Assembly (NCBI GenBank): GCA_041674285.1
Contig: JBAYVZ010000004.1
Location: forward strand, 21,913 to 85,912
Direction: 5' to 3'
Origin: Minisyncoccota bacterium
Lineage (GTDB): Bacteria; Patescibacteriota; Minisyncoccia; Phycocordibacterales; UBA9973
DNA: 64,000 bases
Shown here: piece after piece, positions 1 through 64,000 of the stretch
Layout of the letters: each line of letters starts with the position of its first letter
How positions within the stretch are numbered: position 1 is the stretch's first letter
Position numbers and translations under genes: made by a program
Notes under the pieces: generated by a model
Databases searched by the model: none
Seen by the model: only the letters and a program-made list of their open reading frames with translations
Told to the model about the DNA's origin: nothing

Positions 1-507
1 CCCATCCTCCCCACCAGTTATCAGGGCATCTATACCAATATCAAATCCATACGGCCCCATCCATATACTCAGAGCACCGAGTACGCCCCCGAGAACAAAA
101 TAATTCAGGAAGCTATACAGATATGATGTACCGTATTTTTTCAATATAGATAAAAATACAAAAGAAAAAGCAAGCGTATGATAAAGGAGTAGTAGCCCAG
201 TACCTCGAGCAAAATTAGAGAGTAATGCTAAATTAGGATTGATCGCATATACAGCAGTCAGACTCATCCATAATACAAATAAAATTGCCGGAATAAAATA
301 CACTAGGTACTTCCTAGAAAAACGATAAGATGAATCCACAATCAGAGAGTATATCCAGACAAAGAACATAATCTCGACCACTCCATAGATAAAGAAAGTC
401 TTTGAAGATACATGTGGGTATAAATTATTGTAAAAATAAGCAATAGGTGCCAATAAAAAAAGCCCAAAAGAGCAGTATTTTAGTATTTTATCCTTTAGAT
501 TAAACAT
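1..507 (-). CDS. Polytopic integral membrane protein, N-terminal part only (truncated by window edge); O-antigen ligase/polymerase-like topology
   Basis: Minus-strand ORF absent from the ORF track because it runs off the window. ATG at 505-507; my translation is MFNLKDKILKYCSFGLFLLAPIAYFYNNLYPHVSSKTFFIYGVVEIMFFVWIYSLIVDSSYRFSRKYLVYFIPAILFVLWMSLTAVYAINPNLALL..., i.e. successive hydrophobic helices. Function inferred only from topology. Confidence 0.35.
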   Translation of the reverse strand, partial: MFNLKDKILKYCSFGLFLLAPIAYFYNNLYPHVSSKTFFIYGVVEIMFFVWIYSLIVDSSYRFSRKYLVYFIPAILFVLWMSLTAVYAINPNLALLSNFARGTGLLLLYHTLAFSFVFLSILKKYGTSYLYSFLNYFVLGGVLGALSIWMGPYGFDIGIDALITGGEDG

Positions 508-528
508 ATAAATAGTATACCAAAAAAA

Positions 529-556
529 CAAAAACCACCCAAATGGGTGGTTTTTG
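529..556 (-). terminator. Rho-independent terminator hairpin (CCACCC-AAAT-GGGTGG followed by a T-run) downstream of the 654-aa surface protein gene
   Basis: aaaaaccacccaaatgggtggttttt: GC stem flanked by A-run and T-run, so it could terminate in either direction. The same hairpin core recurs at ~46085 and ~57493. Confidence 0.6.
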
Positions 557-590
557 TAGTTCTGATATTCCTAGAACTAGCTAAACAACA

Positions 591-2555
591 TTAGTTGTTA
601 AGTAGTTGGAAACCAGTACGGAAGTTAACATCAGGAGACAAAGTCACCCCTGTACCTGTAACTAGACCAGCCTCTGTGAAAGTCTGAACTTGTTTAACTT
701 GTACGCGGTATGAAGTATTGTTTGTACCTGCTGTTAATGTTGCCTTCAATGTGAAGTGCTTTGCCTCTCCTTCATTTAGAGCGTAACCATTTGTATCAAT
801 AGTTGCATCTGAAGTTTCAAGTGTAATACCTGATACTGTTACAGATGTATCTGTTGTTGTTGGTGCGCCTGAATTTTGGAATACAAATGCGAATGCATGT
901 GAAGCTGAAACTGTTGCAGCATTTAGTGCTGTTTGGCCTAGGTAAAGTGTATCACCGAAAGCTGTAACAGTAACTGGGATTGAGTAAGCAACTGAAGTTA
1001 CATCACCAGTAGTTGTGTTTGCTGTAGGAGTAACTGTAGCAGTTCCCATTACAACGTTCACACCTTCTGCGAAGAATTGCTGAGCATTACCAGCAGCAGA
1101 TCCAGAGATTTCTGTAGAATCTGTTAGCTGATCACCTTCTGCGTTTTCAGCAACCATAGCTGCACGGTCTGTTGATAGCAAAGATGCTGTTAGAGTATCT
1201 CCACCATCAAAGTCTGTAGCTGTAACACCTGTGTTTTCTGTATCATTGATGTCAGCTGTAACAACGAATGTTGTTGTTGAGCCAGCAGCAAGATCAAGAT
1301 CCAAGTTGTCGAATGTTACAACAGCTGTTGTGTTTGATGCACAAGTAGATACACAGTTTGAACCTGTTGATTCAGTATATGTGTTTCCACCGATTGTCAA
1401 AGTAACAGATCCTGTTAGAGCATCGATAGAATCACCAGTTGATACTAGAGTGATTGGCATTTCATCCAACCATACCTTTGATGTACCATCTAGAACTAGC
1501 TTACCCTTTAGAAGTACAACTCCCTTTGTATCGTTAGTTGTACTTACTTTTACAACTGCTGCTGCAGGTGTACTGTCTGTAGAGATCTTTAGTTCTGTAT
1601 CTGCTGATGTAGCAAATGATACGAATGCCATACCTACTCCATCTCCTGCTGTATCGTAATCAAGATTACCAGTTAGCATTGAGTCTGCGTTTGTAAGTGT
1701 TGTTGTAACACCACCACCGTCAACGTAACGGATGTTGTTGATACCAACTGTCCATGAATCAGAATCGATATCACCTGAGTCTAGGTTTGAGATTGCGTCA
1801 ACTGTTACGTACATTTTTGCTGTAGTATCAGCCTTTACAACTGCACCTGCTAGAGTGATTGTCTTTGAGTAAACACCTGTTGAATCCTTTGTAAAGTCAG
1901 CAACGTTTGCTGTACCAACCTTTGTTGATCCTGCGTATACGTGTACTGCTGTTAGGTAATCATTTAGGCGATCTGAATCAGTAGAACCGTTTGAAGCTGA
2001 GTCGAAAGTCAATTTGATTGACTTTACTTCAACGTCACCATCCTTTGATGTATCAACATCGAAGCCCATAACTTTAACATCTGTCTGACCAGCACTTACT
2101 TCTTCATCATTGTATGAAGAGATTTGTGTGATTGATGTGATTTCACCTGTTACTCCAGCTAGTGTAGATGGAGTTGTAGCTGATGCTACACATGAAGCGA
2201 ATAGAGGAGCAACTGGAGTTGTAGCTACATATCCTGCTGGACATGTTGTACCTGTTGTACCACCTGTTGAACCACCGTCTGTTGCTACAGCGTTAGCCTT
2301 AGCTTTTGACATGTTTCCGAACACACCATCAGCTGTTAGGCCGTTAGCTGCTTGCCATACCATAACCTTTGCTTTAGTCATAGGACCAAAGTTTCCGTCA
2401 GCGTTTGCACCGACTAGAGTCTGGAGAGTCATTACTGCTGCTCCTTTACTTCCCACCTTAAGAGTAGTAGTACCGAAATCATAAGCAGCTGAAGCTGAGA
2501 ATGCGATTGCAAAAGCAGCTACTGCGAATGTTCCGATTAAATATTTTTTTAACAT
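591..2555 (-). CDS. Secreted cell-surface protein: signal peptide, peptidoglycan-binding (PG_binding_1-like) domain, long Thr/Ser/Gly/Asp-rich region
   Basis: N-terminal hydrophobic signal (MLKKYLIGTFAVAAFAIAFSASAA). LKVGSKGAAVMTLQTLVGANADGNFGPMTKAKVMVWQAANGLTADGVFG matches the PG-binding domain consensus (L..GS.G..V..LQ..L...DG.FG..T). The remaining ~550 aa are low-complexity and T/G/S/D/V-rich. Confidence 0.55.
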   Translation of the reverse strand: MLKKYLIGTFAVAAFAIAFSASAAYDFGTTTLKVGSKGAAVMTLQTLVGANADGNFGPMTKAKVMVWQAANGLTADGVFGNMSKAKANAVATDGGSTGGTTGTTCPAGYVATTPVAPLFASCVASATTPSTLAGVTGEITSITQISSYNDEEVSAGQTDVKVMGFDVDTSKDGDVEVKSIKLTFDSASNGSTDSDRLNDYLTAVHVYAGSTKVGTANVADFTKDSTGVYSKTITLAGAVVKADTTAKMYVTVDAISNLDSGDIDSDSWTVGINNIRYVDGGGVTTTLTNADSMLTGNLDYDTAGDGVGMAFVSFATSADTELKISTDSTPAAAVVKVSTTNDTKGVVLLKGKLVLDGTSKVWLDEMPITLVSTGDSIDALTGSVTLTIGGNTYTESTGSNCVSTCASNTTAVVTFDNLDLDLAAGSTTTFVVTADINDTENTGVTATDFDGGDTLTASLLSTDRAAMVAENAEGDQLTDSTEISGSAAGNAQQFFAEGVNVVMGTATVTPTANTTTGDVTSVAYSIPVTVTAFGDTLYLGQTALNAATVSASHAFAFVFQNSGAPTTTDTSVTVSGITLETSDATIDTNGYALNEGEAKHFTLKATLTAGTNNTSYRVQVKQVQTFTEAGLVTGTGVTLSPDVNFRTGFQLLNN

Positions 2556-3290
2556 AATTTTTTTGTAATTGTATACACGTTTAGATTAATTTCGACTTAT
2601 CTTTCGATGCGACTAATAATAATGCATCGGAAGAAAAAATTAATGTGTGTGTATATATTTTTATAACAGTCTCTATCAACTGCTATTTTTACTATCAGAT
2701 AATTCCCCGAGAGAAACTATCTGATGAACGTAAACGAATTGAATGAATGCCCTGAACGAAAAGCTCAGGAACAAAACATATCTGCCTTGTCGACAGGGCC
2801 GATACCACATTCTGTCTCCTCCTCTGTCACCCGCCTCTATCTGCGGATAATCGTAACTCTATCTGATACGATACACCCAACCTCTATCAAGTCGGGCAAG
2901 AAAGAAAAACACAAAATGGACGACCATAAAAACAAGCGCGGTCTAATATAGTGAGGTAAAATACCCCACAAACGAAACTACAAAGCCGTGACAATATTCG
3001 GTATCAAATTGCACGGTATTTTGTTTTCAATGATCGCCCCTCATTAAAGTATGAGGGCTACTTACATACTAGCACATATTGGCCAAAAAAGCCAGTACTA
3101 GATGTACATCCATTATATAACACCCATAGATATATATGCAAGCAAAATCAAGCATATCTGTGGATAAATACTATAGCCTGTTCCCCTCTTGAGGGGTGGA
3201 CTCTGTACTCAGAGGACGGGGTGGATGAATCCGAATCAATACTTCCACCCCACCCCTACGTGGCACCCCTGCCGAGGGGAATTTTAACCC

Positions 3291-4163
3291 CTAAGCTAGC
3301 ATGTACCTACTCCATCTTTTCTCCCCCGTTTTCTTTATTTTCCCCAGAGACACTAGCGTGTTCAATTCGCGCTGAATTGTCTTTTCTGAGCAGTCAGAGA
3401 ACGACACGGAAATGTCCTTTATGGACAAACCAAACTCTCCACCTTTGTCCTTTATGATATCCTTTATTTTTTGAGACCTGTCTTCCTTAGGTAGAGATAC
3501 TTCTTCTTGTCCTTTAGAGTAAGATTGACTCTTTGGCTTGTCTGAGAGAGCACTCAGTCCGTGATTATTCCCCAGAGACATGAATGTCTTTTTTTGTCCT
3601 ATAATACCCATCGGGTTCACAGTATTCGCAGACACGGACAAAGATTTAGAATCATCAATTTTGAACATTTCTTCTGACAAAATAAATTCTGAGATTTTGC
3701 GGTTTTCAAATCTTTCAGCACCTTCTTCTACCCCCTCGATCTTTCCCTGATGTAGCTCTAATTCGTGAATCAAAACTTCAAATTCCCTACGCAATATCCG
3801 AGCATTCATCTCTGAGATAAAACCAATAGTTGAGGATATGTCCACCAGCGAGATGACCTCATTTATCTGTAGTCGCACAGACGTGATATGTGTATGTTTT
3901 TCGACAGGAGAAAGGACAGACATTTGATGCACCGCAGATAGGACATCTACCCCTCGTAGGCGCATCTTCATCTTGATCGCGTCGTCTGTGTCCATACAGT
4001 CCGTGACCATATATAGAGCTGCCAGTAGCTTCTCTGTCTTTTTCAAAACAAAAGAATAAACATCTTCATTACCAATGCTTTTATCGTTACGGACATGGCT
4101 ACCCATATAGTTATTTTGGGTATTTGTCTGTTTGTTTTTTAGTTTGTCTTTTTGGTCGTTCAT
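3291..4163 (-). CDS. Hypothetical protein with C-terminal winged-helix-like DNA-binding region (putative regulator)
   Basis: C-terminus GLSIKDISVSFSDCSEKTIQRELNTLVSLGKIKKTGEKRWSRYML resembles a wHTH. The N-terminal 230 aa have no recognisable family. Confidence 0.3.
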   Translation of the reverse strand: MNDQKDKLKNKQTNTQNNYMGSHVRNDKSIGNEDVYSFVLKKTEKLLAALYMVTDCMDTDDAIKMKMRLRGVDVLSAVHQMSVLSPVEKHTHITSVRLQINEVISLVDISSTIGFISEMNARILRREFEVLIHELELHQGKIEGVEEGAERFENRKISEFILSEEMFKIDDSKSLSVSANTVNPMGIIGQKKTFMSLGNNHGLSALSDKPKSQSYSKGQEEVSLPKEDRSQKIKDIIKDKGGEFGLSIKDISVSFSDCSEKTIQRELNTLVSLGKIKKTGEKRWSRYMLA

Positions 4164-4347
4164 TGTCTTTTTTATAAAAAAATAATACTAGATACTGTCT
4201 TTTTGTGTGTCCATTATACACCTAAAATAGTTTCTAGCAACTAGACATGCAAGGCAAAAAAAGGTGGTCAGTATAGGTTATTTAAAGTACTAAAATCTAG
4301 CGCTCAAGCACTAGATTTATGATATAATTAGCATATAAATTTATGGT

Positions 4348-4468
4348 CCCGTTAGAAGTCATTTATGTCAGATCACGCACGGGAATAAATATTATTTTTT
4401 GAGTTATATTTTGATTTTATTATTTATAATTATGTACGATAATCTAAAGATTATCTACTTCTAACGGG
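4348..4468. repeat. Palindrome-bounded element, copy A: 12-bp perfect terminal inverted repeats CCCGTTAGAAGT / ACTTCTAACGGG enclosing a 97-bp AT-rich core with an internal 7-bp-stem/TAAA-loop hairpin; the 3' arm abuts the ftsK ATG
   Basis: 4348-4359 cccgttagaagt; 4457-4468 acttctaacggg; ATG of ftsK at 4469. Internal hairpin gataatc-taaa-gattatc at 4438-4455. Related copies at 22561-22677, 39291-39408 and 20736-20805; solo arm at 38027-38036. Confidence 0.7.
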
Positions 4469-6709
4469 ATGGCAAAAAAAGACATTGAAGATGAATTTGA
4501 AGACGATGAAGAATTCGAAGATGACGCTCCCATCCGCAGAAATTCCAGTAACGGAAAGAGGAAACCAGGGCCCAAAAAAGGATCAAAGCATCGCAGAAAA
4601 GTCGAACTAAAAGATGAAACCCGACAAAGTATTTGGGGTGTAGTTTTTTTTGTTTTCGCAATATTAATAATATTATCAATTTTTCACATAGGAGGTATCG
4701 CAGGTGATTTCTTGATGCAAGTATTAGGATCGTTCCTAGGCATTGGATACTACTTGCTCCCCGTAGTTTTAGGAGTACTCGGCGTATCATTTATGAGACG
4801 AGGCAGGCCAGAAGTTGCTACTCTGCATGCGATAGTTGGAGCTACTCTCATACTCTCTGTATTAGGTATTTGCGACATCACAGCTAACGGCGCAGGAGAA
4901 TCTACAAATCTCATATGGGGTGGATACCTAGGTAGTATCGTCGCATGGCCATTCATAAAATTATTCCGCGAGATCGGAGGCATCCTAGTCCTAGGAACTG
5001 TACTGATTGTATCCCTACTCGTACTCTTTGACGAGCGCCCAAACCTCATGCAAATCTGGGACAAGATAGTCGCATTCTTCAAGCAAGATATTCGCATAGA
5101 AAACAGTAATCAAGAATCTACCGCAGTAGAAGAAAACGAAGCAGAAGATTCTGCTCCTTTGAAAAAGATAAAACCACTAGAAGAGGAGTATGCGGAGACA
5201 GAGGAAGAGATGGAGCTAATAGAAAAACCTTTACCAAAATCCAAAAAATTTGTATCAAAAGCTTACACACCTCCCCCACTAACTCTCCTAGAAAAAGATA
5301 GCGGAAAGGCAAATGTCGGAGACACAAAATCAAACGTAAATATCATACAAAAAACTCTATTGAATTTTGGTATCCCAGTGGAGATGGACGAAGTAACAGT
5401 TGGACCTACTGTTACTAGATACGCACTCAAACCCGCTCAGGGGGTAAAGCTATCTCGTATAGTAGGACTCCAAAATGACCTAGCCCTATCTCTCGCTGCT
5501 CACCCTATACGTATCGAGGCACCTATCCCAGGTAAATCTCTAGTAGGTATAGAGATCCCAAACAAGGCAAAATCAACAGTCGGAATGGCGACGCTCCTAG
5601 CAGACGACAAGTTCCAAAACGCCCCAAAGCCATTAATGATTGCGTTGGGTCGAGGACTCTCTGGCAAGGCCCTATTCGGCAACCTAGCCAAGATGCCTCA
5701 TGCACTTATCGCTGGAACTACAGGCTCAGGAAAATCAGTCACAATCCACTCTGTCATAGTGTCTCTGTTATACAGGAATGGCCCAGAAGATTTACGATTT
5801 ATCATGGTGGATCCAAAGCGCGTAGAGCTCACCCTTTACAACAAGATCCCTCACCTACTCACACCTGTAATCACAGACCCAAAGAAGACAATCCTAGCCC
5901 TCAAATGGGCAGCAAAAGAGATGGACCGTCGATATGACCTGCTAGAGTCTCATTCTGTTAAAGATATTACCAGTTACCACGAAAATATCCTGGCAAAAGA
6001 CAAGAGTGGTGAATTGGAGCGTATGCCGTATATAGTCATCATTATCGATGAGTTGGCAGATATTATGCAGACATACCCAAGAGAGCTCGAGAGCGGTATC
6101 GTACGCCTCGCTCAGATGTCTCGTGCTGTCGGTATACACCTCATACTATCTACTCAGCGCCCATCTGTGAACGTCATCACAGGTCTCATCAAAGCTAATG
6201 TCCCTACTCGTATTGCCCTCCAAGTAGCATCCCAGATTGACTCTCGTACAATTCTAGATCAAGCAGGAGCTGAAAAATTGCTAGGTGCCGGAGATATGCT
6301 ATACGCAGGCGCAGAGATGAGTCAGCCAGAGCGTCTACAATCAGCATTCATATCAGAAAATGAAGTGAAGAAGGTGGTAGAATACCTAAAAGATGCATAT
6401 ATGGACGAATTACCAGATACTATCGAGCTATCTGGTTCGATAGAAAATGGCAACAACCTATTCAACGGCAGTCTGACAGATGAAGGTGGCGATGATGACC
6501 TATATGAAGACGCGAGGCAAATAGTGATTGAAACTGGAAAAGCCTCTACCTCATACCTACAGAGAAAGCTAGGAGTCGGATACGCTCGTGCAGCAAAACT
6601 GATAGATATGCTAGAAGACAGAGGTATAGTCGGTCCAGCCAATGGATCAAAACCTCGTGATGTATTAGAAAGACCAGTCGATCATATAGGTAGCGAAGAA
6701 CAAATCTAA
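4469..6709 (+). CDS. ftsK: DNA translocase FtsK/SpoIIIE
   Basis: N-terminal TM helices; Walker A AGTTGSGKSVTIHSVIVSLL, motor domain, and C-terminal gamma (winged-helix) domain YLQRKLGVGYARAAKLIDMLEDRGIVGP. Confidence 0.92.
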   Translation: MAKKDIEDEFEDDEEFEDDAPIRRNSSNGKRKPGPKKGSKHRRKVELKDETRQSIWGVVFFVFAILIILSIFHIGGIAGDFLMQVLGSFLGIGYYLLPVVLGVLGVSFMRRGRPEVATLHAIVGATLILSVLGICDITANGAGESTNLIWGGYLGSIVAWPFIKLFREIGGILVLGTVLIVSLLVLFDERPNLMQIWDKIVAFFKQDIRIENSNQESTAVEENEAEDSAPLKKIKPLEEEYAETEEEMELIEKPLPKSKKFVSKAYTPPPLTLLEKDSGKANVGDTKSNVNIIQKTLLNFGIPVEMDEVTVGPTVTRYALKPAQGVKLSRIVGLQNDLALSLAAHPIRIEAPIPGKSLVGIEIPNKAKSTVGMATLLADDKFQNAPKPLMIALGRGLSGKALFGNLAKMPHALIAGTTGSGKSVTIHSVIVSLLYRNGPEDLRFIMVDPKRVELTLYNKIPHLLTPVITDPKKTILALKWAAKEMDRRYDLLESHSVKDITSYHENILAKDKSGELERMPYIVIIIDELADIMQTYPRELESGIVRLAQMSRAVGIHLILSTQRPSVNVITGLIKANVPTRIALQVASQIDSRTILDQAGAEKLLGAGDMLYAGAEMSQPERLQSAFISENEVKKVVEYLKDAYMDELPDTIELSGSIENGNNLFNGSLTDEGGDDDLYEDARQIVIETGKASTSYLQRKLGVGYARAAKLIDMLEDRGIVGPANGSKPRDVLERPVDHIGSEEQI

Positions 6710-6710
6710 T

Positions 6711-7094
6711 ATGACATCAACTATCAAAAAAAGATCAGTGAAGTGGTGGGTGGGGACAGGGCTATGTATGGCTCTGTTCCTCTCTATCTCTGTATATTCA
6801 TATGCAAAGATGCGAGTCGTGATAAATGGAGTCAAAGTAAAGGCAGAGATAGAAAAAACATCTGAATCCCCCCTTGCCTTCATAAAAGGAAATGCGAGGA
6901 ATGCCATATATATCAGCCTAAATGGTAGAGAAATTTTTATAGACAAGGACGGCACATTCAAAGAGCCTATTGCCCTACTAGACGGCCTGGGTGTTGTCAC
7001 CATAGAAGCTCAAGACAAATTCGGTAATACCTCAAAAAAGCAATTCCAAGTTGTATATAAAGACAATCAAAAAGTCGCATTATTAGAAAAGTAA
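6711..7094 (+). CDS. Hypothetical membrane-anchored protein (single N-terminal TM), probably co-transcribed with ftsK
   Basis: Starts 2 nt after the ftsK stop. N-terminal hydrophobic segment WWVGTGLCMALFLSISVY. No family recognised. Confidence 0.3.
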   Translation: MTSTIKKRSVKWWVGTGLCMALFLSISVYSYAKMRVVINGVKVKAEIEKTSESPLAFIKGNARNAIYISLNGREIFIDKDGTFKEPIALLDGLGVVTIEAQDKFGNTSKKQFQVVYKDNQKVALLEK

Positions 7095-7215
7095 TACAAA
7101 ATTTTTAATTACAAATTTTTAATTTTTAAATAATAAACAAATGTTTTAATAAATTAATTCATTTAAACATTATTTATAAAATTTTTAAATTATAAAATTA
7201 CAAAATTATAATTTT

Positions 7216-8262
7216 ATGCAAAAGAAAGCAAAGAAAGAACCAAAGACAACAGGCAGTGCGATAGAAGATACAATCAAGTCTATCCAGACTAAATTCGGTG
7301 AAGGTGCCATCATGACACTCGGAGAGACAGCAAAGGTAGATGTGAATACTATATCCACTGGATCAGTGGGATTGGATATGGCGCTAGGCGTCGGTGGACT
7401 ACCCCGTGGACGTATAATCGAGATATTTGGACCAGAGTCATCTGGTAAGACTACTCTTGCCCTACACGTAGTAGCAGAAGCCCAGAAAACTGGCGGTGTA
7501 TGTGCGTATATCGACGCAGAACACGCTATGGACCCAGATTACGCAGCAAAGCTCGGAGTAAAGATAAATGAGCTCCTAATCTCTCAGCCAGACACTGGAG
7601 AGCAGGGTCTAGAGATCACAGAGAGTCTAATACGCTCTGGCAAGATCGACGTTATAGTCATCGACTCTGTAGCAGCACTCACTCCAAAGGATGAGATCGA
7701 GGGAGATATGGGTCAGTCACACGTAGGTAAACAAGCTCGTCTAATGTCTCAAGCACTAAGAAAGCTCACGGCAATCGTCGCCCATTCAAAGACTGTCGTT
7801 ATATTCATAAACCAGATCCGTATGCAGATCGGTATCATGTTCGGTAATCCCGAGACTACTCCAGGTGGAAAGGCTCTAAAATTCTATACATCTGTACGTC
7901 TTGATATTCGTCGTATCGCCCAGATCAAAAAAGGTGAAGACGTAGTAGGATCTCGTACTCGCGTAAAGGTGGTCAAGAACAAGGTCGCTGCCCCATTCAA
8001 ACAGACAGAATTCGACATACTGTACGGCGAGGGCATCTCTCGTGAGGGTGAGATCATCGCCCTAGGTGAAAAGCTAGGATTAATCGACAAAGCAGGCGCA
8101 TCATACTCTATGAAGAACAAGGAGGGTGAAAAGGTACCTATGGGTCGTGGATACGATGCTACTCGCGTATGGCTACGTGAGAATAAAAAGGTAGCTGATG
8201 CCCTACTCAAAGAGATCAAATCTCGTTTCAATGAAATCCAGATAACCAGCGCAGGAGAATAA
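7216..8262 (+). CDS. recA: Recombinase RecA
   Basis: [59 protein letters not shown] is canonical RecA (Walker [10 protein letters not shown]). Confidence 0.95.
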
Positions 8263-8377
8263 GACAGTTATAAAGTTGAAAGTTTATAAAGTGTAAAGAA
8301 TTAGACTTTTAGACTTTATTTTGATATATTCTCAGTAGTTTACTTTATAACTTTTAACATTAAGACTTTATAACTCT

Positions 8378-8965
8378 ATGGCAATGCTAGAATACAGCGA
8401 TATACGCACAGGAAAGATTATTATCCACGAAGAGGAGCCTTGTTTGGTGGTGGACAACCATGTTGCCCGCACTCAACAGCGCAAGCCTCAGAACCAAGTA
8501 AAGCTCAAGAGTCTACTATCTGGACGCACATGGAATACTACATTCCACGCTTCAGACAAGGCAGACGAGGCCGAGATTAGTAAAAAAGAGGTAAAGTTCC
8601 TATTTGCAAACAAAGGTGAATACTGGTTCTGTGATCCAGAGAATCCAAAAGACCGATTCCAATTAGCAGAGAGTGTCATCGGTGATCAGATAAAGTATCT
8701 CCAACCAAATGAGAATACAACTGCAATCTCTTGGAACAATGAAGATGATGAAGAGCAGATAATCAGTATAAAGCTCCCAGTCAAGATGGAATTCATCATC
8801 AAAGACTGCCCTCCTACTATCAAGGGTGCCACAGCTAGTGGTGGAAACAAGATCGCAGTATTGGAAAATGGTACTACAGTCAATGTCCCCCTATTCCTAA
8901 ACCCAGGCGAAAAAATCCGTATCAATACAGAGACTGGCGAATACGTAGAAAGAGTCCAATCGTAA
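8378..8965 (+). CDS. efp: Translation elongation factor P
   Basis: ~190 aa, three-domain EF-P-like layout: N-terminal KOW-like segment with a basic loop (VARTQQRKPQNQVKLKSLLSGR), then two OB-like domains. Length and position (after recA) fit. Confidence 0.75.
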   Translation: MAMLEYSDIRTGKIIIHEEEPCLVVDNHVARTQQRKPQNQVKLKSLLSGRTWNTTFHASDKADEAEISKKEVKFLFANKGEYWFCDPENPKDRFQLAESVIGDQIKYLQPNENTTAISWNNEDDEEQIISIKLPVKMEFIIKDCPPTIKGATASGGNKIAVLENGTTVNVPLFLNPGEKIRINTETGEYVERVQS

Positions 8966-8973
8966 TATGACGC

Positions 8974-9012
8974 AAAAAAAATCCTGACCACTTGTGGTCA
9001 GGATTTTTTTAT
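8974..9012. terminator. Bidirectional rho-independent terminator (atcctgaccacttgtggtcaggat flanked by A- and T-runs) between efp (+) and the convergent 9013-9738 gene (-)
   Basis: 12-bp perfect stem with A8 upstream and T9 downstream. Confidence 0.6.
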
Positions 9013-9738
9013 TTAGAAAGCCATAACATGCTTATTGTCTTCAATAAACTTATTTATAGCTTCTTCAAAGTGTAAAGGAAAAACTACGTCACGGAAACCC
9101 ACGATCTCATTTGCAAATCTTGATAATTCCGAAATGTGCTCACGTAGAACATTTACTAAAATAACTTCATCCCCATAGTGGAGATAACCCTCATATGCGT
9201 AAAATAAATATTCCCATTTTTCCAAAGCTGGAAATAAATTAACTTCATAAGGATATTCTTCTCTCAAATAAGTAATGGTAGTAATCGCATCTTCGGGGAA
9301 AATACTAAGATATTCATCAGATTTGTGAGCAAACTGCAATAAATAAGCCTCCATAAAATGGATATACAGATTAAAATCTGTAAACATAAAATGTTGAATC
9401 TTTTGCTCAAAAGCACTATACTCCTTTAAATCATGGTGAGCTCTTTTGCTCACAACAGAGATATCCTTCTTTTGAAGCAAGAGCCCTTCAGGCAAGTCAT
9501 GCCACTGGAATGCATCCTTCATTAATTCTGTATTTAATTTAGGGTAATGCCGACTCTTGAGATTAAAAAGTACGGGTATTATCACCATAGATACAGAATG
9601 CTGGTGGTGCAGAGTCGTCTGCTTTCTTAATTCGGGGTTACGCTCTACGAACCTACCCCATCTAACAACTTCGTCCAATGGACACTGAGATGCGAGCCAT
9701 AGGTCGAACATCTGCTCGAAAATTGTGTTACTAATCAT
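9013..9738 (-). CDS. Hypothetical protein, possibly HD-domain phosphohydrolase-like
   Basis: LHHQHS ... WHDLPE spacing is reminiscent of HD-domain H...HD metal ligands. Weak; no other motif. Confidence 0.3.
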   Translation of the reverse strand: MISNTIFEQMFDLWLASQCPLDEVVRWGRFVERNPELRKQTTLHHQHSVSMVIIPVLFNLKSRHYPKLNTELMKDAFQWHDLPEGLLLQKKDISVVSKRAHHDLKEYSAFEQKIQHFMFTDFNLYIHFMEAYLLQFAHKSDEYLSIFPEDAITTITYLREEYPYEVNLFPALEKWEYLFYAYEGYLHYGDEVILVNVLREHISELSRFANEIVGFRDVVFPLHFEEAINKFIEDNKHVMAF

Positions 9739-9846
9739 TGTTTGTTTCCTCCTATTTTATTGTTTTTCTTTCATCTTACTAATCCCCCACAATAAGTCAA
9801 ATAGAATAAAAACACCCCTTTCGGGGTGTTTTTATGTGTAAAACGA

Positions 9847-10272
9847 TTAGTCTACGATTGTGATTCCTGCACTGCGAGCTGATCCTTCTACGATTTTCAT
9901 AGCACCTTCAATGTTTTTAGCATTTAGGTCTGGCATTTTCTTTTCTGCGATTTCACGAACCTGAGCACGTGTAATCTTTCCTGCCTTTGAAGTGTTTGGC
10001 TTTCCTGAACCCTTTTCTATACCTGCAGCTTTGAATATCAATCCTGCTACTGGTGGAGTTGTGACTGTGAATTCGTATGTACGATCATCAAAAACTGAGA
10101 TCTTAACACCTACGATATCACCTGCCATTGCCTGTGTTGCGGCGTTGAATTTTTGACAGAATTCAGCGATGTTTACACCTGCCTGACCGAGTGCGGGTCC
10201 TAATGGTGGCGCTGGAGTTGCTTTCGCAGCGGCAATTTGTAGTTTTACCTTTTTTGTAATTTTCTTTGCCAT
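9847..10272 (-). CDS. rplK: 50S ribosomal protein L11
   Basis: [46 protein letters not shown] is canonical L11. The ORF track adds 4 N-terminal residues (MYDY); the likely start is the MAKK Met at 10272. Confidence 0.92.
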
Positions 10273-10450
10273 ATAGTCATACAATTCTTAATTTTGTAAT
10301 TTTTAAATAATGCAAAAATGTCTAATTTTTAAACATAAATACATTATAAAATTATTTATAAAATTAAAAATTTTAAATTAAAAATTCTTAATGTTTTGAA
10401 GCTTTTTGCGTAACAGGTCTACTTTAGCATAAAAATGCTTATAGGTAAAG

Positions 10451-10999
10451 CTAGAACTTTTTAACCTGTAGGAAGTCCAATTCCACTGGAGTCTCTCTAC
10501 CGAACATAGAAACCAATACTTTTACCTTGCCTCTCTCGTTATCTACATCACTAACTTTACCCTCTAGGTCCTTGAATGGGCCGTCTCCGATACGCACGAT
10601 CTCACCAACAGACAGATCAATCTGGTGCTTTGCCTTGTTCTCTGTATCCATCTTTCCGAAGAGTGCATCTACCTCAGACTTTTCAAGAGGAACTGGGTTC
10701 ACCCCTGCCCCTACGAATCCTGTGACGCGTGGAGTATTTCGGACTACATACCAAGAGTTGTCATCCACGATCATATCTACTAGGACATAACCTGGGTAAA
10801 CTTTTTCTTCTACTTCAGCACGCTTTCCACCCTTGATCTTGATCTTCTTCTCAGTAGGAACGATGACATTGAAAATCTTGTCATTCATACCTAGGCTATC
10901 TATACGCTGTTTTAGATTTCTCAAAACTGCATTCTCGTATCCGGCATATGTGTGGATTGCGTACCAATTGCGCTCCCCTTTTAATTCTTGTTTTGCCAT
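10451..10999 (-). CDS. nusG: Transcription termination/antitermination factor NusG
   Basis: NGN domain WYAIHTYAGYENAV; C-terminal KOW GEIVRIGDGPFKDLEGKVSDVDNERGKVKVLVSMFGRETPVELDFLQV. Conserved secE-nusG-rplK order. Confidence 0.9.
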   Translation of the reverse strand: MAKQELKGERNWYAIHTYAGYENAVLRNLKQRIDSLGMNDKIFNVIVPTEKKIKIKGGKRAEVEEKVYPGYVLVDMIVDDNSWYVVRNTPRVTGFVGAGVNPVPLEKSEVDALFGKMDTENKAKHQIDLSVGEIVRIGDGPFKDLEGKVSDVDNERGKVKVLVSMFGRETPVELDFLQVKKF

Positions 11000-11075
11000 T
11001 GATTTATTAGTTTCTAGTAATTAGTTTCTAGTGACTAGAAAATAAAAACTAGATTTTAAATTAATTTAATAATAA

Positions 11076-11264
11076 TTATCTGTTCAAAAGCAACCACTGT
11101 AAGCCAGATGAGAACAAGTAATCAAAAAGACCCAGGTAGTAAGCGATACCCACAGATATAACAATAACTGCAATAGTAGCAGATATAGCTTTTGTGCGAG
11201 TTGGCCATGTTACATTCTTTACCTCAGCCTTTGTTTCTTTAAAATATGTTATTAATTCTTTCAT
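11076..11264 (-). CDS. secE: Preprotein translocase subunit SecE
   Basis: 62 aa, single C-terminal TM (AISATIAVIVISVGIAYYLG), amphipathic N-terminus, located immediately upstream of nusG. Confidence 0.8.
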   Translation of the reverse strand: MKELITYFKETKAEVKNVTWPTRTKAISATIAVIVISVGIAYYLGLFDYLFSSGLQWLLLNR

Positions 11265-11391
11265 AAATTGATTATATTACTCTTACTAAAAAACACCCCG
11301 CGGGTGTATGTAAATACATAATACGCCTTTTATCCCATAAAGTCAATATAAAGAAAAAACCTCCCAAATGGAGGTTTTTTTCTTTATGTAT

Positions 11392-12204
11392 CTACCTTAT
11401 GCTGTATGTGATAGTCACATTTGAAGTGATCTTGTTCTCCCCTTTTGGTAGTACTGGAGCTGATGCACCCATAGCACTATCCATCATTGCACTCTTTGCA
11501 TACATGATAGGATATCCTCCACCATTCTCAGAGAAGCTAGCTACCTTGCCTAGTCTGACTCCTAGTTGCTTTGCTAGTATCTCAGCTTTTTCGCGAGCAT
11601 TCTGAATAGCGATACCACGAGCCTCATCTCGAAGAGTTTCTTCATCATCGATCATAAAAGTAGGACCACTGATCATATCTACTCCGATCTTGGAAAGACC
11701 AGTCTTGATATCATTTGCTGTATCAACATCACGAATTTTTACTGTGATAGATTGTGTAGCTGTATACCCTACGATCTTTGATTCACCTTGTGGACAAGGT
11801 ACAGTCACACAGTAGATAGGTGTATTTGAATACTTTGGATTCACTCCACCGTATTCAGCTTTGACATCCTTGTCGGCAATCTTTTGCTCTTTTAGATAAT
11901 TCAAAACAGATGCAGTTATCTCATTTAGATTCTTTGATGCAGAACCAGAGGTAGATGCATCCTTTGAAAGAGTAAAGTTGATACTTGCGATATCTGGAAC
12001 CGCAGTCACCTCTCCATCCGCAGATACACTGATAGTATTTTGGACCCCATTTTGACCATAGCGACCCATCATACCCCTACCACCATATGAATGAACACAG
12101 ATGATAGCTAAAACTATTAATCCAATAATGACGTACTTTTTGTTATTTTTTAATGTTTCCATAAGTATATTGTACCATATTCTAAATAAGTCCAGATTTG
12201 ACAA
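11392..12204 (-). CDS. SIMPL/DUF541-family periplasmic protein (BP26/OMP28-like)
   Basis: N-terminal TM, then ...VTAVPDIASINFTLSKDASTSGSASKNLNEITASVLNYLKEQKIADKDVKAEYGGVNPKY...ITVKIRDVDTANDI...GIAIQNAREKAEILAKQLG. This matches the two-layer SIMPL fold sequence pattern. Confidence 0.55.
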   Translation of the reverse strand: MSNLDLFRIWYNILMETLKNNKKYVIIGLIVLAIICVHSYGGRGMMGRYGQNGVQNTISVSADGEVTAVPDIASINFTLSKDASTSGSASKNLNEITASVLNYLKEQKIADKDVKAEYGGVNPKYSNTPIYCVTVPCPQGESKIVGYTATQSITVKIRDVDTANDIKTGLSKIGVDMISGPTFMIDDEETLRDEARGIAIQNAREKAEILAKQLGVRLGKVASFSENGGGYPIMYAKSAMMDSAMGASAPVLPKGENKITSNVTITYSIR

Positions 12205-12270
12205 AATCTTTAAAAGTTATATTATAGACATAAATTTCCTATTTTAAAACCATATAAAAAACAAAAAAAG

Positions 12271-12963
12271 ATGACTGACAAGAAATCAATCGAGTCCATG
12301 TTGATGGAATCCCAAACCTTAGTTGTTAATGAAGGAAACTTCCCAGTTAGAGGCACTCCCTATAAAATCCCATTGGGGGTTTTTATGCAAAAAATGATAT
12401 CAAACAATGAACTAGTTAACGAAATTGCTAGTATTATAATTGATAATTTGGACACAGAGATAGTTGCCGCTCATGATTATGACGGACTAGTTGTTGCTAG
12501 TGAAATTTGCAAAAGAACAAATAAGCAATTATTGTTCTTGCAGAGAAATACTTCAACAGGAAAACTTTCCGGACTAAACACAACAGAAGGCAAACCATTC
12601 CAGGGTAAAAAGGCTACCATTATCACAGGAGTATTGGCCACAGGCACACACAGCGCTGATGCTATTGAACTTTATGAAGAAAACGGTGGTAAGTGTAAAA
12701 AAATAATCGCAATTTTCGATTATGGTTTTAATTTACAACCAGCCGTATTTCAGAGCCCAAGCCAATTTGCTGAGGTTAAGAAATTGCCGGCAGAAGTACA
12801 TTCAATAGTTACTTTAAGGAGTACCGTTATCGATTCTGGATTCAGTGGGACTGAGCCATTAGAAAAATGGATTAGTGCACAAGGTGCTAACACCTTCCGA
12901 AAAACAAGAACAATCAGCATAAGACCCAAAGAAACAAAACCAGTAGGAGAACCTGCCAGCTAG
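12271..12963 (+). CDS. Phosphoribosyltransferase-domain protein (type I PRTase-like)
   Basis: KATIITGVLATGTHSADAIELYEENGGKCKKIIAIFD resembles the PRPP-binding loop (hydrophobic run followed by TGGT-like Thr/Gly). Assignment is weak. Confidence 0.35.
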   Translation: MTDKKSIESMLMESQTLVVNEGNFPVRGTPYKIPLGVFMQKMISNNELVNEIASIIIDNLDTEIVAAHDYDGLVVASEICKRTNKQLLFLQRNTSTGKLSGLNTTEGKPFQGKKATIITGVLATGTHSADAIELYEENGGKCKKIIAIFDYGFNLQPAVFQSPSQFAEVKKLPAEVHSIVTLRSTVIDSGFSGTEPLEKWISAQGANTFRKTRTISIRPKETKPVGEPAS

Positions 12964-13012
12964 TTATTTTTTGTAACAAAAAAATGCCACCCAATTGGAT
13001 TGGGTGGTTTTT

Positions 13013-13693
13013 TTATTTCTTATTCAATTTATCGCTCACAATCTTTCCGTCAGCCAGGTGTATCGTGCGGTCAGCCATCTGTGCATACTCCTCCTCATGA
13101 GTCACCATTATGATAGTCTGCCCTTCTTTATTTAATTCTAGAAATGCTTTGATCACAGAGGATGAAGTCTCGGAGTCTAGGTTTGCAGTAGGCTCATCAG
13201 CAAAGATAATCTTTGGGTCATGGGATATAGCACGAGCGATAGATACGCGCTGTTGCTGACCCCCAGAGAGCTCGCTCGGCAGATTGCCCATCTTGTCACC
13301 CAGACCGATCTTGATCAATGCCTTTTTTGCTTTTACTTCAGCCTCTTTCATATCATACCCCTGCATTAAAAGAGGTAGCAATGTATTCTCGAGTGCTGTG
13401 AGGGATGGCAATATCGCATAGTCTTGGAATATATACCCAAAGTCATTTAGGCGAACCATAGTCCTATCCTCCTCTGGCATATTCACCAGTTCTGCACCAT
13501 CAATCTGAATAGTTCCACTATTTGGCAGATCGAGCAATCCCAACTGATACATCAAAGTTGATTTACCAGACCCAGATTTACCAGTGATAGTCACAAACTG
13601 ACCTTCTTCTATAGTAAAAGAAAGGTCGTTCACTGCTATCACCTCTTGGTCTCCACTCTTAAATTTTTTTGTTAAATTTTTTACTTCGAGCAT
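13013..13693 (-). CDS. ABC transporter ATP-binding protein (MacB/LolD/FtsE-like)
   Basis: Walker A GKSGSGKST; signature LSGGQQQRVSIARAI; Walker B IIFADEPTANLD; H-loop. Confidence 0.92.
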   Translation of the reverse strand: MLEVKNLTKKFKSGDQEVIAVNDLSFTIEEGQFVTITGKSGSGKSTLMYQLGLLDLPNSGTIQIDGAELVNMPEEDRTMVRLNDFGYIFQDYAILPSLTALENTLLPLLMQGYDMKEAEVKAKKALIKIGLGDKMGNLPSELSGGQQQRVSIARAISHDPKIIFADEPTANLDSETSSSVIKAFLELNKEGQTIIMVTHEEEYAQMADRTIHLADGKIVSDKLNKK

Positions 13694-13714
13694 TTTATTT
13701 TTATTATCTTACAA

Positions 13715-14992
13715 TTATCTTCCGAGTATCGCGCTTAATGTATTTTGTTTTATGACCATTCGAGCTGGAATGAATCCGGCTATCATTGTCGTCACTAGTA
13801 GTATTCCTGCTCGGATCAATGCCCCTGGGAATGTAGCTACGAGTATACCATCAGAGAATGGGAAGTTTATAGGGTTGGCAGCAAAATATGGTTTTATAAA
13901 GAAGAATATGAGAACCATACCTATGATGATTCCAAGTGTCGCATATATAAAAGCCTGGTACATATAAGAATAAAGTATGGCTCTTTTATGGATACCTATA
14001 CCCTTTAGTATTCCGATAAAACGACGACGAGTTATAGCATTTACGAATATCACGATGAAGATAGTTATAGACGCGACGACTAGTCCTATAGCAGATATCA
14101 TCGAACCGAGTAGAGCAAATGTGCTTTTCATATCTTTGAGGAATTTAGGAAAGGCCTCCTCTGCAGTTTGCACACGAGCAAATTCTCCTACACCAGAATC
14201 AATCAAAAAGTTTTTTACAAAAACAGGATCTGTACCTGGTTGCAATAGAACTGCGATAGCTGCAGCATTTAAATCTGTGCGTCCAGTTAGCTTTCTGACC
14301 TCAGAATCGATCATAATGATAGAACTATCAAAGTCTACTTTAGACTGCACAAAGCCTTTTACAAAGTACTCTCTAGAAGTATTACCGACAGTGATTTTGA
14401 CTCGTGATCCGATTTGTACATCTTTGAGTGTCTGAAATCCAGGAGCTTCAATCGGAGTAAATTCGTAAAGTAGATTTTTACCTAGCAGAACACTATCACC
14501 ATCCTGTGGAGTCAGGTACTCCCCCTTGGTTACAAATTTAGCAATGCCAGAAAAATTTTCTTCTTGTATTGGATCGATACCCAATAGTGAACCCCCTGCT
14601 CCACCACGCTTATCTCCGGGCTTCACAGTGTCTCGATAATTTGACTCAACACGAGCAGAACCAGAGTATCTAACTGTATGATTCTTGTAACCAGGAATAT
14701 TTTTTACAATATCTACAACCTGCGGTGTCTGATCTATAGCACTACGATTCAAGAATGGTGATATGAGTACATCCCCTATGTCATACTTTTTTGCTGCATC
14801 TTCGGATCCTTGGATGAGTCCCACCAGGATTCCAGAAACTACAATCAGATTTAGAAATGTCAGAGTCATCACGAGCACGATCAATCCCGTAGTCCAGATA
14901 TTTGCACGCTGAATATCACGCTTGGCCAAAAACCAACCGACACGGGCATTTAACTTGAAAGAATTTTCGATTTTTTGTAGGTTATTTATCAT
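13715..14992 (-). CDS. ABC transporter permease, FtsX/MacB-type (N-terminal TM, large periplasmic domain, C-terminal 3-TM bundle)
   Basis: Topology and size (425 aa), with C-terminal TM cluster ILVGLIQ...IFIVIFVNAITRRRFIGILKGIGIHK typical of FtsX-like permeases. Adjacent to the ABC ATPase. Confidence 0.8.
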   Translation of the reverse strand: MINNLQKIENSFKLNARVGWFLAKRDIQRANIWTTGLIVLVMTLTFLNLIVVSGILVGLIQGSEDAAKKYDIGDVLISPFLNRSAIDQTPQVVDIVKNIPGYKNHTVRYSGSARVESNYRDTVKPGDKRGGAGGSLLGIDPIQEENFSGIAKFVTKGEYLTPQDGDSVLLGKNLLYEFTPIEAPGFQTLKDVQIGSRVKITVGNTSREYFVKGFVQSKVDFDSSIIMIDSEVRKLTGRTDLNAAAIAVLLQPGTDPVFVKNFLIDSGVGEFARVQTAEEAFPKFLKDMKSTFALLGSMISAIGLVVASITIFIVIFVNAITRRRFIGILKGIGIHKRAILYSYMYQAFIYATLGIIIGMVLIFFFIKPYFAANPINFPFSDGILVATFPGALIRAGILLVTTMIAGFIPARMVIKQNTLSAILGR

Positions 14993-15002
14993 TTAGAAAC
15001 TA

Positions 15003-16502
15003 TTAAGGGCGAGACAATATTATCTCATCGTTCACAGAAAGACCGCTCTGTATCTCTATCAATCCACCGTCCCCTAGCACTCCTGTAGTTACAGATTGTT
15101 TTACTGACTTTTTACTCTTTTTATTTGTGACCATATCTACATAGCTACCAGTCTCATCTTTTTTAACACCGGCTTTTGATACTACGAGAACATTGTCTTT
15201 TCCACCTGCATTTATTTTTACATCGGCATTCATACCTGGTCGGATTACATCACTCTTTTCATTTATAGAAATTTTAATCTCGTAGTTCACGATACCATCC
15301 TCTATTTTAGCAGCAGGATCTACTTGGACTACACTACCAGTGAATTCCCCAGCGAATGCATCAAATGATATAATTACAGATTGTCCCACTACTACGCTTG
15401 CGATATTTGATTCATTGATCTTTGTTTTTATATAAAGATTACTCACATCCTGGAGCATAACTACTTGCTTTGAAGTACTAGCTAGCTCACCTACCTTTAT
15501 ATCTACAGAAGTTATAGTACCATCTGCTGGAGCTCGAATGATAGTGTTTTCATAATTTGCCTGAGCCTGCTCAAGAGTTCCACGAGCTTGGAGAATATCA
15601 GCCTCAGCCAGAGCCACATCAGCAGGGCGAGCAATGGCTTTTTTAAGAGCAAGCTCAGCCTCCGCAGAGGACACGGTTGCCGACTTTGCCTGAAGGGCTG
15701 ACTGATATGCATTGTAATTTACAAGATAATTTGAAGCTTTTTTATTTGGAATTTCGATCTTCCAATCAGTACTCTCCACAGTGCCAGAAGTCGGCAATTT
15801 TATATACAATCCAGAATTACCAATAGGCTGGGCTACGTCATCATTCAAGGGACCAAAGCCTGTAGTGAGACCAGAAGCATCAAAACTCTTACCGTTTGAA
15901 GAATTATAAACCTTCAGGTTTATGGTACCTTCTTTACCCAAAATATAGTTTCCAGATATAACTGGTGCAATGTAATCCTTTGAAAAGTCTACGGGGATAG
16001 CTTCTGGGTAAGAACTAAGAAGATTATTTAAGGCATTTTTTACTAGCACATCTTGTGTTGCTTTTGTATTTTCAAGATTTATTTGAGCGATAGCAATCTC
16101 CTCATTTGAAGAACCGTCTATTATCTTTTTATATCGAGCTTCCGCTGCCGCAACAGCACCACGAGCAGAAGTAAGAGCTGCCCCCACAGAACCCTGCTCT
16201 AATGTAGCGATAATACCCCCCTTCTTTACTTGGTCTCCGACTTTTACTTTTACAGAAGACACGTTTCCACTACTATTAAAAGACAGACCTAGGTCTACAT
16301 TTGAGGTCACCTGACCAGTAGCGAGAACTGTCTGAGTTATACTCTTGTTCTCGACTGTTGCCACGACTACCCCTTTTGATGGATCTTTAAGCAAAAAAGA
16401 CAAGGCTATTATCACTATGATAATTGCACTTATCCAATATCTTTTTTTACCAAAAAAAATCGATACTATATTTTTAATTTTATTTATTTTATCTTGATCC
16501 AT
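15003..16502 (-). CDS. HlyD-family periplasmic adaptor (membrane fusion protein, MacA-like)
   Basis: N-terminal TM; coiled-coil hairpin AEAELALKKAIARPADVALAEADILQARGTLEQAQANY; beta-barrel/lipoyl-like segments. Operonic with the ABC ATPase and permease. Confidence 0.75.
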   Translation of the reverse strand: MDQDKINKIKNIVSIFFGKKRYWISAIIIVIIALSFLLKDPSKGVVVATVENKSITQTVLATGQVTSNVDLGLSFNSSGNVSSVKVKVGDQVKKGGIIATLEQGSVGAALTSARGAVAAAEARYKKIIDGSSNEEIAIAQINLENTKATQDVLVKNALNNLLSSYPEAIPVDFSKDYIAPVISGNYILGKEGTINLKVYNSSNGKSFDASGLTTGFGPLNDDVAQPIGNSGLYIKLPTSGTVESTDWKIEIPNKKASNYLVNYNAYQSALQAKSATVSSAEAELALKKAIARPADVALAEADILQARGTLEQAQANYENTIIRAPADGTITSVDIKVGELASTSKQVVMLQDVSNLYIKTKINESNIASVVVGQSVIISFDAFAGEFTGSVVQVDPAAKIEDGIVNYEIKISINEKSDVIRPGMNADVKINAGGKDNVLVVSKAGVKKDETGSYVDMVTNKKSKKSVKQSVTTGVLGDGGLIEIQSGLSVNDEIILSRP

Positions 16503-16507
16503 TTAAT

Positions 16508-16900
16508 TTATTTTATATTAACTAATTCTACTTCAAATATTAGAGTTGAATTTGGGGGTATTACTCCAGGTACACCGTTTTCTCCGTATGCCTTTTCTGG
16601 TGCGATAGTCAGAGTCTTCTTTTCCCCGACTTTCATCCCTACTAGACCCTCGTCCCATCCAGCTATTACCATACCTGCGCCTAGCTTGAATTCAAAAGGT
16701 TGTACATGATTAAATCTTGGATCTACATTTGAATCAAAAACAGTACCATCCTGTAAGCTTCCAGTATAATTCATAACCAAAACGTCTCCATTTTTTGCAA
16801 TTTTTTCCATATTTTTGTTTTTATTAATAAAGAAGTACCCTACTCCACAAACCACACCGATAATCAACAAAGATGTTATTATTGTATTTATATTTTTCAT
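16508..16900 (-). CDS. FKBP-type peptidyl-prolyl cis-trans isomerase
   Basis: GDVLVMNYTGSLQDGTVFDSNVDPRFNHVQPFEFKLGAGMVIAGWDEGLVGMKVGEKKTLTIAPEKAYG is a canonical FKBP domain. N-terminal TM anchor. Confidence 0.88.
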   Translation of the reverse strand: MKNINTIITSLLIIGVVCGVGYFFINKNKNMEKIAKNGDVLVMNYTGSLQDGTVFDSNVDPRFNHVQPFEFKLGAGMVIAGWDEGLVGMKVGEKKTLTIAPEKAYGENGVPGVIPPNSTLIFEVELVNIK

Positions 16901-16967
16901 TTTTTATAATCTTTAAATTAAAATGCTACTATATTTACATAGTAGCATTTTTATCACGATTTTGGAA

Positions 16968-17129
16968 TTAGATGAATCCTAATAATAAAGCAAAGGTAAA
17001 TGCAACACCAAGTATACCCAATACAGGGTGTATTTTCCATAAAATAATATCTATCAAAACCAATATAGCGAAATAAAGATATCCAATAGAACTAATTTTT
17101 AGTAAAACTTTTGAAAAAATTGTATCCAT
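16968..17129 (-). CDS. Small hydrophobic peptide (53 aa, two predicted TM helices) immediately downstream of the P-type ATPase; not in the ORF track (shorter than the cut-off)
   Basis: My translation of the minus strand from ATG at 17127-17129: MDTIFSKVLLKISSIGYLYFAILVLIDIILWKIHPVLGILGVAFTFALLLGFI*. Starts 2 nt after the ATPase stop. Followed by the hairpin aaaatgctactat...atagtagcatttt (16921-16954). Confidence 0.35.
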   Translation of the reverse strand: MDTIFSKVLLKISSIGYLYFAILVLIDIILWKIHPVLGILGVAFTFALLLGFI

Positions 17130-17131
17130 AT

Positions 17132-18982
17132 TTATATAATATCACGGCCAGCACGCAGTGCATAGAGTATAACTACTATGTCGATACCCTCTTGTATTAG
17201 AGCCCCGTAAAGTGGCATCAAATTGCCAGACAATGCAACGAACATACAGAGAGTAGACAAACCTATCCCAATAAATATTCCTTCACGAGCTACTTTTACA
17301 GTACGAATAGCTACTTTATAGGCTTCAGGAACTTTTTCAATAGAACCAGAGACTATCACAATATCCGCACTTTCAGATGCCGCTGTTGCACCGTGAGAGC
17401 CTAGAGCTATGCCGGCATCTGACTGTGCGAGAGCTGGTGCATCATTTACCCCGTCACCAATCATCGCTACTTTCAATCCACTCTTTTGAAGATCCTTAAT
17501 CACGATCAATTTTTCGTCGGGTAGACATTCCGCCTTATATTCATTTATTTTCATTGATGCAGCCACGGTCGATGCTACACTTTCTTTGTCACCAGATAAC
17601 AGCATAAATCTCTTTATACCTAAAGTAGATAGATCAGAGAAAACTTTACGCGCTTCAGGTCGAACTTCATCCTTAAAAGAAATCATTCCTATCACACCAG
17701 CACCTCTCCCCAAGTACACAGGTATGACTCCCTCATTTCTTGTTTTTATATATTCTTTGTTTAATTCGTCTCCGGCAATTATTCCATTATTTACTAGGTA
17801 TGCTAGTTTTCCAAAATAATATTTTTCACCGTTTACGACACCGCTGACTCCATCTCCAAAAACTTCCTTAAAGTCATCGGGGTAAATTAATTTTTGAGAT
17901 TTAGAATGGGCGTATTCCACCAATGACCTAGCAAATATATGTACCGACAGTTGATCGAGAGATGCGGATATTTTCAGTATTTCATCTTTTGGTATATTGG
18001 TGAATGTTTTTATGTCGTGTATCTCGGGTATCCCCATCGTGATAGTGCCTGTTTTATCAAACACGCACATATCCACTCTTGATAATAATTCGAGAGCTCC
18101 CCCATTCTTGACTATAATACCTGCGCGAGACGCCCTACTCATACCTGACATAAATGCGATGGGTGTAGCGAGGATTAGTGGACAAGGAGTAGCCACCACC
18201 AGCACTGCCAGCATTCGTATTGGCCCACCAAAATAATATGCCAATGCTGCCATTATGATAGTAAAAATTGTAAAGTATACACTGTATTTATCCGCCATAC
18301 GTACAAATGGTGCCTTGTTCTCCTCAGCCTGGCGCACCATATTGATTATTGTATGTAGTCTGGATTCAGTCAGTTCTTTGGTCACACGGATTTCTAGAGC
18401 AGCGTCTGTATTTTTTGTACCAGCCAAAACGACACTCCCGACTTCTTTTTTATTGGGTACTGATTCCCCTGTCATTACAGATTCATCAACATAAGAAACT
18501 CCACTCTCCACGACGCCGTCAGACGAGATAACTTCACCTGCCTTTACAATAATATGATCATTTATTTTTATATCAGAACTGTCTACATCAATAACCCCGT
18601 TATCCTTTTTTACATGGGTCTTTTGTGGTATCAAATTTAATAGATCAGAGAGTGCACGTCTAGCGCGGTTCATAGCATATGACTCCAGTGCTTCTCCTCC
18701 AGACAGCATCAATAGGACTATCATACCAGGTAAATATTCACCAAAGACAAGTGATGTGGCTAGGGCAAGTCCTGCGACGAGATCTACTCCAAAATTACGA
18801 CGAAGGATATTTGAGATTATTTCATACCAAAGGGGTATAGAAAATACACACAAAACCACGAGCGATACCTGTTGCGCAAATAAGTCTATTTTAAAAACAT
18901 AAGAAATGAAAACGAGAACCAGTGCCCCTAATGCGACAAAAGGAGTCCATGCCCGAACTTTGGAAATAATGTTTAGTATCAT
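17132..18982 (-). CDS. P-type ATPase, P1B (heavy-metal) subtype, lacking an N-terminal metal-binding domain
   Basis: DKTGTIT phosphorylation motif; hinge MIGDGVNDAPALAQSDAGIALG; TM6 VVATPCPLILATP (CPx-like motif of P1B ATPases). 616 aa. Confidence 0.85.
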   Translation of the reverse strand: MILNIISKVRAWTPFVALGALVLVFISYVFKIDLFAQQVSLVVLCVFSIPLWYEIISNILRRNFGVDLVAGLALATSLVFGEYLPGMIVLLMLSGGEALESYAMNRARRALSDLLNLIPQKTHVKKDNGVIDVDSSDIKINDHIIVKAGEVISSDGVVESGVSYVDESVMTGESVPNKKEVGSVVLAGTKNTDAALEIRVTKELTESRLHTIINMVRQAEENKAPFVRMADKYSVYFTIFTIIMAALAYYFGGPIRMLAVLVVATPCPLILATPIAFMSGMSRASRAGIIVKNGGALELLSRVDMCVFDKTGTITMGIPEIHDIKTFTNIPKDEILKISASLDQLSVHIFARSLVEYAHSKSQKLIYPDDFKEVFGDGVSGVVNGEKYYFGKLAYLVNNGIIAGDELNKEYIKTRNEGVIPVYLGRGAGVIGMISFKDEVRPEARKVFSDLSTLGIKRFMLLSGDKESVASTVAASMKINEYKAECLPDEKLIVIKDLQKSGLKVAMIGDGVNDAPALAQSDAGIALGSHGATAASESADIVIVSGSIEKVPEAYKVAIRTVKVAREGIFIGIGLSTLCMFVALSGNLMPLYGALIQEGIDIVVILYALRAGRDII

Positions 18983-19000
18983 ACAGGCATTATAGCATAA

Positions 19001-20296
19001 CTATTTTCCTCTCTTAAAAACCCAAAATAATATTAATAAATAGAAAATAACCAACATTAATAATGAAAATTTATATACAGTAACACTAGCAAATGGTAGT
19101 GAGGCAAATATCTGTATAACTTTTAAAATATAAGAAAGTAGTATATTTGAAACCCCACCAAATAAAGAGGATAATCCAATCCCCAAAAAACCAGCCAAGC
19201 CAGAGATAAATGAGAACAGCATCGCTAGTGGAATAAAAGGTAGTATAAATATATTTGCGGGGAAAGAAACAAAAGACAGTATTCCACTACTATATAGTAG
19301 CAGTGGGAGTACTGCTATTTGCGCAGCGATAGTAGTGGAGGCTATTTCTCGTATACCAAATCGTGCAGGTATCAAGAATACCCAAGACACCACCATAGGT
19401 GTAATATATAAAATACCAAAAGTAGCAACAAAAGAAAGTTGAAAAGATATATCAGTAACAACTCGCGGATCATACGCAAACATAATAAGACCTGCTATTA
19501 TCAGGGCCCTACTAGCATCATAATTCCTCCCAGATATCCTACCGAGCAATGCGATGATAGCCATTACCCCCGCCCGGACAGCAGATGCCCCAGACCCAGC
19601 CATGACAACAAATAAAATTATGACAAAAACACCCAAACCCAGAGATATAGCCATCGAGAAAATAATACCGAAAACTTTGACTACAGAGTTCGCAACGATA
19701 GTCACATTGTACCCAGAGAGTGCGATGATATGTATCGTTCCAGTAGTCACAAAATCATTGCGCATCTTTTCGCTAAAATTCCCTTTTACTCCTAAGATCA
19801 ATCCATTAGCCAAGTCGCTACTAGGATGACCGATAGCAAGATTGATATTTTCTACAAAATTATTTTTTAATTTAAATAAATATTTTTTAATCATACTCCC
19901 CTGATCATGAGACACCACGTCCACCTCTGCATACTGCACAGTAAAATAAACATCTCGATTTGCAAGATATCTCTCATAATTAAATTCCTTGCCTGTATTT
20001 GTAATAAAATTCTCTGGAGTTTCTAATGATCCCTTTACATAAATCTCGTCTCCATACTCTACTTTAGTCTCAAGATTAGCAACTACTAGGATATTGATAT
20101 CTGTATTGATAGGATTTACAGTCAATCTCTGATTATTGACTCTTACATCTGGCTGATCCACAACGATACCGTGGAACGATACGACCTTCCCCACACTATC
20201 AAAATACCCACTCGGAGGAGTAGGTATAAAATACAAAAAGCGTATGAGTGCTATAGATAAGAGTATTATTACAATTATTATTTCACGAGTTCGCAT
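19001..20296 (-). CDS. ComEC/Rec2-family DNA-uptake channel protein (DUF4131 + competence domain; no metallo-beta-lactamase domain)
   Basis: N-terminal TM, OB-like periplasmic segment (VVSFHGIVVDQPDVRVNNQRLTVNP...), then a polytopic competence domain. The short form is common in small genomes. Confidence 0.6.
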   Translation of the reverse strand: MRTREIIIVIILLSIALIRFLYFIPTPPSGYFDSVGKVVSFHGIVVDQPDVRVNNQRLTVNPINTDINILVVANLETKVEYGDEIYVKGSLETPENFITNTGKEFNYERYLANRDVYFTVQYAEVDVVSHDQGSMIKKYLFKLKNNFVENINLAIGHPSSDLANGLILGVKGNFSEKMRNDFVTTGTIHIIALSGYNVTIVANSVVKVFGIIFSMAISLGLGVFVIILFVVMAGSGASAVRAGVMAIIALLGRISGRNYDASRALIIAGLIMFAYDPRVVTDISFQLSFVATFGILYITPMVVSWVFLIPARFGIREIASTTIAAQIAVLPLLLYSSGILSFVSFPANIFILPFIPLAMLFSFISGLAGFLGIGLSSLFGGVSNILLSYILKVIQIFASLPFASVTVYKFSLLMLVIFYLLILFWVFKRGK

Positions 20297-20832
20297 ACTC
20301 CTTTACTTGAAAAACTTGTAGCTATTTGATCAGCGCGTTCATTGTAGATATGACCGCTGTGGCCTTTTACTTTTTCCCATGAGAGCTTCCCTTGATATCC
20401 ACGTACGAGGCCGATGAGTTCTTGCCATAGGTCCTGGTTCAAGACTGGCTTTTTATTGGCAGTTCGCCATCCATTTTTTTCCCAGTTTGCCACCCAAGAA
20501 TTTACGCCACCTAATACATAGGCAGAATCAGCGCAGATATTCACCTCGGGGAAACTTTTTAGACTAGATAAATATCGTAGCGTCTCAATCACGCCTTTTA
20601 ACTCCATTCGATTGTTTGTAGTGGCTTTTTCGTATCCACCGAGCTCGTATACTATTTTATCCCCTTCTACCATGACAGCACCGTACCCTCCAGGACCAGG
20701 ATTCCCTAGTGAAGATCCGTCTGTATATACATCAACCCTGTTAGAAGCCGCCCCCGATAGTAATCGGGTGCTACGGTCACCTTGGGGCGACCTGCTTCTA
20801 ACAGGGTCAATTTTTTTTATATTCATATTCAT
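20278..20832 (-). CDS. rnhA: Ribonuclease HI, with a ~32-aa N-terminal extension that is encoded by a palindrome-bounded element
   Basis: VDVYTDGSSLGNPGPGGYGAV...ELKGVIETL...ICADSAYV...WEKVKGHSGHIYNERADQIA is a canonical RNase H1 fold. There is no in-frame ATG/GTG/TTG between the element and VDVYTDG, so translation probably starts at ATG 20832. Confidence 0.85.
   Translation of the reverse strand: MNMNIKKIDPVRSRSPQGDRSTRLLSGAASNRVDVYTDGSSLGNPGPGGYGAVMVEGDKIVYELGGYEKATTNNRMELKGVIETLRYLSSLKSFPEVNICADSAYVLGGVNSWVANWEKNGWRTANKKPVLNQDLWQELIGLVRGYQGKLSWEKVKGHSGHIYNERADQIATSFSSKGVCELVK
20736..20805. repeat. Palindrome-bounded element, copy D (13-bp perfect IR CCCTGTTAGAAGC / GCTTCTAACAGGG, GC-rich 44-bp core), lying inside the 5' coding region of rnhA
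   Basis: 20736-20748 ccctgttagaagc and 20793-20805 gcttctaacaggg. The arms differ from copies A-C by a single inserted T. Confidence 0.6.
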
Positions 20833-20862
20833 ATTTGCATTGTATCAGAAATGTACTCCCAA

Positions 20863-22557
20863 TTAAACTATGTCAACAATACGCAAACGGAGCTCTGTGC
20901 GCCCTGCAAAGAAGCTTTTTTCAAAGGTAGCTAGGAGATTTATTCTATCCCCATCATTTAATTTAAAAGTCTCGCGAGTTTTAAAGAATGCGATAGCTTT
21001 AATTGTTCGTCGTCTTGAATCTAGAAATACAAGTTCAAGATGATTTTTTTCTTTTCCAAATTCTTTTAATCCAGCGATTTGAATATTTTCAAATTTGAAA
21101 ATTGGCTTTGGATTACCCATCCCAAACGGTGCCATCTTTTCTATAACTTTATAATTATCATTATTTACATCATCAAGAGTGATTGATGCATCTATCATAT
21201 ACGAATTATTATTTTCTTCTGTGTCTTCTGTTTTATTTGAAATAATATTTGAGTGTACAATATTTAATCTCTCTTCAAGGAAATGAACCTCTGTGTGAGA
21301 GACAGCGAATCCTCCTGCCCCCACATGACCTCCGAATTCAAGTAAGCTATTTTCAGGTAATCCGGTCATCAGTTCTACAACATTTACAGACCCCCATGTA
21401 CGACAAGATCCACGAATAGTATCACTACCCTCTTGTCCCCAGACGAATACTGGCTTTTTGTATTCTTCAGCAATTTTAGATGCCACGAGTCCGAGCACTC
21501 CTACTCGCCAATCAGGATTACCTATCACTATTATTTCTTTTTCTTCTCGGGCTTGCATCTTGTGCTTCACATCTTTCATAATGTGCGCAACTATTGTTTT
21601 TCTCTCTGTATTTATTTTGTCCAGATGAGATGCGAGAGTTTTTGCTTGTACGAGATCCGTAGTTGAGAGAAGTTCGAATGCACGCATCGGACTATCCATA
21701 CGACTGGCAGCATTGAGCTTTGGTGCAATAGTAAAACCGACATCATCTTCAATGATATTTTTTGGATCTACATTCGCCTTCTTTAACAATTCAGCCAGTC
21801 CTGGACGACGAGCTTTTTGTAAAACTTTCAAACCATAAAATGCTAATACTCGATTCTCATGTAGCAGTGGCACTTGATCAGCAATAGTAGCGAGTCCTGC
21901 CATATCCAGTAACCATTTCTCCCAGCCATTTTGAATATTCCAATACTCTCCGTATTTTTTTATTAATCCTTGTACGAGCTTGAATGCGAGTCCTGCCCCA
22001 CAGAGCATATCATCCGGATAGCTACAATCACTCTGTTTTGGATTGATGATCGCATAAGCCTTTGGTATATGCTCGTGCGGAAGATGGTGATCTGTGATGA
22101 TCACGTCTATACCATTGGCCGTAGCGGTCGCCACCTCTTCAACTGCTGTGATACCTAGATCAAAAGTGATGACGAGTTTTACATCTGTCTTTATAAATTC
22201 ATCTACGGCTTCTTTGTTTAAACCATACCCTTCGAGGTGTCTGTCTGGTATATATACTAGGAAATTCTCATATCCGATCTTTGTAAAAAAATCGTGCATT
22301 ATCACAGCAGCAGGGATACCATCGCAATCATAATCACTGTAAACGACTATTTTTTCTTTTGCTTCTACTGCTTCGAATATGCGTACACAGGCACGCTCCA
22401 TATCTTTTAATAGATACGGATCATATATATCAGTCTCATAATTAGGATTTAGGAACTTGTCGGCATCAGATGCAGATATTCCCCTATTTCTCAAAAGTAT
22501 CTCTAGTAGTTCGGCATGGTTTGGCATACCTGCAATTGTAACATATAATAGATACAT
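20863..22557 (-). CDS. recJ: Single-stranded-DNA-specific exonuclease RecJ
   Basis: DHH motifs VVYSDYDCDGIPAAVIMHDFF and ITDHH; DHHA1 GGHVGAGGF; C-terminal OB domain. Confidence 0.9.
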   Translation of the reverse strand: MYLLYVTIAGMPNHAELLEILLRNRGISASDADKFLNPNYETDIYDPYLLKDMERACVRIFEAVEAKEKIVVYSDYDCDGIPAAVIMHDFFTKIGYENFLVYIPDRHLEGYGLNKEAVDEFIKTDVKLVITFDLGITAVEEVATATANGIDVIITDHHLPHEHIPKAYAIINPKQSDCSYPDDMLCGAGLAFKLVQGLIKKYGEYWNIQNGWEKWLLDMAGLATIADQVPLLHENRVLAFYGLKVLQKARRPGLAELLKKANVDPKNIIEDDVGFTIAPKLNAASRMDSPMRAFELLSTTDLVQAKTLASHLDKINTERKTIVAHIMKDVKHKMQAREEKEIIVIGNPDWRVGVLGLVASKIAEEYKKPVFVWGQEGSDTIRGSCRTWGSVNVVELMTGLPENSLLEFGGHVGAGGFAVSHTEVHFLEERLNIVHSNIISNKTEDTEENNNSYMIDASITLDDVNNDNYKVIEKMAPFGMGNPKPIFKFENIQIAGLKEFGKEKNHLELVFLDSRRRTIKAIAFFKTRETFKLNDGDRINLLATFEKSFFAGRTELRLRIVDIV

Positions 22558-22560
22558 GAT

Positions 22561-22677
22561 CCCGTTAGAGATTTGTTTGTAATATTTCTAATTATTGGGA
22601 TAATTTAAATTATCGTCGCATTTTTTACTAGATATTAATTAGATACGGTAATGTAAACATTACCTATCTCTAACGGG
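22561..22677. repeat. Palindrome-bounded element, copy B (IR CCCGTTAGAGAT / ATCTCTAACGGG) filling the divergent recJ / HIT intergenic region; both start codons abut its ends
   Basis: 22561-22572 and 22666-22677. HIT ATG at 22678; recJ ATG (minus strand) at 22555-22557, 3 nt from the left arm. Internal hairpin ggtaatg-taaa-cattacc. Confidence 0.7.
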
Positions 22678-22992
22678 ATGAATGAAAATTGTATTTTTTG
22701 TAAGATTATAAGCAATGAAATCCCATCATCAAAAGTATATGAAGATGATAAATTCTTGGCTTTTTTAGACATCCATCCTGTTTCTAATGGGCACACCCTG
22801 TTAATACCCAAATCACATCATGAATGGATGGTTAATGCTCCAGATGAATTAATATCAGAAATATACAAAATGGCAAAAAAATTGATGATAGAGATCAAAG
22901 AGAAAAATAAATGTGAATATGTAAAACTATCTGTTATAGGTAAAGACGTGCCACACTTCCACATACACCTAATACCTGAATATAATAAATAA
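22678..22992 (+). CDS. HIT-family (histidine triad) nucleotide hydrolase
   Basis: CIFCKII...HPVSNGHTLLIPKSH...VPHFHIHLIP (HxHxHxx triad). Confidence 0.88.
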   Translation: MNENCIFCKIISNEIPSSKVYEDDKFLAFLDIHPVSNGHTLLIPKSHHEWMVNAPDELISEIYKMAKKLMIEIKEKNKCEYVKLSVIGKDVPHFHIHLIPEYNK

Positions 22993-23016
22993 AAAACGCC
23001 CTGTAGGGCGTTTTTT
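22990..23016. terminator. Bidirectional terminator aaaaaacgccctgtagggcgtttttt between HIT (+) and pgk (-)
   Basis: Perfect 8-bp GC-rich stem flanked by A/T runs. Confidence 0.6.
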
Positions 23017-23026
23017 ATTATTCTGA

Positions 23027-24151
23027 TTATTTTAAAGCTTTGATTCCAGGGAGTGTGCCCTTTGCTAAGAATTCAAGAGTAGCACCGCCACCGGTCGATA
23101 CAAAAGTAAAATCTTTTTCCATCTTAAATTTAGATATGACTTCTACCGTATCCCCTCCACCGATTATAGATATAGCTTTTGATTTTCCAATTGCTTTGAG
23201 TAGAGATTTAGTTCCGGCATCAAAACCATCTTCCAATTTTCCAAGTGGTCCATTCCAAAGAATCAGTTTTGCTTTTGCAATCTCCTCTTCCATCTTTACT
23301 ATTGTCATCGGTCCTGAATCGACAATTGTCTCTCCTGATGAAACCTTGTTAGCAGATACTGAATGTGGCTTGCCACTACCAGTAACCAATACATCAGTAG
23401 GTACGATTATCTTTGGATTCTTGATTAGTTTTGGTAGATTAAAATTCTTTTCTTCTATCAGAGAGTGCCCTACTTCATACCCCTGCTCTCGAAATACCTG
23501 ATCCGCGAGCGCCCCTCCGATAAACAGAGAATCAGCTATTGGTAGATATTTTTTAATCAAAGGTAATTTTGTCTCAAATTTTGCGCCTCCGAGAATAAAT
23601 AAAAATGGATGCTTGGGCTCGTTGAATACAACAGAAAGATGCTGGACTTCATCCATCATTTGCAGGCCAGCAAAACTCGGCAAGAATTTAGGTAGTGATA
23701 CGATAGATGCATGAGGGCGATGAGACACAGAAAATGCATCATTTACATAGATATCTCCTAGTCGAGACAAACCACGAGCAAAAGATACGTCATTTTTCTT
23801 TTCACCCACCTCTCTGCGAATATTTTCCAGCAATACAACACTGCCAGATTTCAATCCGGCTATTATATTCTCAGTCTCGTCAGATAGTATGCTGGATTTT
23901 ACAAAAACAACTTCTTTTATATATTTTTTAAGAGTCTTGGCTATTACATCCAAGCTTTGACTACCATCATCCCCCGCGTGAGCCACTAGTATAACGATCG
24001 CCCCCTTTTTCAACAGAAAGTTAATAGTAGGTAATGATTTTTGTATCCTAAAGTCATCGATTATTTTACCGTTCTTTATTGGCACATTAAAATCCACTCT
24101 TACTAGAACTTTCTTACCCTTCAGATTTTCGATTTCTTTAATTGATTTCAT
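23027..24151 (-). CDS. pgk: Phosphoglycerate kinase
   Basis: VLVRVDFNVP...; the bilobed PGK signature is present throughout the ORF. 374 aa. Confidence 0.9.
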   Translation of the reverse strand: MKSIKEIENLKGKKVLVRVDFNVPIKNGKIIDDFRIQKSLPTINFLLKKGAIVILVAHAGDDGSQSLDVIAKTLKKYIKEVVFVKSSILSDETENIIAGLKSGSVVLLENIRREVGEKKNDVSFARGLSRLGDIYVNDAFSVSHRPHASIVSLPKFLPSFAGLQMMDEVQHLSVVFNEPKHPFLFILGGAKFETKLPLIKKYLPIADSLFIGGALADQVFREQGYEVGHSLIEEKNFNLPKLIKNPKIIVPTDVLVTGSGKPHSVSANKVSSGETIVDSGPMTIVKMEEEIAKAKLILWNGPLGKLEDGFDAGTKSLLKAIGKSKAISIIGGGDTVEVISKFKMEKDFTFVSTGGGATLEFLAKGTLPGIKALK

Positions 24152-24909
24152 TTTATTTGATCCGCAATAGATATTATTTTTACAATCTTTTTTGAATTTA
24201 GACTGTCTCGGCCAACTAATAAACCATCAGCACTACCCTCCAATAGGAAAGACAATGCATTCTCTGGGTGAACAGAACCTCCATACAGTACGGACATACC
24301 ATGAGCAGTTTTAATGTCATACATATCAGAAATAACTTTCTTGATAAAAATACTCATTTCAATAAACTCAGGAATCTCTGCATTTCGCACGGCCGAAGAA
24401 CCTATCGCCCAAACTGGTTCATAAGCAATAACAACATTTTTTATTTGAGATTTAGACACAGAAGCCAAACACTCATGTATCTGATTTTTTACAAAAGAAA
24501 GATAAAAACCATTATGATCTCGTTCCTTCTCCCCTACACACAAAACTGGGATCAGTTTATTCTTTAAGGATAATAGTATTTTTTTATTTACCAGAGCGTT
24601 GTCTTCACCCATAGCTCGACGCTCAGAGTGACCTATGATTGCATAAGTGGCCCCGATGCTACCTGCCATCTTGACTGATACTTCGCCAGTATAAGCACCT
24701 TCAGACTCAGAAGAAATATTCTGTACTCCAATAAATATTTTTTTATTTTTTAATTTAAGATTAGATATGAATGGAAATGGTGGACAGATGACAGTAATAC
24801 TATTTTTAAAATTCTTAATAGCACTTGAGATTTCATTTGAAATCTTGTCAGAATCCTTTTGAGTTTGAGGATTCATCTTCCAGTTAGCAATTATAAGTTT
24901 TTGAGCCAT
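24148..24909 (-). CDS. tpiA: Triosephosphate isomerase
   Basis: IIANWKMN...; catalytic IGHSERR...; overlaps pgk by 4 nt (operon). Confidence 0.9.
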   Translation of the reverse strand: MAQKLIIANWKMNPQTQKDSDKISNEISSAIKNFKNSITVICPPFPFISNLKLKNKKIFIGVQNISSESEGAYTGEVSVKMAGSIGATYAIIGHSERRAMGEDNALVNKKILLSLKNKLIPVLCVGEKERDHNGFYLSFVKNQIHECLASVSKSQIKNVVIAYEPVWAIGSSAVRNAEIPEFIEMSIFIKKVISDMYDIKTAHGMSVLYGGSVHPENALSFLLEGSADGLLVGRDSLNSKKIVKIISIADQIK

Positions 24910-24938
24910 TTATCTATTATAGCACAATTAAGGCGTTT

Positions 24939-26729
24939 CTACTGAGCCTCTTTCCAAGAGGCCAAATTCCATGAGCCGCTTGCATTTGAAGACTGAAACC
25001 CTAGACTAGACAAGGCTGATTTGAAATTAATCTTTGCCCCATTGGTTATGGCCATTTGGTAAGCTACAACAGTATTGAGCTCTGACCCTCCTGCAACCCA
25101 TATCTCTCCATTTGGAGCATAAAAAGCGTCCACGTCCCCTCCGTTGTCTAAATATCCAGCAAATTGTTCTTTGTTGCTTATAGACCCGGAGTGGATTGCA
25201 TTGTTGGTGGTAACAAGAACCAAGAAACTATTAGAATTGCCAGAACCACGGACGCTGGCACCACCGTAGATATATATAGGCCCATCTGAAATTATAATAC
25301 CGTCATTAGTACCAAAACTAGAAGCGAGCTCTATGTCCCCCCCATTGCTCACCTGTATCTTACCTGTAACATACACAGGGCCATTGATAGTCAATTTACC
25401 AGAAGTAATGATAAGGTCACCTACTATTTTTCGTGGACCAAGAGACCCCCCAGACCAGTTGATACTTACGCTGCCATTAGTGACTCCCCCTGCAGTTGCT
25501 TGCTCCTTCCATGAGTCGATGAATTCGTTTGTCACGGGGAAAGACAGTGGCTGAGGGTTTGAAGATTCTTCTGGCGCTGTCACGCAATTTTTATTATTTC
25601 TACCGGCTTGACAGTATAGATTATAATTACTATTCACATTTACACCTCCTACCGTCTCAGCATATGCATTCCCTTCTAGATTAATAGAGCCATAAGATTC
25701 TCCTTGAATATAAGAAGGCACCCTATCGAAAAATACTTTATAGTAGCTTGTGGACGCAGGTGAATTGGCAACCCAAGCGCTACCATTATTGGATCTGACC
25801 TTACCCTCTCCACCAGTGGTCAAACCAAGAGTGTGATGATTCCACTGAGAAGTAGTGTGGTTAAAAATAATCCAATATTTTGTATTCGCTGAAAGTGTTG
25901 GGGTGGTAGTAAAATCCGCATTAACCCATCCAAAACTACTCATCGTTCCGAAGCTATTCTGCGGAGTAGTCCAGGTGGCTAGTGTGGTTGTCCCAGGTGA
26001 GCCATAATTATCATTAACGACACTCACAGTAAAATTACCCGCGGACTGATTCGTCTTCATGTAGAGAGACACTCTCTTTAGGACACCACTTGCTGTAGTA
26101 GTAAAACTTTGAGCAAAATCTTCCTTGGGACTGTAGCCCAATATCACGCTTGATGGTGGAGTACTCGCACCAATATTTGAGACATGAGCTGGAGCTGGGA
26201 CTGGACTCGCAGCATAGATATTTCCGTGCACACTCACGCTTTGGGCCGTTAAATTACCGCTGACATATATATCCCCACTCTCTACTTGGACACCATTACC
26301 CAGGAATAGCCCCCCGCCACCAACTTGAGCCCCATAACTAAAAGACAAGCCAGGTGAAGTCGTTAGACTAATATTATTTTTTCTCTGCAATGATCCACTA
26401 TCCCCCAGGGAACTAATCTCTTTTTTATTGGCAGTGATGCTATTTATAGTCGTGGTTGCAGTAGAACTACCTAGGACTATTGTTTCACTCGATCCAATCT
26501 GTTTGTTATTTTTTATGCGATATATAGCGTCTTCAACTCCCGACTCAGAAGCAAAATAGGACTGCCTGGAGGTTATAACATTTGAAGCTATCTTAAATTC
26601 TCTCACTACAGGAGTAACTATCCCTATTAAAATAGTAATACTAATAAACATAAAAAAGAAGACGAGTACCAATGTCGCTGCCCCCTTATGCCCTTTTTTA
26701 TATTTAATTTGTAATTTATAATTTATCAT
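24939..26729 (-). CDS. Large membrane-anchored extracellular protein at the end of the pilin operon (putative minor pilin / pilus-tip protein)
   Basis: N-terminal TM ATLVLVFFFMFISITILIGIV followed by a ~560-aa Gly/Ser/Thr/Asn-rich beta-type ectodomain. Position right after three pilin genes. Confidence 0.4.
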   Translation of the reverse strand: MINYKLQIKYKKGHKGAATLVLVFFFMFISITILIGIVTPVVREFKIASNVITSRQSYFASESGVEDAIYRIKNNKQIGSSETIVLGSSTATTTINSITANKKEISSLGDSGSLQRKNNISLTTSPGLSFSYGAQVGGGGLFLGNGVQVESGDIYVSGNLTAQSVSVHGNIYAASPVPAPAHVSNIGASTPPSSVILGYSPKEDFAQSFTTTASGVLKRVSLYMKTNQSAGNFTVSVVNDNYGSPGTTTLATWTTPQNSFGTMSSFGWVNADFTTTPTLSANTKYWIIFNHTTSQWNHHTLGLTTGGEGKVRSNNGSAWVANSPASTSYYKVFFDRVPSYIQGESYGSINLEGNAYAETVGGVNVNSNYNLYCQAGRNNKNCVTAPEESSNPQPLSFPVTNEFIDSWKEQATAGGVTNGSVSINWSGGSLGPRKIVGDLIITSGKLTINGPVYVTGKIQVSNGGDIELASSFGTNDGIIISDGPIYIYGGASVRGSGNSNSFLVLVTTNNAIHSGSISNKEQFAGYLDNGGDVDAFYAPNGEIWVAGGSELNTVVAYQMAITNGAKINFKSALSSLGFQSSNASGSWNLASWKEAQ

Positions 26730-26735
26730 TTCATT

Positions 26736-27257
26736 TTAATACCCACCTCTTAATATTATAGTACTATTAAAATTGCGGGGTATTATATTTTGAGTATTTG
26801 TATTTACTACAGTCATTTCTATCTTTACAGCCTCCCCAGCTGTAGTCACAATACGCCTAAATACTAAGTTAGAAATAGATACATCTGCTCCCAGTAAATT
26901 ATCAACAAGAGTACCATTTTGATATAGATTCAAGGCTCCATTCTCTATTATAAATTTTACTGTTCGAGCATTCCCTGATTCATCTTTGCTATTCAACTGC
27001 AAAGAGCCCAGACTACTACCTAGCACACTATTTGAAGTATCTACACTAGATGATTGCCTGATCTCCCGTGTCATCCTCTCAAAAACAACATTACCAGTTT
27101 CTAATATATTACGAATATCACGTGTCTTACTAAAAGATGAAATTACTACTACAGATGAAGTAATAACCGCGATAGATATAATACTAAAGATACCAACATA
27201 AATTAAAATTTCCACCAAGGAGAAACCTTTATTAAATTGTTTTAAATTATTTGTCAT
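26736..27257 (-). CDS. Type IV pilin-like protein (class III signal peptide)
   Basis: KGFSLVEILIYVGIFSIISIAV: G/FSLVE prepilin cleavage and N-methylation motif plus hydrophobic helix. Confidence 0.65.
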   Translation of the reverse strand: MTNNLKQFNKGFSLVEILIYVGIFSIISIAVITSSVVVISSFSKTRDIRNILETGNVVFERMTREIRQSSSVDTSNSVLGSSLGSLQLNSKDESGNARTVKFIIENGALNLYQNGTLVDNLLGADVSISNLVFRRIVTTAGEAVKIEMTVVNTNTQNIIPRNFNSTIILRGGY

Positions 27258-27752
27258 TTAATTAAAAATATTAGCAACGTAAAAAGACAAACTCTTTGAA
27301 AGAGTGACTCCTCCAGAAGGCCAAGATACAGTGACTGTCACCTTCTTGGTGCCTGGGTCAACTGTCCCAGACGTAGCGATATCATCATTCGAATCTCTAG
27401 ATACAGCAGAGAATACGATTGTTCTTGTAAAAAAACTATCGATAGTATTGGGGGTTGTAGATAGAGAAACCGTATTATTACCTGTATTAAAAGATGTGTA
27501 ATAATTAGTATTATTACTAAAACCAGAGATGTTTGACCAATTATTGTCTCGTATTATTTTTACACTCTCTGCCCCCTCTTCAAGAAGGAAACTCGCTTGC
27601 ACTTGCCTGAGTGCTACATTTGAAAGATTTATACCTTTGTTGGTAGCAGAAATTAAACTGAAGGATAATATCGAGAAAATCGAACATGCCACCATCACCT
27701 CTACGAGAGCAGAACCCTTCTTGTATTTATTTTTTAAAAAAATATTAAACAT
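27258..27752 (-). CDS. Type IV pilin-like protein
   Basis: KKGSALVEVMVACSIFSILSF: prepilin-like leader with Glu at +5. Confidence 0.55.
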   Translation of the reverse strand: MFNIFLKNKYKKGSALVEVMVACSIFSILSFSLISATNKGINLSNVALRQVQASFLLEEGAESVKIIRDNNWSNISGFSNNTNYYTSFNTGNNTVSLSTTPNTIDSFFTRTIVFSAVSRDSNDDIATSGTVDPGTKKVTVTVSWPSGGVTLSKSLSFYVANIFN

Positions 27753-27754
27753 TT

Positions 27755-28231
27755 TTAATTTGAAGAAGAAACTCCAGTTTTTTTAATCGTTATAATCTTT
27801 TTTTGATTATTATCACTATTTAATTGTAGCACGATATTCCCATTTTGATTTGTATCTCCAGTTAGTCGCGTAAATGTTACATTTGCACCACCCCCAGTTA
27901 GATTGATCCCGCCACTAGATGGGATAGATACAGCACTATCAAAATTTACTACATAATTATTTGAGTCACTGCGATTAAATACACCACCAGTGAACAAGAC
28001 AGCTCTATTTGTTTCAAAATGGACGCTGTAGTAATTTGAATTCTTTGAAGCCAATGTTTCCATCCGAGCTTTGTTCAAAAGAGACACGACATCTTCTGCT
28101 GTATTAACCAAGACTTGGTGATTCTTGAAGCTAGACAATGATGGCATAACAACCGCCGTGATAACCGCCAATATCGCTATTGATATCAATATCTCAATTG
28201 CCCCTATACCCTTATTGTAATTATTTTTTTT
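27755..28231 (-). CDS. Type IV pilin-like protein (likely start at the MKKNNYNKG Met; the ORF-track N-terminus overlaps pilC)
   Basis: NKGIGAIEILISIAILAVITAVV is a prepilin leader. The upstream 22 residues of the track ORF overlap the pilC 3' end and are probably not translated. Confidence 0.6.
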   Translation of the reverse strand, partial: KKNNYNKGIGAIEILISIAILAVITAVVMPSLSSFKNHQVLVNTAEDVVSLLNKARMETLASKNSNYYSVHFETNRAVLFTGGVFNRSDSNNYVVNFDSAVSIPSSGGINLTGGGANVTFTRLTGDTNQNGNIVLQLNSDNNQKKIITIKKTGVSSSN

Positions 28232-28235
28232 CATA

Positions 28236-29450
28236 TTATTGAATTGTGTCCAATATTGAATACATTGGCTGTAACATAGATACAGCAAAAAATCCAACAG
28301 CCGCGCCTATAAACACCATAAGTATAGGCTCTATTATAGTCGAAAGATCTTTTGTTTTTGAATCAACTTCACCTTCGTAAAACGAGGCAATATCGAGCAT
28401 CATATTAGACAAATTACCAGTCTCTTCCCCCACTTCTATCATCTCACCCACCATCACAGGATAAAGATCGTTCCGCTCTTTAAAGACAGAAGATAGGGGT
28501 ATTCCTTTTTCGATGCAGACGATACCTTTGTCGATAACATTCTTGTAGTAAACATTCTGAAGAACTTCCTTTGTAATCTCTAGAGCTTTTGACATATTGA
28601 CCCCCGAAGATAAGAGTGATGCTAGTGTGCGTGTTGTGCGTGCTGCATTCATCTCTTGAACAATAGAACCAATGACTGGCAATTTTATAATAATAAAATC
28701 AAGAATCTTTTTTGTAGAATCAAAAGTAGACATAAAATAAATAAGACCAAATATTCCTGATATAAAACCTAAGAATAGAATCAAGTGATTACTCACTGTG
28801 TCCGACAGCCATATTACAAATTTTGTAGAAGCAGGAAGTTCGGCACCCACATCTGCAAAAGTCTTTGTTAGAGTAGGCACTACAAATATCAACATCAAAA
28901 CACCAATTAAAATCATCGCTGAAAAAATAATCCCTGGATACATAAGTGCTCCTTTTATCTTTTTATTTAGAGCATAAGTTTTCTGTAAATTTGTACCAAC
29001 TTCAACTAGGGCTTTTGGGACAGACCCTGACTCCTCCCCCGCACGAACCATAGAGACGAACAACGAAGAAAAAGTGTCCGGAAATTTTTTCATACCATCT
29101 GACAAAGACCCTCCTTTACTGATAGTCTCTGACAGTGTCTGTAAAACTTTTTTGTATTGATAATTCTGAGTTTGCTTTTCGAGAACAGCAAGAGATCGAG
29201 CTAGTGACAAACCAGCCTGGAGCATTCCTGATAAATTTTTAGTAAACATAATACGCTCCTCTAGACCAATTCCGCCAAAACTAATATGTGATATTTTAAA
29301 CCATATATTTTTTTCTTCAACTTCTTGTACTGAAAGTGGTGTCTCGTTCATATCACGAATCTGTCGAGCAGCCAAAAGGCTATCAGATGCCTCGATGGAA
29401 CCCTTGTGAATCTCACCTATCTTATTTTGAGATACGTAATTAAATTTCAT
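28236..29450 (-). CDS. pilC: Type IV pilus assembly platform protein PilC (GspF family)
   Basis: Two GspF repeats, 3-TM topology, ~400 aa; follows pilB. Confidence 0.85.
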   Translation of the reverse strand: MKFNYVSQNKIGEIHKGSIEASDSLLAARQIRDMNETPLSVQEVEEKNIWFKISHISFGGIGLEERIMFTKNLSGMLQAGLSLARSLAVLEKQTQNYQYKKVLQTLSETISKGGSLSDGMKKFPDTFSSLFVSMVRAGEESGSVPKALVEVGTNLQKTYALNKKIKGALMYPGIIFSAMILIGVLMLIFVVPTLTKTFADVGAELPASTKFVIWLSDTVSNHLILFLGFISGIFGLIYFMSTFDSTKKILDFIIIKLPVIGSIVQEMNAARTTRTLASLLSSGVNMSKALEITKEVLQNVYYKNVIDKGIVCIEKGIPLSSVFKERNDLYPVMVGEMIEVGEETGNLSNMMLDIASFYEGEVDSKTKDLSTIIEPILMVFIGAAVGFFAVSMLQPMYSILDTIQ

Positions 29451-29451
29451 A

Positions 29452-31215
29452 TTATTCAGAAACTACACGTAGGACTTCTTCTGTGGTAGTCACACCTTGC
29501 ACAGCAAGGAAAATACCATCTTCAAGCATAGTCATCATACCTTCACTTTTTGCTTGCTTTTCAATCTCATCCGCAGGTGCACCTTTTAATATTAACTCTT
29601 TTATTGATAAAGATACTTTCAGTACTTCATGTATACCTATTCTACCCTTGTATCCCTCTTTATTCTCTTCAGTGATTTTAGGTCTATAAAAAGGAACTTG
29701 GTCCCAAGTAGCATCCCCTTTTATAATATTTTCCTTTTTCAAGATAGAGAGCATTTTATCCATATCTATCATACGAGCCATAGCTTGCTTCTCGTTTTCA
29801 TTTAAAAAATATTGCTCTTTGCCTTCAGATAGTCTACGAACAAGACGCTGTGCAATAACCGTTTTAACTGTAGATACAATCAAAAACGGCTCTACTCCCA
29901 TATCTACTATACGAGGGATGGCTCCAGCGGCAGAGTTAGTATGGATAGTAGATAGCACAAGGTGACCAGTCAGAGCCGCATTCACAGCTAGTGATGCAGT
30001 CTCCCCATCACGAATCTCACCTACCATTATTATGTCTGGATCCTGACGTAGTAGCGTACGCAATCCATTTGCAAAAGTTAAACCAATTTCAGATTTAGTC
30101 TGAGTCTGATTTATGCGAGCCATCTGATACTCGATAGGATCCTCTACAGTAGAAATATTCACATCAGGAGTATTTAATATATCTAACATTGTATACAGAG
30201 TAGTTGTCTTACCGGATCCAGTAGGTCCAGCACATAGCAACATACCAGTTCTCTGCTTCATACCATCGTGTATCTTTTCTAATGCTTCACCATGAAAACC
30301 TAGACCTTCAAGAGTAAAACCTTTTGCATTCTCACGAAGGATACGGATGACAGTTTTTTCTCCAAAGTATGTAGGCAGTGTAGACACACGAAATGACACT
30401 CTCCCCTGTTCATTTTCAACCTTGAATCTTCCATCTTGAGGTAGTCTTTTTTCATCGAGCTTCAAATTAGACAATACTTTTATACGGGCAGTTATACCTG
30501 GAGCCATATCCTTTGGCAAGACCATCGCATCATGAAGAATTCCGTCAATGCGGTAACGAACCAGAAGTGAATCTTCACACGGCTCGATATGCACATCAGA
30601 AGCACCTTGTAGTATGGCATGAGATATCAGAGTATCTACAATCTTAATTATAGGAAGATCTTCTACTAGTTCGCGTAATTCCTTCTCTGTCTTTTCTGAG
30701 TCAGGAGTACCTCCCGTATTATTCTTTGAGGCCTCTACACTCTCTTTTTTAATTATGTCTTCAAAGTCTGCTTGCAGGCTCTTTTTATATTGAGACAAGG
30801 CGCTCTTGATAGAGTCACTATCTGTCAGACGAGGCAAAATTCGAAGCCCAATCTTTTTCTTTATAAAGTCGATAACAGTTAAATTGGCAACATCTAGCAT
30901 GGCCACCTCTAGAGAATCCGGACCATTTTTATAGGCAATAATATTATTATTTCTCGCAATAGGCTCTGGGATCAAGGTCAATACTTCTGGGGCAATTCTT
31001 ATATTTTTAAGAGACACATAAGGTATACCCAATGCTTGAGCCTGCATATTCATCCAATCTTTTTCAGTCAAATTACCCATAGAAACTAATATCTCCCCTA
31101 TAGACTGTTTCTTTTCTAGAGATTTTTTATACGCAGTTTCAAAATCAGTTTTTGTAACCAATCCTGAATCACGTATCAGATCCAATATTTTAGTGTCGCT
31201 AATATACATACGCAT
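29452..31215 (-). CDS. pilB: Type IV pilus assembly ATPase PilB (GspE family)
   Basis: Walker A GPTGSGKTTTLY; GspE N-domain; Asp/His boxes; C-terminal Zn-binding region. Confidence 0.9.
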   Translation of the reverse strand: MRMYISDTKILDLIRDSGLVTKTDFETAYKKSLEKKQSIGEILVSMGNLTEKDWMNMQAQALGIPYVSLKNIRIAPEVLTLIPEPIARNNNIIAYKNGPDSLEVAMLDVANLTVIDFIKKKIGLRILPRLTDSDSIKSALSQYKKSLQADFEDIIKKESVEASKNNTGGTPDSEKTEKELRELVEDLPIIKIVDTLISHAILQGASDVHIEPCEDSLLVRYRIDGILHDAMVLPKDMAPGITARIKVLSNLKLDEKRLPQDGRFKVENEQGRVSFRVSTLPTYFGEKTVIRILRENAKGFTLEGLGFHGEALEKIHDGMKQRTGMLLCAGPTGSGKTTTLYTMLDILNTPDVNISTVEDPIEYQMARINQTQTKSEIGLTFANGLRTLLRQDPDIIMVGEIRDGETASLAVNAALTGHLVLSTIHTNSAAGAIPRIVDMGVEPFLIVSTVKTVIAQRLVRRLSEGKEQYFLNENEKQAMARMIDMDKMLSILKKENIIKGDATWDQVPFYRPKITEENKEGYKGRIGIHEVLKVSLSIKELILKGAPADEIEKQAKSEGMMTMLEDGIFLAVQGVTTTEEVLRVVSE

Positions 31216-31278
31216 ATTATATCATAGGGTTTAATTTTTAAACCAATAAAATACCCCAGACTTTCATCTGGGGGTATT

Positions 31279-31794
31279 TTATTTTAGTCGTCCGGGGTGA
31301 TAACCACCCTCCTCTTCATATTTTTCTTTTTTACTCTCTTCTTCTGGTGTTATAAACTTACCTTTTTCTTCCAGAGTTCTCTGCATCCACAATCTGTATA
31401 ATTCACTAGCATGCATAGTATCGGTAGATATAAACATTGGAACATCGTACGAATGCAATTCACCAAGGAAAACAGTTAATCGTTCTGATAAATCAGAAGT
31501 AGTAGTCAACATAAGCATATACTGATCTACATCTTCTAGTACTCCGTGCCATGGATACACCGACTCAACGGGCCACAAATCTCCACACACTGCCATATGA
31601 TTCTCTACTGCGGACCGGGCCAGATCACGCGCCTCGTCCCTATCTCTGCATGTAGTATACACAAACACGGCACCTTCTGAATCTTTATTTATTTTATCTA
31701 TAATCATTGATTCTGCGGAATCACATCGCGCAAGTCGATTTAGCGCGATGCTCTTCAAATTAATAATAATTAAATCACTTCCTGCTGATAACAC
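31279..31794 (-). CDS. cutA: CutA1-like divalent-cation tolerance protein (start probably at the internal MIIDKINKD Met)
   Basis: VFVYTTCRDRDEARDLARSAVENHMAVCGDLWPVESVYPWHGVLEDVDQYMLMLTTTSDLSERLTVFLGELHSYDVPMFI follows the CutA trimer-fold pattern (...SxYxWxG.IxE..E..L..KT...L...v...HpYe.P). The annotated 5' end overlaps the upstream Cys-rich gene by 25 nt. Confidence 0.55.
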   Translation of the reverse strand: MLSAGSDLIIINLKSIALNRLARCDSAESMIIDKINKDSEGAVFVYTTCRDRDEARDLARSAVENHMAVCGDLWPVESVYPWHGVLEDVDQYMLMLTTTSDLSERLTVFLGELHSYDVPMFISTDTMHASELYRLWMQRTLEEKGKFITPEEESKKEKYEEEGGYHPGRLK

Positions 31795-33482
31795 TTCTCA
31801 CAATAAATAACCTCTGGTCGGTCTGGAGCGTAGCTAGTCTGGAATTCATTATCACAACCTTCGTGCATACATTTTCTGTTCCAGAGCTTTAAAGGTGTTC
31901 TTTTTGAAAATCTTTCTTTGTGACGACACTGATAACACATCCTAGGTATCGGAATATTGAATCTTTTGTAAAAGGTTAATTCATCTCGAGTTAGACGAAA
32001 TGCCCCAGAGCAACGATCGGATCCAGGGAATGTATCGCAAGATATTATTTCTTGCAGAATATCGAGGGAGGTATCTATTATTGAATCAGGAATTTGCTCT
32101 GTTTTAATTGTGGGATTATGATTTTGATTATCTTTATCTCTATATAAATAACCATTGCTAATGGTATCCTCTTTAGATAAAGGATAGAAGTAATTAGCGA
32201 TAGTCTCATTATAGGCAAATGGTGAAAATTCTATTGGGAAAAATTCTCCATATTTATACACCCTACCCTTTTTATCAACATATGGCATATCAATCATATG
32301 CTTTTTAATTTTACCAACCATATCAAAATATTCTTCTTTTGAATATTGTTTATTTAAAATACAATATGATTTATTTCTAAGACCAATACACCCAAATAAA
32401 TCATGCGAATTATAACAATTAAAAGAATATTCTACATTACTTGAGTTATAAACAACATTTGAAAAATTACAATTTGTGCCCCCTACTCCGGAGTCACAAG
32501 ACTCAAAACTATTTTCTAGCAGTCCAATAGCATTACAATAATAACAATCAAAAATATTTTCAGCTGCCCAGTACAAATATTTAGTATTTTTAACATTACC
32601 AGAAGCATCAAATATATGCTGACTATCAACAACGCCACTGAGGTCATTCCCTGTAGCATTATGACAATTAATCAACGCAGCATATTTATGAATTGAATTT
32701 AATTTTAATTCTTCAAAATCTTTTTTTAGTTTCTGAATTGTATTATAACTACCCAGATCATATTGTTTTATTTTTTCAAAATACTCCTCTTTTGAATATT
32801 GAATATTATTAAAACAATAGCTCTTGTTGCGGAGATTAGACGACATAAAACAATTCACACAACCCTTACAGTCATATAGGAAATAAGAGTCAGTTGATGA
32901 ATTTGTTTTTTCACAATAAAAAATTTTGTAAGAATCTACACAGTAAATATCCTGATAACAAAACTCACTATTGTGAACAACATACAAATCAGAAGAATCT
33001 TTAACTTTTGTAATAGAATCAGAATACATCGTTCTTTCATTTTTCCAACAAGCAGAACATAGATAACAGTCATAATTTTCTTCTGCTACATTACAATAAT
33101 CACTATTAACAGATTTTGAATTTGATAGGGCCTGAAATGGAACAACATCACGCAGAGCACGCCATTGTGAGAAAAAATCAACAGAAAAATCAAAATCACG
33201 TCCATAGTCAAATGGATCCCATTGGTCACCCCACCAATATTTTTGATCTACAATATTCATCTTTACATCTGGGTGATATATAGAGATTAAATCTTTCCCC
33301 GTCACACTATCTGGACGCCTATATAGAGCGTGAGTATTACGCCAAGCAAAACGTCTTTGATGTGAACAATCCGGGCAAAATGTAGGTGGTGGGACTTTTA
33401 TCTTGTCATAAAACGCAAAATCCTCTGGCTCTATCGTGAAATCCTGCAGGCAGTTCTGACATTGACGTGCTTCTTTATTCAT
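31770..33482 (-). CDS. Cysteine-rich zinc-ribbon repeat protein, paralog 1 (uncharacterised family; 570 aa, ~40 Cys)
   Basis: N-terminal CQNC...FYDKIKVPPPTFCPDC; C-terminal CYQCRH...C...YAPDRPEVIYCEKCYQQEVI; internal duplicated block ...C.GC.NCFMSSNLRNKSYCFNNIQYSKEEYF... / ...GCIGLRNKSYCILNKQYSKEEYF...YVDKKGRVYKYGEFFP. No signal peptide or TM. Confidence 0.6.
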   Translation of the reverse strand: MNKEARQCQNCLQDFTIEPEDFAFYDKIKVPPPTFCPDCSHQRRFAWRNTHALYRRPDSVTGKDLISIYHPDVKMNIVDQKYWWGDQWDPFDYGRDFDFSVDFFSQWRALRDVVPFQALSNSKSVNSDYCNVAEENYDCYLCSACWKNERTMYSDSITKVKDSSDLYVVHNSEFCYQDIYCVDSYKIFYCEKTNSSTDSYFLYDCKGCVNCFMSSNLRNKSYCFNNIQYSKEEYFEKIKQYDLGSYNTIQKLKKDFEELKLNSIHKYAALINCHNATGNDLSGVVDSQHIFDASGNVKNTKYLYWAAENIFDCYYCNAIGLLENSFESCDSGVGGTNCNFSNVVYNSSNVEYSFNCYNSHDLFGCIGLRNKSYCILNKQYSKEEYFDMVGKIKKHMIDMPYVDKKGRVYKYGEFFPIEFSPFAYNETIANYFYPLSKEDTISNGYLYRDKDNQNHNPTIKTEQIPDSIIDTSLDILQEIISCDTFPGSDRCSGAFRLTRDELTFYKRFNIPIPRMCYQCRHKERFSKRTPLKLWNRKCMHEGCDNEFQTSYAPDRPEVIYCEKCYQQEVI

Positions 33483-33498
33483 AATTTAATTATACATT

Positions 33499-34725
33499 TT
33501 AGACTCTTTTATACAAGAATCGAAATACTATACCCGATATGACTATAGTTATCGCAGCTATTAGTAGCGGTGTAGTAGAGGCTAGCGCTGCAGCGATGAA
33601 TCCAGAGAGTATTGCCGGGATAGCTTGAGCTAGAGCCTGGACAGAAGAACTAATTCCCATTATTTCCCCTCTTTGATCTGCTGGTGCTGATTTTGAAAGT
33701 AGACTATTTACATTGGCCATAGTGAGTCCTGTAAACATAGAAAAGAATGGAGGGATCAATAATAATTGCCAAGAATACTGTGGCAAGAAATATGCGAGAA
33801 TCATAATACCTGCCCCCATCAACGAATAACTAAGTATCTGATATTCACTAAATCTTTTTGAAAAAGCGCGAGTGAGCACTGCCTGAGTAAACACACTCCA
33901 TAGGCCTACGTATGCAAAAAAATCTCCGATATTTCCCTGAGTAAAAGAAAATTTATTAATTAAAAATACCCCAAAGAAAGTAGTGAAGAATGTAAACCCA
34001 CCAAAAAATAAAAAGTTTGTAGCAAACAGTATACTCATACCTTTCATCTTCATTGCACGTTTTATATTTGAGATTGATTTGCCCCAAGTCAGTTCTTCTT
34101 TACGTAGATTTTTATTTGTCTCAGGTACAAGGAAAAGTACAGACAGCATATTTATAAATGCCAAAAATGCTGCAAAATAAAATGGGACAGCAGCACTAAA
34201 CCAAGACACGATTGATGGATCAGAAAGCTTACCCCCTATATATGGACCAAATATAAACCCCAGACCAAATGCAGCACCCAGCATACCAAAGTTTTTTGCA
34301 CGATTATCTGGACTTGATACATCCCCTATCATAGCCTGAGCAATAGATATATTTCCACCTGTAATACCGTCAAAAAATCTTGAAGCAAATAATAATGGGA
34401 TATTTTTTGTAATGATAGCCACAGCGAACAATATATAAGACAGGGCCGTCCCCAAAAGTGCAATACTGAGAATTTTCTTTCTTCCGTATTTATCAGACAA
34501 CTGTCCGAGTATAGGAGTAGCAAGGAATTGACCGATTGGATACACAGCAATCAATAGCCCTAGTAACATATACCCCTGATTAAGAGACGTGCCAAATGGA
34601 AGCATGTATTCCGATGAGAACGGATTAGCAAATAACTGAGGAATAACCGGGATCAGTATCCCCACCCCGAGCAAGTCAATAAATACAGTAAGGAAAATTG
34701 TAATCAAAATTTTATTTTTAAACAT
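33499..34725 (-). CDS. MFS transporter (drug:H+ antiporter-like)
   Basis: 12 TM; motif A-like GxLSDKYGRKK between TM2 and TM3. Confidence 0.85.
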   Translation of the reverse strand: MFKNKILITIFLTVFIDLLGVGILIPVIPQLFANPFSSEYMLPFGTSLNQGYMLLGLLIAVYPIGQFLATPILGQLSDKYGRKKILSIALLGTALSYILFAVAIITKNIPLLFASRFFDGITGGNISIAQAMIGDVSSPDNRAKNFGMLGAAFGLGFIFGPYIGGKLSDPSIVSWFSAAVPFYFAAFLAFINMLSVLFLVPETNKNLRKEELTWGKSISNIKRAMKMKGMSILFATNFLFFGGFTFFTTFFGVFLINKFSFTQGNIGDFFAYVGLWSVFTQAVLTRAFSKRFSEYQILSYSLMGAGIMILAYFLPQYSWQLLLIPPFFSMFTGLTMANVNSLLSKSAPADQRGEIMGISSSVQALAQAIPAILSGFIAAALASTTPLLIAAITIVISGIVFRFLYKRV

Positions 34726-34788
34726 TGTTCTACTGTATCACAAAATTAAACACTACGCATAAAAAACTCACCCGGATGGGTGAGTTTT

Positions 34789-35334
34789 TTATGCTCTTGA
34801 GATGTATTTATAATTCCAAAGTATCAACATTAGGAATACTCCCATTGACAGTGCCATAACAGGGATAGATACATAAGAGAATTCATATACATATCGCACT
34901 GCACATGACACCTCGGTAGCACTACCCGTAGCACAAGCGAGATTTGACGCTCCTCCATGTTCTACATATATATGGAATAGTGATATTATGCTACCGATAA
35001 ATGCGAGAACTAGTGCGTAGTCCACTATCACCTTTTCCCTCTTCCAGAGCTCCATACCAAAAAGAATAACTTGTGGATAGATAAATATTCTCTGCATCCA
35101 ACACAATTCACAAGCTGGAAATCCAATCACATTTGAATAGAATAAACTAATTGCCATAGCTCCAAATGCAGTTAGGAATCCAATTATAAATGTGTAGTCG
35201 TGCAAAAATTTCAAAAACACATTATCTTTTTTTCTAAAAAACAAAAGTGCTCCAAAAATAGTAAAGCAAAAAAGCTGTATGAAAATCGTCCCTAGAGACA
35301 ATATATAATTCAATGTAGGTACGTAAGTAGGCAT
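34789..35334 (-). CDS. DsbB/BdbC-family disulfide-bond formation protein
   Basis: 4 TM; periplasmic loop GFPACELCWMQRIFIYPQ (CxxC followed by WxQR, typical of BdbC/DsbB); second Cys pair in the distal loop. Confidence 0.7.
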   Translation of the reverse strand: MPTYVPTLNYILSLGTIFIQLFCFTIFGALLFFRKKDNVFLKFLHDYTFIIGFLTAFGAMAISLFYSNVIGFPACELCWMQRIFIYPQVILFGMELWKREKVIVDYALVLAFIGSIISLFHIYVEHGGASNLACATGSATEVSCAVRYVYEFSYVSIPVMALSMGVFLMLILWNYKYISRA

Positions 35335-35335
35335 A

Positions 35336-35923
35336 TTATTGAGGTAGAGTAAACTTTATCTGTTCGGCCAAGAATTCAAGAGGAATCTCTCCTACTGCCA
35401 TAGCACTGCTATCAAAATTCCAAACATCACCATTTTGAACTGGATCTTTTTCTGACTTTATTGAGAATTTATAATTTGAAAATACCCAAACTTTTGCGTA
35501 CTCTGAATGTATATTTGCACAGACAGCAGGCTCCCCCTCAATCTTTGCCCCAGTAGGACTAGGAGCACAAGCAAGAGGCTTTGGGTCGGAAGATTTCAAT
35601 GTTATACCATTCTTGAATGTCCAAGATGGGTAACTCTCTACTTTATTAGCCTTGCACTCATTCGTCTGACCTCGTGAATCAGGGGTAGAACATTCTACAT
35701 AAGGTATATACTTTTTAGAGCTACCAAAAAGAGCTTTTGTAGCCTGACAATGCGGACACCAAAATGCCCCATAGAATACTGCACCCTCAGATTTGAGAGC
35801 TTGTGCAAAAGCGTCATACTTTCCAGGTTTTGCAGTTTTTTCAACAATAAAACCAACACCCATAATCAATATAATAATAGCAACAACAGACACGATGAAT
35901 ATATTTTGTTTTGTTTTAAACAT
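35336..35923 (-). CDS. Membrane-anchored thioredoxin-fold thiol-disulfide oxidoreductase (DsbA-like; motif type usually fused to VKOR)
   Basis: FYGAFWCPHCQATKALFG matches the Trx domain partnered with bacterial VKOR (YGAYWCPHCQ). N-terminal TM. Overlaps DsbB by 1 nt, so probably co-transcribed. Confidence 0.7.
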   Translation of the reverse strand: MFKTKQNIFIVSVVAIIILIMGVGFIVEKTAKPGKYDAFAQALKSEGAVFYGAFWCPHCQATKALFGSSKKYIPYVECSTPDSRGQTNECKANKVESYPSWTFKNGITLKSSDPKPLACAPSPTGAKIEGEPAVCANIHSEYAKVWVFSNYKFSIKSEKDPVQNGDVWNFDSSAMAVGEIPLEFLAEQIKFTLPQ

Positions 35924-35949
35924 AAGTTAATTATACCAAAATGATAGAT

Positions 35950-37995
35950 TTAAAAGAAATTAAAAATTAAACCAAAAAATGTTGTAATATTATGCCACAC
36001 AACCCTTGTGATTGCGGGTATTTTAGATACAAACGGTGCAGAACTCGCACTTGCTACTAGGTTATTTTTTGCTGGCACAGGACTATCCACAATATCATTC
36101 CTAACGACAGGTGTTATCTTTTTTACTTCTTTATTTGGTTTTTTTACTTCTTCTTTTTTTATTTCTTTTTTAGCTTCTTGAATGACTGGAGTAATCGGTA
36201 TAATTTTTTCTTGAACAACAGGAATGATAACAGCAGGAATAATTTCCACTTTATTTTCACCTGAAGTTTTTACTATTTCTGTGACTGCAGGCTTCTCAAA
36301 GTCAGACAGTATGTCTATCCATGATTTGAGTGATTCTGCTGTTAGCGCATAAGAGGTAGCCCAGACACGTGAATCTACATCGCTACCTATATCCCCTACA
36401 CCACCATCACTTTTCTGTTGTGATGATACATAATTTCTCGCATTAGACAAAGCAGATGCAAATTCAGATCCGAGTGATAGTGCCTGTATAGCCCAGCTTG
36501 TAGAAGATACATTGTCCCCTATACGCCCATCAGAAGATTGATTGCTGGTTAGATAAATATAAGCTTTGTCTATATAATCTGAGACTCCATTTTTATTTTT
36601 AAAAGGAGACAATGCCATTATCGCAGCAGATGTCATATCAACACTATTATCCCAAGACCCATTTGAGTATTGTTTAGTTTTTATAAAATCAATAGTATTG
36701 GCGATTATCTCATCTTTATATGAATACCCTGCTTTTTTCAAAACGATCAAGCCAAAGATGTCATCATTATCCAGGTTCGCATCCCCTATCTGAACTCCAT
36801 CAAATTTTCCTACAATTTTTGAGATATAGTCTACGTTTGTACCGCTATATGGATTTATACCGAGAGCCATCAGGGCCATCGCATGGCGCTCATTGTCAGT
36901 CACAGTGCTTGATGTAAAATTATTTGATGTTAGATATACAGCGATGCTTTCAATCAGAGCTGAGTCACCAGTAGATCCAATAGCGACAGCCCCCCAGTCC
37001 GTATACAATGATGTACCCAAAGATCCATCTGATTTTTTATTGGCATTTAAAAAAACTACTGCATTTTCTTTTGAGAAAGTTACTACAACAGGAGCACTAT
37101 TTGAACCACCAGAAGACACAGGCTCCGATACAGACACAGAATAAGATGGAAAATAATAATCCTCTGATACTCCTATATTGTATGCACCTGGACTTGAGAA
37201 AGAAAGATTTGCACTCCCCATATCATCTACCAACGTAGTTGATATTACGGTTGGATTCCATGGATCATTCGGATTTGTCTGGGTTATGCCGATATTCACC
37301 CCGGTACGCACCACCCATGTATCGTCTGTATAATTATAAGATTTTGCCTGTGCAGTTATGGACCCAGTAGTTGTGATTGTATTAGTATCTAAGTCTACCT
37401 TGTATGGACTACCAAAATACAAACCAATATTTTCTCCTCCTGAGAGAACAGTCGCATCGATACTTGTCCAAGGGCTAGCACCTCCTACTACATACTGCCA
37501 ATTATCACACACTTCTCCGGATGAATTTATATTTAAACATTTCAAATAAAAAGAAGAAAAAGAATCATAGTACTGCAGACTAGAAAGTGAGAAAGAATCT
37601 TCTGATTGATCGAGAGTGTATAGCACACCGAGCACACTCCGAGAATTCACAGAGTGAGATACTCCCACATTATCTAGTATATCTATATTCCCTTCTGGAG
37701 GTAGAGCAATATCCCCACTATACACAACGTCCGCACCATTACGAATAAATATATTTTCATACAAAATTGGTGCAGGTTCTTCAGCTTGATTTTGCTCTAC
37801 CGGAGGCTGTTCTTCTGTGGGGATTTCTTGTACCGGAGACTGCTCTTCTAGTGGGGCTGGCGTTGAATTCTGAGTCTCTTCTACTGGCGGATTTCCAGTA
37901 TTCTGATCTGTCTGAGTAGAATCTTCTGCATATACAAAAAATCCTGAGAAAATAAAACCGAGTATTATTAAGATAGAAAATATATTTTTTTTCAT
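35950..37995 (-). CDS. Secreted protein with Pro/Glu/Thr-rich linker and C-terminal prenyltransferase/squalene-oxidase-type alpha/alpha-toroid repeats (likely start at MKKNIFS, position 37995)
   Basis: Signal peptide MKKNIFSILIILGFIFSGFFVYA. Repeats KQYSNGSWDNSVDMTSAAIMAL / NQSSDGRIGDNVSSTSWAIQALS / QQKSDGGVGDIGSDVDSRVWATSYALT fit the QxxxDGSW-type toroid repeat. The 16-codon N-extension in the track ORF contains a solo element arm (CCCGTTAGGA). Confidence 0.6.
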   Translation of the reverse strand: MKKNIFSILIILGFIFSGFFVYAEDSTQTDQNTGNPPVEETQNSTPAPLEEQSPVQEIPTEEQPPVEQNQAEEPAPILYENIFIRNGADVVYSGDIALPPEGNIDILDNVGVSHSVNSRSVLGVLYTLDQSEDSFSLSSLQYYDSFSSFYLKCLNINSSGEVCDNWQYVVGGASPWTSIDATVLSGGENIGLYFGSPYKVDLDTNTITTTGSITAQAKSYNYTDDTWVVRTGVNIGITQTNPNDPWNPTVISTTLVDDMGSANLSFSSPGAYNIGVSEDYYFPSYSVSVSEPVSSGGSNSAPVVVTFSKENAVVFLNANKKSDGSLGTSLYTDWGAVAIGSTGDSALIESIAVYLTSNNFTSSTVTDNERHAMALMALGINPYSGTNVDYISKIVGKFDGVQIGDANLDNDDIFGLIVLKKAGYSYKDEIIANTIDFIKTKQYSNGSWDNSVDMTSAAIMALSPFKNKNGVSDYIDKAYIYLTSNQSSDGRIGDNVSSTSWAIQALSLGSEFASALSNARNYVSSQQKSDGGVGDIGSDVDSRVWATSYALTAESLKSWIDILSDFEKPAVTEIVKTSGENKVEIIPAVIIPVVQEKIIPITPVIQEAKKEIKKEEVKKPNKEVKKITPVVRNDIVDSPVPAKNNLVASASSAPFVSKIPAITRVVWHNITTFFGLIFNFF

Positions 37996-38048
37996 ATTAT
38001 TATTTATATTTAAATTGCGATCGCGGATCCTAACGGGATTCATATCCT

Positions 38049-38570
38049 TTAATTAATAAAGCCTTCTCTCTCCCATCGCACAGCATCACCCTCTTTCAAA
38101 AAATTCTTAGATATACCCACAGATGCTTTTTTATCATTTAAATAATACACCCAATATTTACCCTCATTACCTTGTAAACCATTGATACTATCTACAAACA
38201 TACCCATACCACTATAGTCTTTTGACGTAAAAGTAAAATATTTATTTTGAGTAGATAAATCTACCATTGATTGGTATATACTCACCCCTTCTGAGGCTTT
38301 GGATTCGTAAATTTTATCTTCAACGATTATTTTGATATTTATCTCATTTTTATCTATCTCTGGAATTATTTCTTTTACTTCTGAAATTTTATAAGTAACT
38401 TTTTTGGAACTTTCAGTTTTTCTCGGTACTAGCTTTGGGGCCTCTATTTTAGGTGTAGTATTCACTACTGATTCAGAGTTGCTAACTTTTTTAGAATACT
38501 GATAAAAGAAAGCAATAGACAGTATGACTAGGACAGCGAACAAAAATATTTTAATATATTTATTTTTCAT
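38049..38570 (-). CDS. DUF4430-domain protein (transcobalamin/intrinsic-factor beta-domain-like), membrane-anchored
   Basis: N-terminal TM; C-terminal ...GMFVDSINGLQGNEGKYWVYYLNDKKASVGISKNFLKEGDAVRWEREGF matches DUF4430 (GxxWxYxVNG...G...Y.L.dGD.I.W.Y). Confidence 0.6.
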   Translation of the reverse strand: MKNKYIKIFLFAVLVILSIAFFYQYSKKVSNSESVVNTTPKIEAPKLVPRKTESSKKVTYKISEVKEIIPEIDKNEINIKIIVEDKIYESKASEGVSIYQSMVDLSTQNKYFTFTSKDYSGMGMFVDSINGLQGNEGKYWVYYLNDKKASVGISKNFLKEGDAVRWEREGFIN

Positions 38571-38768
38571 AATAAATTAATGCATACTAAATAATAAAAA
38601 CTCCTGCACGGGCAGAAGTTTTTATATCCTTTTTTACAAAGAGATTTCCTGCTCGGGTGAACAATTTATATATTAAGATCGGACTTGTCTCTTGCGAGCT
38701 TTACCGTTGCGGCACAGTGGAGGAATATGACCTCACTTCCAAACATATAAACTTAAATTTTAAATGAA

Positions 38769-39290
38769 TTATACTCGGACAACTTCTGGAATAACAACGA
38801 CTGCAGTACTTTCCTTTTCTACCCATCTTTCAATCATTGGTGATAGAACTATAGCAAAGGATACATTTGAAAGCAAATGAATAGCCGTGAATGGTATCTG
38901 ACCTACTATTGCCGCCATGAATGATTGCCCAAAGAATAGTGGACCCATAGTCAAACCAGTAACAACATCAAATACGATAGTACTTACAAATGCGAATTTA
39001 GCATAGTTCTTCCATCCTGTACGATTCTGGAAATAGAAAGATGCAGCAAGACCAACTAATCCATAGGCAATACCTGCAAATAGTGTCCACACACCAAATC
39101 CTACTGTAAACATGTCGTACACAGCCACAGACAAGAAACCAAATAAAAATGAATACAATCTACCGTATGTACGAGACAACGGCATAACCATAGCCATCAG
39201 AGGCTCCAGATTTGGAGCCCTAAATGGTAGCAGTCGAACCAGTAGTCCAACTACAAACAGAGATATAATTTTGATTGGGTTTTTCTTCAT
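38769..39290 (-). CDS. Small polytopic membrane protein, ECF-transporter S-component-like (candidate cobalamin-specific CbrT-type)
   Basis: 173 aa, 5-6 TM, no soluble domains. Adjacent to DUF4430 and the toroid protein, which is a common ECF S-component context. Assignment by context and topology only. Confidence 0.4.
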   Translation of the reverse strand: MKKNPIKIISLFVVGLLVRLLPFRAPNLEPLMAMVMPLSRTYGRLYSFLFGFLSVAVYDMFTVGFGVWTLFAGIAYGLVGLAASFYFQNRTGWKNYAKFAFVSTIVFDVVTGLTMGPLFFGQSFMAAIVGQIPFTAIHLLSNVSFAIVLSPMIERWVEKESTAVVVIPEVVRV

Positions 39291-39408
39291 CCCGTTAGAA
39301 GTAGATACTCTTTAGAGTATCGTACATAATTTAACTAATAAACTCGAATATAACTAATTTATTCAAATAAAATCCGTAGCTAGAATAACATGCATGACTT
39401 CTAACGGG
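39291..39408. repeat. Palindrome-bounded element, copy C (IR CCCGTTAGAAGT / ACTTCTAACGGG) between nrdJ and the ECF-S-like gene; the left arm abuts that gene's ATG
   Basis: 39291-39302 and 39397-39408. Read on the minus strand it ends ...gatactc-taaa-gagtatc-t-acttctaacggg-ATG. Apart from compensatory stem changes it is nearly identical to the 3' end of copy A. Confidence 0.7.
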
Positions 39409-39426
39409 ATCATAAGTTTTTTTATC

Positions 39427-41796
39427 TTACACGATATCGCAAACTCCTGCAACACAAGCCAATTCTTTCTTTACCTCAGTCTCATCACGTAGTTCATAAG
39501 TCACGATCTTTGAGAAATCAAAGTCAGGCATGCGACTTGCGAGCTGTTCAAAGGTCTCTTTTGTTATCGCTTCATATGGAGCTAGCTGGTACACGTGATT
39601 TGAACGTGGTAGGAATGATAGTCCACCTACGATATCCCAGTTCTGATATAGCCAGTGCGCTACCTTGATCCATTCATTCTCCCCCACTGATATAGTCACA
39701 GATGGATTGTGCTCTGTATAATTTACCTTTACAACCTTCCAGTGCTCTAGCTGATCAATAGCAGATATATCATCTTTACATATCGCACCGTCTGGAGCTT
39801 TCATTGGGAATTCTAGAACAAAAGTATTTGCATCTTCTGCATTCTGCCCCACCTCTGCATGATATGGCACACCTTGGTCCTTCATCATTTTGAATAGTGA
39901 GTCTGTAGCAGAGATACGAACACGACGGATATAGTACGGAGCATGACGTGGGTGCATACCAGATGCACAATCCACAGTCTGAGATACAGTACCAGAAGGC
40001 TTCACTGCTGTGATACATGTAGATTCACTAACACCAAATTTCTTTGCATAAATCTTGTTTATACGGATAGCTTCTAGGCGGAGCTTTTCTAACATCTTTG
40101 CATCACGCGCCAAAGTCGAATCCCACTGACCAGTCACTGACACTCCTAGGAGTCTCTCCTCATCACAATTCTCCTTCCATTCCTTTGAAAGGTACCCGAA
40201 TTTTGTAAGTGTTGATTGATATGTTCCTAGAATTGTAGCGATACGGATCTTCTTCATCAGAGTCTTCTCTGTATCTTCTGCACGGGCTACAACTTCTGAA
40301 AGATTGCAGAACTGTTTTGATCGGAGGATAATCTCCCCACAAGGGTTTGTACCCATCTCTCCGATAAAGTCACGGGACTTTTCTACACGCCTCTTTGGTA
40401 GCGATGTATATAGTGATCCACGATTAAATATTCCACGCTCTCCTGTACCTGACTCCATAAGTGCAATCCACTCTCTTAGGAATTCTGTTTCTGTAGGTTT
40501 TGTATTGTATACAGCAGAGTTATTTGCGAGCATTCTCTGGCCTTCATTGTTCCAGAATTGACCATTCTTTGCATCACGCATGTCCTGATCATCTAGATCT
40601 GATAGTGAGATAAGTGCAGAACGACGTACTCCACCAGATACTACACACTCACCTATTTTACAGATGATATCGTGCGCATCGATATTGCGAAGATGTCTTC
40701 CTTGACGACGTAGGATACGTTCACGAGTAAAACCGAGTAGGTCTATCAATGGTTTTGGACCAGAGCTCTTGCCTCCCATGATCTTGAGACGTGCACCAGA
40801 AGGACGCAATAGAGAGAAATCGAAATCAACGTCCTCTCCGTTGAACCATGTCTTCATACCAAATACGAGTGCATCTGCCCAGCCCTCTTTTGTATCAGGA
40901 ACCACGTATGTAGGCTGCTTTTTGCCTACCTGAGTTTTGATCTGAGGAAGAGATTGAATATTCTGACTTTCGACAGAGAATCCTACTCCAGTACCACACA
41001 TAGATATGTAGACTATCTCACCAAAGTCTTGGAGCTTTGATGGTGCGATAAATGAACAATTGTACGCACATACATTTGTCTTCTCTGCTGCAGGTCCTGC
41101 GAATTGGAGTAGGCGCATTGATGGCATAGCTTCTTGCTTCAAAATACCTTCACGCACTTCTCCATACTCATCGACAGATAACATATCTCCGAGCTTTCCT
41201 TTCATGAATGACATATAGCGATCTACTGTCTCGATCCATGTCTCGCGTCTACCCTGCTCTTCGATCCATTTGGCATAAGTACGATAGTATACGAATTCAG
41301 AAAGTGGATTTCTGAAATATTTTTTACTTTCATCTGCGAGCTGCTTTACATGTGGAGGAACAGACATACTGTGTGATCGGAGACGAGCACGTTCTTCACG
41401 GTATAGGATGTAGTGCTTTGAAGTCTTTACATAATCAGAGAGCATGAGCTCCTGCTCTACGCTATCCTGGATACCCTCTACTGTAGGTACAAAGTTTTTG
41501 TACTTCTTTGCGATCTTTATCATGTCCATCAATACACGACTAGCCACTAGGTGAGCCTCTTCGATAGAGCCTTCTCCTGCTGCAAGCATAGCTTTATTAA
41601 TAGCATTCGTAATTTTTTCAATATCGAATGGAACAGTCGATCCATCACGACGTTGAACGCTTTTAATAAAATTATTCTTTATCTTTATCTCTGTTTTTTT
41701 CACAGGAGTTGCTTCTACTTTCTCTACAACCTCTACTTTTTTCGCGACCACTTTCACTTTTTTTGTAGCCTTAACTACTTTCTTTTTTGATGGCAT
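39427..41796 (-). CDS. nrdJ: Ribonucleotide reductase, class II (adenosylcobalamin-dependent), with N-terminal ATP-cone
   Basis: ATP-cone (VQRRDGSTVPFDIEKITNAINKA); active-site NPCGEI; C-terminal Cys pair CVAGVCDIV. The monomeric ~790-aa architecture has no separate beta-subunit gene, and there is no glycyl-radical motif. Confidence 0.8.
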   Translation of the reverse strand: MPSKKKVVKATKKVKVVAKKVEVVEKVEATPVKKTEIKIKNNFIKSVQRRDGSTVPFDIEKITNAINKAMLAAGEGSIEEAHLVASRVLMDMIKIAKKYKNFVPTVEGIQDSVEQELMLSDYVKTSKHYILYREERARLRSHSMSVPPHVKQLADESKKYFRNPLSEFVYYRTYAKWIEEQGRRETWIETVDRYMSFMKGKLGDMLSVDEYGEVREGILKQEAMPSMRLLQFAGPAAEKTNVCAYNCSFIAPSKLQDFGEIVYISMCGTGVGFSVESQNIQSLPQIKTQVGKKQPTYVVPDTKEGWADALVFGMKTWFNGEDVDFDFSLLRPSGARLKIMGGKSSGPKPLIDLLGFTRERILRRQGRHLRNIDAHDIICKIGECVVSGGVRRSALISLSDLDDQDMRDAKNGQFWNNEGQRMLANNSAVYNTKPTETEFLREWIALMESGTGERGIFNRGSLYTSLPKRRVEKSRDFIGEMGTNPCGEIILRSKQFCNLSEVVARAEDTEKTLMKKIRIATILGTYQSTLTKFGYLSKEWKENCDEERLLGVSVTGQWDSTLARDAKMLEKLRLEAIRINKIYAKKFGVSESTCITAVKPSGTVSQTVDCASGMHPRHAPYYIRRVRISATDSLFKMMKDQGVPYHAEVGQNAEDANTFVLEFPMKAPDGAICKDDISAIDQLEHWKVVKVNYTEHNPSVTISVGENEWIKVAHWLYQNWDIVGGLSFLPRSNHVYQLAPYEAITKETFEQLASRMPDFDFSKIVTYELRDETEVKKELACVAGVCDIV

Positions 41797-42019
41797 ATTT
41801 TTATAAAAAATTAATAATAATGTATCCTCCGATACTTTGGACTATTATTATACCGCCCGACCAAAACCATGCCAATACCCAAAACAGGCAAAAAAGCACT
41901 ATGTCGGACACTTACCCCGTCGTCAACTGCATCCCTGACAGAGCATTAAAACAGAAGTTATTTTCAGAAAAATTTACTAAAACTAAAAAACTACAAAAAA
42001 TTTCATTTTTTGTAGTTTT

Positions 42020-42499
42020 TTATCTGATTTTTTCTATTTTACAAGATAGTATATTGTAATTTTCATCAAAAACGGCACCTCCCTCAAAATATTCTCTATT
42101 TAGAAAAAATGGGAACCAATATTTATCAGATTTCCACATCTTCTCAAAAGGGATTTTATCTATATGGAACCAGTATGGAATCATCTCGTTACTCTCAACT
42201 AGAACTCCTGTACAATCCAAGCCTTCATATATATGAACTTCCTTAATAGAATCAAAAAATTCAAATTTCATAACTCCACGAAGCTCGTATTTCAATAAAT
42301 CTAAATCCGATTCCTCTTTCATCTCGCGCACGAGTGCCTGCTCCACACTCTCCTCCGGATCTACCTTGCCACCGTAGCCATTATAGTTCCCGGCGCCAAA
42401 ACGAACTTTCTTCATGCCAAGCAAAAGTTCATCCTCTTTTCGCAAGATACAAAGAGTCATAACTTGCGTAGGTTTTTGAATGTTATTTTCTTTATTCAT
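42020..42499 (-). CDS. NUDIX hydrolase (MutT-like)
   Basis: Nudix box GGKVDPEESVEQALVREMKEESDL (GX5EX7REUXEEXGU). Confidence 0.8.
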   Translation of the reverse strand: MNKENNIQKPTQVMTLCILRKEDELLLGMKKVRFGAGNYNGYGGKVDPEESVEQALVREMKEESDLDLLKYELRGVMKFEFFDSIKEVHIYEGLDCTGVLVESNEMIPYWFHIDKIPFEKMWKSDKYWFPFFLNREYFEGGAVFDENYNILSCKIEKIR

Positions 42500-42564
42500 C
42501 TTAATATTCCATATTTTAAATTATTACTATTCCAATCCCATGGGTTTGAAATAGTAAAGACTAC

Positions 42565-44277
42565 CTAGAGTACTTCTTGTTGATAACATTTCTCACAATA
42601 TACCCTCTCTGGTCGATCTGGGGCATAGGTTGTTTGAAAAGTGGTTCCGCAGTTGTTTGAACATTCGCGATTATACAAACTGAGAGGGTTTCTGTATCTT
42701 AGTCTTTCTTCGTGTCGACAATTTGGGCATAATCTAGGAATGGGTAAATTATTCTTCTTGCAAAATTCTAGTTCTTCTTTTTTTATTCTAAAAGCATATG
42801 TACATTGATTACTAAAACCTTCAACTTTACTACACAAAATAACATCATCTAATATTGAGTCATTTATTTCGGAGATACAATCAGGTAGAGTGTCCTTGTC
42901 CTGATTAGTCTTGTAGTCTCTAATGTCTCTTTCATACCAGTTATAACCCATATCAAGAGCAGTATCTTTCGAAATAGGATACATATCATTGGCAAGAGAC
43001 TCATTGTAGCCAAATAATGAAAATCCAGTAGGAAAAAACTCTCCGTACTTATAAACCCTACCCTGTTTATCTACATAAGGAATATATATCATATGTTTTT
43101 TTATTTTACCTACAGCATCAAAATATGCATCTTTTGAATATTGCTTGTTTAATATACAATATCTTGCATTCGTAAGACCAACACAACCAATACAATCAGT
43201 ACAATTTTTACATGAGATAGAATACTGTATATCTCTTGAGCTTACACACATAAAACAAGAAACTTGGTTGAAGGACCCCCCGCTGCCAGTCATTGTCTCG
43301 TACTCGAGCTCCCCAGCCAAAACCCATCCGCAATCCATTAGATCTTTTGATTTTACAATACGATAAGAATAACTAATATCTTCAGCCTCCATTATATCGA
43401 ATGATTTTTTTACATTCTTTGATCTTGTGATTATATCCCCAGAAACATCGACAGAAGCGATTACATTTGCAAAGCGATGGGTAGCAGAACTTATTAAGCC
43501 TTTAAATTCATCTTTTAAAATAACCAAGGTTTTAAAAGAACCTCTCTCTAAATCCTGGATGGCTTTTTCGTAGTCAGATTTTGATAATTTTACATTCCTA
43601 AAGACATAAGATTCATTTCTTAACCCTGAAGACATAAAACAATTCGAGCAGTTAGAACAATCAAAAAGAAATGAAGAGTCCATACAATTCTTGGATTCAA
43701 ACATATAGTGACAATTATAATTTTTCTCTGAATTTATATTCCAAGAGCACTGCTGTATATCTATACAAGACAAACAATCAAAACAATCTTTTGATCTATC
43801 TACATTTTCGGAATAAAAAATATTTTCTGATTCAATAGATGAAAAAGATAGGTATAAATTTTTAGAATTTACTATTGAGTTAGAATAGTCACTATCCAAG
43901 TTTGTCCCATATCGAATAGAAAAAACTCTCGGTTGAACATTCAAAATATTTTTAAGCTGAGTAAAAAAATCTTTAGAAAAATCAACATCTGCTGAAAATT
44001 TATACATATCCCAGTTGTCGCCAGAATAACAACTCTCACAGTAAACAGGAGCGCCATCATCCTTATAAAAAGAAATTAAATTTTTTTTACAAACACCACA
44101 AGAGCGAGAATGAAGAGATCTATTGTTTCTCCATGAGAGTCTTCGGATATTTCTACACTCCGGGCAGAATGTCGGTGGTGGGACTTTGATCTTGTCATAG
44201 AACACAAAATCCTCTGGATCAATAGTGAAATCCCCTTTGCAATTCTGACACATTCTTTTTTCTGTTTGATATTCCAT
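42565..44277 (-). CDS. Cysteine-rich zinc-ribbon repeat protein, paralog 2 (tandem with paralog 3; start taken at MEYQTEKRMCQNC)
   Basis: Same architecture as 31770-33482: CQNCKGDFTIDPEDFVFYDKIKVPPPTFCPEC ... YVDKQGRVYKYGEFFP ... CPNCRHEER...YAPDRPERVYCEKCYQQEVL. The ORF-track start at 44355 would overlap paralog 3; the internal Met at 44277 removes the overlap. Confidence 0.6.
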   Translation of the reverse strand: MEYQTEKRMCQNCKGDFTIDPEDFVFYDKIKVPPPTFCPECRNIRRLSWRNNRSLHSRSCGVCKKNLISFYKDDGAPVYCESCYSGDNWDMYKFSADVDFSKDFFTQLKNILNVQPRVFSIRYGTNLDSDYSNSIVNSKNLYLSFSSIESENIFYSENVDRSKDCFDCLSCIDIQQCSWNINSEKNYNCHYMFESKNCMDSSFLFDCSNCSNCFMSSGLRNESYVFRNVKLSKSDYEKAIQDLERGSFKTLVILKDEFKGLISSATHRFANVIASVDVSGDIITRSKNVKKSFDIMEAEDISYSYRIVKSKDLMDCGWVLAGELEYETMTGSGGSFNQVSCFMCVSSRDIQYSISCKNCTDCIGCVGLTNARYCILNKQYSKDAYFDAVGKIKKHMIYIPYVDKQGRVYKYGEFFPTGFSLFGYNESLANDMYPISKDTALDMGYNWYERDIRDYKTNQDKDTLPDCISEINDSILDDVILCSKVEGFSNQCTYAFRIKKEELEFCKKNNLPIPRLCPNCRHEERLRYRNPLSLYNRECSNNCGTTFQTTYAPDRPERVYCEKCYQQEVL

Positions 44278-44281
44278 ATTT

Positions 44282-46036
44282 TTACAATACTTCTTTTTGA
44301 TAACACTTCTCGCAATATACTTTTTCAGGTCTGTCTGGGGAGTAGCTAGTCTCAAACTCTACATCACACTGCACTACGTGATCATGATTATCCAGATCAC
44401 ACATGCACTGACGGTGCCAGAGCTTCATTGGATTACGTTTTGACAATCTGTCCGCATGACGACAGCTATAGCAAACTCGAGGCAGTGGAATAACGAGCCT
44501 CTTGTAGAAAGAAACTTCTACTTCATTCATTTTATAAGCTTTTGTGCAAGTTACATACTTATCATTGTTTATATTTTTACATTCTACAATCTCACCCAGG
44601 ATAGAATCATTTACATCAATGATTGAATCAGGCAGTTCAGAGGACTTCACAGTAATATTGTATTGTTTATTTACTTTTGGTATATATTGAAAATTTTTCT
44701 GAACTAAATCATTTTCATTCAAAGGGAAAAAGTCCCCTGCAACAGTATCATTATAAGCATAAGGAGCAATCTCTATAGGAAAAAATTCTCCATATTTATA
44801 GATATTCCCCATGCTGTCACTGTAAGGGATTTCATTCATCTGTTTTTTTATTCTGCCTAGCAACTCAAAATATTCATCTTTTTCATACTGCTTGTTGAAT
44901 ATACAATAATTTTTATTTTTCAAACTCACACAACCAAAACAATTATTGCAAGAATAGCAATTAAATGAATACTCTACATTCGTAGAATTCCAAACAACTA
45001 CACTAAATTTTACATTACTATTAGCTACACCGATACTAATACCCTCATAAGTAAGTTCTGACTTTCCACCTGCACCAGGGCCGACATCGTATGAATCCTT
45101 CAATCCAAAAGTCCCCCAGTTACAATATTTGATATTCTCGACACCCCTTGGCAGATCAAAAGAATAATATGCATCTTTTGCATTTTGCATATTATCCCCC
45201 ACCACATTTACACAGTTGGTAAGCTGGGCGTATTTCCTAATGGCATTTTTCTTTAATAACTCAAATGATGCCTTATGATTTTGAATTGATGCATAACTAC
45301 TCAAATTAAATTCTTTAATTTTTTCTTTATATTCATCTTTTGAGTATTGAATATTGTTTATGCAATAAGATTTATTTCTCAAACTATTACACATAAAACA
45401 ATCAGTACAATTCCTACAGTCAAAAAGAAAATATGAATTTACACAGTTATATGAGTTCTCGCTATAAAACAATCGAGACGAATCCCCACAATAAATATCC
45501 TCGTACGAGAAATCTAGCTTGTGGCTGATATATGAATCTACTGTATTCTGACAAAATGATATCCTGTTTGAATACATAGAATCTTCACATGTCCAAACAG
45601 CAGAAAGCATATAATTATTTTTACTCTCAGTAATATAATTACAAAATTGATTATTTACACCCTTGCTATCAAAAAAAGAAATCAGGGGTGTTCTATATAA
45701 AAGATCTTTATACTGAGAAAAGAAATCTCGAGATAAATCATATTCGCAACCAAAAGATATAGCATCCCAACTATCACTCCACCAATAAGTATTGTCGTAA
45801 GAGGAAACAGGAATACTCTCAGGGTAAGTAGAGATCATTTTTTCTTCGGAGCCAGGCTTGTCATTCTTTCGAAAGTACAGACCTCTCTCATTTCTCCAAG
45901 CTAGACGTCTCTGCATTCTACACTCCGGACAGAATGTCGGTGGTGGGACTTTGATCTTGTCATAGAACACAAAATCCTCGGGCTCTACTACGAACTCCCC
46001 TTTGCAATTCACGCACGCTCTCGTTTCTGGGCTCAT
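44282..46036 (-). CDS. Cysteine-rich zinc-ribbon repeat protein, paralog 3
   Basis: CVNCKGEFVVEPEDFVFYDKIKVPPPTFCPECR ... LRNKSYCINNIQYSKDEY ... NKNYCIFNKQYEKDEYF...YSDSMGNIYKYGEFFP ... CYSCRHADR...YSPDRPEKVYCEKCYQKEVL. A 50-nt stretch at its 5' end is identical to paralog 2 at the DNA level. Confidence 0.6.
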   Translation of the reverse strand: MSPETRACVNCKGEFVVEPEDFVFYDKIKVPPPTFCPECRMQRRLAWRNERGLYFRKNDKPGSEEKMISTYPESIPVSSYDNTYWWSDSWDAISFGCEYDLSRDFFSQYKDLLYRTPLISFFDSKGVNNQFCNYITESKNNYMLSAVWTCEDSMYSNRISFCQNTVDSYISHKLDFSYEDIYCGDSSRLFYSENSYNCVNSYFLFDCRNCTDCFMCNSLRNKSYCINNIQYSKDEYKEKIKEFNLSSYASIQNHKASFELLKKNAIRKYAQLTNCVNVVGDNMQNAKDAYYSFDLPRGVENIKYCNWGTFGLKDSYDVGPGAGGKSELTYEGISIGVANSNVKFSVVVWNSTNVEYSFNCYSCNNCFGCVSLKNKNYCIFNKQYEKDEYFELLGRIKKQMNEIPYSDSMGNIYKYGEFFPIEIAPYAYNDTVAGDFFPLNENDLVQKNFQYIPKVNKQYNITVKSSELPDSIIDVNDSILGEIVECKNINNDKYVTCTKAYKMNEVEVSFYKRLVIPLPRVCYSCRHADRLSKRNPMKLWHRQCMCDLDNHDHVVQCDVEFETSYSPDRPEKVYCEKCYQKEVL

Positions 46037-46077
46037 AAATATAAGTATACATTTCCAGATGATTTACACAATACATA

Positions 46078-46106
46078 ACAAAAAACCACCCAATGGGTGG
46101 TTTTTG
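46078..46106. terminator. Terminator hairpin aaaaaaccacccaatgggtggttttt (shared core with the 529-556 and 57486-57514 terminators)
   Basis: CCACCC-AAT-GGGTGG stem with flanking A/T runs. Confidence 0.55.
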
Positions 46107-46198
46107 TTTAGAATTATTTTCTTGATTCGATGATAGTTGTAGCCATCCCAAAGGAAAGAGTACTTCCTACGGGACAGGCATTCTGAGGTGTGAGTATA

Positions 46199-48342
46199 TT
46201 ACTTACGTGACTCAATAATTGTCGTTGCTACGTTTTGAGGCACTATGTCGTAACGTAGGAATTCCATAGTGAATCCTGCGCGACCTTCTGTCATAGAACG
46301 TAGAGTTGTCATGTAACCGAACATTTCAGATAGTGGAACAACAGCTTTCACTGCTTGGTTCATACCACGTTGTTCCATACCTTCGATCAATCCACGCTTT
46401 GAAGATAGACTTCCTGTCACATCTCCCATGAATTTATCTGGAGTCACAACTTCGACATTCATCATAGGTTCTAGGATCACTGGGCGAGCCATCTTACATG
46501 CATCTTGGATTGCCATAGAGGCTGCGATCTTGAAGGCCATTTCGTTTGAGTCCACATCGTGGTAACTTCCATCCCATAGCTCGACAGATACGTTTCCCAA
46601 TTTGAATCCTGCAAGAACTCCACGATCAAGACCTTCTTTAAATCCTTTTTCACAAGCTGGAATGTATTCTTGTGGAATAGCACCTCCCTTGATTGTGTTC
46701 ACGAATTCAAATCCCTTTTCACGCTTTGTATTTCTTGGTAGATCTTCAATTGCGATACTCTGATCCATTGGCTTTACCTTGATCTTTACGTGACCGTAGT
46801 TTCCACGTCCTCCTGATTGCTTGATGTACTTGCCTTCTACATCTGCTGTACCTGTGATTGTCTCACGGTATGCAACCTGTGGCTTACCTACATTTGTCTC
46901 AACAGCGAATTCACGCTTCATACGATCTACGATAATTTCCAAGTGGAGCTCTCCCATACCTGCGATGATTGTCTCATTTGTCTCTTGGTCTGTAGCTACG
47001 CGGAATGTTGGATCCTCTTGAGCAAGACGATTCAGTGCCATACCCATTTTCTCTTGGTCGGCTTTTGTCTTTGGCTCTACACGTAGAGAGATAACTGGCT
47101 CTGGGAATATGATACGGATCAATTCTGCTGGAGCATTTTCATCACAAAGAGTATCTGAAGTGATAGTGTCTTTTAGTCCTACTGCAGCTGCGATTTCTCC
47201 AGCGTATACCTTCTTTACTTCTTCACGGTCATTGGCATGCATACGTAGGATACGTCCGATACGCTCTTTGTTTCTTGTACGAGGATTGTATACATATGAA
47301 CCTGCAGTTACAGATCCAGAGTAGACACGGAAGAATATAATCTGTCCTACGAATGGGTCAGTAGCGATTTTGAATGCTAGAGCTGAGAATGGTTCAGCAT
47401 CTGAAGCCTTACGTACTAGTGGCTCATCTGTATTTGGATCAATACCTGTGATTGGAGGAATGTCTGTAGGAGCTGGTAGGTAGTCGACAACTGCGTCTAG
47501 CACTAGTTGAACTCCTTTGTTCTTAGAGCTGATCCAGCAAATACTGGGAATACATCGTTGGCGATAACAGCCTTACGCATTAGCTTCTTTAGAGTATCGT
47601 AGTCTGGAACTTTTCCTTCGAAGTAGTCACTCATGATCTGATCATCTTGCTCAACTATTTTTTCTACTAGTTCTGCGTGATACTTTTCTGCTTCTGCCTT
47701 GTACTCTTCTGGGATTTCTTTTTCGATAACTTTGTTACCCATCTCCCCTTCAAAGTAGAAAGCCTTCATCTTCAATAGGTCGATCACACCTTCGTGCTTT
47801 TCTTCAAGACCGATTGGGATTTGCATACGGATAGCTTTTTTAGTAAGTCTATCTAGGATTGTTTTATATGAGTGCTCAAAAGATGCGCCTGTACGGTCAA
47901 GCTTGTTTACGAAACAAATACGTGGCACATTCGCCTCGTCAGCATAGCGCCAGTTTGTCTCTGACTGTGGCTCTACTCCAGCCACTCCATCGAATACAAC
48001 TACTGCACCATCGAGTACACGAAGTGAGCGCTTTACTTCTACAGTAAAGTCGATGTGTCCTGGTGTGTCGATAATGTTAAAGCGGTGCTTCTTTGTCTTG
48101 TCTGTCAGTGCGTATGTCGGTGTCCAGAAACAAGTAACAGCAGCAGATGTGATAGTGATACCACGCTCGCGCTCTTGTTCCATCCAGTCTGTAGTTGTCT
48201 CACCATAGTGCACTTCACCTATCTTGTGTGATACACCAGTGTAAAACAATACACGCTCTGTTGTTGTAGTCTTACCCGCGTCGATGTGGGCAATAATACC
48301 TATATTTCTAACTTTCTCTAAAGGATAATCTCTTTGGTCCAT
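46199..48342 (-). pseudogene. fusA: Elongation factor G, interrupted by a single-nucleotide deletion at ~47505-47520. The ORF track splits it into 47503-48342 (G domain) and 46199-47503 (domains II-V, GTG start)
   Basis: The upstream fragment ends ...[16 protein letters not shown]. Reading the same DNA in the -1 frame gives [20 protein letters not shown], the canonical continuation of EF-G. The actual sequence gctctaagaacaaagg is one A short of the expected gctctaaagaacaaagg (GSALKNKG). Confidence 0.8.
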
Positions 48343-48459
48343 ATATATAATTCTTATTAATAAAATAAAAAACCCCGTAAGGCATTTGTCCCTAGAATAT
48401 ACAACAAATAGGCTAATTTTGCAACAAAAAAGGTAGTCTGATTTAGACTACCTTTTTTA

Positions 48460-48678
48460 CTATTTTATACACTTTACTCGTGAGCGTTTTACACAAACAT
48501 TCTTACTAAGAGACACTGTTGTGTTTCCACGACTATCTGGTTTAAGTAAATTATTTACAGCTCGAGTATTTAAAATGAGCTTTCCGTCTTTTTTTACTTC
48601 CAAGACTTTTACGTGGATTAAACCACAAATACATAGATATTCAACGATATCTCCTGCTTTAATAATTTCTTTTTCCAT
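48460..48678 (-). CDS. Small hypothetical protein (72 aa) inserted between rpsG and fusA
   Basis: ORF with start and stop, basic C-terminus, 4 Cys (LCICG...CVKRSRVKC); no recognised family. Position within the str operon is atypical. Confidence 0.3.
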   Translation of the reverse strand: MEKEIIKAGDIVEYLCICGLIHVKVLEVKKDGKLILNTRAVNNLLKPDSRGNTTVSLSKNVCVKRSRVKCIK

Positions 48679-48784
48679 AATTTCAATATTTATTTGTTTT
48701 TCTCCAGATTACTACATTCCCACTTTTTGTCAATAAATAACAAAACTCCCCAAGTGGGGAGTTTTGTGTTTGAGTCTATTTTGA

Positions 48785-49255
48785 TTACCAAGCAAAGTGA
48801 GCGAACGCTTTGTTTGATTCTGCCATCTTGTGAGTATCATCACGCTTCTTGATAGCGATACCTTCGTTCTTTGAAGCAAGGATTATCTCTTCAGCTAGCT
48901 TTTCTGCCATTGCTGCACCTTTCTTTCCACGAGCTGCTGTGATTATCCATCTCATAGCTAGTGATGTGCGGCGGTCTGGGCGTACTTCACGAGGAACCTG
49001 GTAGTTTGCACCACCGATACGACGTGAGCGAACCTCTACTAGAGGACCTGCATTTTTGATTGCAGTATCGAAAACTTCTAGAGGATTTGGATTACCAGTC
49101 TTTTCTTTGATGATATCAAAGGCACCGTATACAATCTTTCTTGAAGTCTCCTTCTTTCCGTCCCACATAACATTGTTTATGAACTTTCCAAGCTTTTGTG
49201 AGTTATAAACGATATCTGGTTCAACAATATTTCGATTTTTTACTTTTCTTCGCAT
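48785..49255 (-). CDS. rpsG: 30S ribosomal protein S7
   Basis: [19 protein letters not shown]...[28 protein letters not shown] is canonical S7. Confidence 0.92.
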
Positions 49256-49260
49256 AAATT

Positions 49261-49686
49261 TTATTTCTTAGCTCCAGCCTTTGGACGCTTGTTACCATAC
49301 TTACTTCTTGCTTTTCGACGTTTCTCAACTCCAGTAGCATCGAGACGTCCACGAACTATGTGGTAACGTACTCCGATCAAGTCTTTTACACGACCACCAC
49401 GTAGCATAACTACAGAGTGTTCTTGTAGGTTGTGACCTTCACCTGGGATATAAGCTGTAACTTCCATACCATTTGTAAGACGTACACGAGCAATCTTTCG
49501 GAGAGCTGAGTTAGGCTTTTTAGGAGTAGTTGTTGTAACTTTTGTACAAACACCACGCTTGAATGGTGCTGGGTAATAAACTGGCTTGTTTTTAAGCGCA
49601 TTAAAACCGCGAGCGAGAGCTACGGCCTTTGATTTTCTTTTTATTATTGTACGGCTCTTGCGAACCAATTGATTCATTGTAGGCAT
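49261..49686 (-). CDS. rpsL: 30S ribosomal protein S12 (start at MPTMNQL; the track ORF carries a spurious 21-aa extension)
   Basis: [12 protein letters not shown]...[59 protein letters not shown] is canonical S12. Confidence 0.92.
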
Positions 49687-49766
49687 ATATTTAAAATAGG
49701 TCGTAAAGACCAGTAGGAACACTTTACTATATAGCCGTAAAAAAAGCAAGCCTGCTTTCTAATGCT

Positions 49767-51506
49767 CTATTCTCCAAGCAACAATCTAGCCAACCGCAAT
49801 TCATCATATGAATATTTTCCATCAAAATGCTCAAATACTGCAGACAGTGATCGGGTGTCGAGCTTGTGAAAAGCCTTGTGTATAGCAGGAAGAGATTTTT
49901 CTGTATTTTTATCTAGGATTCTAGATAGCTCCCCTATTGGAATCTTTTCATCTTCCACTAATTCTTCTATGTGAGTAAAAATTGTACTTTCTTTTAATTT
50001 ACGGAGCTTTGCAATCTCTACTATATCGCGCCCTTCATTCCACATATCTAGAGTCAATTCTTTTGTATCTACTTTTGATCCTTTTTTATCTTTTACTTTT
50101 TTCTGAAAATCCGGGCTGGGGTTTACTACTCCGCCGGATGCACGGATAAAATTGTCATGCATTTTTTGTAATTCATTTTTAGGTAATTTTGAAAATTCTA
50201 TTTCTGCAGCACTTGATTGCTCTTTGAAAATCTGATCTTGGGAGAATATCTGTGGGTGAACTTCAAATGCTCGCCTATTCCATCCGAGTAAATGCAACCC
50301 TGAAAGACGTCGCACACGCGAGAGTGCCACGTACCCCTGACCATATTCAAATACATCAGAAAGGTCCATCACAGCTTCATCCAGACTCATACCCTGACTC
50401 TTGTGCACAGTGATAGCCCACGCCAGGCGTAGTGGGATCTGAGATATACTTGCTCTCACCTTTCCATTCTCCTCGAGGGCCCACTCTGCAGGTTCAACTG
50501 TAAACTTCTTTCCCTTACGATCTTCAACTATTGGGTACCGAGTGCCCGGGGCAAATCCGACGATAGTACCGAGGGTGCCATTCACATATCCCTCCTTTTG
50601 ATTATTCTTTGTGCACATCACCTCCGCACCGAGCTTCAGCACCAGAGTGTCTGGAGACAGACATCCCTTTTTCAATGTCTCGACAATGATATCTCGCCCT
50701 GTACCTACCATACGATAGAATTCTTTTTCTTCTTTTATTTTCTCTAGCATCGCATTGTTCACGCTATCCACATCGACATTGCGAGAAAAAAGTTTGAGCA
50801 TTTTTGCAGATGTCTTGCCCACCTCTACCTTACGAGCTTCGAGGTGCTCGAACATATCTTCATCAAAAGTATTGGACCGGATAGAAGATAGTATAGATAA
50901 AAATGTATCATCATCTTGGCGATACTGCTCGGATAGGTAGCAAGTGATAGGTTGAGCTCTGGCCCAAGATTCAGATTCATATGCAAATATTCCTAGTGGC
51001 TTTGCCTCAAATAGTGCGTCCTGATTGTAGTCATCCTCTGGAACTTTTGTATTTAAAATATCTCTCTTTGTGATCGGTGGTAATTGGAAAAAATCTCCGA
51101 CAAATATAACCTGCAGTCCGCCAAAGGCCTCAGTACTCCTGCGTACTTCCCTACATACTGCATCCACCATATCGATAGTATTGGGTCCGAGCATGGACAC
51201 CTCATCTATCACGAGAACTTTTGCTTTTGTTACACGACGAGTGACATATTCACTAGTCGATATTTTATCTAGATCGTATTTAGTCAGAGATTTACGAATA
51301 CCGATACCACTCCATGAGTGGATAGTCATCCCGCCGATATGAGTAGCCGCAATACCTGTGGATGCAGTGATAGCCACCTCTACACCACGACTACGCAAAT
51401 AAGACACATACTCATTTATCGTATGTGTCTTGCCGGCACCAGGCTCCCCTGTCAGAAAAACATTGGCCCCAGTCTTTAGTATTTGCAGTGCCTCGTCTTG
51501 GATCAT
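49767..51506 (-). CDS. PIF1/RecD-family ATP-dependent DNA helicase with C-terminal helix-turn-helix domain
   Basis: Walker A FLTGEPGAGKTHT; Walker B VLVIDEVSML; SF1 motif GDFFQLPP; ...VHKSQGMSLD (motif V/VI region); C-terminal HTH-like ~80 aa. Confidence 0.72.
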   Translation of the reverse strand: MIQDEALQILKTGANVFLTGEPGAGKTHTINEYVSYLRSRGVEVAITASTGIAATHIGGMTIHSWSGIGIRKSLTKYDLDKISTSEYVTRRVTKAKVLVIDEVSMLGPNTIDMVDAVCREVRRSTEAFGGLQVIFVGDFFQLPPITKRDILNTKVPEDDYNQDALFEAKPLGIFAYESESWARAQPITCYLSEQYRQDDDTFLSILSSIRSNTFDEDMFEHLEARKVEVGKTSAKMLKLFSRNVDVDSVNNAMLEKIKEEKEFYRMVGTGRDIIVETLKKGCLSPDTLVLKLGAEVMCTKNNQKEGYVNGTLGTIVGFAPGTRYPIVEDRKGKKFTVEPAEWALEENGKVRASISQIPLRLAWAITVHKSQGMSLDEAVMDLSDVFEYGQGYVALSRVRRLSGLHLLGWNRRAFEVHPQIFSQDQIFKEQSSAAEIEFSKLPKNELQKMHDNFIRASGGVVNPSPDFQKKVKDKKGSKVDTKELTLDMWNEGRDIVEIAKLRKLKESTIFTHIEELVEDEKIPIGELSRILDKNTEKSLPAIHKAFHKLDTRSLSAVFEHFDGKYSYDELRLARLLLGE

Positions 51507-51513
51507 TAACTGA

Positions 51514-52413
51514 TTATAACAGATTTAGAGTTCTTTCTTTTATTGAATCATATTTATCTTTTTGTTCGGAGTAGGCAAAGAATGCGAGCGAACCTAATCC
51601 TATTCGAAGTTTGTAGCACAGCAGTCGCTCTTCAAAATTTTCTAAATTCATATCTCGATAGGCTTGCTCTGCGTTTTTGTTTGGGTCATTTCTAACTGAC
51701 CAAAACGATAGCCATGCTACGTCGTAAATAAAGTCTCCATACATAGATTCACCCCAATCAAGAATTCCTGTGATATTCTCCTTATCAGAGACCACATTAT
51801 TGCCACCGTAATCTGCGTGGACTAAATATCTCTCCTCTGGACACATTTCAGCAAGTTCTTCTATTTTAGAATATATCTTAACCCAAACATCTTTCTCTAG
51901 AATTGAATTTTCAAATAATTTATCTTTATCTAAATGTGACCCCACAGATAGTACAAATTCTTTCCAAGTCTCGAATTCCCCCACCCCGTCATTATTCCAT
52001 TTTCCAAAGCCATTTGAATCGCCAATATCAGTAGAACTTATTTCCCCCAATATCTCGAGTAGTTCGGGTAAGATTTTTTGATATTCATCTTCATTCAGCA
52101 GATTGAGAGTCGCGCCAAGAGCTTTCTTTGAAATACAAAGAAAGTGAATATCATCAAATTTTACAGTTTCTATTATTTCGGGGATTGGCAAGGTGCTCTT
52201 TGTAAAATACTTTGAAGCATATTCGTCTTTATAAAAACTACGCGCGCCCTTATTCACCCGAGCTACTAGGTCCATACCCTTTGAATTAAAAGCAAAAGCC
52301 TGTGAGGACTCCCCTCCTTTTAGGAATTCCAATTCTTTTATTTCTGCATCAAAATTTTCTCTTAGAAAAGAAAGGACTAGGCTCTGATCAATTTTTGTTT
52401 TTACTGTAGACAT
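51514..52413 (-). CDS. Aminoglycoside/phosphotransferase (APH)-family small-molecule kinase
   Basis: Catalytic loop LVHADYGGNNVV (HxDxxxxN) and metal-binding ILDWGESMYGD (D...D); Brenner/eukaryotic-like kinase fold signature. Confidence 0.6.
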   Translation of the reverse strand: MSTVKTKIDQSLVLSFLRENFDAEIKELEFLKGGESSQAFAFNSKGMDLVARVNKGARSFYKDEYASKYFTKSTLPIPEIIETVKFDDIHFLCISKKALGATLNLLNEDEYQKILPELLEILGEISSTDIGDSNGFGKWNNDGVGEFETWKEFVLSVGSHLDKDKLFENSILEKDVWVKIYSKIEELAEMCPEERYLVHADYGGNNVVSDKENITGILDWGESMYGDFIYDVAWLSFWSVRNDPNKNAEQAYRDMNLENFEERLLCYKLRIGLGSLAFFAYSEQKDKYDSIKERTLNLL

Positions 52414-52946
52414 TTTATTTTTATTTCATTACTTATTTTTAATTCTTCTGGAGTATTTATAAATTTTACAAAACCATCTGCCAATTCATCGGCGCTCAAA
52501 GAAGAAGAACTTTCAAAAACATAATGCTTAGGTTGAGACAGGACTTCTTTTTCTAAGTGATGAGCCCAATTTAAATTGTCTTGAATTAATTGATCATTCC
52601 AACCTCTTTCTTTTAATCTATTTTTAATCACCTCATCATCTGCGTGCAAAATACCAAAAACTAAATCTGTATCTTTATTTAAACTTGGTGAATTTAAAAT
52701 TTCAGAAGGAACACTAACTCCACATATAACTGTAGAGATTTTATTTTTCTCATTCTCATTTGAAATTTGTATCCATATATCCGTAGTCTCCTGTCTCCAC
52801 TCTTTACTAGGATTCTGAGGAACACCATTTTCATCAAAATCATGGACATCAAAACTATCTATCGGAAGTTTAGTTTTAAGGGATTCCATCAAAGTGGTTT
52901 TACCTGATCCACTAGTCCCAGTTATAAAATATATGCTCATATACAC
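52401..52946 (-). CDS. P-loop NTPase, nucleotide/small-molecule kinase-like (AAA_33-like)
   Basis: Walker A ITGTSGSGKTTL at the N-terminus; 181 aa; overlaps the APH gene by 13 nt (operon). Confidence 0.5.
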   Translation of the reverse strand: MYMSIYFITGTSGSGKTTLMESLKTKLPIDSFDVHDFDENGVPQNPSKEWRQETTDIWIQISNENEKNKISTVICGVSVPSEILNSPSLNKDTDLVFGILHADDEVIKNRLKERGWNDQLIQDNLNWAHHLEKEVLSQPKHYVFESSSSLSADELADGFVKFINTPEELKISNEIKIKCLQ

Positions 52947-52989
52947 AGTATACCAAATAAAAACCCTCCTGTTTGGAAGGGTTTTATTA

Positions 52990-53586
52990 TTATTCTTTAA
53001 AGTATTTATTTTTTAAAAATTCTGTTAAATCATCCATCTCTTTTCTGGATAAATCCAAAATAGTTCTTTTATTTTCAATAGAATTATTCTCAGCATTTTC
53101 CAACCCTACTGGAGCTAAGCTGTACATTGAATCTTTTGTAAAGACCGAGACGCCGTAGTGGTAAGGTGACCATTCTTTTCCGGAATAGAATTCGTCCAAC
53201 AAAATTTGAACCTTGTTCTTTAGATTTGAAGATTCTTCTTTTATTGATTCCAGAAGTTCACGATACTCAGGACTATCACCCTTGACATTTCTATATTTTG
53301 TATTTATTTCGTTTGATTCTTTTGAGTAGAATTGAGAATGTTTTTTTGATCCGAATATAACACTAGGATATGGCTTTTCTTTTTCTACATGCCCTTCACA
53401 AGATTCCATAGTATTTACACCCAGGAGGTTCATAACCACAACTGTATCCATAACACCCTCTTCCATTTTTTCATTCTCAAATTCAGATGCTGACTTTAAA
53501 ATATTCTGTTTTATATCATCCCAAGCTTTCTGTTTGATTGAAATATTTTCAGGATCAGTTTTAATAAAACTTTCTAGATTTTTCAT
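52990..53586 (-). CDS. Hypothetical protein
   Basis: 198-aa ORF, acidic, no recognisable motif. Last gene of the helicase-kinase string before the repeat region. Confidence 0.3.
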   Translation of the reverse strand: MKNLESFIKTDPENISIKQKAWDDIKQNILKSASEFENEKMEEGVMDTVVVMNLLGVNTMESCEGHVEKEKPYPSVIFGSKKHSQFYSKESNEINTKYRNVKGDSPEYRELLESIKEESSNLKNKVQILLDEFYSGKEWSPYHYGVSVFTKDSMYSLAPVGLENAENNSIENKRTILDLSRKEMDDLTEFLKNKYFKE

Positions 53587-53597
53587 AAATTAAATAT

Positions 53598-53832
53598 ACC
53601 AGAAAAGTCTTTCGATTCCCAGACACTGGGACCGCGAGTACGCTTATCGCCGATTACATCGGCAGGTACTTTTCGCTCTGGTAAACCAGAGAACGAAAAG
53701 TCTTTCAATTCCCAGACGACTACTGGGACCGGCAGTAGCCTTATCGGTCCTTACAGGACCAGTATACCTTTTGCATTTTTCTGGAGTACTCTCCATAAAA
53801 ATAAGCAAAAGGTTTTCGATTCCCAGACGGAA
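53598..53832 (+). repeat. Three tandem, degenerate ~95-bp repeat units each starting with a tRNA T-arm-like block (gaaaagtctttcgattcccagac...), in inverted orientation relative to the adjacent tRNA-His
   Basis: Units begin at 53601, 53695 and 53808. The first two share gaaaagtctttc[g/a]attcccagac-N6-8-ctgggaccg-gcagta-cttatcg. TTCGATTCCCAG equals the T-loop/T-stem of the neighbouring tRNA-His. Confidence 0.6.
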
Positions 53833-53896
53833 CATGCTCAAGCATGTTCCTTAGTCCCCCAATAGAAAAAGCCGGCACAAGGCCGACTTTTTCTAT

Positions 53897-53971
53897 TGGG
53901 GGACTACTGGGAATCGAACCCAGATCGAAGGTTCCACAAACCTCAGTGTTAACCGTTACACCATAATCCCC
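53897..53971 (-). tRNA. tRNA-His (anticodon GTG)
   Basis: Minus-strand sequence GGGGATTATGGTGTAACGGTTAACACTGAGGTTTGTGGAACCTTCGATCTGGGTTCGATTCCCAGTAGTCCCCA folds as a cloverleaf with anticodon loop TTGTGGA (GUG) and T-arm CTGGG-TTCGATT-CCCAG. A 15-bp perfect-stem hairpin follows its 3' end. Confidence 0.8.
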
Positions 53972-53983
53972 ATATATACAATC

Positions 53984-54538
53984 CTACTTGTAAGTAGGAG
54001 GTTCCTCATTTATACCAGAAAAGTGGTTAGAAAGTCTAGCTAGTGCATAAAGTAGTGAAGAAAGTCGATTTAGATAAGCTTTTGTATAATCACCCACTTT
54101 TATATTCCCCTCGTCCGCTACACCTATCACTCTCCTCTCTGCTCTGCGTGAAATAGTACGAGCGACATCAAAAAATGCCGCCAATTCTGTGCCCCCAGAA
54201 ATAAAAAAAGATTTTATTGGTGGCAATTCTTTTTCTATTGTATCTACATAATTTTCTATCTCTTTTATTTTTTCCTCGGCTATAGTCATATCACTACCAG
54301 CGAGCTCTGCCTGCACAATAAAAAGATTTTGCTGTACATCATGTACAACTTTTTCAAAAAGTTCACCTGTCGGAACTTTATACCCCTTTTCAGAACTCTT
54401 TACTTTGCAGACACCCAAAAAAGAATTGATCTCATCGAGAGTCCCTAGCGCCTCTGCTATATTTGAACTCTTTGATATTCTCTGGTCGCAGCCAAAAGTT
54501 TTCGTTGTTCCATTGTCCCCTTTTCTTGTATAAAGCAT
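53984..54538 (-). CDS. ATP:cob(I)alamin adenosyltransferase, PduO/MMAB type
   Basis: MLYTRKGDNGTTKTFGCDQRISKSSNIAEALGTLDEINSFLG matches the PduO-type N-terminus (IYTKTGDKGxT.L..G.RV.K...R.EAYG.LDELNS). Confidence 0.8.
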   Translation of the reverse strand: MLYTRKGDNGTTKTFGCDQRISKSSNIAEALGTLDEINSFLGVCKVKSSEKGYKVPTGELFEKVVHDVQQNLFIVQAELAGSDMTIAEEKIKEIENYVDTIEKELPPIKSFFISGGTELAAFFDVARTISRRAERRVIGVADEGNIKVGDYTKAYLNRLSSLLYALARLSNHFSGINEEPPTYK

Positions 54539-54539
54539 G

Positions 54540-54968
54540 TTAGATATATAGACGATAAAAAGCTAATAAAAACATAAGGATAGATATCAATGCAGATGAT
54601 ATACACCACACACACCACTGTTTAATCAGAAAGCTTTGAATAAACAAAAGATAGACAGAGAATAGCACAGACATGCCAGATATCACAATAAATAGCTCGT
54701 TTATAAAAGGTGTCCACACAAGATAAAAATTTACAAACAGATAGGCTGATGTGATAAATAAATAATATACCAAACCTAGAACTTCCACGCGGAAAGGTCC
54801 AACCACAGAATAATCACTATTCGTCACAAGCTCACAATCTGTCCTAGCTGGGCAAATCAATTTTTTCTTTTCACTCTTTTTTCTATAAATATAGAAAGCG
54901 ACGAGGAAGCCCGAGATCCCGAGTATGACGAATATTATAGAGATAATCAATTCTAGGTTTATTTGCAT
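54540..54968 (-). CDS. Vitamin K epoxide reductase (VKOR)-family membrane oxidoreductase
   Basis: 142 aa, 4-5 TM; loop Cys pair (CPARTDC) and TM CxxC (WCVWCI), the VKOR redox arrangement. Confidence 0.6.
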   Translation of the reverse strand: MQINLELIISIIFVILGISGFLVAFYIYRKKSEKKKLICPARTDCELVTNSDYSVVGPFRVEVLGLVYYLFITSAYLFVNFYLVWTPFINELFIVISGMSVLFSVYLLFIQSFLIKQWCVWCISSALISILMFLLAFYRLYI

Positions 54969-56770
54969 ACAGTTCCAGATAAGGCGATTTTTGTAGTTAT
55001 CTTTTTATTTGTACTATCTACACAGACATAGCTACCAGTCTCTGATGCCAATGGAAATGACATAGCCCAAGCTTTAGTTGTAGAGTAGCAAGATCCCTCT
55101 CCGTCCGTATTATCAAATATTTTACCCAAGAAAAACGAGATAGTGTTTGTATTCATATCATTAGGGTCAGTATAGAAAAGAGAATCTTTTTCTGGGTCAA
55201 CACAACTGCCTTTGAGGTTTGACTTGGTTCCATACAGGTTTTTATTCAATGCATACTTTTTATATATTTGAAGCTCAATATTAGAAATATTTTCTTCTAT
55301 ATTTTTATCTTTTATCTTCAGAGCTTCGATATCTACAGCGGAATTAGGAGGCACAAGGACATCTACACCACCAGACCCTTCAGTCTGGCCAGATTCATCA
55401 AATACAAAAGAATTAGTAACATTATTTAATTCCAAGTTCGTATTATTTTGCTGATTTGAATTTTGTTCATTTATTATTGGGTCGATATATTTTGCAGTTA
55501 CAGCTGTCTGATTAATCTTTGGCAAAAAAGGAATATCTATCAGTCCAGTCGTGTAAGCAAAAGCCACCCCACCAAAAATACAAGCAATCGCAACAAAAAT
55601 AAAAACTCCAACAATGAATCTTGGGACACCAGGTTTTTTCTCTTCAAAAACAAAATTCTTTGAATCACGAGGGAATGATGAAGTAACTGCACTATTCGGA
55701 GAATATGGGGCAGGTGCTGATACTGGCATAGATACTGGACTAGTTACAGGTTTTGACAATTCTTGTTTGGCAAAGACCATATAAGGTGGCTTGCCAGACG
55801 GAGCTGATGTAGCAGGAGCGATATTTACAACTGGAGGAACAGAAACAGTGGGGGTAGGATTTATTTCTACTGCTGGACTGGCTAGAGTGGATACTGGAGC
55901 TGGAGTAGACACACCTGGCATAGGCGCTGAAGATGACGCTGGCACTGTAGACATAGCTATGGGGGCACTCATCGCAGGGGGCACTATATTGTCCTCCACA
56001 GGGGCCACTGATGGCTTCTGATAAACTTTTGCAAGTTCTGCTTTTCTCTCTGGTGTACGCACTGGCGGTAATACAGCCTTTGGTGAGACAACTGGTTCTA
56101 CCTTTTTAGGAATCAGTCTGGGTATAACTTCTGTGTTCTCAGAAGAAATGATAGGTATATTTGAAGGTGTCCAGACTTTTGGGAGATTCGATGGTGGCAC
56201 AGAAGCAGAAAAACTATTTTCAATAGGCTTATCCTCTTTTACCACTTCCCTATATGGATCTATCTTTGGAGTTTCTGGCTCAATATTAGAATCTATTTTT
56301 ACTTCTGGTGTTAATACTATATCGGGGGCAGGCGCAGAAACTGGAGTTGGCTCCACAATAGGAGCTACTGAAATTTGTGGTTCTATATTTTTAACAATTT
56401 GAGTTGCTGGTTTTTCTGAAGTTGATGGTTCTAGTATTTGTACTGATTCTACTGTTTTTACCTCAGGCATTTTTTCTGATTCTGGAGTTTTTATTTCTGC
56501 AGGAACAACAATATCCGCCTTTGGTTCAGCTGGGGGTGTACTAAAGGCCGGAGTAAAAGTAGTTTGTATTTTAGGAGCAACAGGTTCTACCATCTTGGGT
56601 ACAACAAAAGCAGGAGCAACCTTCTGGAAACCTTCTTCGATATCTTCTGCTAGCCAACCAGCAGAAAGTAGCTCGGATTTAATTTTCTCACGAGGTGTAC
56701 CATTCTTTTCTTCTTTCTCAATAAACTCTACAAGATCAAGAGTAATCATATGATAAATTATATCACACAA
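54959..56770 (-). CDS. Pro/Ser/Val-rich membrane protein with C-terminal Cys-containing ectodomain
   Basis: ~330 aa low-complexity P/S/A/V-rich region; single TM FIVGVFIFVAIACIFGGVAFAY at ~aa 385; C-terminal 200 aa with 4 Cys. Confidence 0.4.
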   Translation of the reverse strand: MCDIIYHMITLDLVEFIEKEEKNGTPREKIKSELLSAGWLAEDIEEGFQKVAPAFVVPKMVEPVAPKIQTTFTPAFSTPPAEPKADIVVPAEIKTPESEKMPEVKTVESVQILEPSTSEKPATQIVKNIEPQISVAPIVEPTPVSAPAPDIVLTPEVKIDSNIEPETPKIDPYREVVKEDKPIENSFSASVPPSNLPKVWTPSNIPIISSENTEVIPRLIPKKVEPVVSPKAVLPPVRTPERKAELAKVYQKPSVAPVEDNIVPPAMSAPIAMSTVPASSSAPMPGVSTPAPVSTLASPAVEINPTPTVSVPPVVNIAPATSAPSGKPPYMVFAKQELSKPVTSPVSMPVSAPAPYSPNSAVTSSFPRDSKNFVFEEKKPGVPRFIVGVFIFVAIACIFGGVAFAYTTGLIDIPFLPKINQTAVTAKYIDPIINEQNSNQQNNTNLELNNVTNSFVFDESGQTEGSGGVDVLVPPNSAVDIEALKIKDKNIEENISNIELQIYKKYALNKNLYGTKSNLKGSCVDPEKDSLFYTDPNDMNTNTISFFLGKIFDNTDGEGSCYSTTKAWAMSFPLASETGSYVCVDSTNKKITTKIALSGTVCK

Positions 56771-56781
56771 ACATCTACAAA

Positions 56782-57351
56782 TTAAAATTTATAGATATAT
56801 AATTTTCGAGCATTAGTATAATCACCCTCTCTATCCATATCAATCTCGGCAATCGGTTGCTTGTTTGTAAACTTAAAAGCCACGGACACGAGAGTAGTCC
56901 CCTCTTTTATCTCTTCATCAAACTTTTTTAAAATATCATCCATAACATTTGGATAAAGATACATAACCAGATGAGTGGCATCACTAAAGTTGTAATCATA
57001 AAAATCTTCTTTAATTATTTTTACTCCATCGATACCTTTTATTTTATTTATATATTTTCTAGCGACAGAAAGAACGTACGGGAAACTAAATTTTTCCAAT
57101 CCGACAAATGTAGCTTTTGGATTATTCTTTTTGAGGAAATACAACAACCGTGCATCACCAGAACCCAGATCGTAGACGACTGAATCATCTTTTAATTCCA
57201 GAGCCTTCAACACATAAGGCAATACACTCCTAGGTGTACGGATAAATGGAGTGTCTGTCTTTATGAAAGACATAGCCCACATACAGGCCAAGATAAACAA
57301 GACTATGACAATAGCTGTGAAAAGATAAATAATTATAGAAAAAAATATCAT
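56782..57351 (-). CDS. Class I SAM-dependent methyltransferase with N-terminal TM anchor
   Basis: Motif I VYDLGSGDARLLYFL; acidic motif II FVGLEKF. Confidence 0.6.
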   Translation of the reverse strand: MIFFSIIIYLFTAIVIVLFILACMWAMSFIKTDTPFIRTPRSVLPYVLKALELKDDSVVYDLGSGDARLLYFLKKNNPKATFVGLEKFSFPYVLSVARKYINKIKGIDGVKIIKEDFYDYNFSDATHLVMYLYPNVMDDILKKFDEEIKEGTTLVSVAFKFTNKQPIAEIDMDREGDYTNARKLYIYKF

Positions 57352-57353
57352 TG

Positions 57354-57435
57354 TGCCCGGGACTGGACTCGAACCAGCACATCTTACGACACACCCACCT
57401 CAAGGGTGCTTGTCTACCAATTTCAACACCCGGGC
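57354..57435 (-). tRNA. tRNA-Leu (anticodon GAG), long variable arm
   Basis: GCCCGGGTGTTGAAATTGGTAGACAAGCACCCTTGAGGTGGGTGTGTCGTAAGATGTGCTGGTTCGAGTCCAGTCCCGGGCA: 7-bp acceptor; anticodon stem CACCC/GGGTG with loop TTGAGGT; long extra arm; T-loop TTCGAGT. Confidence 0.75.
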
Positions 57436-57485
57436 AAACACTTACAAGAGTGAGCATAACAGATTTAGGTCTTTTTTTCAATAAA

Positions 57486-57514
57486 AAATAAAACCACCCA
57501 ATGGGTGGTTTTAT
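57486..57514. terminator. Terminator hairpin aaaaccacccaatgggtggtttt downstream of rplS
   Basis: Identical core to the 46078-46106 terminator. Confidence 0.55.
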
Positions 57515-57517
57515 TTT

Positions 57518-57955
57518 TTATTCAGCAGATTTCTCTTCTGTATCTGTAGACTCTTCTTTTGAAAGAGTGATACTCTTTAGGCGCTTCTTAACTTCTTTAA
57601 CAGCCTTTGTACGGATAAAGTATAGCTTACTTCGGCGTGTCTTTGAGCGTTTGATAATCTCAATCTTGTCGATATTTGGAGAATATAGAGGAAAGATTCT
57701 TTCTACTCCGATAGTTGAAGCAACTTTACGTATTGTAAATGTAGCACCAATCTCGGCACCATGTTTACGAGCCAAAACTAGGCCCTCAAAAGCCTGAAGA
57801 CGAACTTTTCCTTTTTCTAAAATTTTTGACCAGACCTTAACAGTATCACCTGCTTTGAAATCAAGCTTTTTGCGAGCTTCGATATCTACTGGAGTTAATT
57901 TCATTGTGGTTTTTTCCATAGGCGTTAATATAGCATAAGAAAATGTTTTAAGCAA
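57518..57955 (-). CDS. rplS: 50S ribosomal protein L19
   Basis: GDTVKVWSKILEKGKVRLQAFEGLVLARKHGAEIGATFTIRKVASTIGVERIFPLYSPNIDKIEIIKRSKTRRSKLYFIR is canonical L19; lysine/glutamate-rich C-terminal tail. Confidence 0.88.
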   Translation of the reverse strand: MLKTFSYAILTPMEKTTMKLTPVDIEARKKLDFKAGDTVKVWSKILEKGKVRLQAFEGLVLARKHGAEIGATFTIRKVASTIGVERIFPLYSPNIDKIEIIKRSKTRRSKLYFIRTKAVKEVKKRLKSITLSKEESTDTEEKSAE

Positions 57956-57961
57956 GATTTT

Positions 57962-58756
57962 CTATTTTAATTGATGATTATTGATAACTTTTACGAAATC
58001 CGTAGGCAGTGGAGCCTCGACTTCTATTTCTTGCCCTGAGAGGAGTATGAATTTGATAGATTTTGCATGTAGGGCCAGTCTGTCAAAACCTAGAGATTTT
58101 TCTTTCTTACCTCTGTATATAGGATCTGAGATAATCGGGTGGTTTATATATCGTAGGTGCACACGGAGCTGATGGGTGCGGCCAGTTTTTGGGTAAAGCT
58201 CCAGATAAGAGAATTGGTGACTGTTGTCTTTGATCTCCACCTCATCTTGTGTATCTGTAAATCTAGACAGGACTACATACCCAGTCTTTGCTTCACGTAT
58301 AGGATCCCGGGCACCACGCCCTGCAGTCCACATACGTACATCTCCGGGAGATCTCCCTATTGGGGCATTGATTACGCCCATCTTGCCATTCAAAAGTGAG
58401 GCATTGGGATCTGCTACATATCCATAAACAAAAGCTCGGTAAACTTTCTCAATAGTATGATTCTTGAATTGATCTTTCAAGAACAAAAAGGATTCCTGGT
58501 TCTTTGCCAAGATGATCACTCCTGAAGTTTCGCGATCGAGACGGTGTACTATACCCGGACGCATGATTGCACGTCTCTCCCCACCTTTTGCATCTACCAT
58601 CAATGGCTCCCCTACATCTTTTGATTCTGGGTATTGTTTTATAAACCAATCAGCCAGTGTCTCATCCTTGTTCTTTCCATCGTTGTGCACAGAAATACCA
58701 GACGGTTTGTCTACCACCACCAAATCATTATCTTCATATAGAATAGTTACTTTCAC
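57962..58756 (-). CDS. RluA-family pseudouridine synthase (probable GTG start at 58756; the ORF-track N-terminus is antisense to tRNA-Val and is not real)
   Basis: VVVDKPSGISVH and catalytic HRLDRETSGVIILAKN (RluA motif with catalytic Asp). The first 30 residues of the track ORF are the reverse-complement reading of the tRNA-Val gene. Confidence 0.8.
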   Translation of the reverse strand: MKVTILYEDNDLVVVDKPSGISVHNDGKNKDETLADWFIKQYPESKDVGEPLMVDAKGGERRAIMRPGIVHRLDRETSGVIILAKNQESFLFLKDQFKNHTIEKVYRAFVYGYVADPNASLLNGKMGVINAPIGRSPGDVRMWTAGRGARDPIREAKTGYVVLSRFTDTQDEVEIKDNSHQFSYLELYPKTGRTHQLRVHLRYINHPIISDPIYRGKKEKSLGFDRLALHAKSIKFILLSGQEIEVEAPLPTDFVKVINNHQLK

Positions 58757-58758
58757 GG

Positions 58759-58831
58759 TGCGCGATGAGGGACTTGAACCCCCGACCTTCCCGGTGTAAA
58801 CGGGTTGCTCTACCAACTGAGCTAATCGCGC
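58759..58831 (-). tRNA. tRNA-Val (anticodon TAC)
   Basis: GCGCGATTAGCTCAGTTGGTAGAGCAACCCGTTTACACCGGGAAGGTCGGGGGTTCAAGTCCCTCATCGCGCA: D-arm GCTC/GAGC; anticodon loop TTTACAC; T-arm CGGGG-TTCAAGT-CCCTC. Confidence 0.8.
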
Positions 58832-58925
58832 ATAAAAACTTGAAAACAATTTAATAGATAAACAATAACCTATTTCAAGACTTTTTTCAAGTCCTCCTTG
58901 CGAGAAAGTTAATTTTAAGGTATTT

Positions 58926-59080
58926 TAAGTAAATATCCTTGTAGTGTATAAGATATAAACCGTACATACTGTAGTCAAGGTTTTGGTGTTAAATGTAGTA
59001 AATATACGCCCTTGTAGTGTATGTGATATAAACCGTACATACTGTAGTCAAGGTTTTGGTGTTAAATGTAGTAAATATAT
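58926..59080 (+). repeat. Two-and-a-half tandem ~72-bp direct repeats, each ending with the first 11 nt of tRNA-Arg (GCCCTTGTAGT) followed by a degenerate tRNA-like segment; the third unit runs into the intact tRNA
   Basis: Unit 58990-59062 taaatgtagtaaatatacgcccttgtagtgtatgtgatataaaccgtacatactgtagtcaaggttttggtgt. The preceding unit (58926-58989) is ~90% identical with a small deletion. The next unit (59063-) continues as gcccttgtagttaaatggatataactgcgg..., i.e. the real tRNA. Confidence 0.7.
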
Positions 59081-59152
59081 GCCCTTGTAGTTAAATGGAT
59101 ATAACTGCGGACTTCTAAGCCGTTATTGCAGGTTCGATTCCTGCCGAGGGCA
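59081..59152 (+). tRNA. tRNA-Arg (anticodon TCT), with a non-canonical A31:G39 pair
   Basis: GCCCTTGTAGTTAAATGGATATAACTGCGGACTTCTAAGCCGTTATTGCAGGTTCGATTCCTGCCGAGGGCA: acceptor 7 bp; D-stem GTTA/TAAC; anticodon loop CTTCTAA; T-arm GCAGG-TTCGATT-CCTGC. The A:G mismatch at the base of the anticodon loop lowers confidence in function. Confidence 0.6.
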
Positions 59153-59181
59153 CAAAGCAAAGTAACATACTTATATTTTTA

Positions 59182-59227
59182 GCGGACAAAAAAGCCGTTA
59201 TTGCAGGTTCGATTCCTGCCGAGGGCA
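59182..59227 (+). repeat. Duplicated 3' half of tRNA-Arg (anticodon stem through 3' end; loop replaced by CAAAAAA), 30 nt downstream of the intact gene: att-site-like scar
   Basis: gcggacaaaaaagccgttattgcaggttcgattcctgccgagggca. Identical to the tRNA from position 39 to the 3' end (agccg...gagggca) and in the 5' anticodon stem (gcgga). It lacks the acceptor 5' strand and the D-arm. Confidence 0.7.
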
Positions 59228-59238
59228 CAATATAAATA

Positions 59239-59265
59239 AAATACCTCCCCTATTGGGGAGGTATT
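59239..59265. terminator. Bidirectional terminator aaatacctcccctattggggaggtatttt between the tRNA-Arg locus (+) and the pil genes (-)
   Basis: 10-bp stem with flanking A/T runs. Confidence 0.55.
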
Positions 59266-59613
59266 TTATTTCTTAAAACGAGGGTCTTCTAATTTTAGAT
59301 TACTATCCCTTAGTGATTCCATTTTTTTAGCCTTTATATCAAAATAGCTCTTTACATTATTCAACAATTTTTCATTCCTAGAAATCAAAGTATTTTTTGA
59401 AGAAAACTCCAAACTTTTATTTAAAAAATTATCATTTTTTATTTCATATAACAGATAGAAGCTTGATATAACCAAAAGAAACAGAATCACAAAAAAAGAA
59501 TTCAACATAAAAATCCAATGCTTGTGTGGATTCATACACACAGACTTTTTGTGATGTTTTATGAAAAGAGATTTTATATCTAATATATTCATATTAAAAA
59601 GTATATACTTCAA
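59266..59613 (-). CDS. Small membrane protein, last gene of the pilMNO cluster (PilP-like position)
   Basis: 115 aa with one TM (IFMLNSFFVILFLLVISSFYLLY); function by position only. Confidence 0.3.
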   Translation of the reverse strand: MKYILFNMNILDIKSLFIKHHKKSVCMNPHKHWIFMLNSFFVILFLLVISSFYLLYEIKNDNFLNKSLEFSSKNTLISRNEKLLNNVKSYFDIKAKKMESLRDSNLKLEDPRFKK

Positions 59614-60148
59614 ATAATATTTCAGCGACCCAAGGATACCAAACTTCCCCCTTTTTTAGAACCTGGGCCGGAGTACCATCTTTGTTCGCAATATTCGTAT
59701 TTATATTTAAAGATTTTATATTTACAATATAAGGTATACTCTCGACCATTTTTATAGACTTAAACACAGAGACGAAGCTTCCCTCTATGGACAATCCTAT
59801 ATTTATAACCCGTTTATCTTCTTTTGAAAAATCAACAGATGACACTGAGGTTTTATTTCCCAGACTATTTGAATCTTTTTCAAGACCAGAAACAAAGTCA
59901 TCAATGGAGTCTGGATTAATAAAATATGAATCTACTATTTTATTATCATCAACAGCTTCTTTTATATTTTTAGACAAAATAGATCCTTGCTGTTTTTGCA
60001 TAATCTTTTCATCCAAAGTCGCCTGCATCGCACTTGTATGAATATTTTTATTCATAATAACAGTGAACAAAAAAGCAAAAAAACCCACAGACAAAATCAA
60101 TAGAATAGAAGAGATTATAAATAAAATGGTTGTTTTAGATTTTTTCAT
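59594..60148 (-). CDS. Type IV pilus assembly protein PilO-like (bitopic)
   Basis: N-terminal TM plus ~150-aa periplasmic domain; follows pilN. Confidence 0.45.
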   Translation of the reverse strand: MKKSKTTILFIISSILLILSVGFFAFLFTVIMNKNIHTSAMQATLDEKIMQKQQGSILSKNIKEAVDDNKIVDSYFINPDSIDDFVSGLEKDSNSLGNKTSVSSVDFSKEDKRVINIGLSIEGSFVSVFKSIKMVESIPYIVNIKSLNINTNIANKDGTPAQVLKKGEVWYPWVAEILFEVYTF

Positions 60149-60149
60149 A

Positions 60150-60689
60150 TTATTTCAGAATTAATACCATGTTAAAATCTATATCCTGTGGTTTAATAAA
60201 ATTAGAAATAGGCAAATCTACAGAAGAAAAAGTTTGATCGGCAGAGAGTGCGTCTTTAAAAGTCCTAAGTGCAGTTCTATCACTAGCAATACCCACTATA
60301 TTAACAGTCGCTTTTTTTAACCCAGCGATATTATAAGATATCTGACTGAATACTACCCCCTGAGTCCGGAGGGATAATATTTTCTCTAAAACATATTCAG
60401 AAATATACGAATCATTTTTCTTTGAAATTATAAAAGACAATTTTTCGTTTGTTTTTAAAATTTCATTGTTTAATTTATCTATATCAATCTGTGGATTTTG
60501 AGCATTAAAAATTTCTAGATTTGACTGAGCTATCCCCTCTCTGAGGACTGAGTATTTGTATGATGGAGAGATAAACAACGCAGCAACTACGGCAAGAATT
60601 GATATCATAAAAAAAGAAACAATTAAAAGTCGGAATAGATATTCCTGTCTTAATTTATCTTTATCTTTTTTGGGTAATAGATTAATCAT
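60150..60689 (-). CDS. pilN: Type IV pilus assembly protein PilN
   Basis: N-terminal INLLP motif (MINLLPKK), a hallmark of PilN, then a single TM and periplasmic domain. Confidence 0.7.
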   Translation of the reverse strand: MINLLPKKDKDKLRQEYLFRLLIVSFFMISILAVVAALFISPSYKYSVLREGIAQSNLEIFNAQNPQIDIDKLNNEILKTNEKLSFIISKKNDSYISEYVLEKILSLRTQGVVFSQISYNIAGLKKATVNIVGIASDRTALRTFKDALSADQTFSSVDLPISNFIKPQDIDFNMVLILK

Positions 60690-61761
60690 ATAAATAATCT
60701 CCTAATGCCAGACCAAGCACGGTAACATAAGACAAAGATTCTTTTGCTGACATATACGGAACTGATTCATCCATGTTTGATATATTGGTCCAAGCATTTG
60801 CATACTCTACACGGGTTTTAAAACTGACAGAGAGGTACGAAGATAGGCCTGGTATATTTGACCCACCTCCACATAGAATAATCTTGGATATTGGATTTCT
60901 ACTTTTACCACTTTCTGATTTATGAGTAGCCCAATAAACAAAATGCTTATTTATCTCATCGCGAAGTACGGCCACCACGTTTAGAACTGCGGGAAAAATA
61001 TCTTCACCGCTCTCTATCCCCAACTCCCCAAAGGCATATTTTTTCTTCTCGGCATCTTCGATAGAAATATTGTAGTGCTTTGCTATCATCTCCGTAAAAG
61101 TATCTCCCCCGATATCAAAAGTAGAAGTAAATACAATCTTTCTGTTCACTGCTATAGATATCCCTGTGCGAGTCTCTCCAAAATCTATAATCATAGTAGT
61201 GCCGATATCTTCCATTGAGATAACAGCTTCAGCTATAGACTGAGCCTCCAGTTCAAAAGATATAGGTATGAGCCCCGCGCGATTAAAAACAAATAGATAA
61301 TCTTCGACAACCTCAGAAGAAATGGCTACCACCTCCACTGTCACATGGGTATCGGTCTCAGACAAAACCTCATAATCAAAAAGAGTGGATTTTGCAGAAA
61401 GAGGAATATGGTCTTCGAGTTGCAACAAGATTGTATCTCTGAGGCCAGTCTCTTCTATCTTTACAACAGACAAGGTAAAAAGATATATTTGTTCCTCGGG
61501 CAGAGCCACTCGGACAAATTCCATATTTTCTTTTTCTTTTAATCTGCTCAAGATTACGATAAGCTCTTCGGGATCCTCTATCCTACCTGATTTTATTATC
61601 CCGCTATCGATTTTTTCCCTGCCATACTTCCCTAGCCTCAATCCAGAAGGAGACATCTTTAATTCACCGTATTTGATAGAGTGATCAGATATGTCCATAG
61701 AATAAGAAAACATACCGAGTAGTTTGGGTGTAGGAAAATGCTTGCTGTATAATTGCTTCAT
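60682..61761 (-). CDS. pilM: Type IV pilus assembly protein PilM (actin-like ATPase fold)
   Basis: ~350 aa, FtsA/actin-like two-domain pattern (GIDIGTTMIIDFGETRTGISIA...ILCGGGSNIPGL); precedes pilN with an 8-nt overlap. Confidence 0.78.
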   Translation of the reverse strand: MKQLYSKHFPTPKLLGMFSYSMDISDHSIKYGELKMSPSGLRLGKYGREKIDSGIIKSGRIEDPEELIVILSRLKEKENMEFVRVALPEEQIYLFTLSVVKIEETGLRDTILLQLEDHIPLSAKSTLFDYEVLSETDTHVTVEVVAISSEVVEDYLFVFNRAGLIPISFELEAQSIAEAVISMEDIGTTMIIDFGETRTGISIAVNRKIVFTSTFDIGGDTFTEMIAKHYNISIEDAEKKKYAFGELGIESGEDIFPAVLNVVAVLRDEINKHFVYWATHKSESGKSRNPISKIILCGGGSNIPGLSSYLSVSFKTRVEYANAWTNISNMDESVPYMSAKESLSYVTVLGLALGDYLYD

Positions 61762-61801
61762 CGTATTTATATTATACGATAGATACTATCAATATAAAAG
61801 T

Positions 61802-62398
61802 TTATTTTGTTTTAGATAAATAATTTCTAATCAGAGTTGCCAGTACTGGGATCAATGACAAAAATACGATGCCTACAACTACAGGGATGATATACGTATC
61901 TGGATTGGGAATTAAATTTCCAAAGAAATACCCGAGTGAGAGTAATGAAACGGACCACAGGATTCCCCCAAAAATATTGTAAGAGATGAATGTCTTGTAA
62001 TCCATCCTAGCAACTCCAGCAACTATAGGAGCAAATGTACGGATCACAGGGATGAAGCGAGCTAGTATTATCGTATACTTGCCATGCTTTTCATAAAAAT
62101 GCTCAGCTTGATGCAATCTCTTTTTCTTAAAGAAAAAACCCGCTTCTTTTTCAAATAAAGATCTGCCCATACTCTTTCCTGACCAGTACCCCACACTATC
62201 CCCTAGTATCGCTGCGATGGAACACAAAATTAAAAGCAATCTAATATCCAAAAATCCTTGAGATGCGATGAGTCCTGCAGTGAACAGCAGAGAATCTCCT
62301 GGGAAAAAGAATCCAAAGAAAACACCGGATTCCAAGAATACGATAACTACTATTCCGATTAAACCAACTGTCTGTATTAAATTTATAGGATCTAGCAT
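61802..62398 (-). CDS. DedA/VTT-family membrane protein
   Basis: FLESGVFFGFFFPGDSLLFTAGLIAS...LGDSVGYWSGK is the canonical DedA signature ([F/Y]xxxR/GxxxPGD...G). Confidence 0.8.
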   Translation of the reverse strand: MLDPINLIQTVGLIGIVVIVFLESGVFFGFFFPGDSLLFTAGLIASQGFLDIRLLLILCSIAAILGDSVGYWSGKSMGRSLFEKEAGFFFKKKRLHQAEHFYEKHGKYTIILARFIPVIRTFAPIVAGVARMDYKTFISYNIFGGILWSVSLLSLGYFFGNLIPNPDTYIIPVVVGIVFLSLIPVLATLIRNYLSKTK

Positions 62399-62402
62399 AA
62401 AA

Positions 62403-62777
62403 TTATCTTATCTTGGAACCATTATCTACTTCGACTTCAGGAGTTATAAAAACAGGTGCACCGTCACGGCCATCTACAGCCATCAGCATACCCTGACTCT
62501 CGAAACCTTTTATCTTTCGTGGCTCCAAGTTTACGATGTAAAGAATTTGTTTGCCAATCAATTTTTCATAATCTGGATAAAATTCTCGAATACCAGATAC
62601 TATTTGTCGAAGTTTTGGCTCTGTAGTTTTTTCTTCACCTTCCCCTACTTCTACTGTCTCACCAAAATCAATCTGGCATCGTAGTAGTTTGTCTGTATCG
62701 GGAACAGGCTCGACTTCCCTAATCGTTCCAAATCTTATATCCATTTTTTTAAATTCATCGTATGTTATGTATTCCAT
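62403..62777 (-). CDS. tRNA-binding domain protein (CsaA/Trbp111/EMAP-like OB fold)
   Basis: DIRFGTIREVEPVPDTDKLLRCQIDFGE...LRQIVSGIREFYPDYEKLIGKQILYIVNLEPRKIKGFESQGMLMA matches the Myf/tRNA-binding OB domain found at the C-terminus of MetRS/PheT. Confidence 0.75.
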   Translation of the reverse strand: MEYITYDEFKKMDIRFGTIREVEPVPDTDKLLRCQIDFGETVEVGEGEEKTTEPKLRQIVSGIREFYPDYEKLIGKQILYIVNLEPRKIKGFESQGMLMAVDGRDGAPVFITPEVEVDNGSKIR

Positions 62778-62796
62778 TTCTTTATTTTAATTATTT

Positions 62797-63777
62797 CTAA
62801 AGCGTATTAACTAACTTATCTTGAGACGATATGTCACCATCCAATTCTCCAATTTTACGAAAAGTATCAGCACCAAATGTTTCATCCACTAATCTTCCCA
62901 GTGGCAAAATATTTCCAGTTATCATTCCTTTAAAGAATACTTCAAGGACTTCTTCTTTATCTTTGAATTTTTCAGTATTCTTCTGATAAATTTTATCAAC
63001 TAAAGTGTGCAAAATTTTCCTTTCTTGTTTATACGTAAACCTTTCTGTATTTATTATAGTATTATATTTTTTACCAACTAAGCGCCCGACTGCCTCTCTC
63101 AATGATTTACGATTCTGTGTTTCTGCATAAAAAGTATCCTCATTAAAAAGTGGCTTTCCAGGCTCGATAATAGCTTGTGGATGTTTAGATATTATTTCTT
63201 TTGTCTGATTTACTTCATCGATAAAAAGTTTATTATCTAGAATTTTCAATACAGTCCTTTTTGTTATCTCTTCTGTAACTGCTTCATTGAGATTTGTAAA
63301 ATATATTTTATCTCCATCTCTGGTCTGAACAGTTAAACCTAGCCGATATTCTGATAGTTCAGGTTTTTCAACGTTAGTAATTTGAAGGGCATTATATGAT
63401 TTAAAGTGCAGCATTTCATGAAAAACCTTAGCAGTGAATGCTAGATTAGAAAAATTCTCACGCATAACAACACCTTGCATGCCTGAATTAAAATAAGCTG
63501 TATTTTTTTCATCTGACCATTTTTCATCAGAAACAACATGAATATTATCCGGCGGTACGTCAAAATTTTCTAAACCATATTTTTGCCTAATTTCATTTGT
63601 AAGATTATTAACCATATCAATAATCTGCAACTCATTTGATGTTTTTTTTCTTTCAACCCTCTTTAAATGATCAAAGGCTTGATCGTTAAATGACTCCCCA
63701 CTGTGTCTAAGAATTTGTTCTTGTTCTTTTTCTGAAATTTTTCCGACAACTCGGTCAATTGATGAAAATTTTTCCAT
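62797..63777 (-). CDS. Hypothetical protein with HExxH motif (possible zinc metallopeptidase-like)
   Basis: VFHEMLHFKSY contains HEMLH; no other conserved feature recognised. Confidence 0.3.
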   Translation of the reverse strand: MEKFSSIDRVVGKISEKEQEQILRHSGESFNDQAFDHLKRVERKKTSNELQIIDMVNNLTNEIRQKYGLENFDVPPDNIHVVSDEKWSDEKNTAYFNSGMQGVVMRENFSNLAFTAKVFHEMLHFKSYNALQITNVEKPELSEYRLGLTVQTRDGDKIYFTNLNEAVTEEITKRTVLKILDNKLFIDEVNQTKEIISKHPQAIIEPGKPLFNEDTFYAETQNRKSLREAVGRLVGKKYNTIINTERFTYKQERKILHTLVDKIYQKNTEKFKDKEEVLEVFFKGMITGNILPLGRLVDETFGADTFRKIGELDGDISSQDKLVNTL

Positions 63778-63786
63778 TCTATTATT

Positions 63787-64000
63787 TTAATTACTTTTTA
63801 AATTTTTCTTTTCGAGATATCTCTGTAGTATGAGTGCGGCGGCAGAGGCATCGGCGGGATTTTGTTTTTCTTTTGCTGTCTTACGGGCATTGTTCACCTC
63901 TTTGCCACCCCTACCCCGAGCCTCTATGGTAGTCATGAATTCTTTTTGTAGATAAACAGGAAGATCACACTCTATCTCTATATTCTTTACAAATGTTTCA
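63787..64000 (-). CDS. ruvX: YqgF/RuvX (RuvC-like) Holliday-junction-resolvase-like nuclease, C-terminal part (truncated by window edge)
   Basis: Minus-strand translation ...FVKNIEIECDLPVYLQKEFMTTIEARGRGGKEVNNARKTAKEKQNPADASAAALILQRYLEKKNLKSN* matches the YqgF C-terminus (DERLTTvEA...D..AA.ILQ.YL). Confidence 0.5.
   Translation of the reverse strand, partial: ETFVKNIEIECDLPVYLQKEFMTTIEARGRGGKEVNNARKTAKEKQNPADASAAALILQRYLEKKNLKSN

Follow-up and report, generated by a model that had tools for sequence, protein, structure and literature searches.

Four palindrome-ended copies (A to D) and a solitary arm in the window, by which is meant the whole 64,000-nt stretch of Minisyncoccota DNA that was analysed, are most probably members of a family of non-autonomous foldback transposable elements resembling MITEs and REPINs. 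The probability of this reading, and of the full explanation in which such an element inserts at start codons and has the RNA steps predicted below, is put at roughly 0.78. The family comprises mobile elements of ∼120 bp with palindromic ends that are common in the ultra-small CPR/Patescibacteria and have the layout ATG-N(1-2)-T-CCCGTTAGA…core…TCTAACGGG-ATG-N(1-2)-gene, in which the start codon and the next 1-2 nt form a direct repeat on both flanks. The exact terminal repeats were recovered at the positions reported in a first-pass annotation of the window, except that copy D, given there as ending at 20805, ends at 20806. The internal order described there (5′ arm, AT-rich core, 7-bp stem, TAAA loop, stem, T, 3′ arm, ATG) is common to A, B, and C, the last on the minus strand. 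The copies, with P3 denoting the internal hairpin, and one associated promoter are as follows:

4343..4472, plus strand: copy A with both duplications; left ATGG 4343-4346, T 4347, 5′ arm 4348-4359, core, P3 4438-4455 (GATAATC-TAAA-GATTATC), T 4456, 3′ arm 4457-4468, ftsK start ATGG 4469-4472
20732..20810, plus strand: copy D, a short GC-rich variant; element 20736-20806 (71 nt, 61% GC), arms CCCTGTTAGAAGC/GCTTCTAACAGGG
22521..22549, plus strand: native HIT promoter, TTGGCA-17 nt-TATAAT, 11/12 consensus matches
22556..22681, plus strand: copy B with duplications; left ATGA 22556-22559, T 22560, 5′ arm 22561-22572, P3 22647-22664 (GGTAATG-TAAA-CATTACC), T 22665, 3′ arm 22666-22677, HIT start ATGA 22678-22681
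37991..38043, minus strand: truncated relic copy (the "solo arm"); left ATGAA 38043-38039, T 38038, degenerate 5′ arm CCCGTTAGG 38037-38029, ∼30 nt of core
39287..39413, minus strand: copy C; left ATGA 39413-39410, T 39409, 5′ arm 39408-39397, P3 39321-39304, 3′ arm 39302-39291, ECF-S-like gene start ATGA 39290-39287

The window contains four exact matches to the 12-mer ACTTCTAACGGG, forming the two inverted pairs of A and C; the arm pairs of B and D show two changes, identical in either arm. The 8-mer CTAACGGG has seven exact matches, in three pairs and the solo arm. A feature missed in the first reading is the direct ATGN repeat that brackets each of A, B, and C (ATGG, ATGA, and ATGA, respectively). 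The solo arm is indeed present but represents what is left of a truncated copy: the 5′ part, which resembles those of the elements at loci L032 and L069, is kept with its left ATGAA-T junction (38038-43), and the 3′ half, 3′ arm included, has been deleted. The real gene start is the ATGAA at 37995-37991.

Mobility, which had been offered as one of three hypotheses, is borne out by orthologous sites in close relatives (77–96% protein identity), where the sites of A, B, C, and D are found empty and the duplications are 4 nt long (ATGG, ATGA, ATGA, and TTGA). The site of A is empty in L123 (TAAATTTATGGCAAAAAAAG; FtsK 96% identical), L125, and L126, and that of B in L127, L120 (RecJ 95%), and L121 (82%), which read ...TTTTCATTCAT|GTATCTATTATATG. 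Copy C is present at the orthologous site of L128, a 97% relative, in the same orientation and with 1 of 118 nt different, while the site is empty in L129 (AAACTTATGAAGAAAAACC) and L130 has a gap of only 4 nt there by gene calls. Copy D, flanked by TCAA at 20732-35 and 20807-10, lies within the minus-strand rnhA gene as an insertion of 75 nt that adds 25 codons in frame after codon 8, in reverse orientation to the gene, and its site is empty in L120 and L127 (ATGAAAAAAATTGATGTATATACAGACGG). Conversely, two sites filled in the related genome L028 are empty in the window, and across these cases the duplications measure 4–5 nt. By these comparisons A, B, and C are recent insertions, yet their mutual identity is only 69–82%, so that the copies from which they arose must be located beyond the window.

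A scan of species-representative genomes detected at least 119 loci with paired arms 105–135 bp apart, confirming that copies exist well beyond the window; the pattern required a 10-bp terminal sequence and therefore overstates the true conservation of the arms. Patescibacteria make up the majority of the matches listed, with a few in Omnitrophota, Sedimentisphaerales, Elusimicrobia, and WOR-3. A 10-bp terminus common to several classes and phyla would be odd for a MITE, albeit this sequence was imposed by the search. The family had no match in Rfam or in the plasmid collections, phage collections, and literature searched, in agreement with the earlier view that this is not a described element, and its tie to start codons is unusual and apparently undescribed.

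Insertion takes place at (A)TGR(R) sites, in the great majority gene start codons. Among the matches listed, one end abuts an outward-facing ATG and the opposite end bears an inward-facing one in 109 of 138 elements. An ORF of ≥100 aa begins at the flush, outward ATG in 97 of 116 cases, compared with 14.5% of random ATGs, and ATGRR sites not contained in long ORFs are ORF starts in only ∼20%. The duplication is 4 nt in the window genome and 5 nt in most other genomes, an exact 5-nt ATGNN repeat being present in 89 of the 125 oriented elements listed (4 nt in nine, 6 nt in two), and ATG is followed by AA, GA, or AG in 108 of the same 125. Around 12 of the listed copies have non-ATG duplications, and D sits at TTGA inside a gene. 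Tandem re-insertions with one common ATGAA also occur (e.g., in L084 and L014). The start-codon preference could partly reflect selection rather than targeting. Since insertion duplicates the ATG, the coding sequence is left whole and its mRNA would gain the element as a folded leader.

Neither a transposase nor a long (autonomous) arm pair was found in the window or in 0.93 Mb of related sequence. An unlikely alternative is that the elements are not DDE-type MITEs but inverted doublets copied via single-stranded DNA hairpins by a single-copy HUH transposase (Y1, IS200-like) encoded elsewhere in the genome, as in REPIN-RAYT systems. REPINs possess two conserved inverted ends, a spacer of ∼70–110 bp, and compensatory changes that keep the hairpin (PMC3116915), an architecture that the present element fits, and three degenerate copies show compensatory double changes even within the otherwise invariant arm. 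The lack of an autonomous copy with these ends is also consistent with this alternative, as are the IS200-like Y1 transposase (Y1_Tnp) genes seen in 6 of the 119 8-kb loci among the matches listed, three of them within ∼1 kb of the element, against a rough expectation of 1–2 for a single-copy gene in such loci. However, the Y1 genes with readable flanks (L048, L019, and L112) are bordered by their own, different hairpins, such as TACAAGGTTCAACCTTGTA, rather than by CCCGTTAGA arms, and the arm has GTTAG, not a GTAG or CGTC tag. The clean 4–5 nt target duplications likewise argue against it; neither IS200/IS605 nor REPIN transposition is known to produce them. Residence at start codons also differs from the random extragenic distribution of REPINs (PMC3116915).

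The RNA of the start-codon element is predicted to adopt a three-way junction, a model supported by covariation, in which the arms form the closing helix P1 and the internal stem the hairpin P3. The covariation first seen in the arms and stem of the window copies holds family-wide, for both P1 and P3: P1 positions 10–12 are paired in 97–99% of 125 elements among the matches listed versus 66–74% in shuffles, and in a set of 19 elements 98.1% of cells are paired, compared with 84.5% in shuffles and 39–49% with slid partners, with both-sided changes at nine pairs. The proximal 9–10 bp of P1 are conserved in sequence, in part because the search pattern imposed it, while distal P1 and P3 covary; the junction nucleotides AC-G…C-U are conserved, and an internal (C)GGGA motif, 20–40 nt from the 5′ arm, could pair with that arm in place of the 3′ arm. 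Predicted folds have z scores of −3.7 (A), −5.2 (B), −5.4 (C), and −6.7 and −8.3 (D). No Shine-Dalgarno-like sequence was found before the real AUG.

Promoter positions suggest that both arms are carried on one RNA, with host promoters, often of the leaderless type, directly upstream of the left ATG copy. In 109 elements among the matches listed, TAnnnT precedes the left ATG at a spacing of 6–11 nt in 59 cases, versus ∼4 per spacing elsewhere, and TGnTAnnnT at 6–10 nt in 21, while no positional −10 signal was found inside the listed elements. Many genes in the window are of the leaderless type. The predicted start of the native HIT promoter is the left ATG copy of B at 22556, so that the whole of element B would be part of the HIT leader, and in empty-site relatives, too, this −10 box is found 6 nt upstream of the HIT ATG.

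After insertion, one ATGNN copy remains beside the host promoter or ribosome-binding signals and the second restores an intact gene right after the 3′ arm. The host promoter, often a leaderless-type TGnTAnAAT box 6–9 nt before the ATG, would then transcribe AUGNN-U, the element, and the gene. P1 is predicted to span 12–13 bp, its last pair taking the A of the gene's AUG, with P3 one U before its 3′ strand. It is proposed that ribosomes would still initiate at the upstream AUG copy and enter the 5′ arm, where that frame contains no stop (it reads Pro-Val-Arg when the duplication is 5 nt), melting P1 and exposing the real AUG. In about one-third of copies elsewhere the upstream ORF spans the element, a termination-reinitiation arrangement in which the stop is either the UAA within the 3′ arm, 4 nt ahead of the AUG, or the UGA of an overlapping AUGA. 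Among the matches listed, 36 of 109 copies keep the left-ATG frame open over the full element (7.9 expected from shuffles), versus 11–17 for the other five frames, and these ORFs terminate at the arm's TAA (25) or at AUGA (11), i.e., 4 nt before the gene's ATG or overlapping it. In the window copies, the upstream ORF stops after 8–19 codons; expression of ftsK, HIT, and the ECF-S-like gene therefore cannot be due to termination-reinitiation, and the unmasking step alone could apply to them.

It is improbable that this leader is instead a domesticated cis-regulatory RNA, a sensor or protein-binding site (a riboswitch, thermosensor, or target of a conserved RNA-binding protein or RNase) by which the cell controls translation of the genes behind it, with mobility secondary, or, in a variant, that an endonuclease cuts the foot of P1 to regenerate a leaderless mRNA. 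The mixture of a sequence-conserved proximal P1 with covarying distal P1 and P3, the conserved junction nucleotides, the alternative (C)GGGA partner, the strong orientation bias, and the presence of both arms on a single RNA would all suit such a role, as would the near identity of intact C to its L128 orthologue when the relic's arm differs at 5 of 13 positions and the relic's L128 orthologue is further decayed. Against it, the presence of the element varies among 95–96% relatives even at essential genes such as ftsK, the downstream genes are unrelated, Rfam holds no match, the junctions are shorter than a typical ligand pocket would need, and the conservation of the arms is partly a product of the search pattern. 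The earlier proposal of an RNA leader with a sequestrable 3′ arm thus survives as regards the single RNA and the covarying pairing; being insertion-polymorphic in close relatives and placed before unrelated genes, the elements are not conserved regulatory leaders of those genes.

Far less probable is an invertible DNA switch, in which the arms would be invertase recombination sites that flip the ∼100-bp core to turn the downstream gene on or off and are kept identical by recombination. Perfect 12-13 bp inverted repeats do enclose a short segment adjoining a gene start, homogenisation of the arms could mimic covariation, and both core orientations occur among the matches listed (scored by the CCT/TCT mark, 84 forward and 6 reverse relative to the gene; scored by where the hairpin lies, 51 and 12). 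However, homogenisation of the arms cannot yield covariation in P3, the core is without a positional promoter signal, C of the window and its L128 counterpart, the sole orthologous filled pair, share one orientation, the target duplications indicate arrival by insertion, and ∼100 bp is very short for site-specific inversion.

A paired DNA operator, at which the regulator of a nucleotide- or DNA-metabolism regulon would contact both arms to form a DNA loop, is scarcely credible, for although the window copies lie at ftsK, HIT/recJ, and rnhA and beside nrdJ, with conserved arms spaced ∼103–133 bp apart, the suggested enrichment dissolves across the family (downstream genes include a response regulator, fmt, a release factor, SecD, DnaJ, a DsbA-like protein, UDG, and a glycosyltransferase-like protein), the sites are missing from orthologous promoters in 95–96% relatives, D lies within a coding region, the individual arms are non-palindromic, and the hairpin covariation would have no role.

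Two further associations in the first-pass annotation appear incidental. The ATG at 22557, flush against copy B, is probably not the recJ start; the CATG at 22555-22557 is already present at the empty L127 site, and was thus not created by the element, most homologues are ∼10 residues shorter, and a TGtTACAAT −10 box lies 7 nt before ATGCCAAAC at ∼22525-22527. The 8-mer common to the arm and the tRNA-Arg gene is a chance match, as it depends on the triplet ACT, which varies across the family (ATC, GCC, ATT, GTC, and others).

The 12-mer ACTTCTAACGGG occurs exactly four times in the 64 kb, as two inverted pairs that bound copies A and C, and copies B and D are likewise inverted pairs in which the identical two changes are carried by both arms. 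The 8-mer CTAACGGG has seven exact occurrences in the window, constituting three pairs and a solo site; matches with up to three mismatches are at chance level, so that the signal resides in the exact, paired copies. Reading all five places confirmed the arms (terminal inverted repeats) and the shared internal layout reported in the first-pass annotation, with two amendments: the palindrome of D is real and ends one base later than recorded (at 20806, not 20805), and the arm listed as solo is present as a relic that retains the left junction and ∼40 nt and has lost its 3′ half. The arms are perfect over 12–13 bp in elements of 103–133 bp (D, 71 bp) that lack a transposase-size ORF. Copies A, B, and C measure 121, 117, and 118 nt, with 27–31% GC and pairwise identities of 69–82%, and D has 61% GC over its 71 nt (window average 38%). 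The five places and the direct repeats that flank them are as follows.

4348–4468, plus strand: copy A, flush with ftsK; duplication ATGG-T-[arm…arm]-ATGG
20736–20806: copy D, short and GC-rich, inside rnhA; TCAA on both flanks
22561–22677: copy B, flush with HIT, with recJ divergent; duplication ATGA…ATGA
∼38027–38037: truncated relic arm
39291–39408, minus strand: copy C, flush with the ECF-S-like gene; duplication ATGA…ATGA

The earlier observation that arms end flush against ATGs stands, although a direct duplication was overlooked: in A, B, and C the ATG of the gene plus one base recurs just outside the opposite arm on the same strand. A second ATG, 3 nt from the other arm of B, had been taken as the recJ start. 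The same CATG already exists in a relative that lacks the element at this site (L127; L-numbers denote loci fetched from other genomes), most RecJ homologues are ∼10 residues shorter than a start at that ATG would give, and ATGCCAAAC is preceded at 7 nt by an extended −10 box (TGtTACAAT) both in the window and in relatives, all of which place the recJ start most likely near 22525–22527.

Copies beyond the window, for which the first-pass annotation had proposed a search, were found by scanning one genome per species with the pattern TCCCGTTAGA-N85–115-TCTAACGGGA, which partly imposes the conservation of the arms; at least 119 loci were recovered. Most of those listed belong to Patescibacteria (Saccharibacteria, many Parcubacteria/Paceibacterota lineages, Levyibacteriota, Kazan, and Kerfeldbacteria), with a few in Omnitrophota, Sedimentisphaerales, Elusimicrobia, and WOR-3 bins; the non-CPR matches all come from metagenome bins, some on contigs of more than 100 kb. 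In 109 of 138 elements, one arm abuts an outward ATG and the other has an inward ATG at a distance of 1–3 nt. Exact direct repeats of 4–6 nt flank 100 of the 125 elements that could be oriented (ATGNN, 5 nt, in 89; 4 nt in nine; 6 nt in two), and the T between the left repeat and CCCG is invariant. In 97/116 cases an ORF of 100 aa or more begins at the flush ATG, compared with 14.5% for random ATGs, so these are genuine gene starts, and element and gene run in the same direction in 84 cases and in opposite directions in six.

Comparison with syntenic contigs of relatives, reached via homologues of RecJ, FtsK, and the ECF-S-like protein, revealed empty counterparts of the window copies. The B site is empty in three relatives (RecJ 95, 95, and 82% identical), where AATTTTCATTCAT is joined directly to GTATCTATTATATG or an equivalent, to which the window adds the element and a second TCAT. 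At the A site …TAAATTTATGGCAAAAAAAG… is unbroken in a relative with 96% identical FtsK, and the site is also empty in two more distant relatives. The D site reads ATGAAAAAAATTGATGTATATACAGACGG in relatives; the window adds 71 nt and a second TTGA, and these 75 nt preserve the reading frame, adding 25 codons after codon 8 and ahead of the RNase HI catalytic motif, DVYTDG. Copy C is present in the same orientation in a 97% relative (L128), with 1/118 nt different, whereas the site is empty in a 77% relative (…AAACTTATGAAGAAAAACC…) and, according to gene calls, only a 4-nt gap remains in a 72% relative. The reverse case is provided by a syntenic Saccharibacteria contig (L028) with two elements, at the starts of pgk-like and pilC-like genes, the window counterparts of which are both bare ATGAA. 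Tandem arrays with a single common ATGAA (L084, L014) indicate repeated insertion at the same codon. In all, six independent sites have empty and filled orthologues, and these, together with the target duplications, bear out the proposal of a mobile, MITE-like palindromic element; with the tandem arrays and the truncated relic they show that the family is mobile now and that its copies also decay. The relic arm (38029–38037) differs from its L128 counterpart (∼4258–4270) at 5/13 positions amid 100 nt of almost identical flank, a divergence that, set against that of C (1/118), may reflect fast decay or ectopic conversion of an orphan arm. Arm pairs merely 20–80 bp apart also occur, and in an Omnitrophota bin (L119, ∼2590–2625) a minimal pair, AACCCCGTTAGAAAT-TACA-TTTCTAACGGGGTT, is nested inside a full-length element.

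The nucleotide-metabolism theme seen by the first pass among the associated genes dissolves at the family level. Of 10 downstream genes picked at random across the family and scanned, nine had Pfam matches, to a response regulator, fmt, an exonuclease III-like protein, a release factor, a β-CASP nuclease, SecD, UDG, a DsbA-like protein, and DnaJ; a regulon or operator was rejected on account of this diversity and the insertion polymorphism. A suggested link between an arm 8-mer and the tRNA-Arg gene involves the triplet ACT, which varies between copies, so the resemblance is not a family property. Inspection of the conserved part of the arm likewise gave no fit to tRNA-Arg anticodon mimicry, anti-SD or 16S complementarity, attC, or dif/Xer sites.

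The target is biased toward ATGRR: the two bases after the ATG are AA, GA, or AG in 108/125 copies, compared with about one third of the ATG-start genes of the window. At least 84% of copies lie on gene start codons, whereas only ∼20% of the ATGRR sites located outside long ORFs are ORF starts. Not all copies conform: D lies at a TTGA within a gene, and ∼12 copies have different duplications (ACATA and ATAAA, for example). The location may reflect either mechanistic recognition or strong selection for the place where the duplication repairs the damage; were the preference mechanistic, one would have to ask by what means a process acting on DNA recognizes translation starts. No arm pair more than 280 bp apart, as expected of an autonomous copy, was found in 0.93 Mb, nor was a transposase domain in the window ORFs scanned. 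Clustering of 746 neighboring ORFs detected an IS200-like Y1 family in 6 of the 119 loci listed (rough expectation 1–2), three within ∼1 kb of an element. These genes were rejected as the mobilizing enzyme since the three with readable flanks have unrelated hairpins of their own. Their coding regions are flanked on both sides by perfect hairpins (L048, 3540–3560/4245–4265; L019, ∼237–260/1010–1035; L112, ∼2260/2500), with the sequences TACAAGGTTCAACCTTGTA; ACTTGGGTGC…GCACCCAAGT; and ACTTAGGTC…GACCTAAGT, a REP/RAYT-like arrangement distinct from the start-codon element. The pattern had no match in viral contigs, and BLAST of plasmid and phage collections gave none.

At the RNA level, the folds predicted for A–D are all three-way junctions (z −3.7 to −8.3) formed by P1, the closing helix of the arms, a variable P2, and P3, a hairpin near the 3′ arm. 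The first and last 9 nt of P1 are fixed by the search pattern; positions 10–12 are variable and yet paired in 97–99% of copies, compared with 66–74% in shuffles. A conserved unpaired T occupies position 13 from the 3′ end, and directly 5′ of it about half of the copies carry P3, in most cases with (T)AC before it; the hairpin is at the gene-proximal end of 51 copies and at the gene-distal end of 12, and its stem occurs in 36 different sequences. Other subfamilies pair that 3′ strand with an extension of the 5′ arm. In 19 elements picked by a sequence criterion unrelated to pairing, 98.1% of cells were paired, compared with 84.5% in shuffles and 39–49% with slid partners, and changes on both sides were seen in six of the seven P3 pairs and in three P1 pairs. 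Three degenerate copies have compensatory changes in the otherwise invariant arm (CAC/GTG, GCTAG/CTAGC, and CCCTG/CAGGG of D). The covariation of arms and internal stem first noticed in the window thus extends across the family, above both the shuffled and the slid controls.

Many window genes have TGnTAnAAT 6–7 nt before the ATG and no Shine-Dalgarno (SD) sequence (e.g., 18983–18997, 24910–24924, 35924–35938, and 51507–51521) and are probably leaderless; GGAGG-type sites are found in a minority, for example upstream of 9738 and 47503. Among 109 elements, TAnnnT peaks 6–11 nt upstream of the left ATG, the upstream copy of the duplicated start codon (59 occurrences over these spacings, vs. ∼4 per spacing elsewhere), the extended form TGnTAnnnT occurs 21 times at spacings of 6–10 nt, and no positional −10 signal was detected inside the element. 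In B, a consensus scan found TTGGCA-17-TATAAT ending 6 nt before the left ATG, and in A a −10 box lies 14 nt before it. Given signals upstream of the left ATG and none positional within, a host promoter should yield a single RNA that spans the left ATG, the element in full, and the gene; the concern voiced in the first-pass annotation, that transcription might start inside so that the arms never share an RNA, is addressed by promoter positions that point to both arms on one transcript. A promoter borne by the element was rejected because of the lack of positional −10 enrichment and of any sense-strand prediction in A or C, where only weak antisense matches (TAGATA-17-CATAAT) occur; B has a weak sense-strand match, TTGTAA-16-GATAAT with TG (9/12). 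Sequence inspection also showed that a leaderless start at the ATG of the gene could not use the conserved 3′ arm as its −10 box. At the empty HIT–recJ site (L120, 9960–10000; L127, 1600–1645; window region 22521–22560), the divergent genes are ∼30 bp apart, and their leaderless-type promoters overlap back to back (TATAAT-N6-ATG on one strand, TACAAT-N7-ATG on its complement). Just before the −10 box in the ftsK upstream region is an imperfect hairpin, AAATCTAGCGC-TCAA-GCACTAGATTT (4287–4317, plus strand), at the position of which a 96% relative (L123) has a different sequence.

In the predicted fold, the AUG of the gene itself sits, without an SD-like sequence, at the foot of a P1 helix of about −30 kcal/mol, its A paired with the T/U of the left junction. 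The left junction in turn determines a reading frame without stops in the 5′ arm: with a duplication of 5 nt plus T the arm reads CCC GUU AGA, a 4-nt duplication, as in the window, places the arm in a different frame (xUC CCG UUA GAx), and the rare 6-nt duplications lead straight into UAG. The ORF from the left AUG is open across the whole element in 36/109 copies (34–46 codons), compared with 7.9 expected from composition-preserving shuffles and 11–17 in the other five frames. Twenty-five of these ORFs end at a UAA in the 3′ arm, 4 nt before the gene AUG, and 11 at the UGA of an AUGA overlap, which is classic termination-reinitiation geometry as judged from the reading frames. By length, elements favor the frame of the 3′-arm UAA (52, vs. 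32 for the other frame and 25 that share the frame of the gene); the last class has no open upstream ORF. The stop-free arm frame and the open ORFs suggest that translation from the left AUG matters.

The upstream ORFs of the window copies end after 19, 8, and 16 codons, too early for these copies to use termination-reinitiation. Here, ribosomes that start at the left AUG would unwind P1 along its 5′ strand, freeing the gene AUG. Alternatively, initiation at that AUG may be SD-independent, as for many genes of the organism, or a putative endonucleolytic cut at the foot of P1 may regenerate a leaderless mRNA. An SD brought beside the AUG across the helix was rejected, only ∼17/89 elements having an SD-like motif 0–3 nt before the left ATG, as was a conserved leader peptide, since only M-x-P-V-R is common and this is dictated by the arm. 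A tentative joint reading, to which we assign a probability of roughly 0.3, is that of a mobile leader that homes to start codons and whose harmlessness, and perhaps targeting, depends on translation. Such an element would land on the initiation codon and keep the host initiation signal on the upstream ATG copy; ribosomes would then open the closing helix, or stop 4 nt short of the regenerated ATG and be handed over to the gene. If this is true, leaderless genes become leadered, a mobile element has a translational relay as its selected phenotype, conserved across Patescibacteria and beyond, and it could have been co-opted as a common post-transcriptional control point for a conserved factor.

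Among known systems the family has every MITE feature that was tested (inverted repeats and a short core without a transposase ORF, target duplication, and empty and filled sites), save a known parent element. Correia units duplicate TA and are, to our knowledge, confined to Neisseria, whereas here the start codon itself, ATGN(N), is duplicated, the terminal 10 bp are common to many classes in several phyla, the predicted structure is a three-way junction whose hairpin is oriented, and there is no known parent insertion sequence. General features of MITEs, and Correia units that lie beside genes and affect their expression, have been reviewed (PMC3184786). Shared with the Neisseria Correia elements (NEMIS) are a length of ∼100–150 bp, terminal inverted repeats, a short duplication, and the lack of a transposase gene, and with these and other MITEs empty and filled sites in relatives and an RNA that folds into a long stem-loop (PMC3184786).

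As in REPINs, an inverted doublet encloses a spacer, and compensatory changes maintain a hairpin that forms in mRNA or single-stranded DNA. We know of no target duplication made by REPINs, in contrast to the 4–5 nt duplications here, and the start-codon location and the different hairpins of the nearby Y1 genes are further differences. REPINs are non-autonomous, with two conserved inverted ends, a ∼70–110 bp spacer, compensatory changes, and an enzyme in trans, and are scattered randomly in extragenic space (PMC3116915); the present family has the doublet and the compensatory hairpin and lacks both the random extragenic distribution and, at the three Y1 loci with readable flanks, a cognate gene flanked by its own repeats. 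Neisseria REP2 lies upstream of many ORFs, has internal stem-loops and its own promoter, RBS, and ATG, and is associated with 14 co-regulated genes (PMC3184786). The family resembles it in its position immediately upstream of many ORFs and in its internal stem-loops, but has no positional promoter signal and no ATG of its own, the host ATG being duplicated instead; in function, REP2 and MITE-gene ORF fusions come closest (PMC3184786). Rickettsia palindromic elements (RPE) insert in frame in coding genes and are tolerated as an extra peptide (cited in PMC3184786). Copy D in rnhA, with its 25 extra codons, is exactly this case, although in-frame intragenic insertion is exceptional here (D only) and start-codon insertion the norm.

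Mycobacterial MIRUs are intergenic repeats in operons whose small ORFs overlap the flanking stop and start codons, suggesting translational coupling, a parallel to the 36/109 ORFs that end at UAA-cggg-AUG or AUGA; MIRUs are, however, direct repeats without terminal inverted repeats, palindromic arms, or start-codon duplication. IS1380/piggyBac-type DDE transposons have CCC…GGG ends and a 4–5 bp target duplication, and copy D (TCAA followed by CCCTGTTAGAAG…) presumably resembles piggyBac (TTAA followed by CCCTAGAAAG…), which we regard as a lead only; the target here is ATGR(R) rather than TTAA and the left junction has an invariant extra T. Integron attC sites are folded imperfect palindromes of 57–141 nt with GTTRRR/YYYAAC core sites and a variable, covarying interior. 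The arms contain GTTAGA/TCTAAC, but the core-site order is inverted (5′-GTTAGA…TCTAAC-3′ vs. 5′-…YYYAAC…GTTRRR…-3′), the element is upstream of genes, target duplications are present, and there is no cassette array, so that neither order nor position relative to the gene agrees with attC. In translational bypass (T4 gene 60; mitochondrial byp) a structured insert separates identical take-off and landing codons, much as P1 has identical AUGNN copies at its two feet; ordinary reinitiation or independent initiation would explain the arrangement more simply than hopping. As regards an inverton, there is no positional −10 inside and the sole orthologous filled pair has the same orientation, and for a riboswitch or conserved leader the element is absent from orthologous sites in 77–96% relatives and its downstream genes are diverse. 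Searches of the elements against Rfam 15 gave no match at gathering score, permissive E-values yielding only generic miRNA hairpins far below threshold, and the literature searched gave no description of such an element in Patescibacteria/Saccharibacteria and nothing relevant on REPIN/RAYT there. These results, with the absence of plasmid, phage, or viral matches, agree with the initial impression that this is not a described element; what is surprising is that the start codon is duplicated, that the family is so broad across phyla, and that one subclass is translated through.

The genomes of Patescibacteria are very small and densely packed with genes, and repeats in them are considered rare; elements are present at roughly 7% of window gene starts (4/∼60 genes, three intact and the truncated relic). 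The family would affect CPR annotation, as the upstream ORFs of elements are at risk of being called genes; in relatives without element B, gene callers extended HIT to 134–140 residues. Insertion at a start codon with regeneration of the codon by duplication is an unusual route to tolerance, and recent copies before essential genes (ftsK, pgk) offer natural settings in which to test initiation that is leaderless, SD-independent, or by reinitiation in CPR organisms, which are now becoming genetically tractable. The insertion polymorphisms are also ready-made strain-typing markers.

Three further features of the window deserve mention. An AdoCbl (B12) riboswitch at 38639–38766 (minus strand; 50.5 bits vs. 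an Rfam gathering cut-off of 50) lies between the ECF-S-like gene and a DUF4430 gene, which is followed by a gene for a cobalamin-binding-like protein, and is downstream of the B12-dependent nrdJ; the nrdJ–ECF-S–riboswitch region looks like a B12 uptake and use cluster. On the minus strand, fusA (EF-G) is split into ORFs at 47503–48342 and 46199–47503 by a one-base frameshift near …GGATCAGCTCTAAGAACAAAGGAG… (∼47500–47530); an assembly error, a pseudogene, and a programmed frameshift are all candidate explanations, and in a relative (L122) the gene is intact, with 713 residues. The S12/S7/EF-G operon is adjoined by a Pif1-like helicase gene (49767–51506, minus strand), the product of which has an HTH_40 domain at its C terminus.

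Follow-up and report, generated by a model that had tools for sequence, protein, structure and literature searches.

The window considered here is a 64,000-nucleotide stretch of DNA from an ultra-small, Paceibacteria-type Minisyncoccota bacterium (GCA_041674285.1 JBAYVZ010000004.1:21913-85912), in which the gene for ribonuclease HI (RNase HI), rnhA, carries a short palindromic element close to its 5' end (Table 1). The product has the RNase H fold, with PF00075 homologs at E values down to 1e-93, and contains the DEDD residues D38, E77, D102 and D168, all invariant in the corresponding columns of the homolog alignment, together with H158. AlphaFold2, supplied with an alignment of 81 sequences, gives a confident RNase H core (pLDDT >90) with strand 1 starting at residue 32, while residues 1-30 have a pLDDT of 45-58; the residues encoded by the element are predicted to form a floppy, disordered N-terminal segment ahead of this first beta-strand.

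The reading frame of rnhA opens with eight codons, MNMNIKKI, after which the palindrome begins, and resumes immediately 3' of the element with VDVYTDGSSLGNPGPGG, the canonical start of an RNase HI, so that the junction predicted for the product on read-through is LLSGAASNR followed by VDVYTDGSSLGNPGPGGYGAVMVEGDK. This is the layout proposed in the initial annotation of the locus, which had placed a palindromic element between the start codon and the RNase H core, and it is borne out here with two amendments. The annotation took ATG 20832 to be the single in-frame start, where there are two ATGs upstream of the element, at 20832 and 20826; and it assigned some 32 residues to the element, where alignment with the closest homolog and its insert-less site, described below, gives 25. 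Its further statement that no ATG, GTG or TTG occurs in frame directly after the element holds, as the next one is codon 54 (20673), past the catalytic Asp38, and there is thus no canonical start after the element.

The start of rnhA reads TGATACAAT-GCAAAT-ATG(20832), an extended -10 box followed at 6 nt by the upstream ATG. Of the 52 long ORFs in the window, 18 have a TANNNT box that ends 6 or 7 nt ahead of their ATG, where the background is 2-4 per position; this spacing is the geometry of leaderless mRNAs and, judged from sequence, the genome is largely leaderless. The position of the box before ATG 20832 likewise implies a leaderless rnhA mRNA beginning there, and since a leaderless mRNA is translated from its 5'-terminal AUG, the element would lie 24 nt inside the rnhA coding sequence. 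A scan for sigma-70 consensus promoters found none near rnhA, because such a scan demands a -35 box. The upstream in-frame ATG and an open frame across the element are found in all seven of the insert-bearing rnhA genes.

Insertion of the palindromic element into rnhA

The element is bounded by exact palindrome arms of 13-14 nt, ACCCTGTTAGAAGC (20807-20794) and GCTTCTAACAGGGT (20748-20735), which enclose a G+C-rich interior of 45 nt in an otherwise A+T-rich genome; together with one copy of its target-site duplication (TSD) it measures 75 bp, or 25 codons (DPVRSRSPQGDRSTRLLSGAASNRV). The RNA of the region folds into a three-way junction consisting of an outer stem and two hairpins, with an energy of -51.1 kcal/mol (z = -8.6) that was equalled by none of 200 shuffled sequences, and the element scores 96.3 bits with the covariance model of the family. 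The arm motif CCYGTTAGA occurs nine times in the window, against 0.69 expected. The tetranucleotide GTAG precedes hairpin 2.

Table 1. Coordinates of the features discussed, counted from the first nucleotide of the window
Feature	Position	Strand	Basis or remark
rnhA (RNase HI, 184 aa, element included in frame)	20278..20832	minus	ORF list, PF00075 homologs
Extended -10 box TGATACAAT	20839..20847	minus	Sequence; 6 nt before ATG 20832
Short-form mobile palindromic element ('D type'), 71 bp	20736..20806	minus	Covariance model, empty site
TTGA target-site duplication, upstream copy	20807..20810	minus	Filled versus empty site, TSD statistics
TTGA target-site duplication, downstream copy	20732..20735	minus	Filled versus empty site, TSD statistics
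5' terminal inverted repeat (gene orientation) CCCTGTTAGAAGC	20794..20806	minus	Read Pro-Val-Arg-Ser
3' terminal inverted repeat GCTTCTAACAGGG	20736..20748	minus	Read Ala-Ser-Asn-Arg; Asn-Gly in most copies
Hairpin 1 (GGTCGCC-CCAA-GGTGACC, one G.T pair)	20775..20792	minus	Fold; most conserved part of the family
Hairpin 2 (GC-A-CCCGAT-TACT-ATCGGG-G-GC)	20750..20771	minus	Fold
Long-form copy A, 123 bp	4347..4469	plus	Terminal A doubles as the A of the ftsK start, ATG 4469
Long-form copy B, 119 bp	22560..22678	plus	Last A is the A of the HIT gene ATG 22678
Long-form copy C, 120 bp	39290..39409	minus	End 39290 is the A of the ECF S-component ATG
ECF S-component gene	38769-39290	minus	Start ATG includes the last base of copy C
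Truncated long-form element ('solo arm')	37996..38038	minus	Arm 38026-38038; distal end survives

That this DNA was inserted can be read from a very close relative. The closest homolog of the window RNase HI (P0001, 94% identical) has no insert and starts MKKIDVYTDG, and the contig that encodes it, L073, is syntenic with the window over HIT-recJ-rnhA-comEC. The empty site on L073 reads AAAAAAATTGATGTATAT (in longer form AAAAAAATTGATGTATATACAGACGG), and the filled site in the window reads AAAAAAATTGA-(71 nt)-TTGATGTATAT (in longer form TTGATGTATATACAGACGG), with identical flanks and otherwise nearly identical downstream DNA. The two constitute a textbook pair of filled and empty sites, the insertion being accompanied by a 4-bp duplication. 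When run over the 17.5 kb of L073, the covariance model found no element; both the rnhA copy and long-form copy B, which sits 1.8 kb away, therefore differ between two very close genomes. The same rnhA allele is also present in a separate assembly (L002, run SRR6484325) and is therefore no assembly artefact.

Conservation and spread of the short form

The same 25 residues are found at the same place in five further RNase H proteins, P0002, P0003, P0005, P0011 and P0024, which are 59-69% identical to that of the window, and the rnhA of L017 is the seventh insert-bearing ortholog. Among the five orthologs compared as DNA, the element is 87-93% identical, and 83-96% identical at third codon positions, whereas the remainder of the gene is 59-73% identical and saturated at third positions (36-60%). 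The stems also change on both sides at once: the outer stem occurs as CCCTG/CAGGG, TCCCG/CGGGA or CCACG/CGTGG, and hairpin 2 as CCCGAT/ATCGGG or CCCGCT/AGCGGG. Third positions that are more conserved in the element than in the core, together with these compensatory changes, identify a nucleic-acid element rather than a protein domain. The initial annotation had held that conservation of the extension in relatives at the amino-acid level, and not at the level of nucleotides or structure, would indicate an ordinary domain; what is seen is the opposite.

Among 122 close RNase H homologs, the element is present in seven, which are scattered on the tree, each beside a near neighbour that lacks it. 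The duplication is TTGA in the window and TAGA in L003 and L007, a difference between lineages that suggests repeated insertion at one permissive site. A single ancient, vertically inherited insertion as the sole cause is unlikely given the scattered tree positions, the insert-less relatives and the differing duplications. All five rnhA copies seen as DNA have in common a private hairpin-2 subtype (CACCCG...CGGGGGCG), which simple random insertion does not account for and which leaves room for a single ancient insertion.

Beyond rnhA, a search of metagenome contigs with a pattern based on hairpin 1 recovered 64 loci, which after deduplication comprise about 50 distinct copies with the same arms, on contigs that look like those of candidate phyla radiation (CPR) bacteria. 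Since the pattern fixed hairpin 1, covariation in the family is informative for the outer stem and hairpin 2 only, and conservation of hairpin 1 can be judged without bias only in the rnhA orthologs, which were found by protein search rather than by a DNA pattern and in which it is conserved. Over 50 copies, 96.4% of cells are paired and both-side changes are seen in 16 of 28 pairs, a result reached by 0 of 500 shuffles, while shifting the structure by 1-3 columns lowers the paired share to 32-54%. For the terminal repeats taken separately, the paired share over the 50 copies is 97%. In hairpin 2 both sequence and length differ among copies while the pairing is kept, with double (compensatory) changes at five of the eight pairs. 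The counts of G.T and A.C mismatches do not follow the mRNA strand of the host gene, and thus give no sign of selection on an mRNA fold.

The family has a clear target preference. In 49 short copies the duplication is 4 nt long and mostly TNNA, being perfect in 28 and within one mismatch in 45, with T at position 1 in 43-44 copies and A at position 4 in 42-44; the base before it is a purine in 42. Lengths are likewise restricted, at 71 nt (29 copies), 68 nt (16) and 74 nt (1), which with the duplication give 75, 72 and 78 bp, and lengths of 70, 72 and 75 nt belong to intergenic copies, one ambiguous 70-nt copy (L071) apart. A frame-preserving length is the property of 43 of the 44 copies in ORFs versus three of the eight intergenic ones (Fisher p = 1.2e-4).

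Copies within ORFs are also free of stops in the frame used, and this frame is nearly always the same, being read as CCC GTT AGA AGC (PVRS) at one arm and GCT TCT AAC GGG (ASNG) at the other in 43 of the 44 copies inside long ORFs. It serves in both orientations, with 24 of these copies forward (PVRSRSPQGDRST..AASNG) and 19 reverse (PVRSRP..SATVTLGRPASNG). Of the 49 copies, 38 are also open in an alternative frame (PLEA...LLTG), which is used at most once; about 35% of the usable targets in the coding DNA of the window lie in that alternative phase (p about 2e-7). Elements with the same arms and other interiors, one of 50 nt and a second 71-nt type, obey the same rules of length and frame.

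The hosts are unrelated genes from more than 20 families identified with Pfam (43 copies), entered in both orientations. Intact conserved hosts include a UvrD-like helicase, FtsW/RodA, TsaD, a class-V aminotransferase, RNase R, GrpE and D-Ala-D-Ala ligase (Ddl); further hosts are the gamma and epsilon subunits of ATP synthase, a release factor (RF), an RluA-type pseudouridine synthase, ArgRS, RsmH, Sua5/TsaC, PurD, MurB, PheT, PfkB, YidD and ribosomal protein L25. Most of these genes are essential, and most of the short copies recovered sit inside conserved genes. Some sites have been occupied more than once: in orthologs of Sua5, and in those of one unnamed protein, a shared site holds the element in one orientation or the other, and one UvrD site holds three different element types in three contigs. 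RF and RsmH orthologs are also occupied at the same sites.

Several searches were made for the wider distribution of the family and for the source of its mobility. A strict 27-nt pattern matched one genome among the GTDB species representatives, a Paceibacterota MAG identical with L005, and a 72-residue concatenation of the three open frames returned six candidates, including the yidD and tsaD hosts, in a search that missed known positives and is therefore uninformative on the frames not used. A phmmer search with the 30-residue peptide gave three matches, namely a protein of 3231 residues with 11 matched stretches (P0125), an unrelated repeat protein (P0126) and a repeat-derived ORF with RSPQGERGLK repeats (P0127). 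There was no match to the element in the viral contigs of IMG/VR. Members range in size from 50 to 135 nt, which leaves no room for a transposase gene; a cognate insertion sequence would be bounded by TCCCGTTAGAAGC... with a 4-bp TNNA duplication, and a survey of about 0.5 Mb of fetched DNA for a transposase between terminal repeats 0.4-4 kb apart found none.

Other identities fit the element poorly. An Rfam search of the window at gathering thresholds returned only tRNAs and an AdoCbl riboswitch, and a permissive search of 20690-20860 gave at best E = 0.13, to a miRNA hairpin; the miRNA-hairpin matches, and a match of hairpin 2 to CRISPR-DR9 (E = 0.34), were treated as chance. A self-splicing intron or ribozyme was rejected for want of size and of any match to a catalytic RNA family, and an attC-like recombination site, on inspection, because the arms, GTT...AAC when followed from the outside inwards, run opposite to those of attC. 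A REP/REPIN identity was set aside too, the element being intragenic with terminal inverted repeats and a TSD, and only the GTAG beside hairpin 2 fitting.

Long forms at start codons

The window also holds three long-form copies, A, B and C, which have the same terminal repeats as the short form around A+T-rich interiors of 90-100 nt that contain stops, and which score 30-36 bits with the covariance model. Because their ends are homologous to those of the short form even past the 13-nt arms, the short form looks like a long one that has lost internal sequence, or else the long form looks like a short one that has gained an interior. The long copies occupy a particular place. In 12 of 16 from the window and the fetched loci, the element ends in an A that also serves as the first base of a long ORF's start codon, ATG; the displaced original ATG and the duplication are found at the far end (for copy B, the original HIT ATG is at 22556-22558), and it is always the same end of the element that faces the gene, so that the arm sequence stands directly before real start codons (CTTCTAACGGGATG).

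Such insertions would have consequences for expression. With native promoters 6 nt before the ATG, a long-form insertion pushes the native promoter some 120 nt away, and each long element contains -10-like boxes 20-45 nt before its gene-proximal end. We hypothesize that the long element probably brings in a new promoter together with a short leader whose end reads CUUCUAACGGGAUG.

The solo arm noted in the initial annotation at the gene starting at 38043 is real and is the surviving end of a truncated long-form element, the proximal half of which is deleted. It is flanked by ATGAA (38043-38039) and by a second ATGAA at 37995, and the true start of the gene is likely to be ATG 37995, with MNPVRIRDR a spurious N-terminus, in line with the warning in the annotation that such elements can be mis-annotated as coding sequence.

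Interpretation and comparison with known repeats

We consider it very probable that the rnhA palindrome is a non-autonomous mobile element (MITE) that is translated in frame, belonging to a family common in Paceibacteria-like CPR bacteria. The family has several of the features expected of a MITE, in that its members are small, lack a transposase gene, have terminal inverted repeats and a TSD of fixed length, and occur as dispersed copies that are polymorphic between filled and empty sites. A putative transposase, for which IS5-, IS701- or IS1182-like or PIF/Harbinger-like DDE enzymes are candidates, most likely inserted the element at a staggered 4-bp cut in the target R/TNNA/Y, here AAAATTGAT, duplicating TTGA. 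As short members are of 50, 68, 71 or 74 nt, the element and its duplication would always add a multiple of three, and as the arms would be read Pro-Val-Arg-Ser ... Ala-Ser-Asn-Gly, free of stops in either orientation, an insertion in that phase would add a hydrophilic loop of 18-26 residues and leave the gene unbroken. In rnhA, the mRNA would be leaderless and start at ATG 20832, the ribosome would read through the hairpin, and the enzyme would tolerate 25 extra disordered residues just before the first beta-strand, its catalytic core remaining untouched.

Translation from ATG 20832 through the element is the most likely course, and one of the two offered by the initial annotation, the other being a non-canonical start, given the -10 box, the frame-keeping, stop-free lengths and the copies in the middle of genes, since mid-gene copies in other hosts can only be read through. 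A point against read-through is that translation of a leaderless mRNA could be impeded by a hairpin of -51 kcal/mol that begins only 24 nt from its 5' end. Initiation after the element at a non-canonical codon, with the element in a 5' leader, would recall the long forms, which place the same arm directly before real start codons (CTTCTAACGGGATG); the corresponding codon, however, is GTT in rnhA and ATA or GTA in orthologs, none of them known as an efficient start, and the leaderless promoter geometry, the upstream ATG and open frame retained in every insert-bearing rnhA gene and the mid-gene position of the element in other hosts make such initiation highly improbable. It is very unlikely, too, that the element is absent from the protein through being cut out of the mRNA, or bypassed between TTGA/ATTGA take-off and landing sites. 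A very stable hairpin between matching direct repeats, long forms that lie between two copies of a start codon, and essential hosts in which 25 added residues might be expected to hurt are all compatible with removal or bypass, and translational bypass elements, as in T4 gene 60 and the 'byps' of Magnusiomyces mitochondria, are indeed G+C-rich hairpins inserted into coding sequence between matching codons. Bypass, however, does not require an element to be in frame or free of stops, and neither removal nor bypass would constrain length or stops, whereas the ORF copies here are frame-preserving and stop-free and the intergenic ones are not, which argues for ordinary read-through; moreover, Rfam yielded no intron or ribozyme (best E 0.13 or worse) and 71 nt is far too small for a self-splicing intron.

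What keeps the element in place bears on two further readings. Selection on nucleic-acid structure, whether for RNA processing, stability, a translation-rate signal or a protein-binding DNA site, is compatible with read-through and would make the rnhA copy an old insertion conserved for function. It would be in keeping with the high identity of the element, third positions included, in hosts saturated at synonymous sites, with the private hairpin-2 subtype, with the compensatory changes that maintain the outer stem and hairpin 2, and with the occupation of the same sites in Sua5, UvrD, RF and RsmH orthologs. We nevertheless regard it as unlikely, since the few carriers among the RNase H homologs each have an insert-less near neighbour, the 94%-identical relative without either the rnhA copy or copy B points to recent gain, the TTGA and TAGA duplications argue for separate insertions, the mismatches do not track the host mRNA strand, and high identity is equally expected from a recently active family. 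The remaining reading, that RNase H simply has a lineage-specific N-terminal peptide or domain of the ordinary kind, maintained for a function of the protein, could draw on the close similarity of the 25 residues in P0002, P0003, P0005, P0011 and P0024, but is scarcely credible when synonymous sites are conserved as much as non-synonymous ones, the same DNA occurs in more than 20 unrelated genes in both orientations and as two different peptides, inverted repeats, a duplication and an empty site are present, and the extension is predicted to be disordered.

The closest parallel to a translated MITE of this kind is provided by the Rickettsia palindromic elements (RPE; Ogata et al. 2000, 2002, as described in PMC10969869 and PMC2229807). 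These are small palindromic repeats with terminal repeats of about 12 nt, present as in-frame insertions in numerous conserved genes, and in one case, that of gmk, translation and activity of the fusion have been demonstrated (PMC2229807). Both families place palindromes in frame in many unrelated conserved genes of reduced-genome bacteria, where each encodes a conserved peptide. They differ in that RPE hosts are Alphaproteobacteria and those of the present family Patescibacteria/CPR, with no known sequence relation and with arms unlike those in published descriptions; in that RPEs measure 105-146 bp, about twice the 50-74 nt found here; and in that the TSD of RPEs is listed as uncertain, where here there is a clear 4-bp TNNA duplication. 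In the present family, moreover, a single frame set by the arms serves whichever way the element is inserted, and there are long, non-coding sister forms seated in start codons.

Other bacterial repeats share some of these properties. The Correia/NEMIS elements of Neisseria come as 107-bp and 155-bp species (PMC2229807), of which, as here, the short one is open-framed and fused inside genes and the long one intergenic with stops in all frames; both also have terminal inverted repeats and a duplication, are transcribed as a long stem-loop and include long forms with putative promoters beside genes. The terminal repeats of Correia elements, however, are 24-26 bp with a TA duplication, and the elements are not reported exactly in leaderless start codons nor as bound to one reading frame. 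ERIC/IRU, YPAL and other enterobacterial MITEs are small non-autonomous repeats with occasional in-frame ORF fusions (Delihas 2007; PMC2229807), although fusion inside genes is exceptional there and is the situation of most short copies recovered here. REP/REPIN sequences, GTAG-tagged palindromes mobilised by RAYT transposases (PMC3733652), are similar in forming G+C-rich imperfect hairpins and, in one REP superfamily, in the GTAG that also precedes hairpin 2; they are extragenic, however, and have neither terminal inverted repeats nor a target duplication, unlike the rnhA element, which is intragenic and has both. A literature search found no prior description of in-frame palindromes or MITEs in CPR/Patescibacteria, nor of the DNA or peptide strings of the element, in full-text coverage that was incomplete, so that earlier work may exist; the family is apparently undescribed, and behaves as a translated intragenic MITE, RPE-like, in CPR bacteria.

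A broader proposal, which we put forward tentatively and regard as doubtful, is that the short and long forms make up one system adapted to life within coding sequence and start codons in genomes that are ultra-compact and largely leaderless, with the short forms acting as 'stealth' insertions and the long forms as mobile expression cassettes. Short forms would be built for translation in one frame and either orientation, and may be kept via their nucleic-acid fold; long forms would insert in fixed orientation into leaderless start codons, restore the ATG by means of their terminal base, and put a promoter and leader of their own in place of the native leaderless promoter. If this were true, the long forms would be mobile cassettes that rewire the transcription and translation of essential genes, and their presence in leaderless start codons in any case raises the question of how translation initiation is restored after insertion.

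For the short form, the rules that element and duplication together span a multiple of three, that a single frame serves both orientations and that the target is TNNA provide testable limits on insertions in essential genes. The elements create spurious N-termini, and gene calling, alignment and structure prediction in CPR genomes can go astray because of them. The loops of 18-26 residues would be additions to essential proteins such as tRNA synthetases, a release factor, ATP synthase subunits and TsaD/Sua5. Protein-coding palindromic repeats have so far been treated as peculiar to Rickettsia and a few relatives, and an unrelated, smaller family in CPR bacteria suggests that, where there is little room between genes, selfish DNA of a 'translatable' kind emerges time and again.

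Element insertions and hairpin resemblances

A single site in a UvrD-like helicase (DSLMIN...KLMTVHAS) carries three types of the element across three fetched metagenome loci, and in one of these, L011, the insertion is adjoined by the additional residues NGV, which look like the footprint of an earlier copy of the element. In the short form, a conserved GTAG lies directly 5' of the second inner hairpin, hairpin 2 (window 20750-20774; columns 34-63 of A3, the alignment of short-form copies), a feature shared with one superfamily of REP elements, while hairpin 2 has a weak Rfam match to the CRISPR repeat CRISPR-DR9 (E = 0.34); both likenesses are probably coincidental.

Positions of the features discussed (window coordinates unless a fetched locus is named)
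Feature	Position	Strand	Detail
Long-form elements, window	4347-4469, 22560-22678, 39290-39409
Long-form elements, fetched loci	L003, L018, L019, L027, L038, L041, L065, L068
Truncated long-form element	37996-38043 region	minus	flanked by two ATGAA copies
Elements at UvrD site	L011, L027 (354-404), L054 (3668-3739)		68-nt D type, 50-nt type, other 71-nt type
-10-like box before rnhA	20839-20847
-10-like box before recJ	22535-22543
recJ start region	22525-22557	minus	listed start 22557, MYLLYVTIAG-MPNH...
AdoCbl riboswitch match	38639-38766	minus	Rfam, 50.5 bits (threshold 50)
Near-identical palindrome, four copies	527-559, 11351-11383, 46077-46109, 57485-57517		at gene ends
73-nt tandem duplication and tRNA-Arg(TCT) partial repeat	58926-59071 and 59081-59230
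Three paralogous ORFs	31770-33482, 42565-44355, 44282-46036		~570-600 aa

Other repeats and a possible riboswitch neighbourhood

The gene-end palindrome, AAAAACCACCCAA(A)TGGGTGGTTTTT, looks like a shared intrinsic-terminator hairpin. Elsewhere, the two copies of the 73-nt tandem duplication are 90% identical and the 3' 49 nt of tRNA-Arg(TCT) recur 75 nt downstream at 92% identity, an arrangement suggestive of duplication of part of the tRNA or of a scar left by integration. The three paralogous ORFs, with DNA segments 70-78% identical (repeat families D1-D7), make up a small gene family.

The AdoCbl riboswitch match, its score barely at the threshold, lies upstream of the ORF at 38049-38570. 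This ORF belongs to a cluster whose members (35950-41796) include an ECF S-component, a ribonucleotide reductase of the B12-dependent (class II-like) kind and a protein that weakly resembles cobalamin-binding proteins or SQHop cyclases; the neighbourhood may be B12-related.

Gene starts and long-form elements

In 18 of the 52 long ORFs of the window, the ATG follows the end of a -10-like box (in many cases TGnTAnAAT) at a distance of 6-7 nt, so that leaderless mRNAs appear to be in wide use in this genome; a minority of genes have a Shine-Dalgarno-like GGAGG instead. The listed recJ ORF probably has 10 codons too many at its start: its orthologs begin at MPNH, a TGTTACAAT box stands 7 nt 5' of ATG 22527, and the additional codons reach the flank of the long-form element copy B. 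Similarly, the start at 38043 (MNPVRIRDR...) of the minus-strand ORF 35950-38043 is probably wrong, the likely start being ATG 37995, where the sequence (MKKNIFSILIILGF...) is signal-peptide-like.

Long-form elements have the terminal repeats of the family and an A+T-rich, stop-containing interior. In 12 of 16 cases, window and fetched loci together, the final base of the element doubles as the A of a gene's start codon ATG, the window genes concerned being ftsK, HIT and the ECF S-component. Their orientation is fixed, the same end always facing the gene, and the original ATG is found, displaced, at the gene-distal end. Long-form elements may provide a new promoter and leader for genes that were once leaderless.

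Follow-up and report, generated by a model that had tools for sequence, protein, structure and literature searches.

Animal transcobalamin, intrinsic factor and haptocorrin combine PF01122 with PF14478. In bacteria, transcobalamin-like surface proteins with SLBB and alpha/alpha-toroid domains were predicted in 2007 to be B12 scavengers (Burroughs, Balaji, Iyer & Aravind 2007, Biol Direct 2:4; PMC1796856). They are found in organisms without B12 synthesis, the SLBB domain may lie N-terminal to the toroid, and a riboswitch is nowhere mentioned in the text of that paper. The B12 auxotroph Lactobacillus delbrueckii encodes ECF-CbrT in an nrdJ-cbrS-cbrT-pduO cluster (Santos et al. 2018, eLife; PDB 6FNP; PMC5997447), while the ECF-like system Lsa1836-1840 of Lactobacillus sakei has separate alpha-like (Lsa1840) and beta-like (Lsa1839) proteins (Verplaetse et al., bioRxiv 10.1101/864751). 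Bacteroides species use an extracellular cobamide relay of BtuJ/BtuH/BtuK/BtuG (review PMC13616437). Given PMC1796856, PMC5997447 and bioRxiv 10.1101/864751, the idea of a B12-capture locus is not novel.

Here we describe a locus in a 64-kb window (the whole stretch of DNA analysed) through which, with a probability of roughly 0.78, a Candidatus Paceibacterota (CPR) bacterium acquires and uses corrinoid (vitamin B12). The original prediction placed a module for capturing cobalamin outside the cell next to a ribonucleotide reductase (RNR) that depends on B12, with PduO elsewhere in the window. Its four open reading frames are present where predicted, all on the minus strand, in the order nrdJ, ECF-S-type membrane protein, DUF4430 protein and secreted alpha/alpha-toroid protein. 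Gene identities and folds, the riboswitch with its terminator, and the conservation of the arrangement are shown here; the features, including candidate signals, are as follows.

41847-41875, minus: candidate sigma-70-type promoter of nrdJ, TTGGCA-17-TATAAT (pattern match only)
39427-41796, minus: nrdJ, class II (RTPR-type) adenosylcobalamin-dependent RNR with N-terminal ATP-cone (Pfam, TIGR02505, PDB 1L1L)
38769-39290, minus: 173-aa six-helix membrane protein with ECF S-component fold (PF07155, AF2 and Foldseek)
38768-38797, minus: candidate leader promoter, TTGTTA-18-TATAAT (pattern match only)
38632-38768, minus: cobalamin riboswitch aptamer, Rfam RF01482, clan CL00101 (50.5 bits)
38594-38625, minus: intrinsic terminator, hairpin and T-run, the riboswitch expression platform (terminator and inverted-repeat scans)
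38049-38570, minus: 173-aa membrane-anchored or secreted DUF4430 protein, transcobalamin beta-domain-type SLBB (PF14478)
35950-38043, minus: 697-aa surface protein with toroid (AF2, Pfam)
37378-37770, minus: its SLBB/DUF4430-like module, residues ~92-222 (hhalign)
36304-37086, minus: its alpha6/alpha6 toroid domain, residues ~320-580 (AF2 model)
35336-35923, minus: thioredoxin-like (CPHC) membrane-anchored protein (weak PF00085 match, 20.6 bits)
34789-35334, minus: DsbB-like disulfide oxidoreductase (PF02600, 45 bits; NF002849, 86 bits)
34757-34794, no strand assigned: perfect 17-bp hairpin with A- and T-runs at its flanks (inverted repeat I4, 100% complementary, 4-nt loop)
53984-54538, minus: PduO-type ATP:cob(I)alamin adenosyltransferase (PF01923, 151.5 bits)

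The locus shares with the systems predicted in 2007 its secreted or anchored proteins, the DUF4430/SLBB beta-grasp and alpha/alpha-toroid folds and, probably, a second paralogous SLBB gene in the operon. Most of those examples are from Firmicutes and archaea, and their operons include ECF genes of the CbiO/CbiQ type, whereas this locus has a CPR host, no adjacent A/T module, nrdJ and pduO as partners, and a riboswitch directly controlling the pair. The window and the L. delbrueckii cluster both have a class II RNR, PduO and a membrane protein with the S-component fold, but the similarity to CbrT is marginal (E=0.04), and CbrT requires an ECF module, of which none was seen here. As in L. sakei, a toroid-protein gene adjoins a DUF4430-type gene with an S-component alongside; the L. 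sakei system, however, includes ECF A/T genes and was tied to heme uptake, whereas the link here is to cobalamin, via the riboswitch and nrdJ/pduO. Relative to the animal proteins, the 697-aa protein has the order beta-like then alpha, carries an extra beta-sandwich and falls below the PF01122 cutoff, and the locus adds a separate second beta protein and membrane tethers. In the Bacteroides relay, too, surface-exposed accessory proteins under riboswitch control bind cobamides and deliver them to a transporter in the membrane, as predicted for the window, but it differs in using unrelated folds (beta-propeller, DUF4465 and others) in diderm cells with TonB-dependent BtuB and BtuFCD.

NrdJ, PduO and the S-component-like membrane protein

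In Pfam, the nrdJ product matched ATP-cone, RNR_Alpha and the RNR-II insertion domain (RNR-II_ins_dom); it scored 289 bits against TIGR02505 (RTPR), under the cutoff of 340. Its best solved relative is the AdoCbl-dependent RTPR of L. leichmannii (1L1L, E=3e-50), and the translation contains NPCGEI and a C-terminal C-x4-C (CVAGVC). The assignment to class II, with ATP-cone, NPCGEI site and C-terminal Cys pair, stands, and NrdJ is the consumer of the cofactor in this locus. The candidate nrdJ promoter matches the consensus at 11 of 12 positions, 50 nt upstream of the start. PduO proved to be real, and its strand is minus. In the window pduO is unlinked to nrdJ; in many relatives it sits between nrdJ and the riboswitch, and it adjoins nrdJ in 26 of 66 related loci, as well as in locus L009. 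No cob/cbi genes were found within the 64-kb window.

The S-like protein passes PF07155 (28.4 bits, cutoff 26.7), a family matched by 47 of its 50 homologs. Its AF2 model (pLDDT 85) retrieved ECF S-components as all of the top 17 PDB matches in Foldseek, with TM 0.5-0.7, while its sole PDB sequence match, CbrT (6FNP_A), is marginal (E=0.04). The 'ECF' label thus holds at the level of the modelled fold only, since no ECF energising (A/T) module was found in the 64-kb window, and no CbiQ/EcfT family appears in the Pfam tables of those among the roughly 90 related loci for which such tables exist. The predicted resemblance to an S-component survives in that restricted form.

The S-like protein would be the corrinoid transporter of the locus. 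It is possible, although clearly less probable, that the capture proteins are B12-specific while the S-like protein imports something else, and that corrinoid enters by another system, such as a BacA/ABCD4-type ABC protein or BtuM/BtuCDF, whose genes lie elsewhere. The riboswitch does not control the S-like gene, which precedes it, the similarity to CbrT is marginal, no ECF module lies nearby, and in loci L012 and L013 an ABC_membrane+ABC_tran gene is directly upstream of nrdJ. Against this, 46 of 66 loci have the S-like gene right beside nrdJ, and they do so in two distinct gene orders; where nrdJ is absent (L007, L008, L084, L094), the next gene after the toroid gene is S-like or encodes a DUF6580 relative; and the arrangement mirrors nrdJ-cbrS-cbrT-pduO.

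Conserved context and the two predicted capture proteins

The arrangement is conserved over Paceibacteria/Nomurabacteria. Among the 66 species-level loci with sufficient flank, on which the context counts are based, 55 have the riboswitch, 47 nrdJ, 46 the S-like gene and 26 pduO. In the other 11, which lack the riboswitch, the DUF4430-toroid pair directly abuts nrdJ or pduO as an operon fusion, and none of the 66 lacks both kinds of link. Relatives might have tied the pair to another substrate system, as the original prediction recognised; all 66 have the riboswitch or nrdJ/pduO.

This context supports corrinoid over heme, because the riboswitch is present in 55 of 66 loci and nrdJ or pduO is adjacent in the other 11. 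That the two proteins capture heme or another tetrapyrrole, as was proposed for the homologous Lsa1839/Lsa1840 pair of L. sakei, is improbable, although there the split alpha- and beta-like transcobalamin subunits lie in an operon experimentally tied to heme uptake (bioRxiv 10.1101/864751) and the ligand cannot be told apart by sequence and fold. Among the genes of the window, none related to heme was seen. Hemin served as a competitor in transport assays of ECF-CbrT.

The DUF4430 and 697-aa proteins would bind B12 or a corrinoid. The DUF4430 protein matches PF14478 at 48.1 bits (cutoff 23.8), as expected, and has an N-terminal hydrophobic segment readable from its translation. The 697-aa protein begins with a signal peptide or transmembrane helix (residues 15-33) and a P/E-rich linker, followed by the SLBB-like module, a beta-sandwich, the alpha6/alpha6 toroid, a K/P-rich stalk and a C-terminal helix (677-696). 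Its AF2 model (pLDDT 78.8) is confident over residues 90-310 and 320-580, and the latter form a 12-helix toroid; with a match to SQHop_cyclase_C (28.2 bits), this agrees with the toroid originally proposed. Cobalamin_bind (PF01122) scored 19.6 bits, below the cutoff of 25, and is matched by 38 of 66 homologs (best E=2e-11).

The SLBB-like module aligned with stand-alone DUF4430 proteins in hhalign (probability 64%, E=6.7e-5, 84 columns). Of 18 such modules searched in isolation, 8 match PF14478 at E<=1, but that of the window does not; of 66 full-length homologs, 11 match it at E<=0.01. As judged from sequence, the 697-aa protein therefore probably unites a beta-like and an alpha part in a single polypeptide, and the small DUF4430 gene probably encodes a second, paralogous beta-type SLBB protein, since the N-terminal module of the larger protein is itself DUF4430/SLBB-like. 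The proposal that the transcobalamin halves are split over two genes is right as to separate, adjacent genes, but the toroid protein has an SLBB-like module as well.

It is very improbable that the 697-aa protein is a class II terpene cyclase/prenyltransferase-type enzyme or an alpha2-macroglobulin-like thioester trap that is incidentally B12-regulated. Complement/A2M proteins rank first in Foldseek with the full model, but the CxEQ thioester motif is absent, the only cysteines being Cys169 and Cys179, both invariant and in the SLBB-like module. Nor is the DxDD acid motif conserved: N-D-D alone is invariant, with V-D-M-T at the position equivalent to that in SHC. The protein is also extracytoplasmic (signal peptide, linkers, C-terminal anchor), and the toroid gene is paired with B12 genes and, in 73 of 75 loci, with a DUF4430-type gene immediately upstream.

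Cobalamin riboswitch and downstream genes

A cobalamin riboswitch, which the original prediction suggested seeking elsewhere, lies inside the locus itself, between the S-like and DUF4430 genes and starting right after the former. Riboswitch and terminator had been overlooked there. Their position upstream of the DUF4430-toroid genes supports the capture module, and B12 scavenging is very likely because a B12-sensing RNA switch controls surface proteins. To our knowledge, genes under B12 riboswitches serve B12 synthesis or B12 transport or encode B12-independent isozymes. Extracytoplasmic proteins with binding folds fit transport only. This class of system, predicted in 2007, is well supported for the locus.

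RF01482 also reaches or exceeds its gathering score in the related loci L001, L002, L011, L012 and L013; L009 and L010 pass with RF01689, and L006, L007 and L014 have near-threshold matches. The core is invariant among homologous leaders and intact in L004, which has an inserted hairpin. Across 56 leaders, 89.7% of cells were paired, whereas slid controls gave 31-44%; double-sided changes were seen at 17 pairs. The terminator was recovered independently by the terminator and inverted-repeat (I10) scans; a hairpin and T-run occur in 50 of 63 homologous leaders, with differing stem sequences, and in 0 of 63 coding controls. A chance match with constitutive expression is hardly credible: the window element exceeds the gathering score of 50 by just 0.5 bit, but at E=3e-7 in the local search, and orthologous leaders reach 60.6 bits, exactly one match falls in the same leader in each of 63 loci, covariation is strong and the terminator is conserved.

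The riboswitch would be an OFF switch. In the mechanism we propose, nrdJ and the S-component-fold gene would be transcribed, independently of B12, from the promoter upstream of nrdJ. With ample intracellular cobalamin, the ligand-bound aptamer would let the downstream hairpin and T-run stop transcription; when cobalamin is scarce, transcription would run on into the DUF4430, SLBB-toroid and thioredoxin-like/DsbB-like genes, of which the DUF4430 gene is the first under riboswitch control. The candidate leader promoter (10 of 12 consensus positions, by pattern match) ends at the riboswitch start and overlaps the S-gene stop codon; the capture genes may instead be transcribed by read-through from nrdJ-S. 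The two extracytoplasmic, membrane-tethered proteins, which share both folds by which transcobalamin, intrinsic factor and haptocorrin clamp B12, would capture corrinoid outside the cell and pass it to the S-like transporter, and PduO would adenosylate it for NrdJ. The proteins may recognise one or another form of corrinoid, and an ECF module may energise uptake.

The thioredoxin-like gene is separated from the toroid gene by 26 nt that contain no convincing terminator, and it is probably co-transcribed with the capture genes; 27 of 80 loci have such a gene in the neighbourhood of the toroid gene. Its product would be a DsbA-type oxidase, and the Dsb-type pair would most likely make the invariant disulfide of the SLBB-like module. 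The DsbB-like gene is the probable last gene of the riboswitch-controlled unit, which the hairpin at 34757-34794 likely closes as a bidirectional terminator ahead of an MFS gene. As for the palindrome-bounded elements said to flank these genes, the one at 39289-39410, in the spacer between nrdJ and the S gene, is a MITE-like repeat; the others are ordinary terminator hairpins (34757-34794 and 41984-42022).

A cobalamin riboswitch in the locus

The four genes on which the original prediction of a B12-capture module was built are all present at the positions it gave, on the minus strand. The prediction had missed a cobalamin riboswitch lying inside the locus itself. The features considered here, in window coordinates, are:

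41984-42022: hairpin of 18 perfectly paired bp around a 3-nt loop, with many A and T runs, between the NUDIX gene and nrdJ
Before nrdJ: candidate promoter, stronger than the one below, 11/12 consensus (pattern match alone)
39427-41796, minus strand: nrdJ
38769-39290, minus strand: S-like gene (173-aa membrane protein)
38639-38766, minus strand: cobalamin riboswitch match
Ending exactly at the aptamer start: candidate promoter TTGTTA-18-TATAAT (pattern match alone)
38594-38625: 14-pair hairpin followed by a T-run
38049-38570, minus strand: DUF4430 gene
35950-38043, minus strand: toroid gene (697-aa secreted protein)
35336-35923, minus strand: thioredoxin (Trx)-like gene, CPHC motif
34789-35334, minus strand: DsbB-like gene
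34757-34794: hairpin after the DsbB-like gene, likely closing the unit
53984-54538, minus strand: pduO

The hairpin upstream of nrdJ is probably a terminator separating the NUDIX and nrdJ units, and the Trx-like and DsbB-like genes appear to share a transcription unit with the capture genes.

The only non-tRNA Rfam match in the window is the AdoCbl riboswitch RF01482 (clan CL00101), which begins 2 nt past the S-like stop codon, upstream of the DUF4430 gene. Its score is 50.5 bits against a gathering score of 50 (E=3e-7 in local search). The hairpin and T-run that follow the aptamer, located by reading the sequence and independently by a terminator scan and a repeat scan (I10), precede the DUF4430 start codon at 38570.

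Orthologous loci were collected using the DUF4430, toroid and S-like proteins, and in 10/10 distinct loci the leader of the DUF4430 gene carries a riboswitch of the cobalamin clan. RF01482 reaches its gathering score in loci L001, L002, L011, L012 and L013, with orthologous leaders scoring 60.3 and, at most, 60.6 bits, while the clan family RF01689 passes in L009 and L010 (45.4 bits against a gathering score of 36.5) and L006, L007 and L014 fall slightly under threshold. L004 gave no Rfam match at E<0.1 because a hairpin of ~27 nt is inserted in a loop of its riboswitch (7782-7950); the core is intact and was recovered by alignment. The invariant core of the aligned leaders reads GGAAGT...CCAC-GTGCCGC-A-GGTAA...AGTCC.

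A covariance model (R1) built from the orthologous leaders and run on 80 species-representative loci gave exactly one match per locus in 63 of them, always on the strand of the toroid gene and in the same leader. Pairing holds for 89.7% of cells in an alignment of 56 leaders, compared with 31-44% in slid controls, and double-sided changes occur in 17 of 31 pairs, with covariation in all ten P1 pairs; because the alignment had been fitted to the model, these counts lean towards the structure. A strict hairpin plus T-run follows the aptamer in 50 of the 63 leaders and in none of 63 coding controls, and the stem sequences differ between loci with pairing kept. From this comparative sequence evidence we conclude that the window element is a real cobalamin riboswitch, predicted to act by transcription termination; the terminator architecture points to an OFF switch. 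A simple antiterminator, in which the conserved CCCGAGCAGGAA box pairs with the 5′ arm of the terminator, works in the window and fails in L004, and was rejected.

B12-dependent enzymes and the conserved neighbourhood

The 789-aa nrdJ product contains an ATP-cone, the ribonucleotide reductase (RNR) alpha domain and the class II insertion domain (PF21995, 36 bits). Among NCBIfam models it best fits the AdoCbl-dependent reductase TIGR02505 (RTPR; 289 bits, under the equivalog cutoff of 340), and its best solved relative is the Lactobacillus leichmannii RTPR (1L1L, E=3e-50). The translation carries the active-site motif GTNPCGEI and a C-terminal C-x4-C pair in ACVAGVCDIV. Homology to RTPR, the class II insertion domain, the NPCGE motif and the cysteine pair together bear out the assignment of nrdJ as a class II, B12-dependent enzyme. 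The adenosyltransferase PduO proposed elsewhere in the window is likewise real, matching PF01923 with 151.5 bits over residues 2-169 of 184.

Both B12-related sites adjoin disulfide-bond machinery: the Trx-like and DsbB-like genes follow the capture genes (34789-35923), and a VKOR gene (54540-54968) stands immediately before pduO. In L013 (5564-7895), nrdJ is called as two genes, one for the ATP-cone and alpha domain (191 aa) and one for the catalytic part (563 aa). Directly upstream of nrdJ, L012 (3616-5388) and L013 (2565-4334) carry a fused ABC_membrane and ABC_tran gene encoding an exporter-fold protein of ~590 aa. This gene, found in these Nomurabacteria-type loci, recalls cobalamin ABC transporters of the BacA/ABCD4 type and has no equivalent in the window.

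Members of the toroid family occur widely among Paceibacteria, Nomurabacteria and their relatives. A search of species-level genomes gave 294 relatives, and the closest genome, a Candidatus Paceibacterota MAG (L015), shows 94% identity. We scanned the 80 related loci with HMM profiles and phmmer, restricting context counts to the 66 with at least 4.5 kb of upstream sequence. In 73/75 loci the gene just upstream of the toroid gene encodes a DUF4430 protein. Gene and riboswitch counts for the 66 loci are given in the table.

Table. Context of the toroid gene in 66 related loci.
Feature: number of loci
Riboswitch: 55
nrdJ: 47
S-like gene: 46
pduO: 26
Riboswitch together with nrdJ or pduO: 36
Riboswitch alone: 19
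No riboswitch, DUF4430-toroid pair abutting nrdJ or pduO: 11
Neither riboswitch nor nrdJ/pduO: 0

Two layouts dominate. The first, to which the window belongs, runs nrdJ, S-like, [riboswitch], DUF4430, toroid, Trx, DsbB; the second runs S-like, nrdJ, pduO, [riboswitch], DUF4430, toroid. In both, only extracytoplasmic proteins are encoded behind the switch. No riboswitch match was obtained in L023, L025, L031, L034, L035, L037, L060, L062, L064, L071, L091 or L093. In most of these loci the DUF4430 gene follows nrdJ or pduO with hardly any spacer, implying a single unregulated nrdJ-(pduO)-DUF4430-toroid operon; L035, L037 and L064 keep a spacer of ~520 nt in which no riboswitch was detected. 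Four loci lacking nrdJ (L007, L008, L084 and L094) have an S-like or DUF6580 gene directly after the toroid gene.

Trx-like and/or DsbB-like genes occur near the toroid gene in 27/80 related loci, sometimes inverted and 2-3 kb downstream. The typical Paceibacteria/Nomurabacteria locus is also carried by MAGs L042, L055, L070, L072 and L082 and by many 'uncultured Candidatus Saccharibacteria' records, which are labelled Gammaproteobacteria, Burkholderiales or Saccharibacteria; these odd labels are probably mislabels or contaminated bins.

Architecture of the DUF4430 and toroid proteins

The small protein matches PF14478 (DUF4430) with 48.1 bits and the 697-aa protein passes SQHop_cyclase_C. Against the eukaryotic family PF01122 (Cobalamin_bind) the window toroid protein scores 19.6 bits, under the cutoff of 25; among its homologues, 38/66 match PF01122 at E<=0.01, the best (1.8e-11) being as strong as the best SQHop_cyclase_C match. 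Sequence searches of the PDB with the DUF4430 and toroid proteins returned no transcobalamin match.

The AF2 model of the large protein (pLDDT 78.8) starts with a transmembrane helix or signal peptide (residues 15-33) and a conserved A-E-D, followed by a disordered P/E-rich linker, a confident beta region (90-310), a 12-helix alpha6/alpha6 toroid (320-580), a disordered K/P-rich stalk and a C-terminal helix (677-696). As modelled, the toroid domain resembles in fold the B12-binding alpha domain of transcobalamin, intrinsic factor (IF) and haptocorrin. Two other readings of the toroid were rejected. An alpha2-macroglobulin/complement TED thioester protein would require a CxEQ motif, and the toroid has neither this motif nor any cysteine. 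A class II terpene cyclase of the SHC type would need a conserved DxDD motif and a cytoplasmic or membrane setting for isoprenoids; the family keeps only N-D-D (D427, D428) invariant, with the first Asp variable, V-D-M-T stands where SHC enzymes have DxDD, and the protein is secreted.

In a profile-profile comparison, residues ~92-222 of the window protein, its N-terminal module, align with stand-alone DUF4430 proteins (hhalign probability 64%, E=6.7e-5, 84 columns). PF14478 is matched by 8/18 N-terminal modules at E<=1, the window's own module having no match. Homologues matching both PF13243 and PF14478 carry their DUF4430 signal N-terminally, in modules that are sometimes duplicated, and this placement removes the reading of these homologues as a toroid with a C-terminal DUF4430 fusion. 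The large protein thus probably combines SLBB-like (the beta-grasp type of DUF4430 and the transcobalamin beta domain), beta-sandwich and toroid domains in one chain, the alignments being suggestive for the N-terminal SLBB identity. Because the large chain would already have an SLBB-like module, the small gene would encode a second SLBB paralogue. The proposal that the two genes are split halves of transcobalamin therefore holds for the separate, adjacent DUF4430 and toroid genes, but not for a toroid chain that itself seems to contain an SLBB-like module.

Cys169 and Cys179, the only cysteines of the 697-aa protein, are invariant and both lie in the N-terminal module, with none in the toroid; this invariant pair in the SLBB-like module rationalises the co-located Trx-like and DsbB-like genes.

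Bacterial proteins combining SLBB and toroid domains were predicted to scavenge B12 by Burroughs et al. 2007 (PMC1796856), and their pattern of an SLBB-toroid chain with a second SLBB paralogue is exactly our reading of the window proteins. Transcobalamin, IF and haptocorrin, in contrast, have the alpha and then the beta domain in a single chain, whereas the window has the order SLBB-like, beta-sandwich, toroid plus a separate DUF4430 protein.

Ligand, S-like protein and a possible route of uptake

The alternative ligand is heme. In L. sakei, separate alpha and beta proteins encoded beside an ECF system have been linked to heme (bioRxiv 10.1101/864751); this is the sole experimental study of a homologous pair, and the literature searched contained no biochemical test of B12 scavenging by bacterial transcobalamin-like proteins. 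Here, the riboswitch and the linkage to nrdJ/pduO argue for a corrinoid rather than heme. The presence of a cobalamin riboswitch directly before the pair in at least 55 species-level genomes argues for B12 on independent, ligand-specific grounds, and allows the choice between B12 and heme for these proteins to be tested directly.

The S-like protein passes PF07155 (28.4 against 26.7 bits), as do 47/50 homologues, and its model (pLDDT 85, pTM 0.80) adopts the six-helix S-component fold. The top 17 Foldseek hits are all ECF S-components (FolT, RibU, HmpT, PanT, BioY; TM 0.5-0.7). Its sole PDB sequence match is the B12-specific S-component CbrT (6FNP_A), at E=0.04 with single sequence and profile alike, and CbrT is absent from the Foldseek top 50. 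As the CbrT match is weak, the substrate assignment comes from gene context. DUF6580 membrane proteins are encoded after the toroid gene in L007 (9803-10357) and L008 (3791-4345); they share ~21% identity and an N-terminal R..P...N..P motif with S-like proteins. As 3/50 S-like homologues also match DUF6580, a relationship between the families is probable.

Group II ECF modules are normally unlinked from S-component genes. A search of all ~60 ORFs of the 64-kb window for an ECF A/T module, for cob/cbi genes and for further B12 enzymes found none; there is no CbiQ/EcfT gene or ECF-type ATPase pair, and the sole ABC ATPase belongs to an FtsX/HlyD efflux set. A weak CobU match on RecA was dismissed as P-loop noise. 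CbrT requires its ECF module (Santos et al. 2018, PMC5997447), and the nrdJ-cbrS-cbrT-pduO cluster and ECF-CbrT have already been characterised (PMC5997447). New here are the Candidate Phyla Radiation (CPR) host range, a cobalamin riboswitch controlling the capture module only, and a separate S-like family that is highly conserved and has no energising module next to it. No papers on cobalamin riboswitches or ECF transporters of Patescibacteria came up in literature searches.

One speculative scheme, to which we give a probability of about one in four, is that B12 is taken up without an ECF module. A surface-tethered relay, made only under B12 starvation, would pass the ligand from the small SLBB protein and the SLBB-toroid protein to a solitary S-fold transporter, with the co-regulated Trx/DsbB pair serving as a dedicated maturation factor or possibly in corrinoid processing. 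If this is correct, animal transcobalamin would gain its first ligand-defined counterpart in prokaryotes, and the relay would be a main route of B12 from hosts or neighbours into episymbiotic CPR cells.

Genomes of Paceibacteria and Nomurabacteria are reduced, and dependence on other cells is presumed. The conserved locus indicates that many of these bacteria make dNTPs with B12 scavenged from outside and maintain capture machinery switched on by starvation, which bears on what CPR cells obtain from their partners and on attempts at cultivation.

Other elements surround the locus. A MITE-like element of ~122 nt, bounded by a perfect 14-nt inverted repeat (ATCCCGTTAGAAGT), is present at 39289-39410 and 4346-4470 as two copies, ~78% identical and in opposite orientations, with a one-mismatch half-site at 1504-1515. 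The copy filling the spacer between nrdJ and the S-like gene looks like an insertion, as the L004 spacer is just 8 nt. Three paralogous Cys-rich proteins of ~570-596 aa (31770-33482, 42565-44355 and 44282-46036, minus strand) flank the B12 locus; they gave no Pfam match, contain many CxxC pairs and a common N-terminus, FYDKIKVPPPTFCPxC, and have related genes in L001 and L011. Elongation factor G is split into ORFs 46199-47503 and 47503-48342 (minus strand), covering the GTPase domain and domains II-V, where L004 has a single 713-aa ORF; a frameshift, a sequencing error or a genuine split would each explain this.
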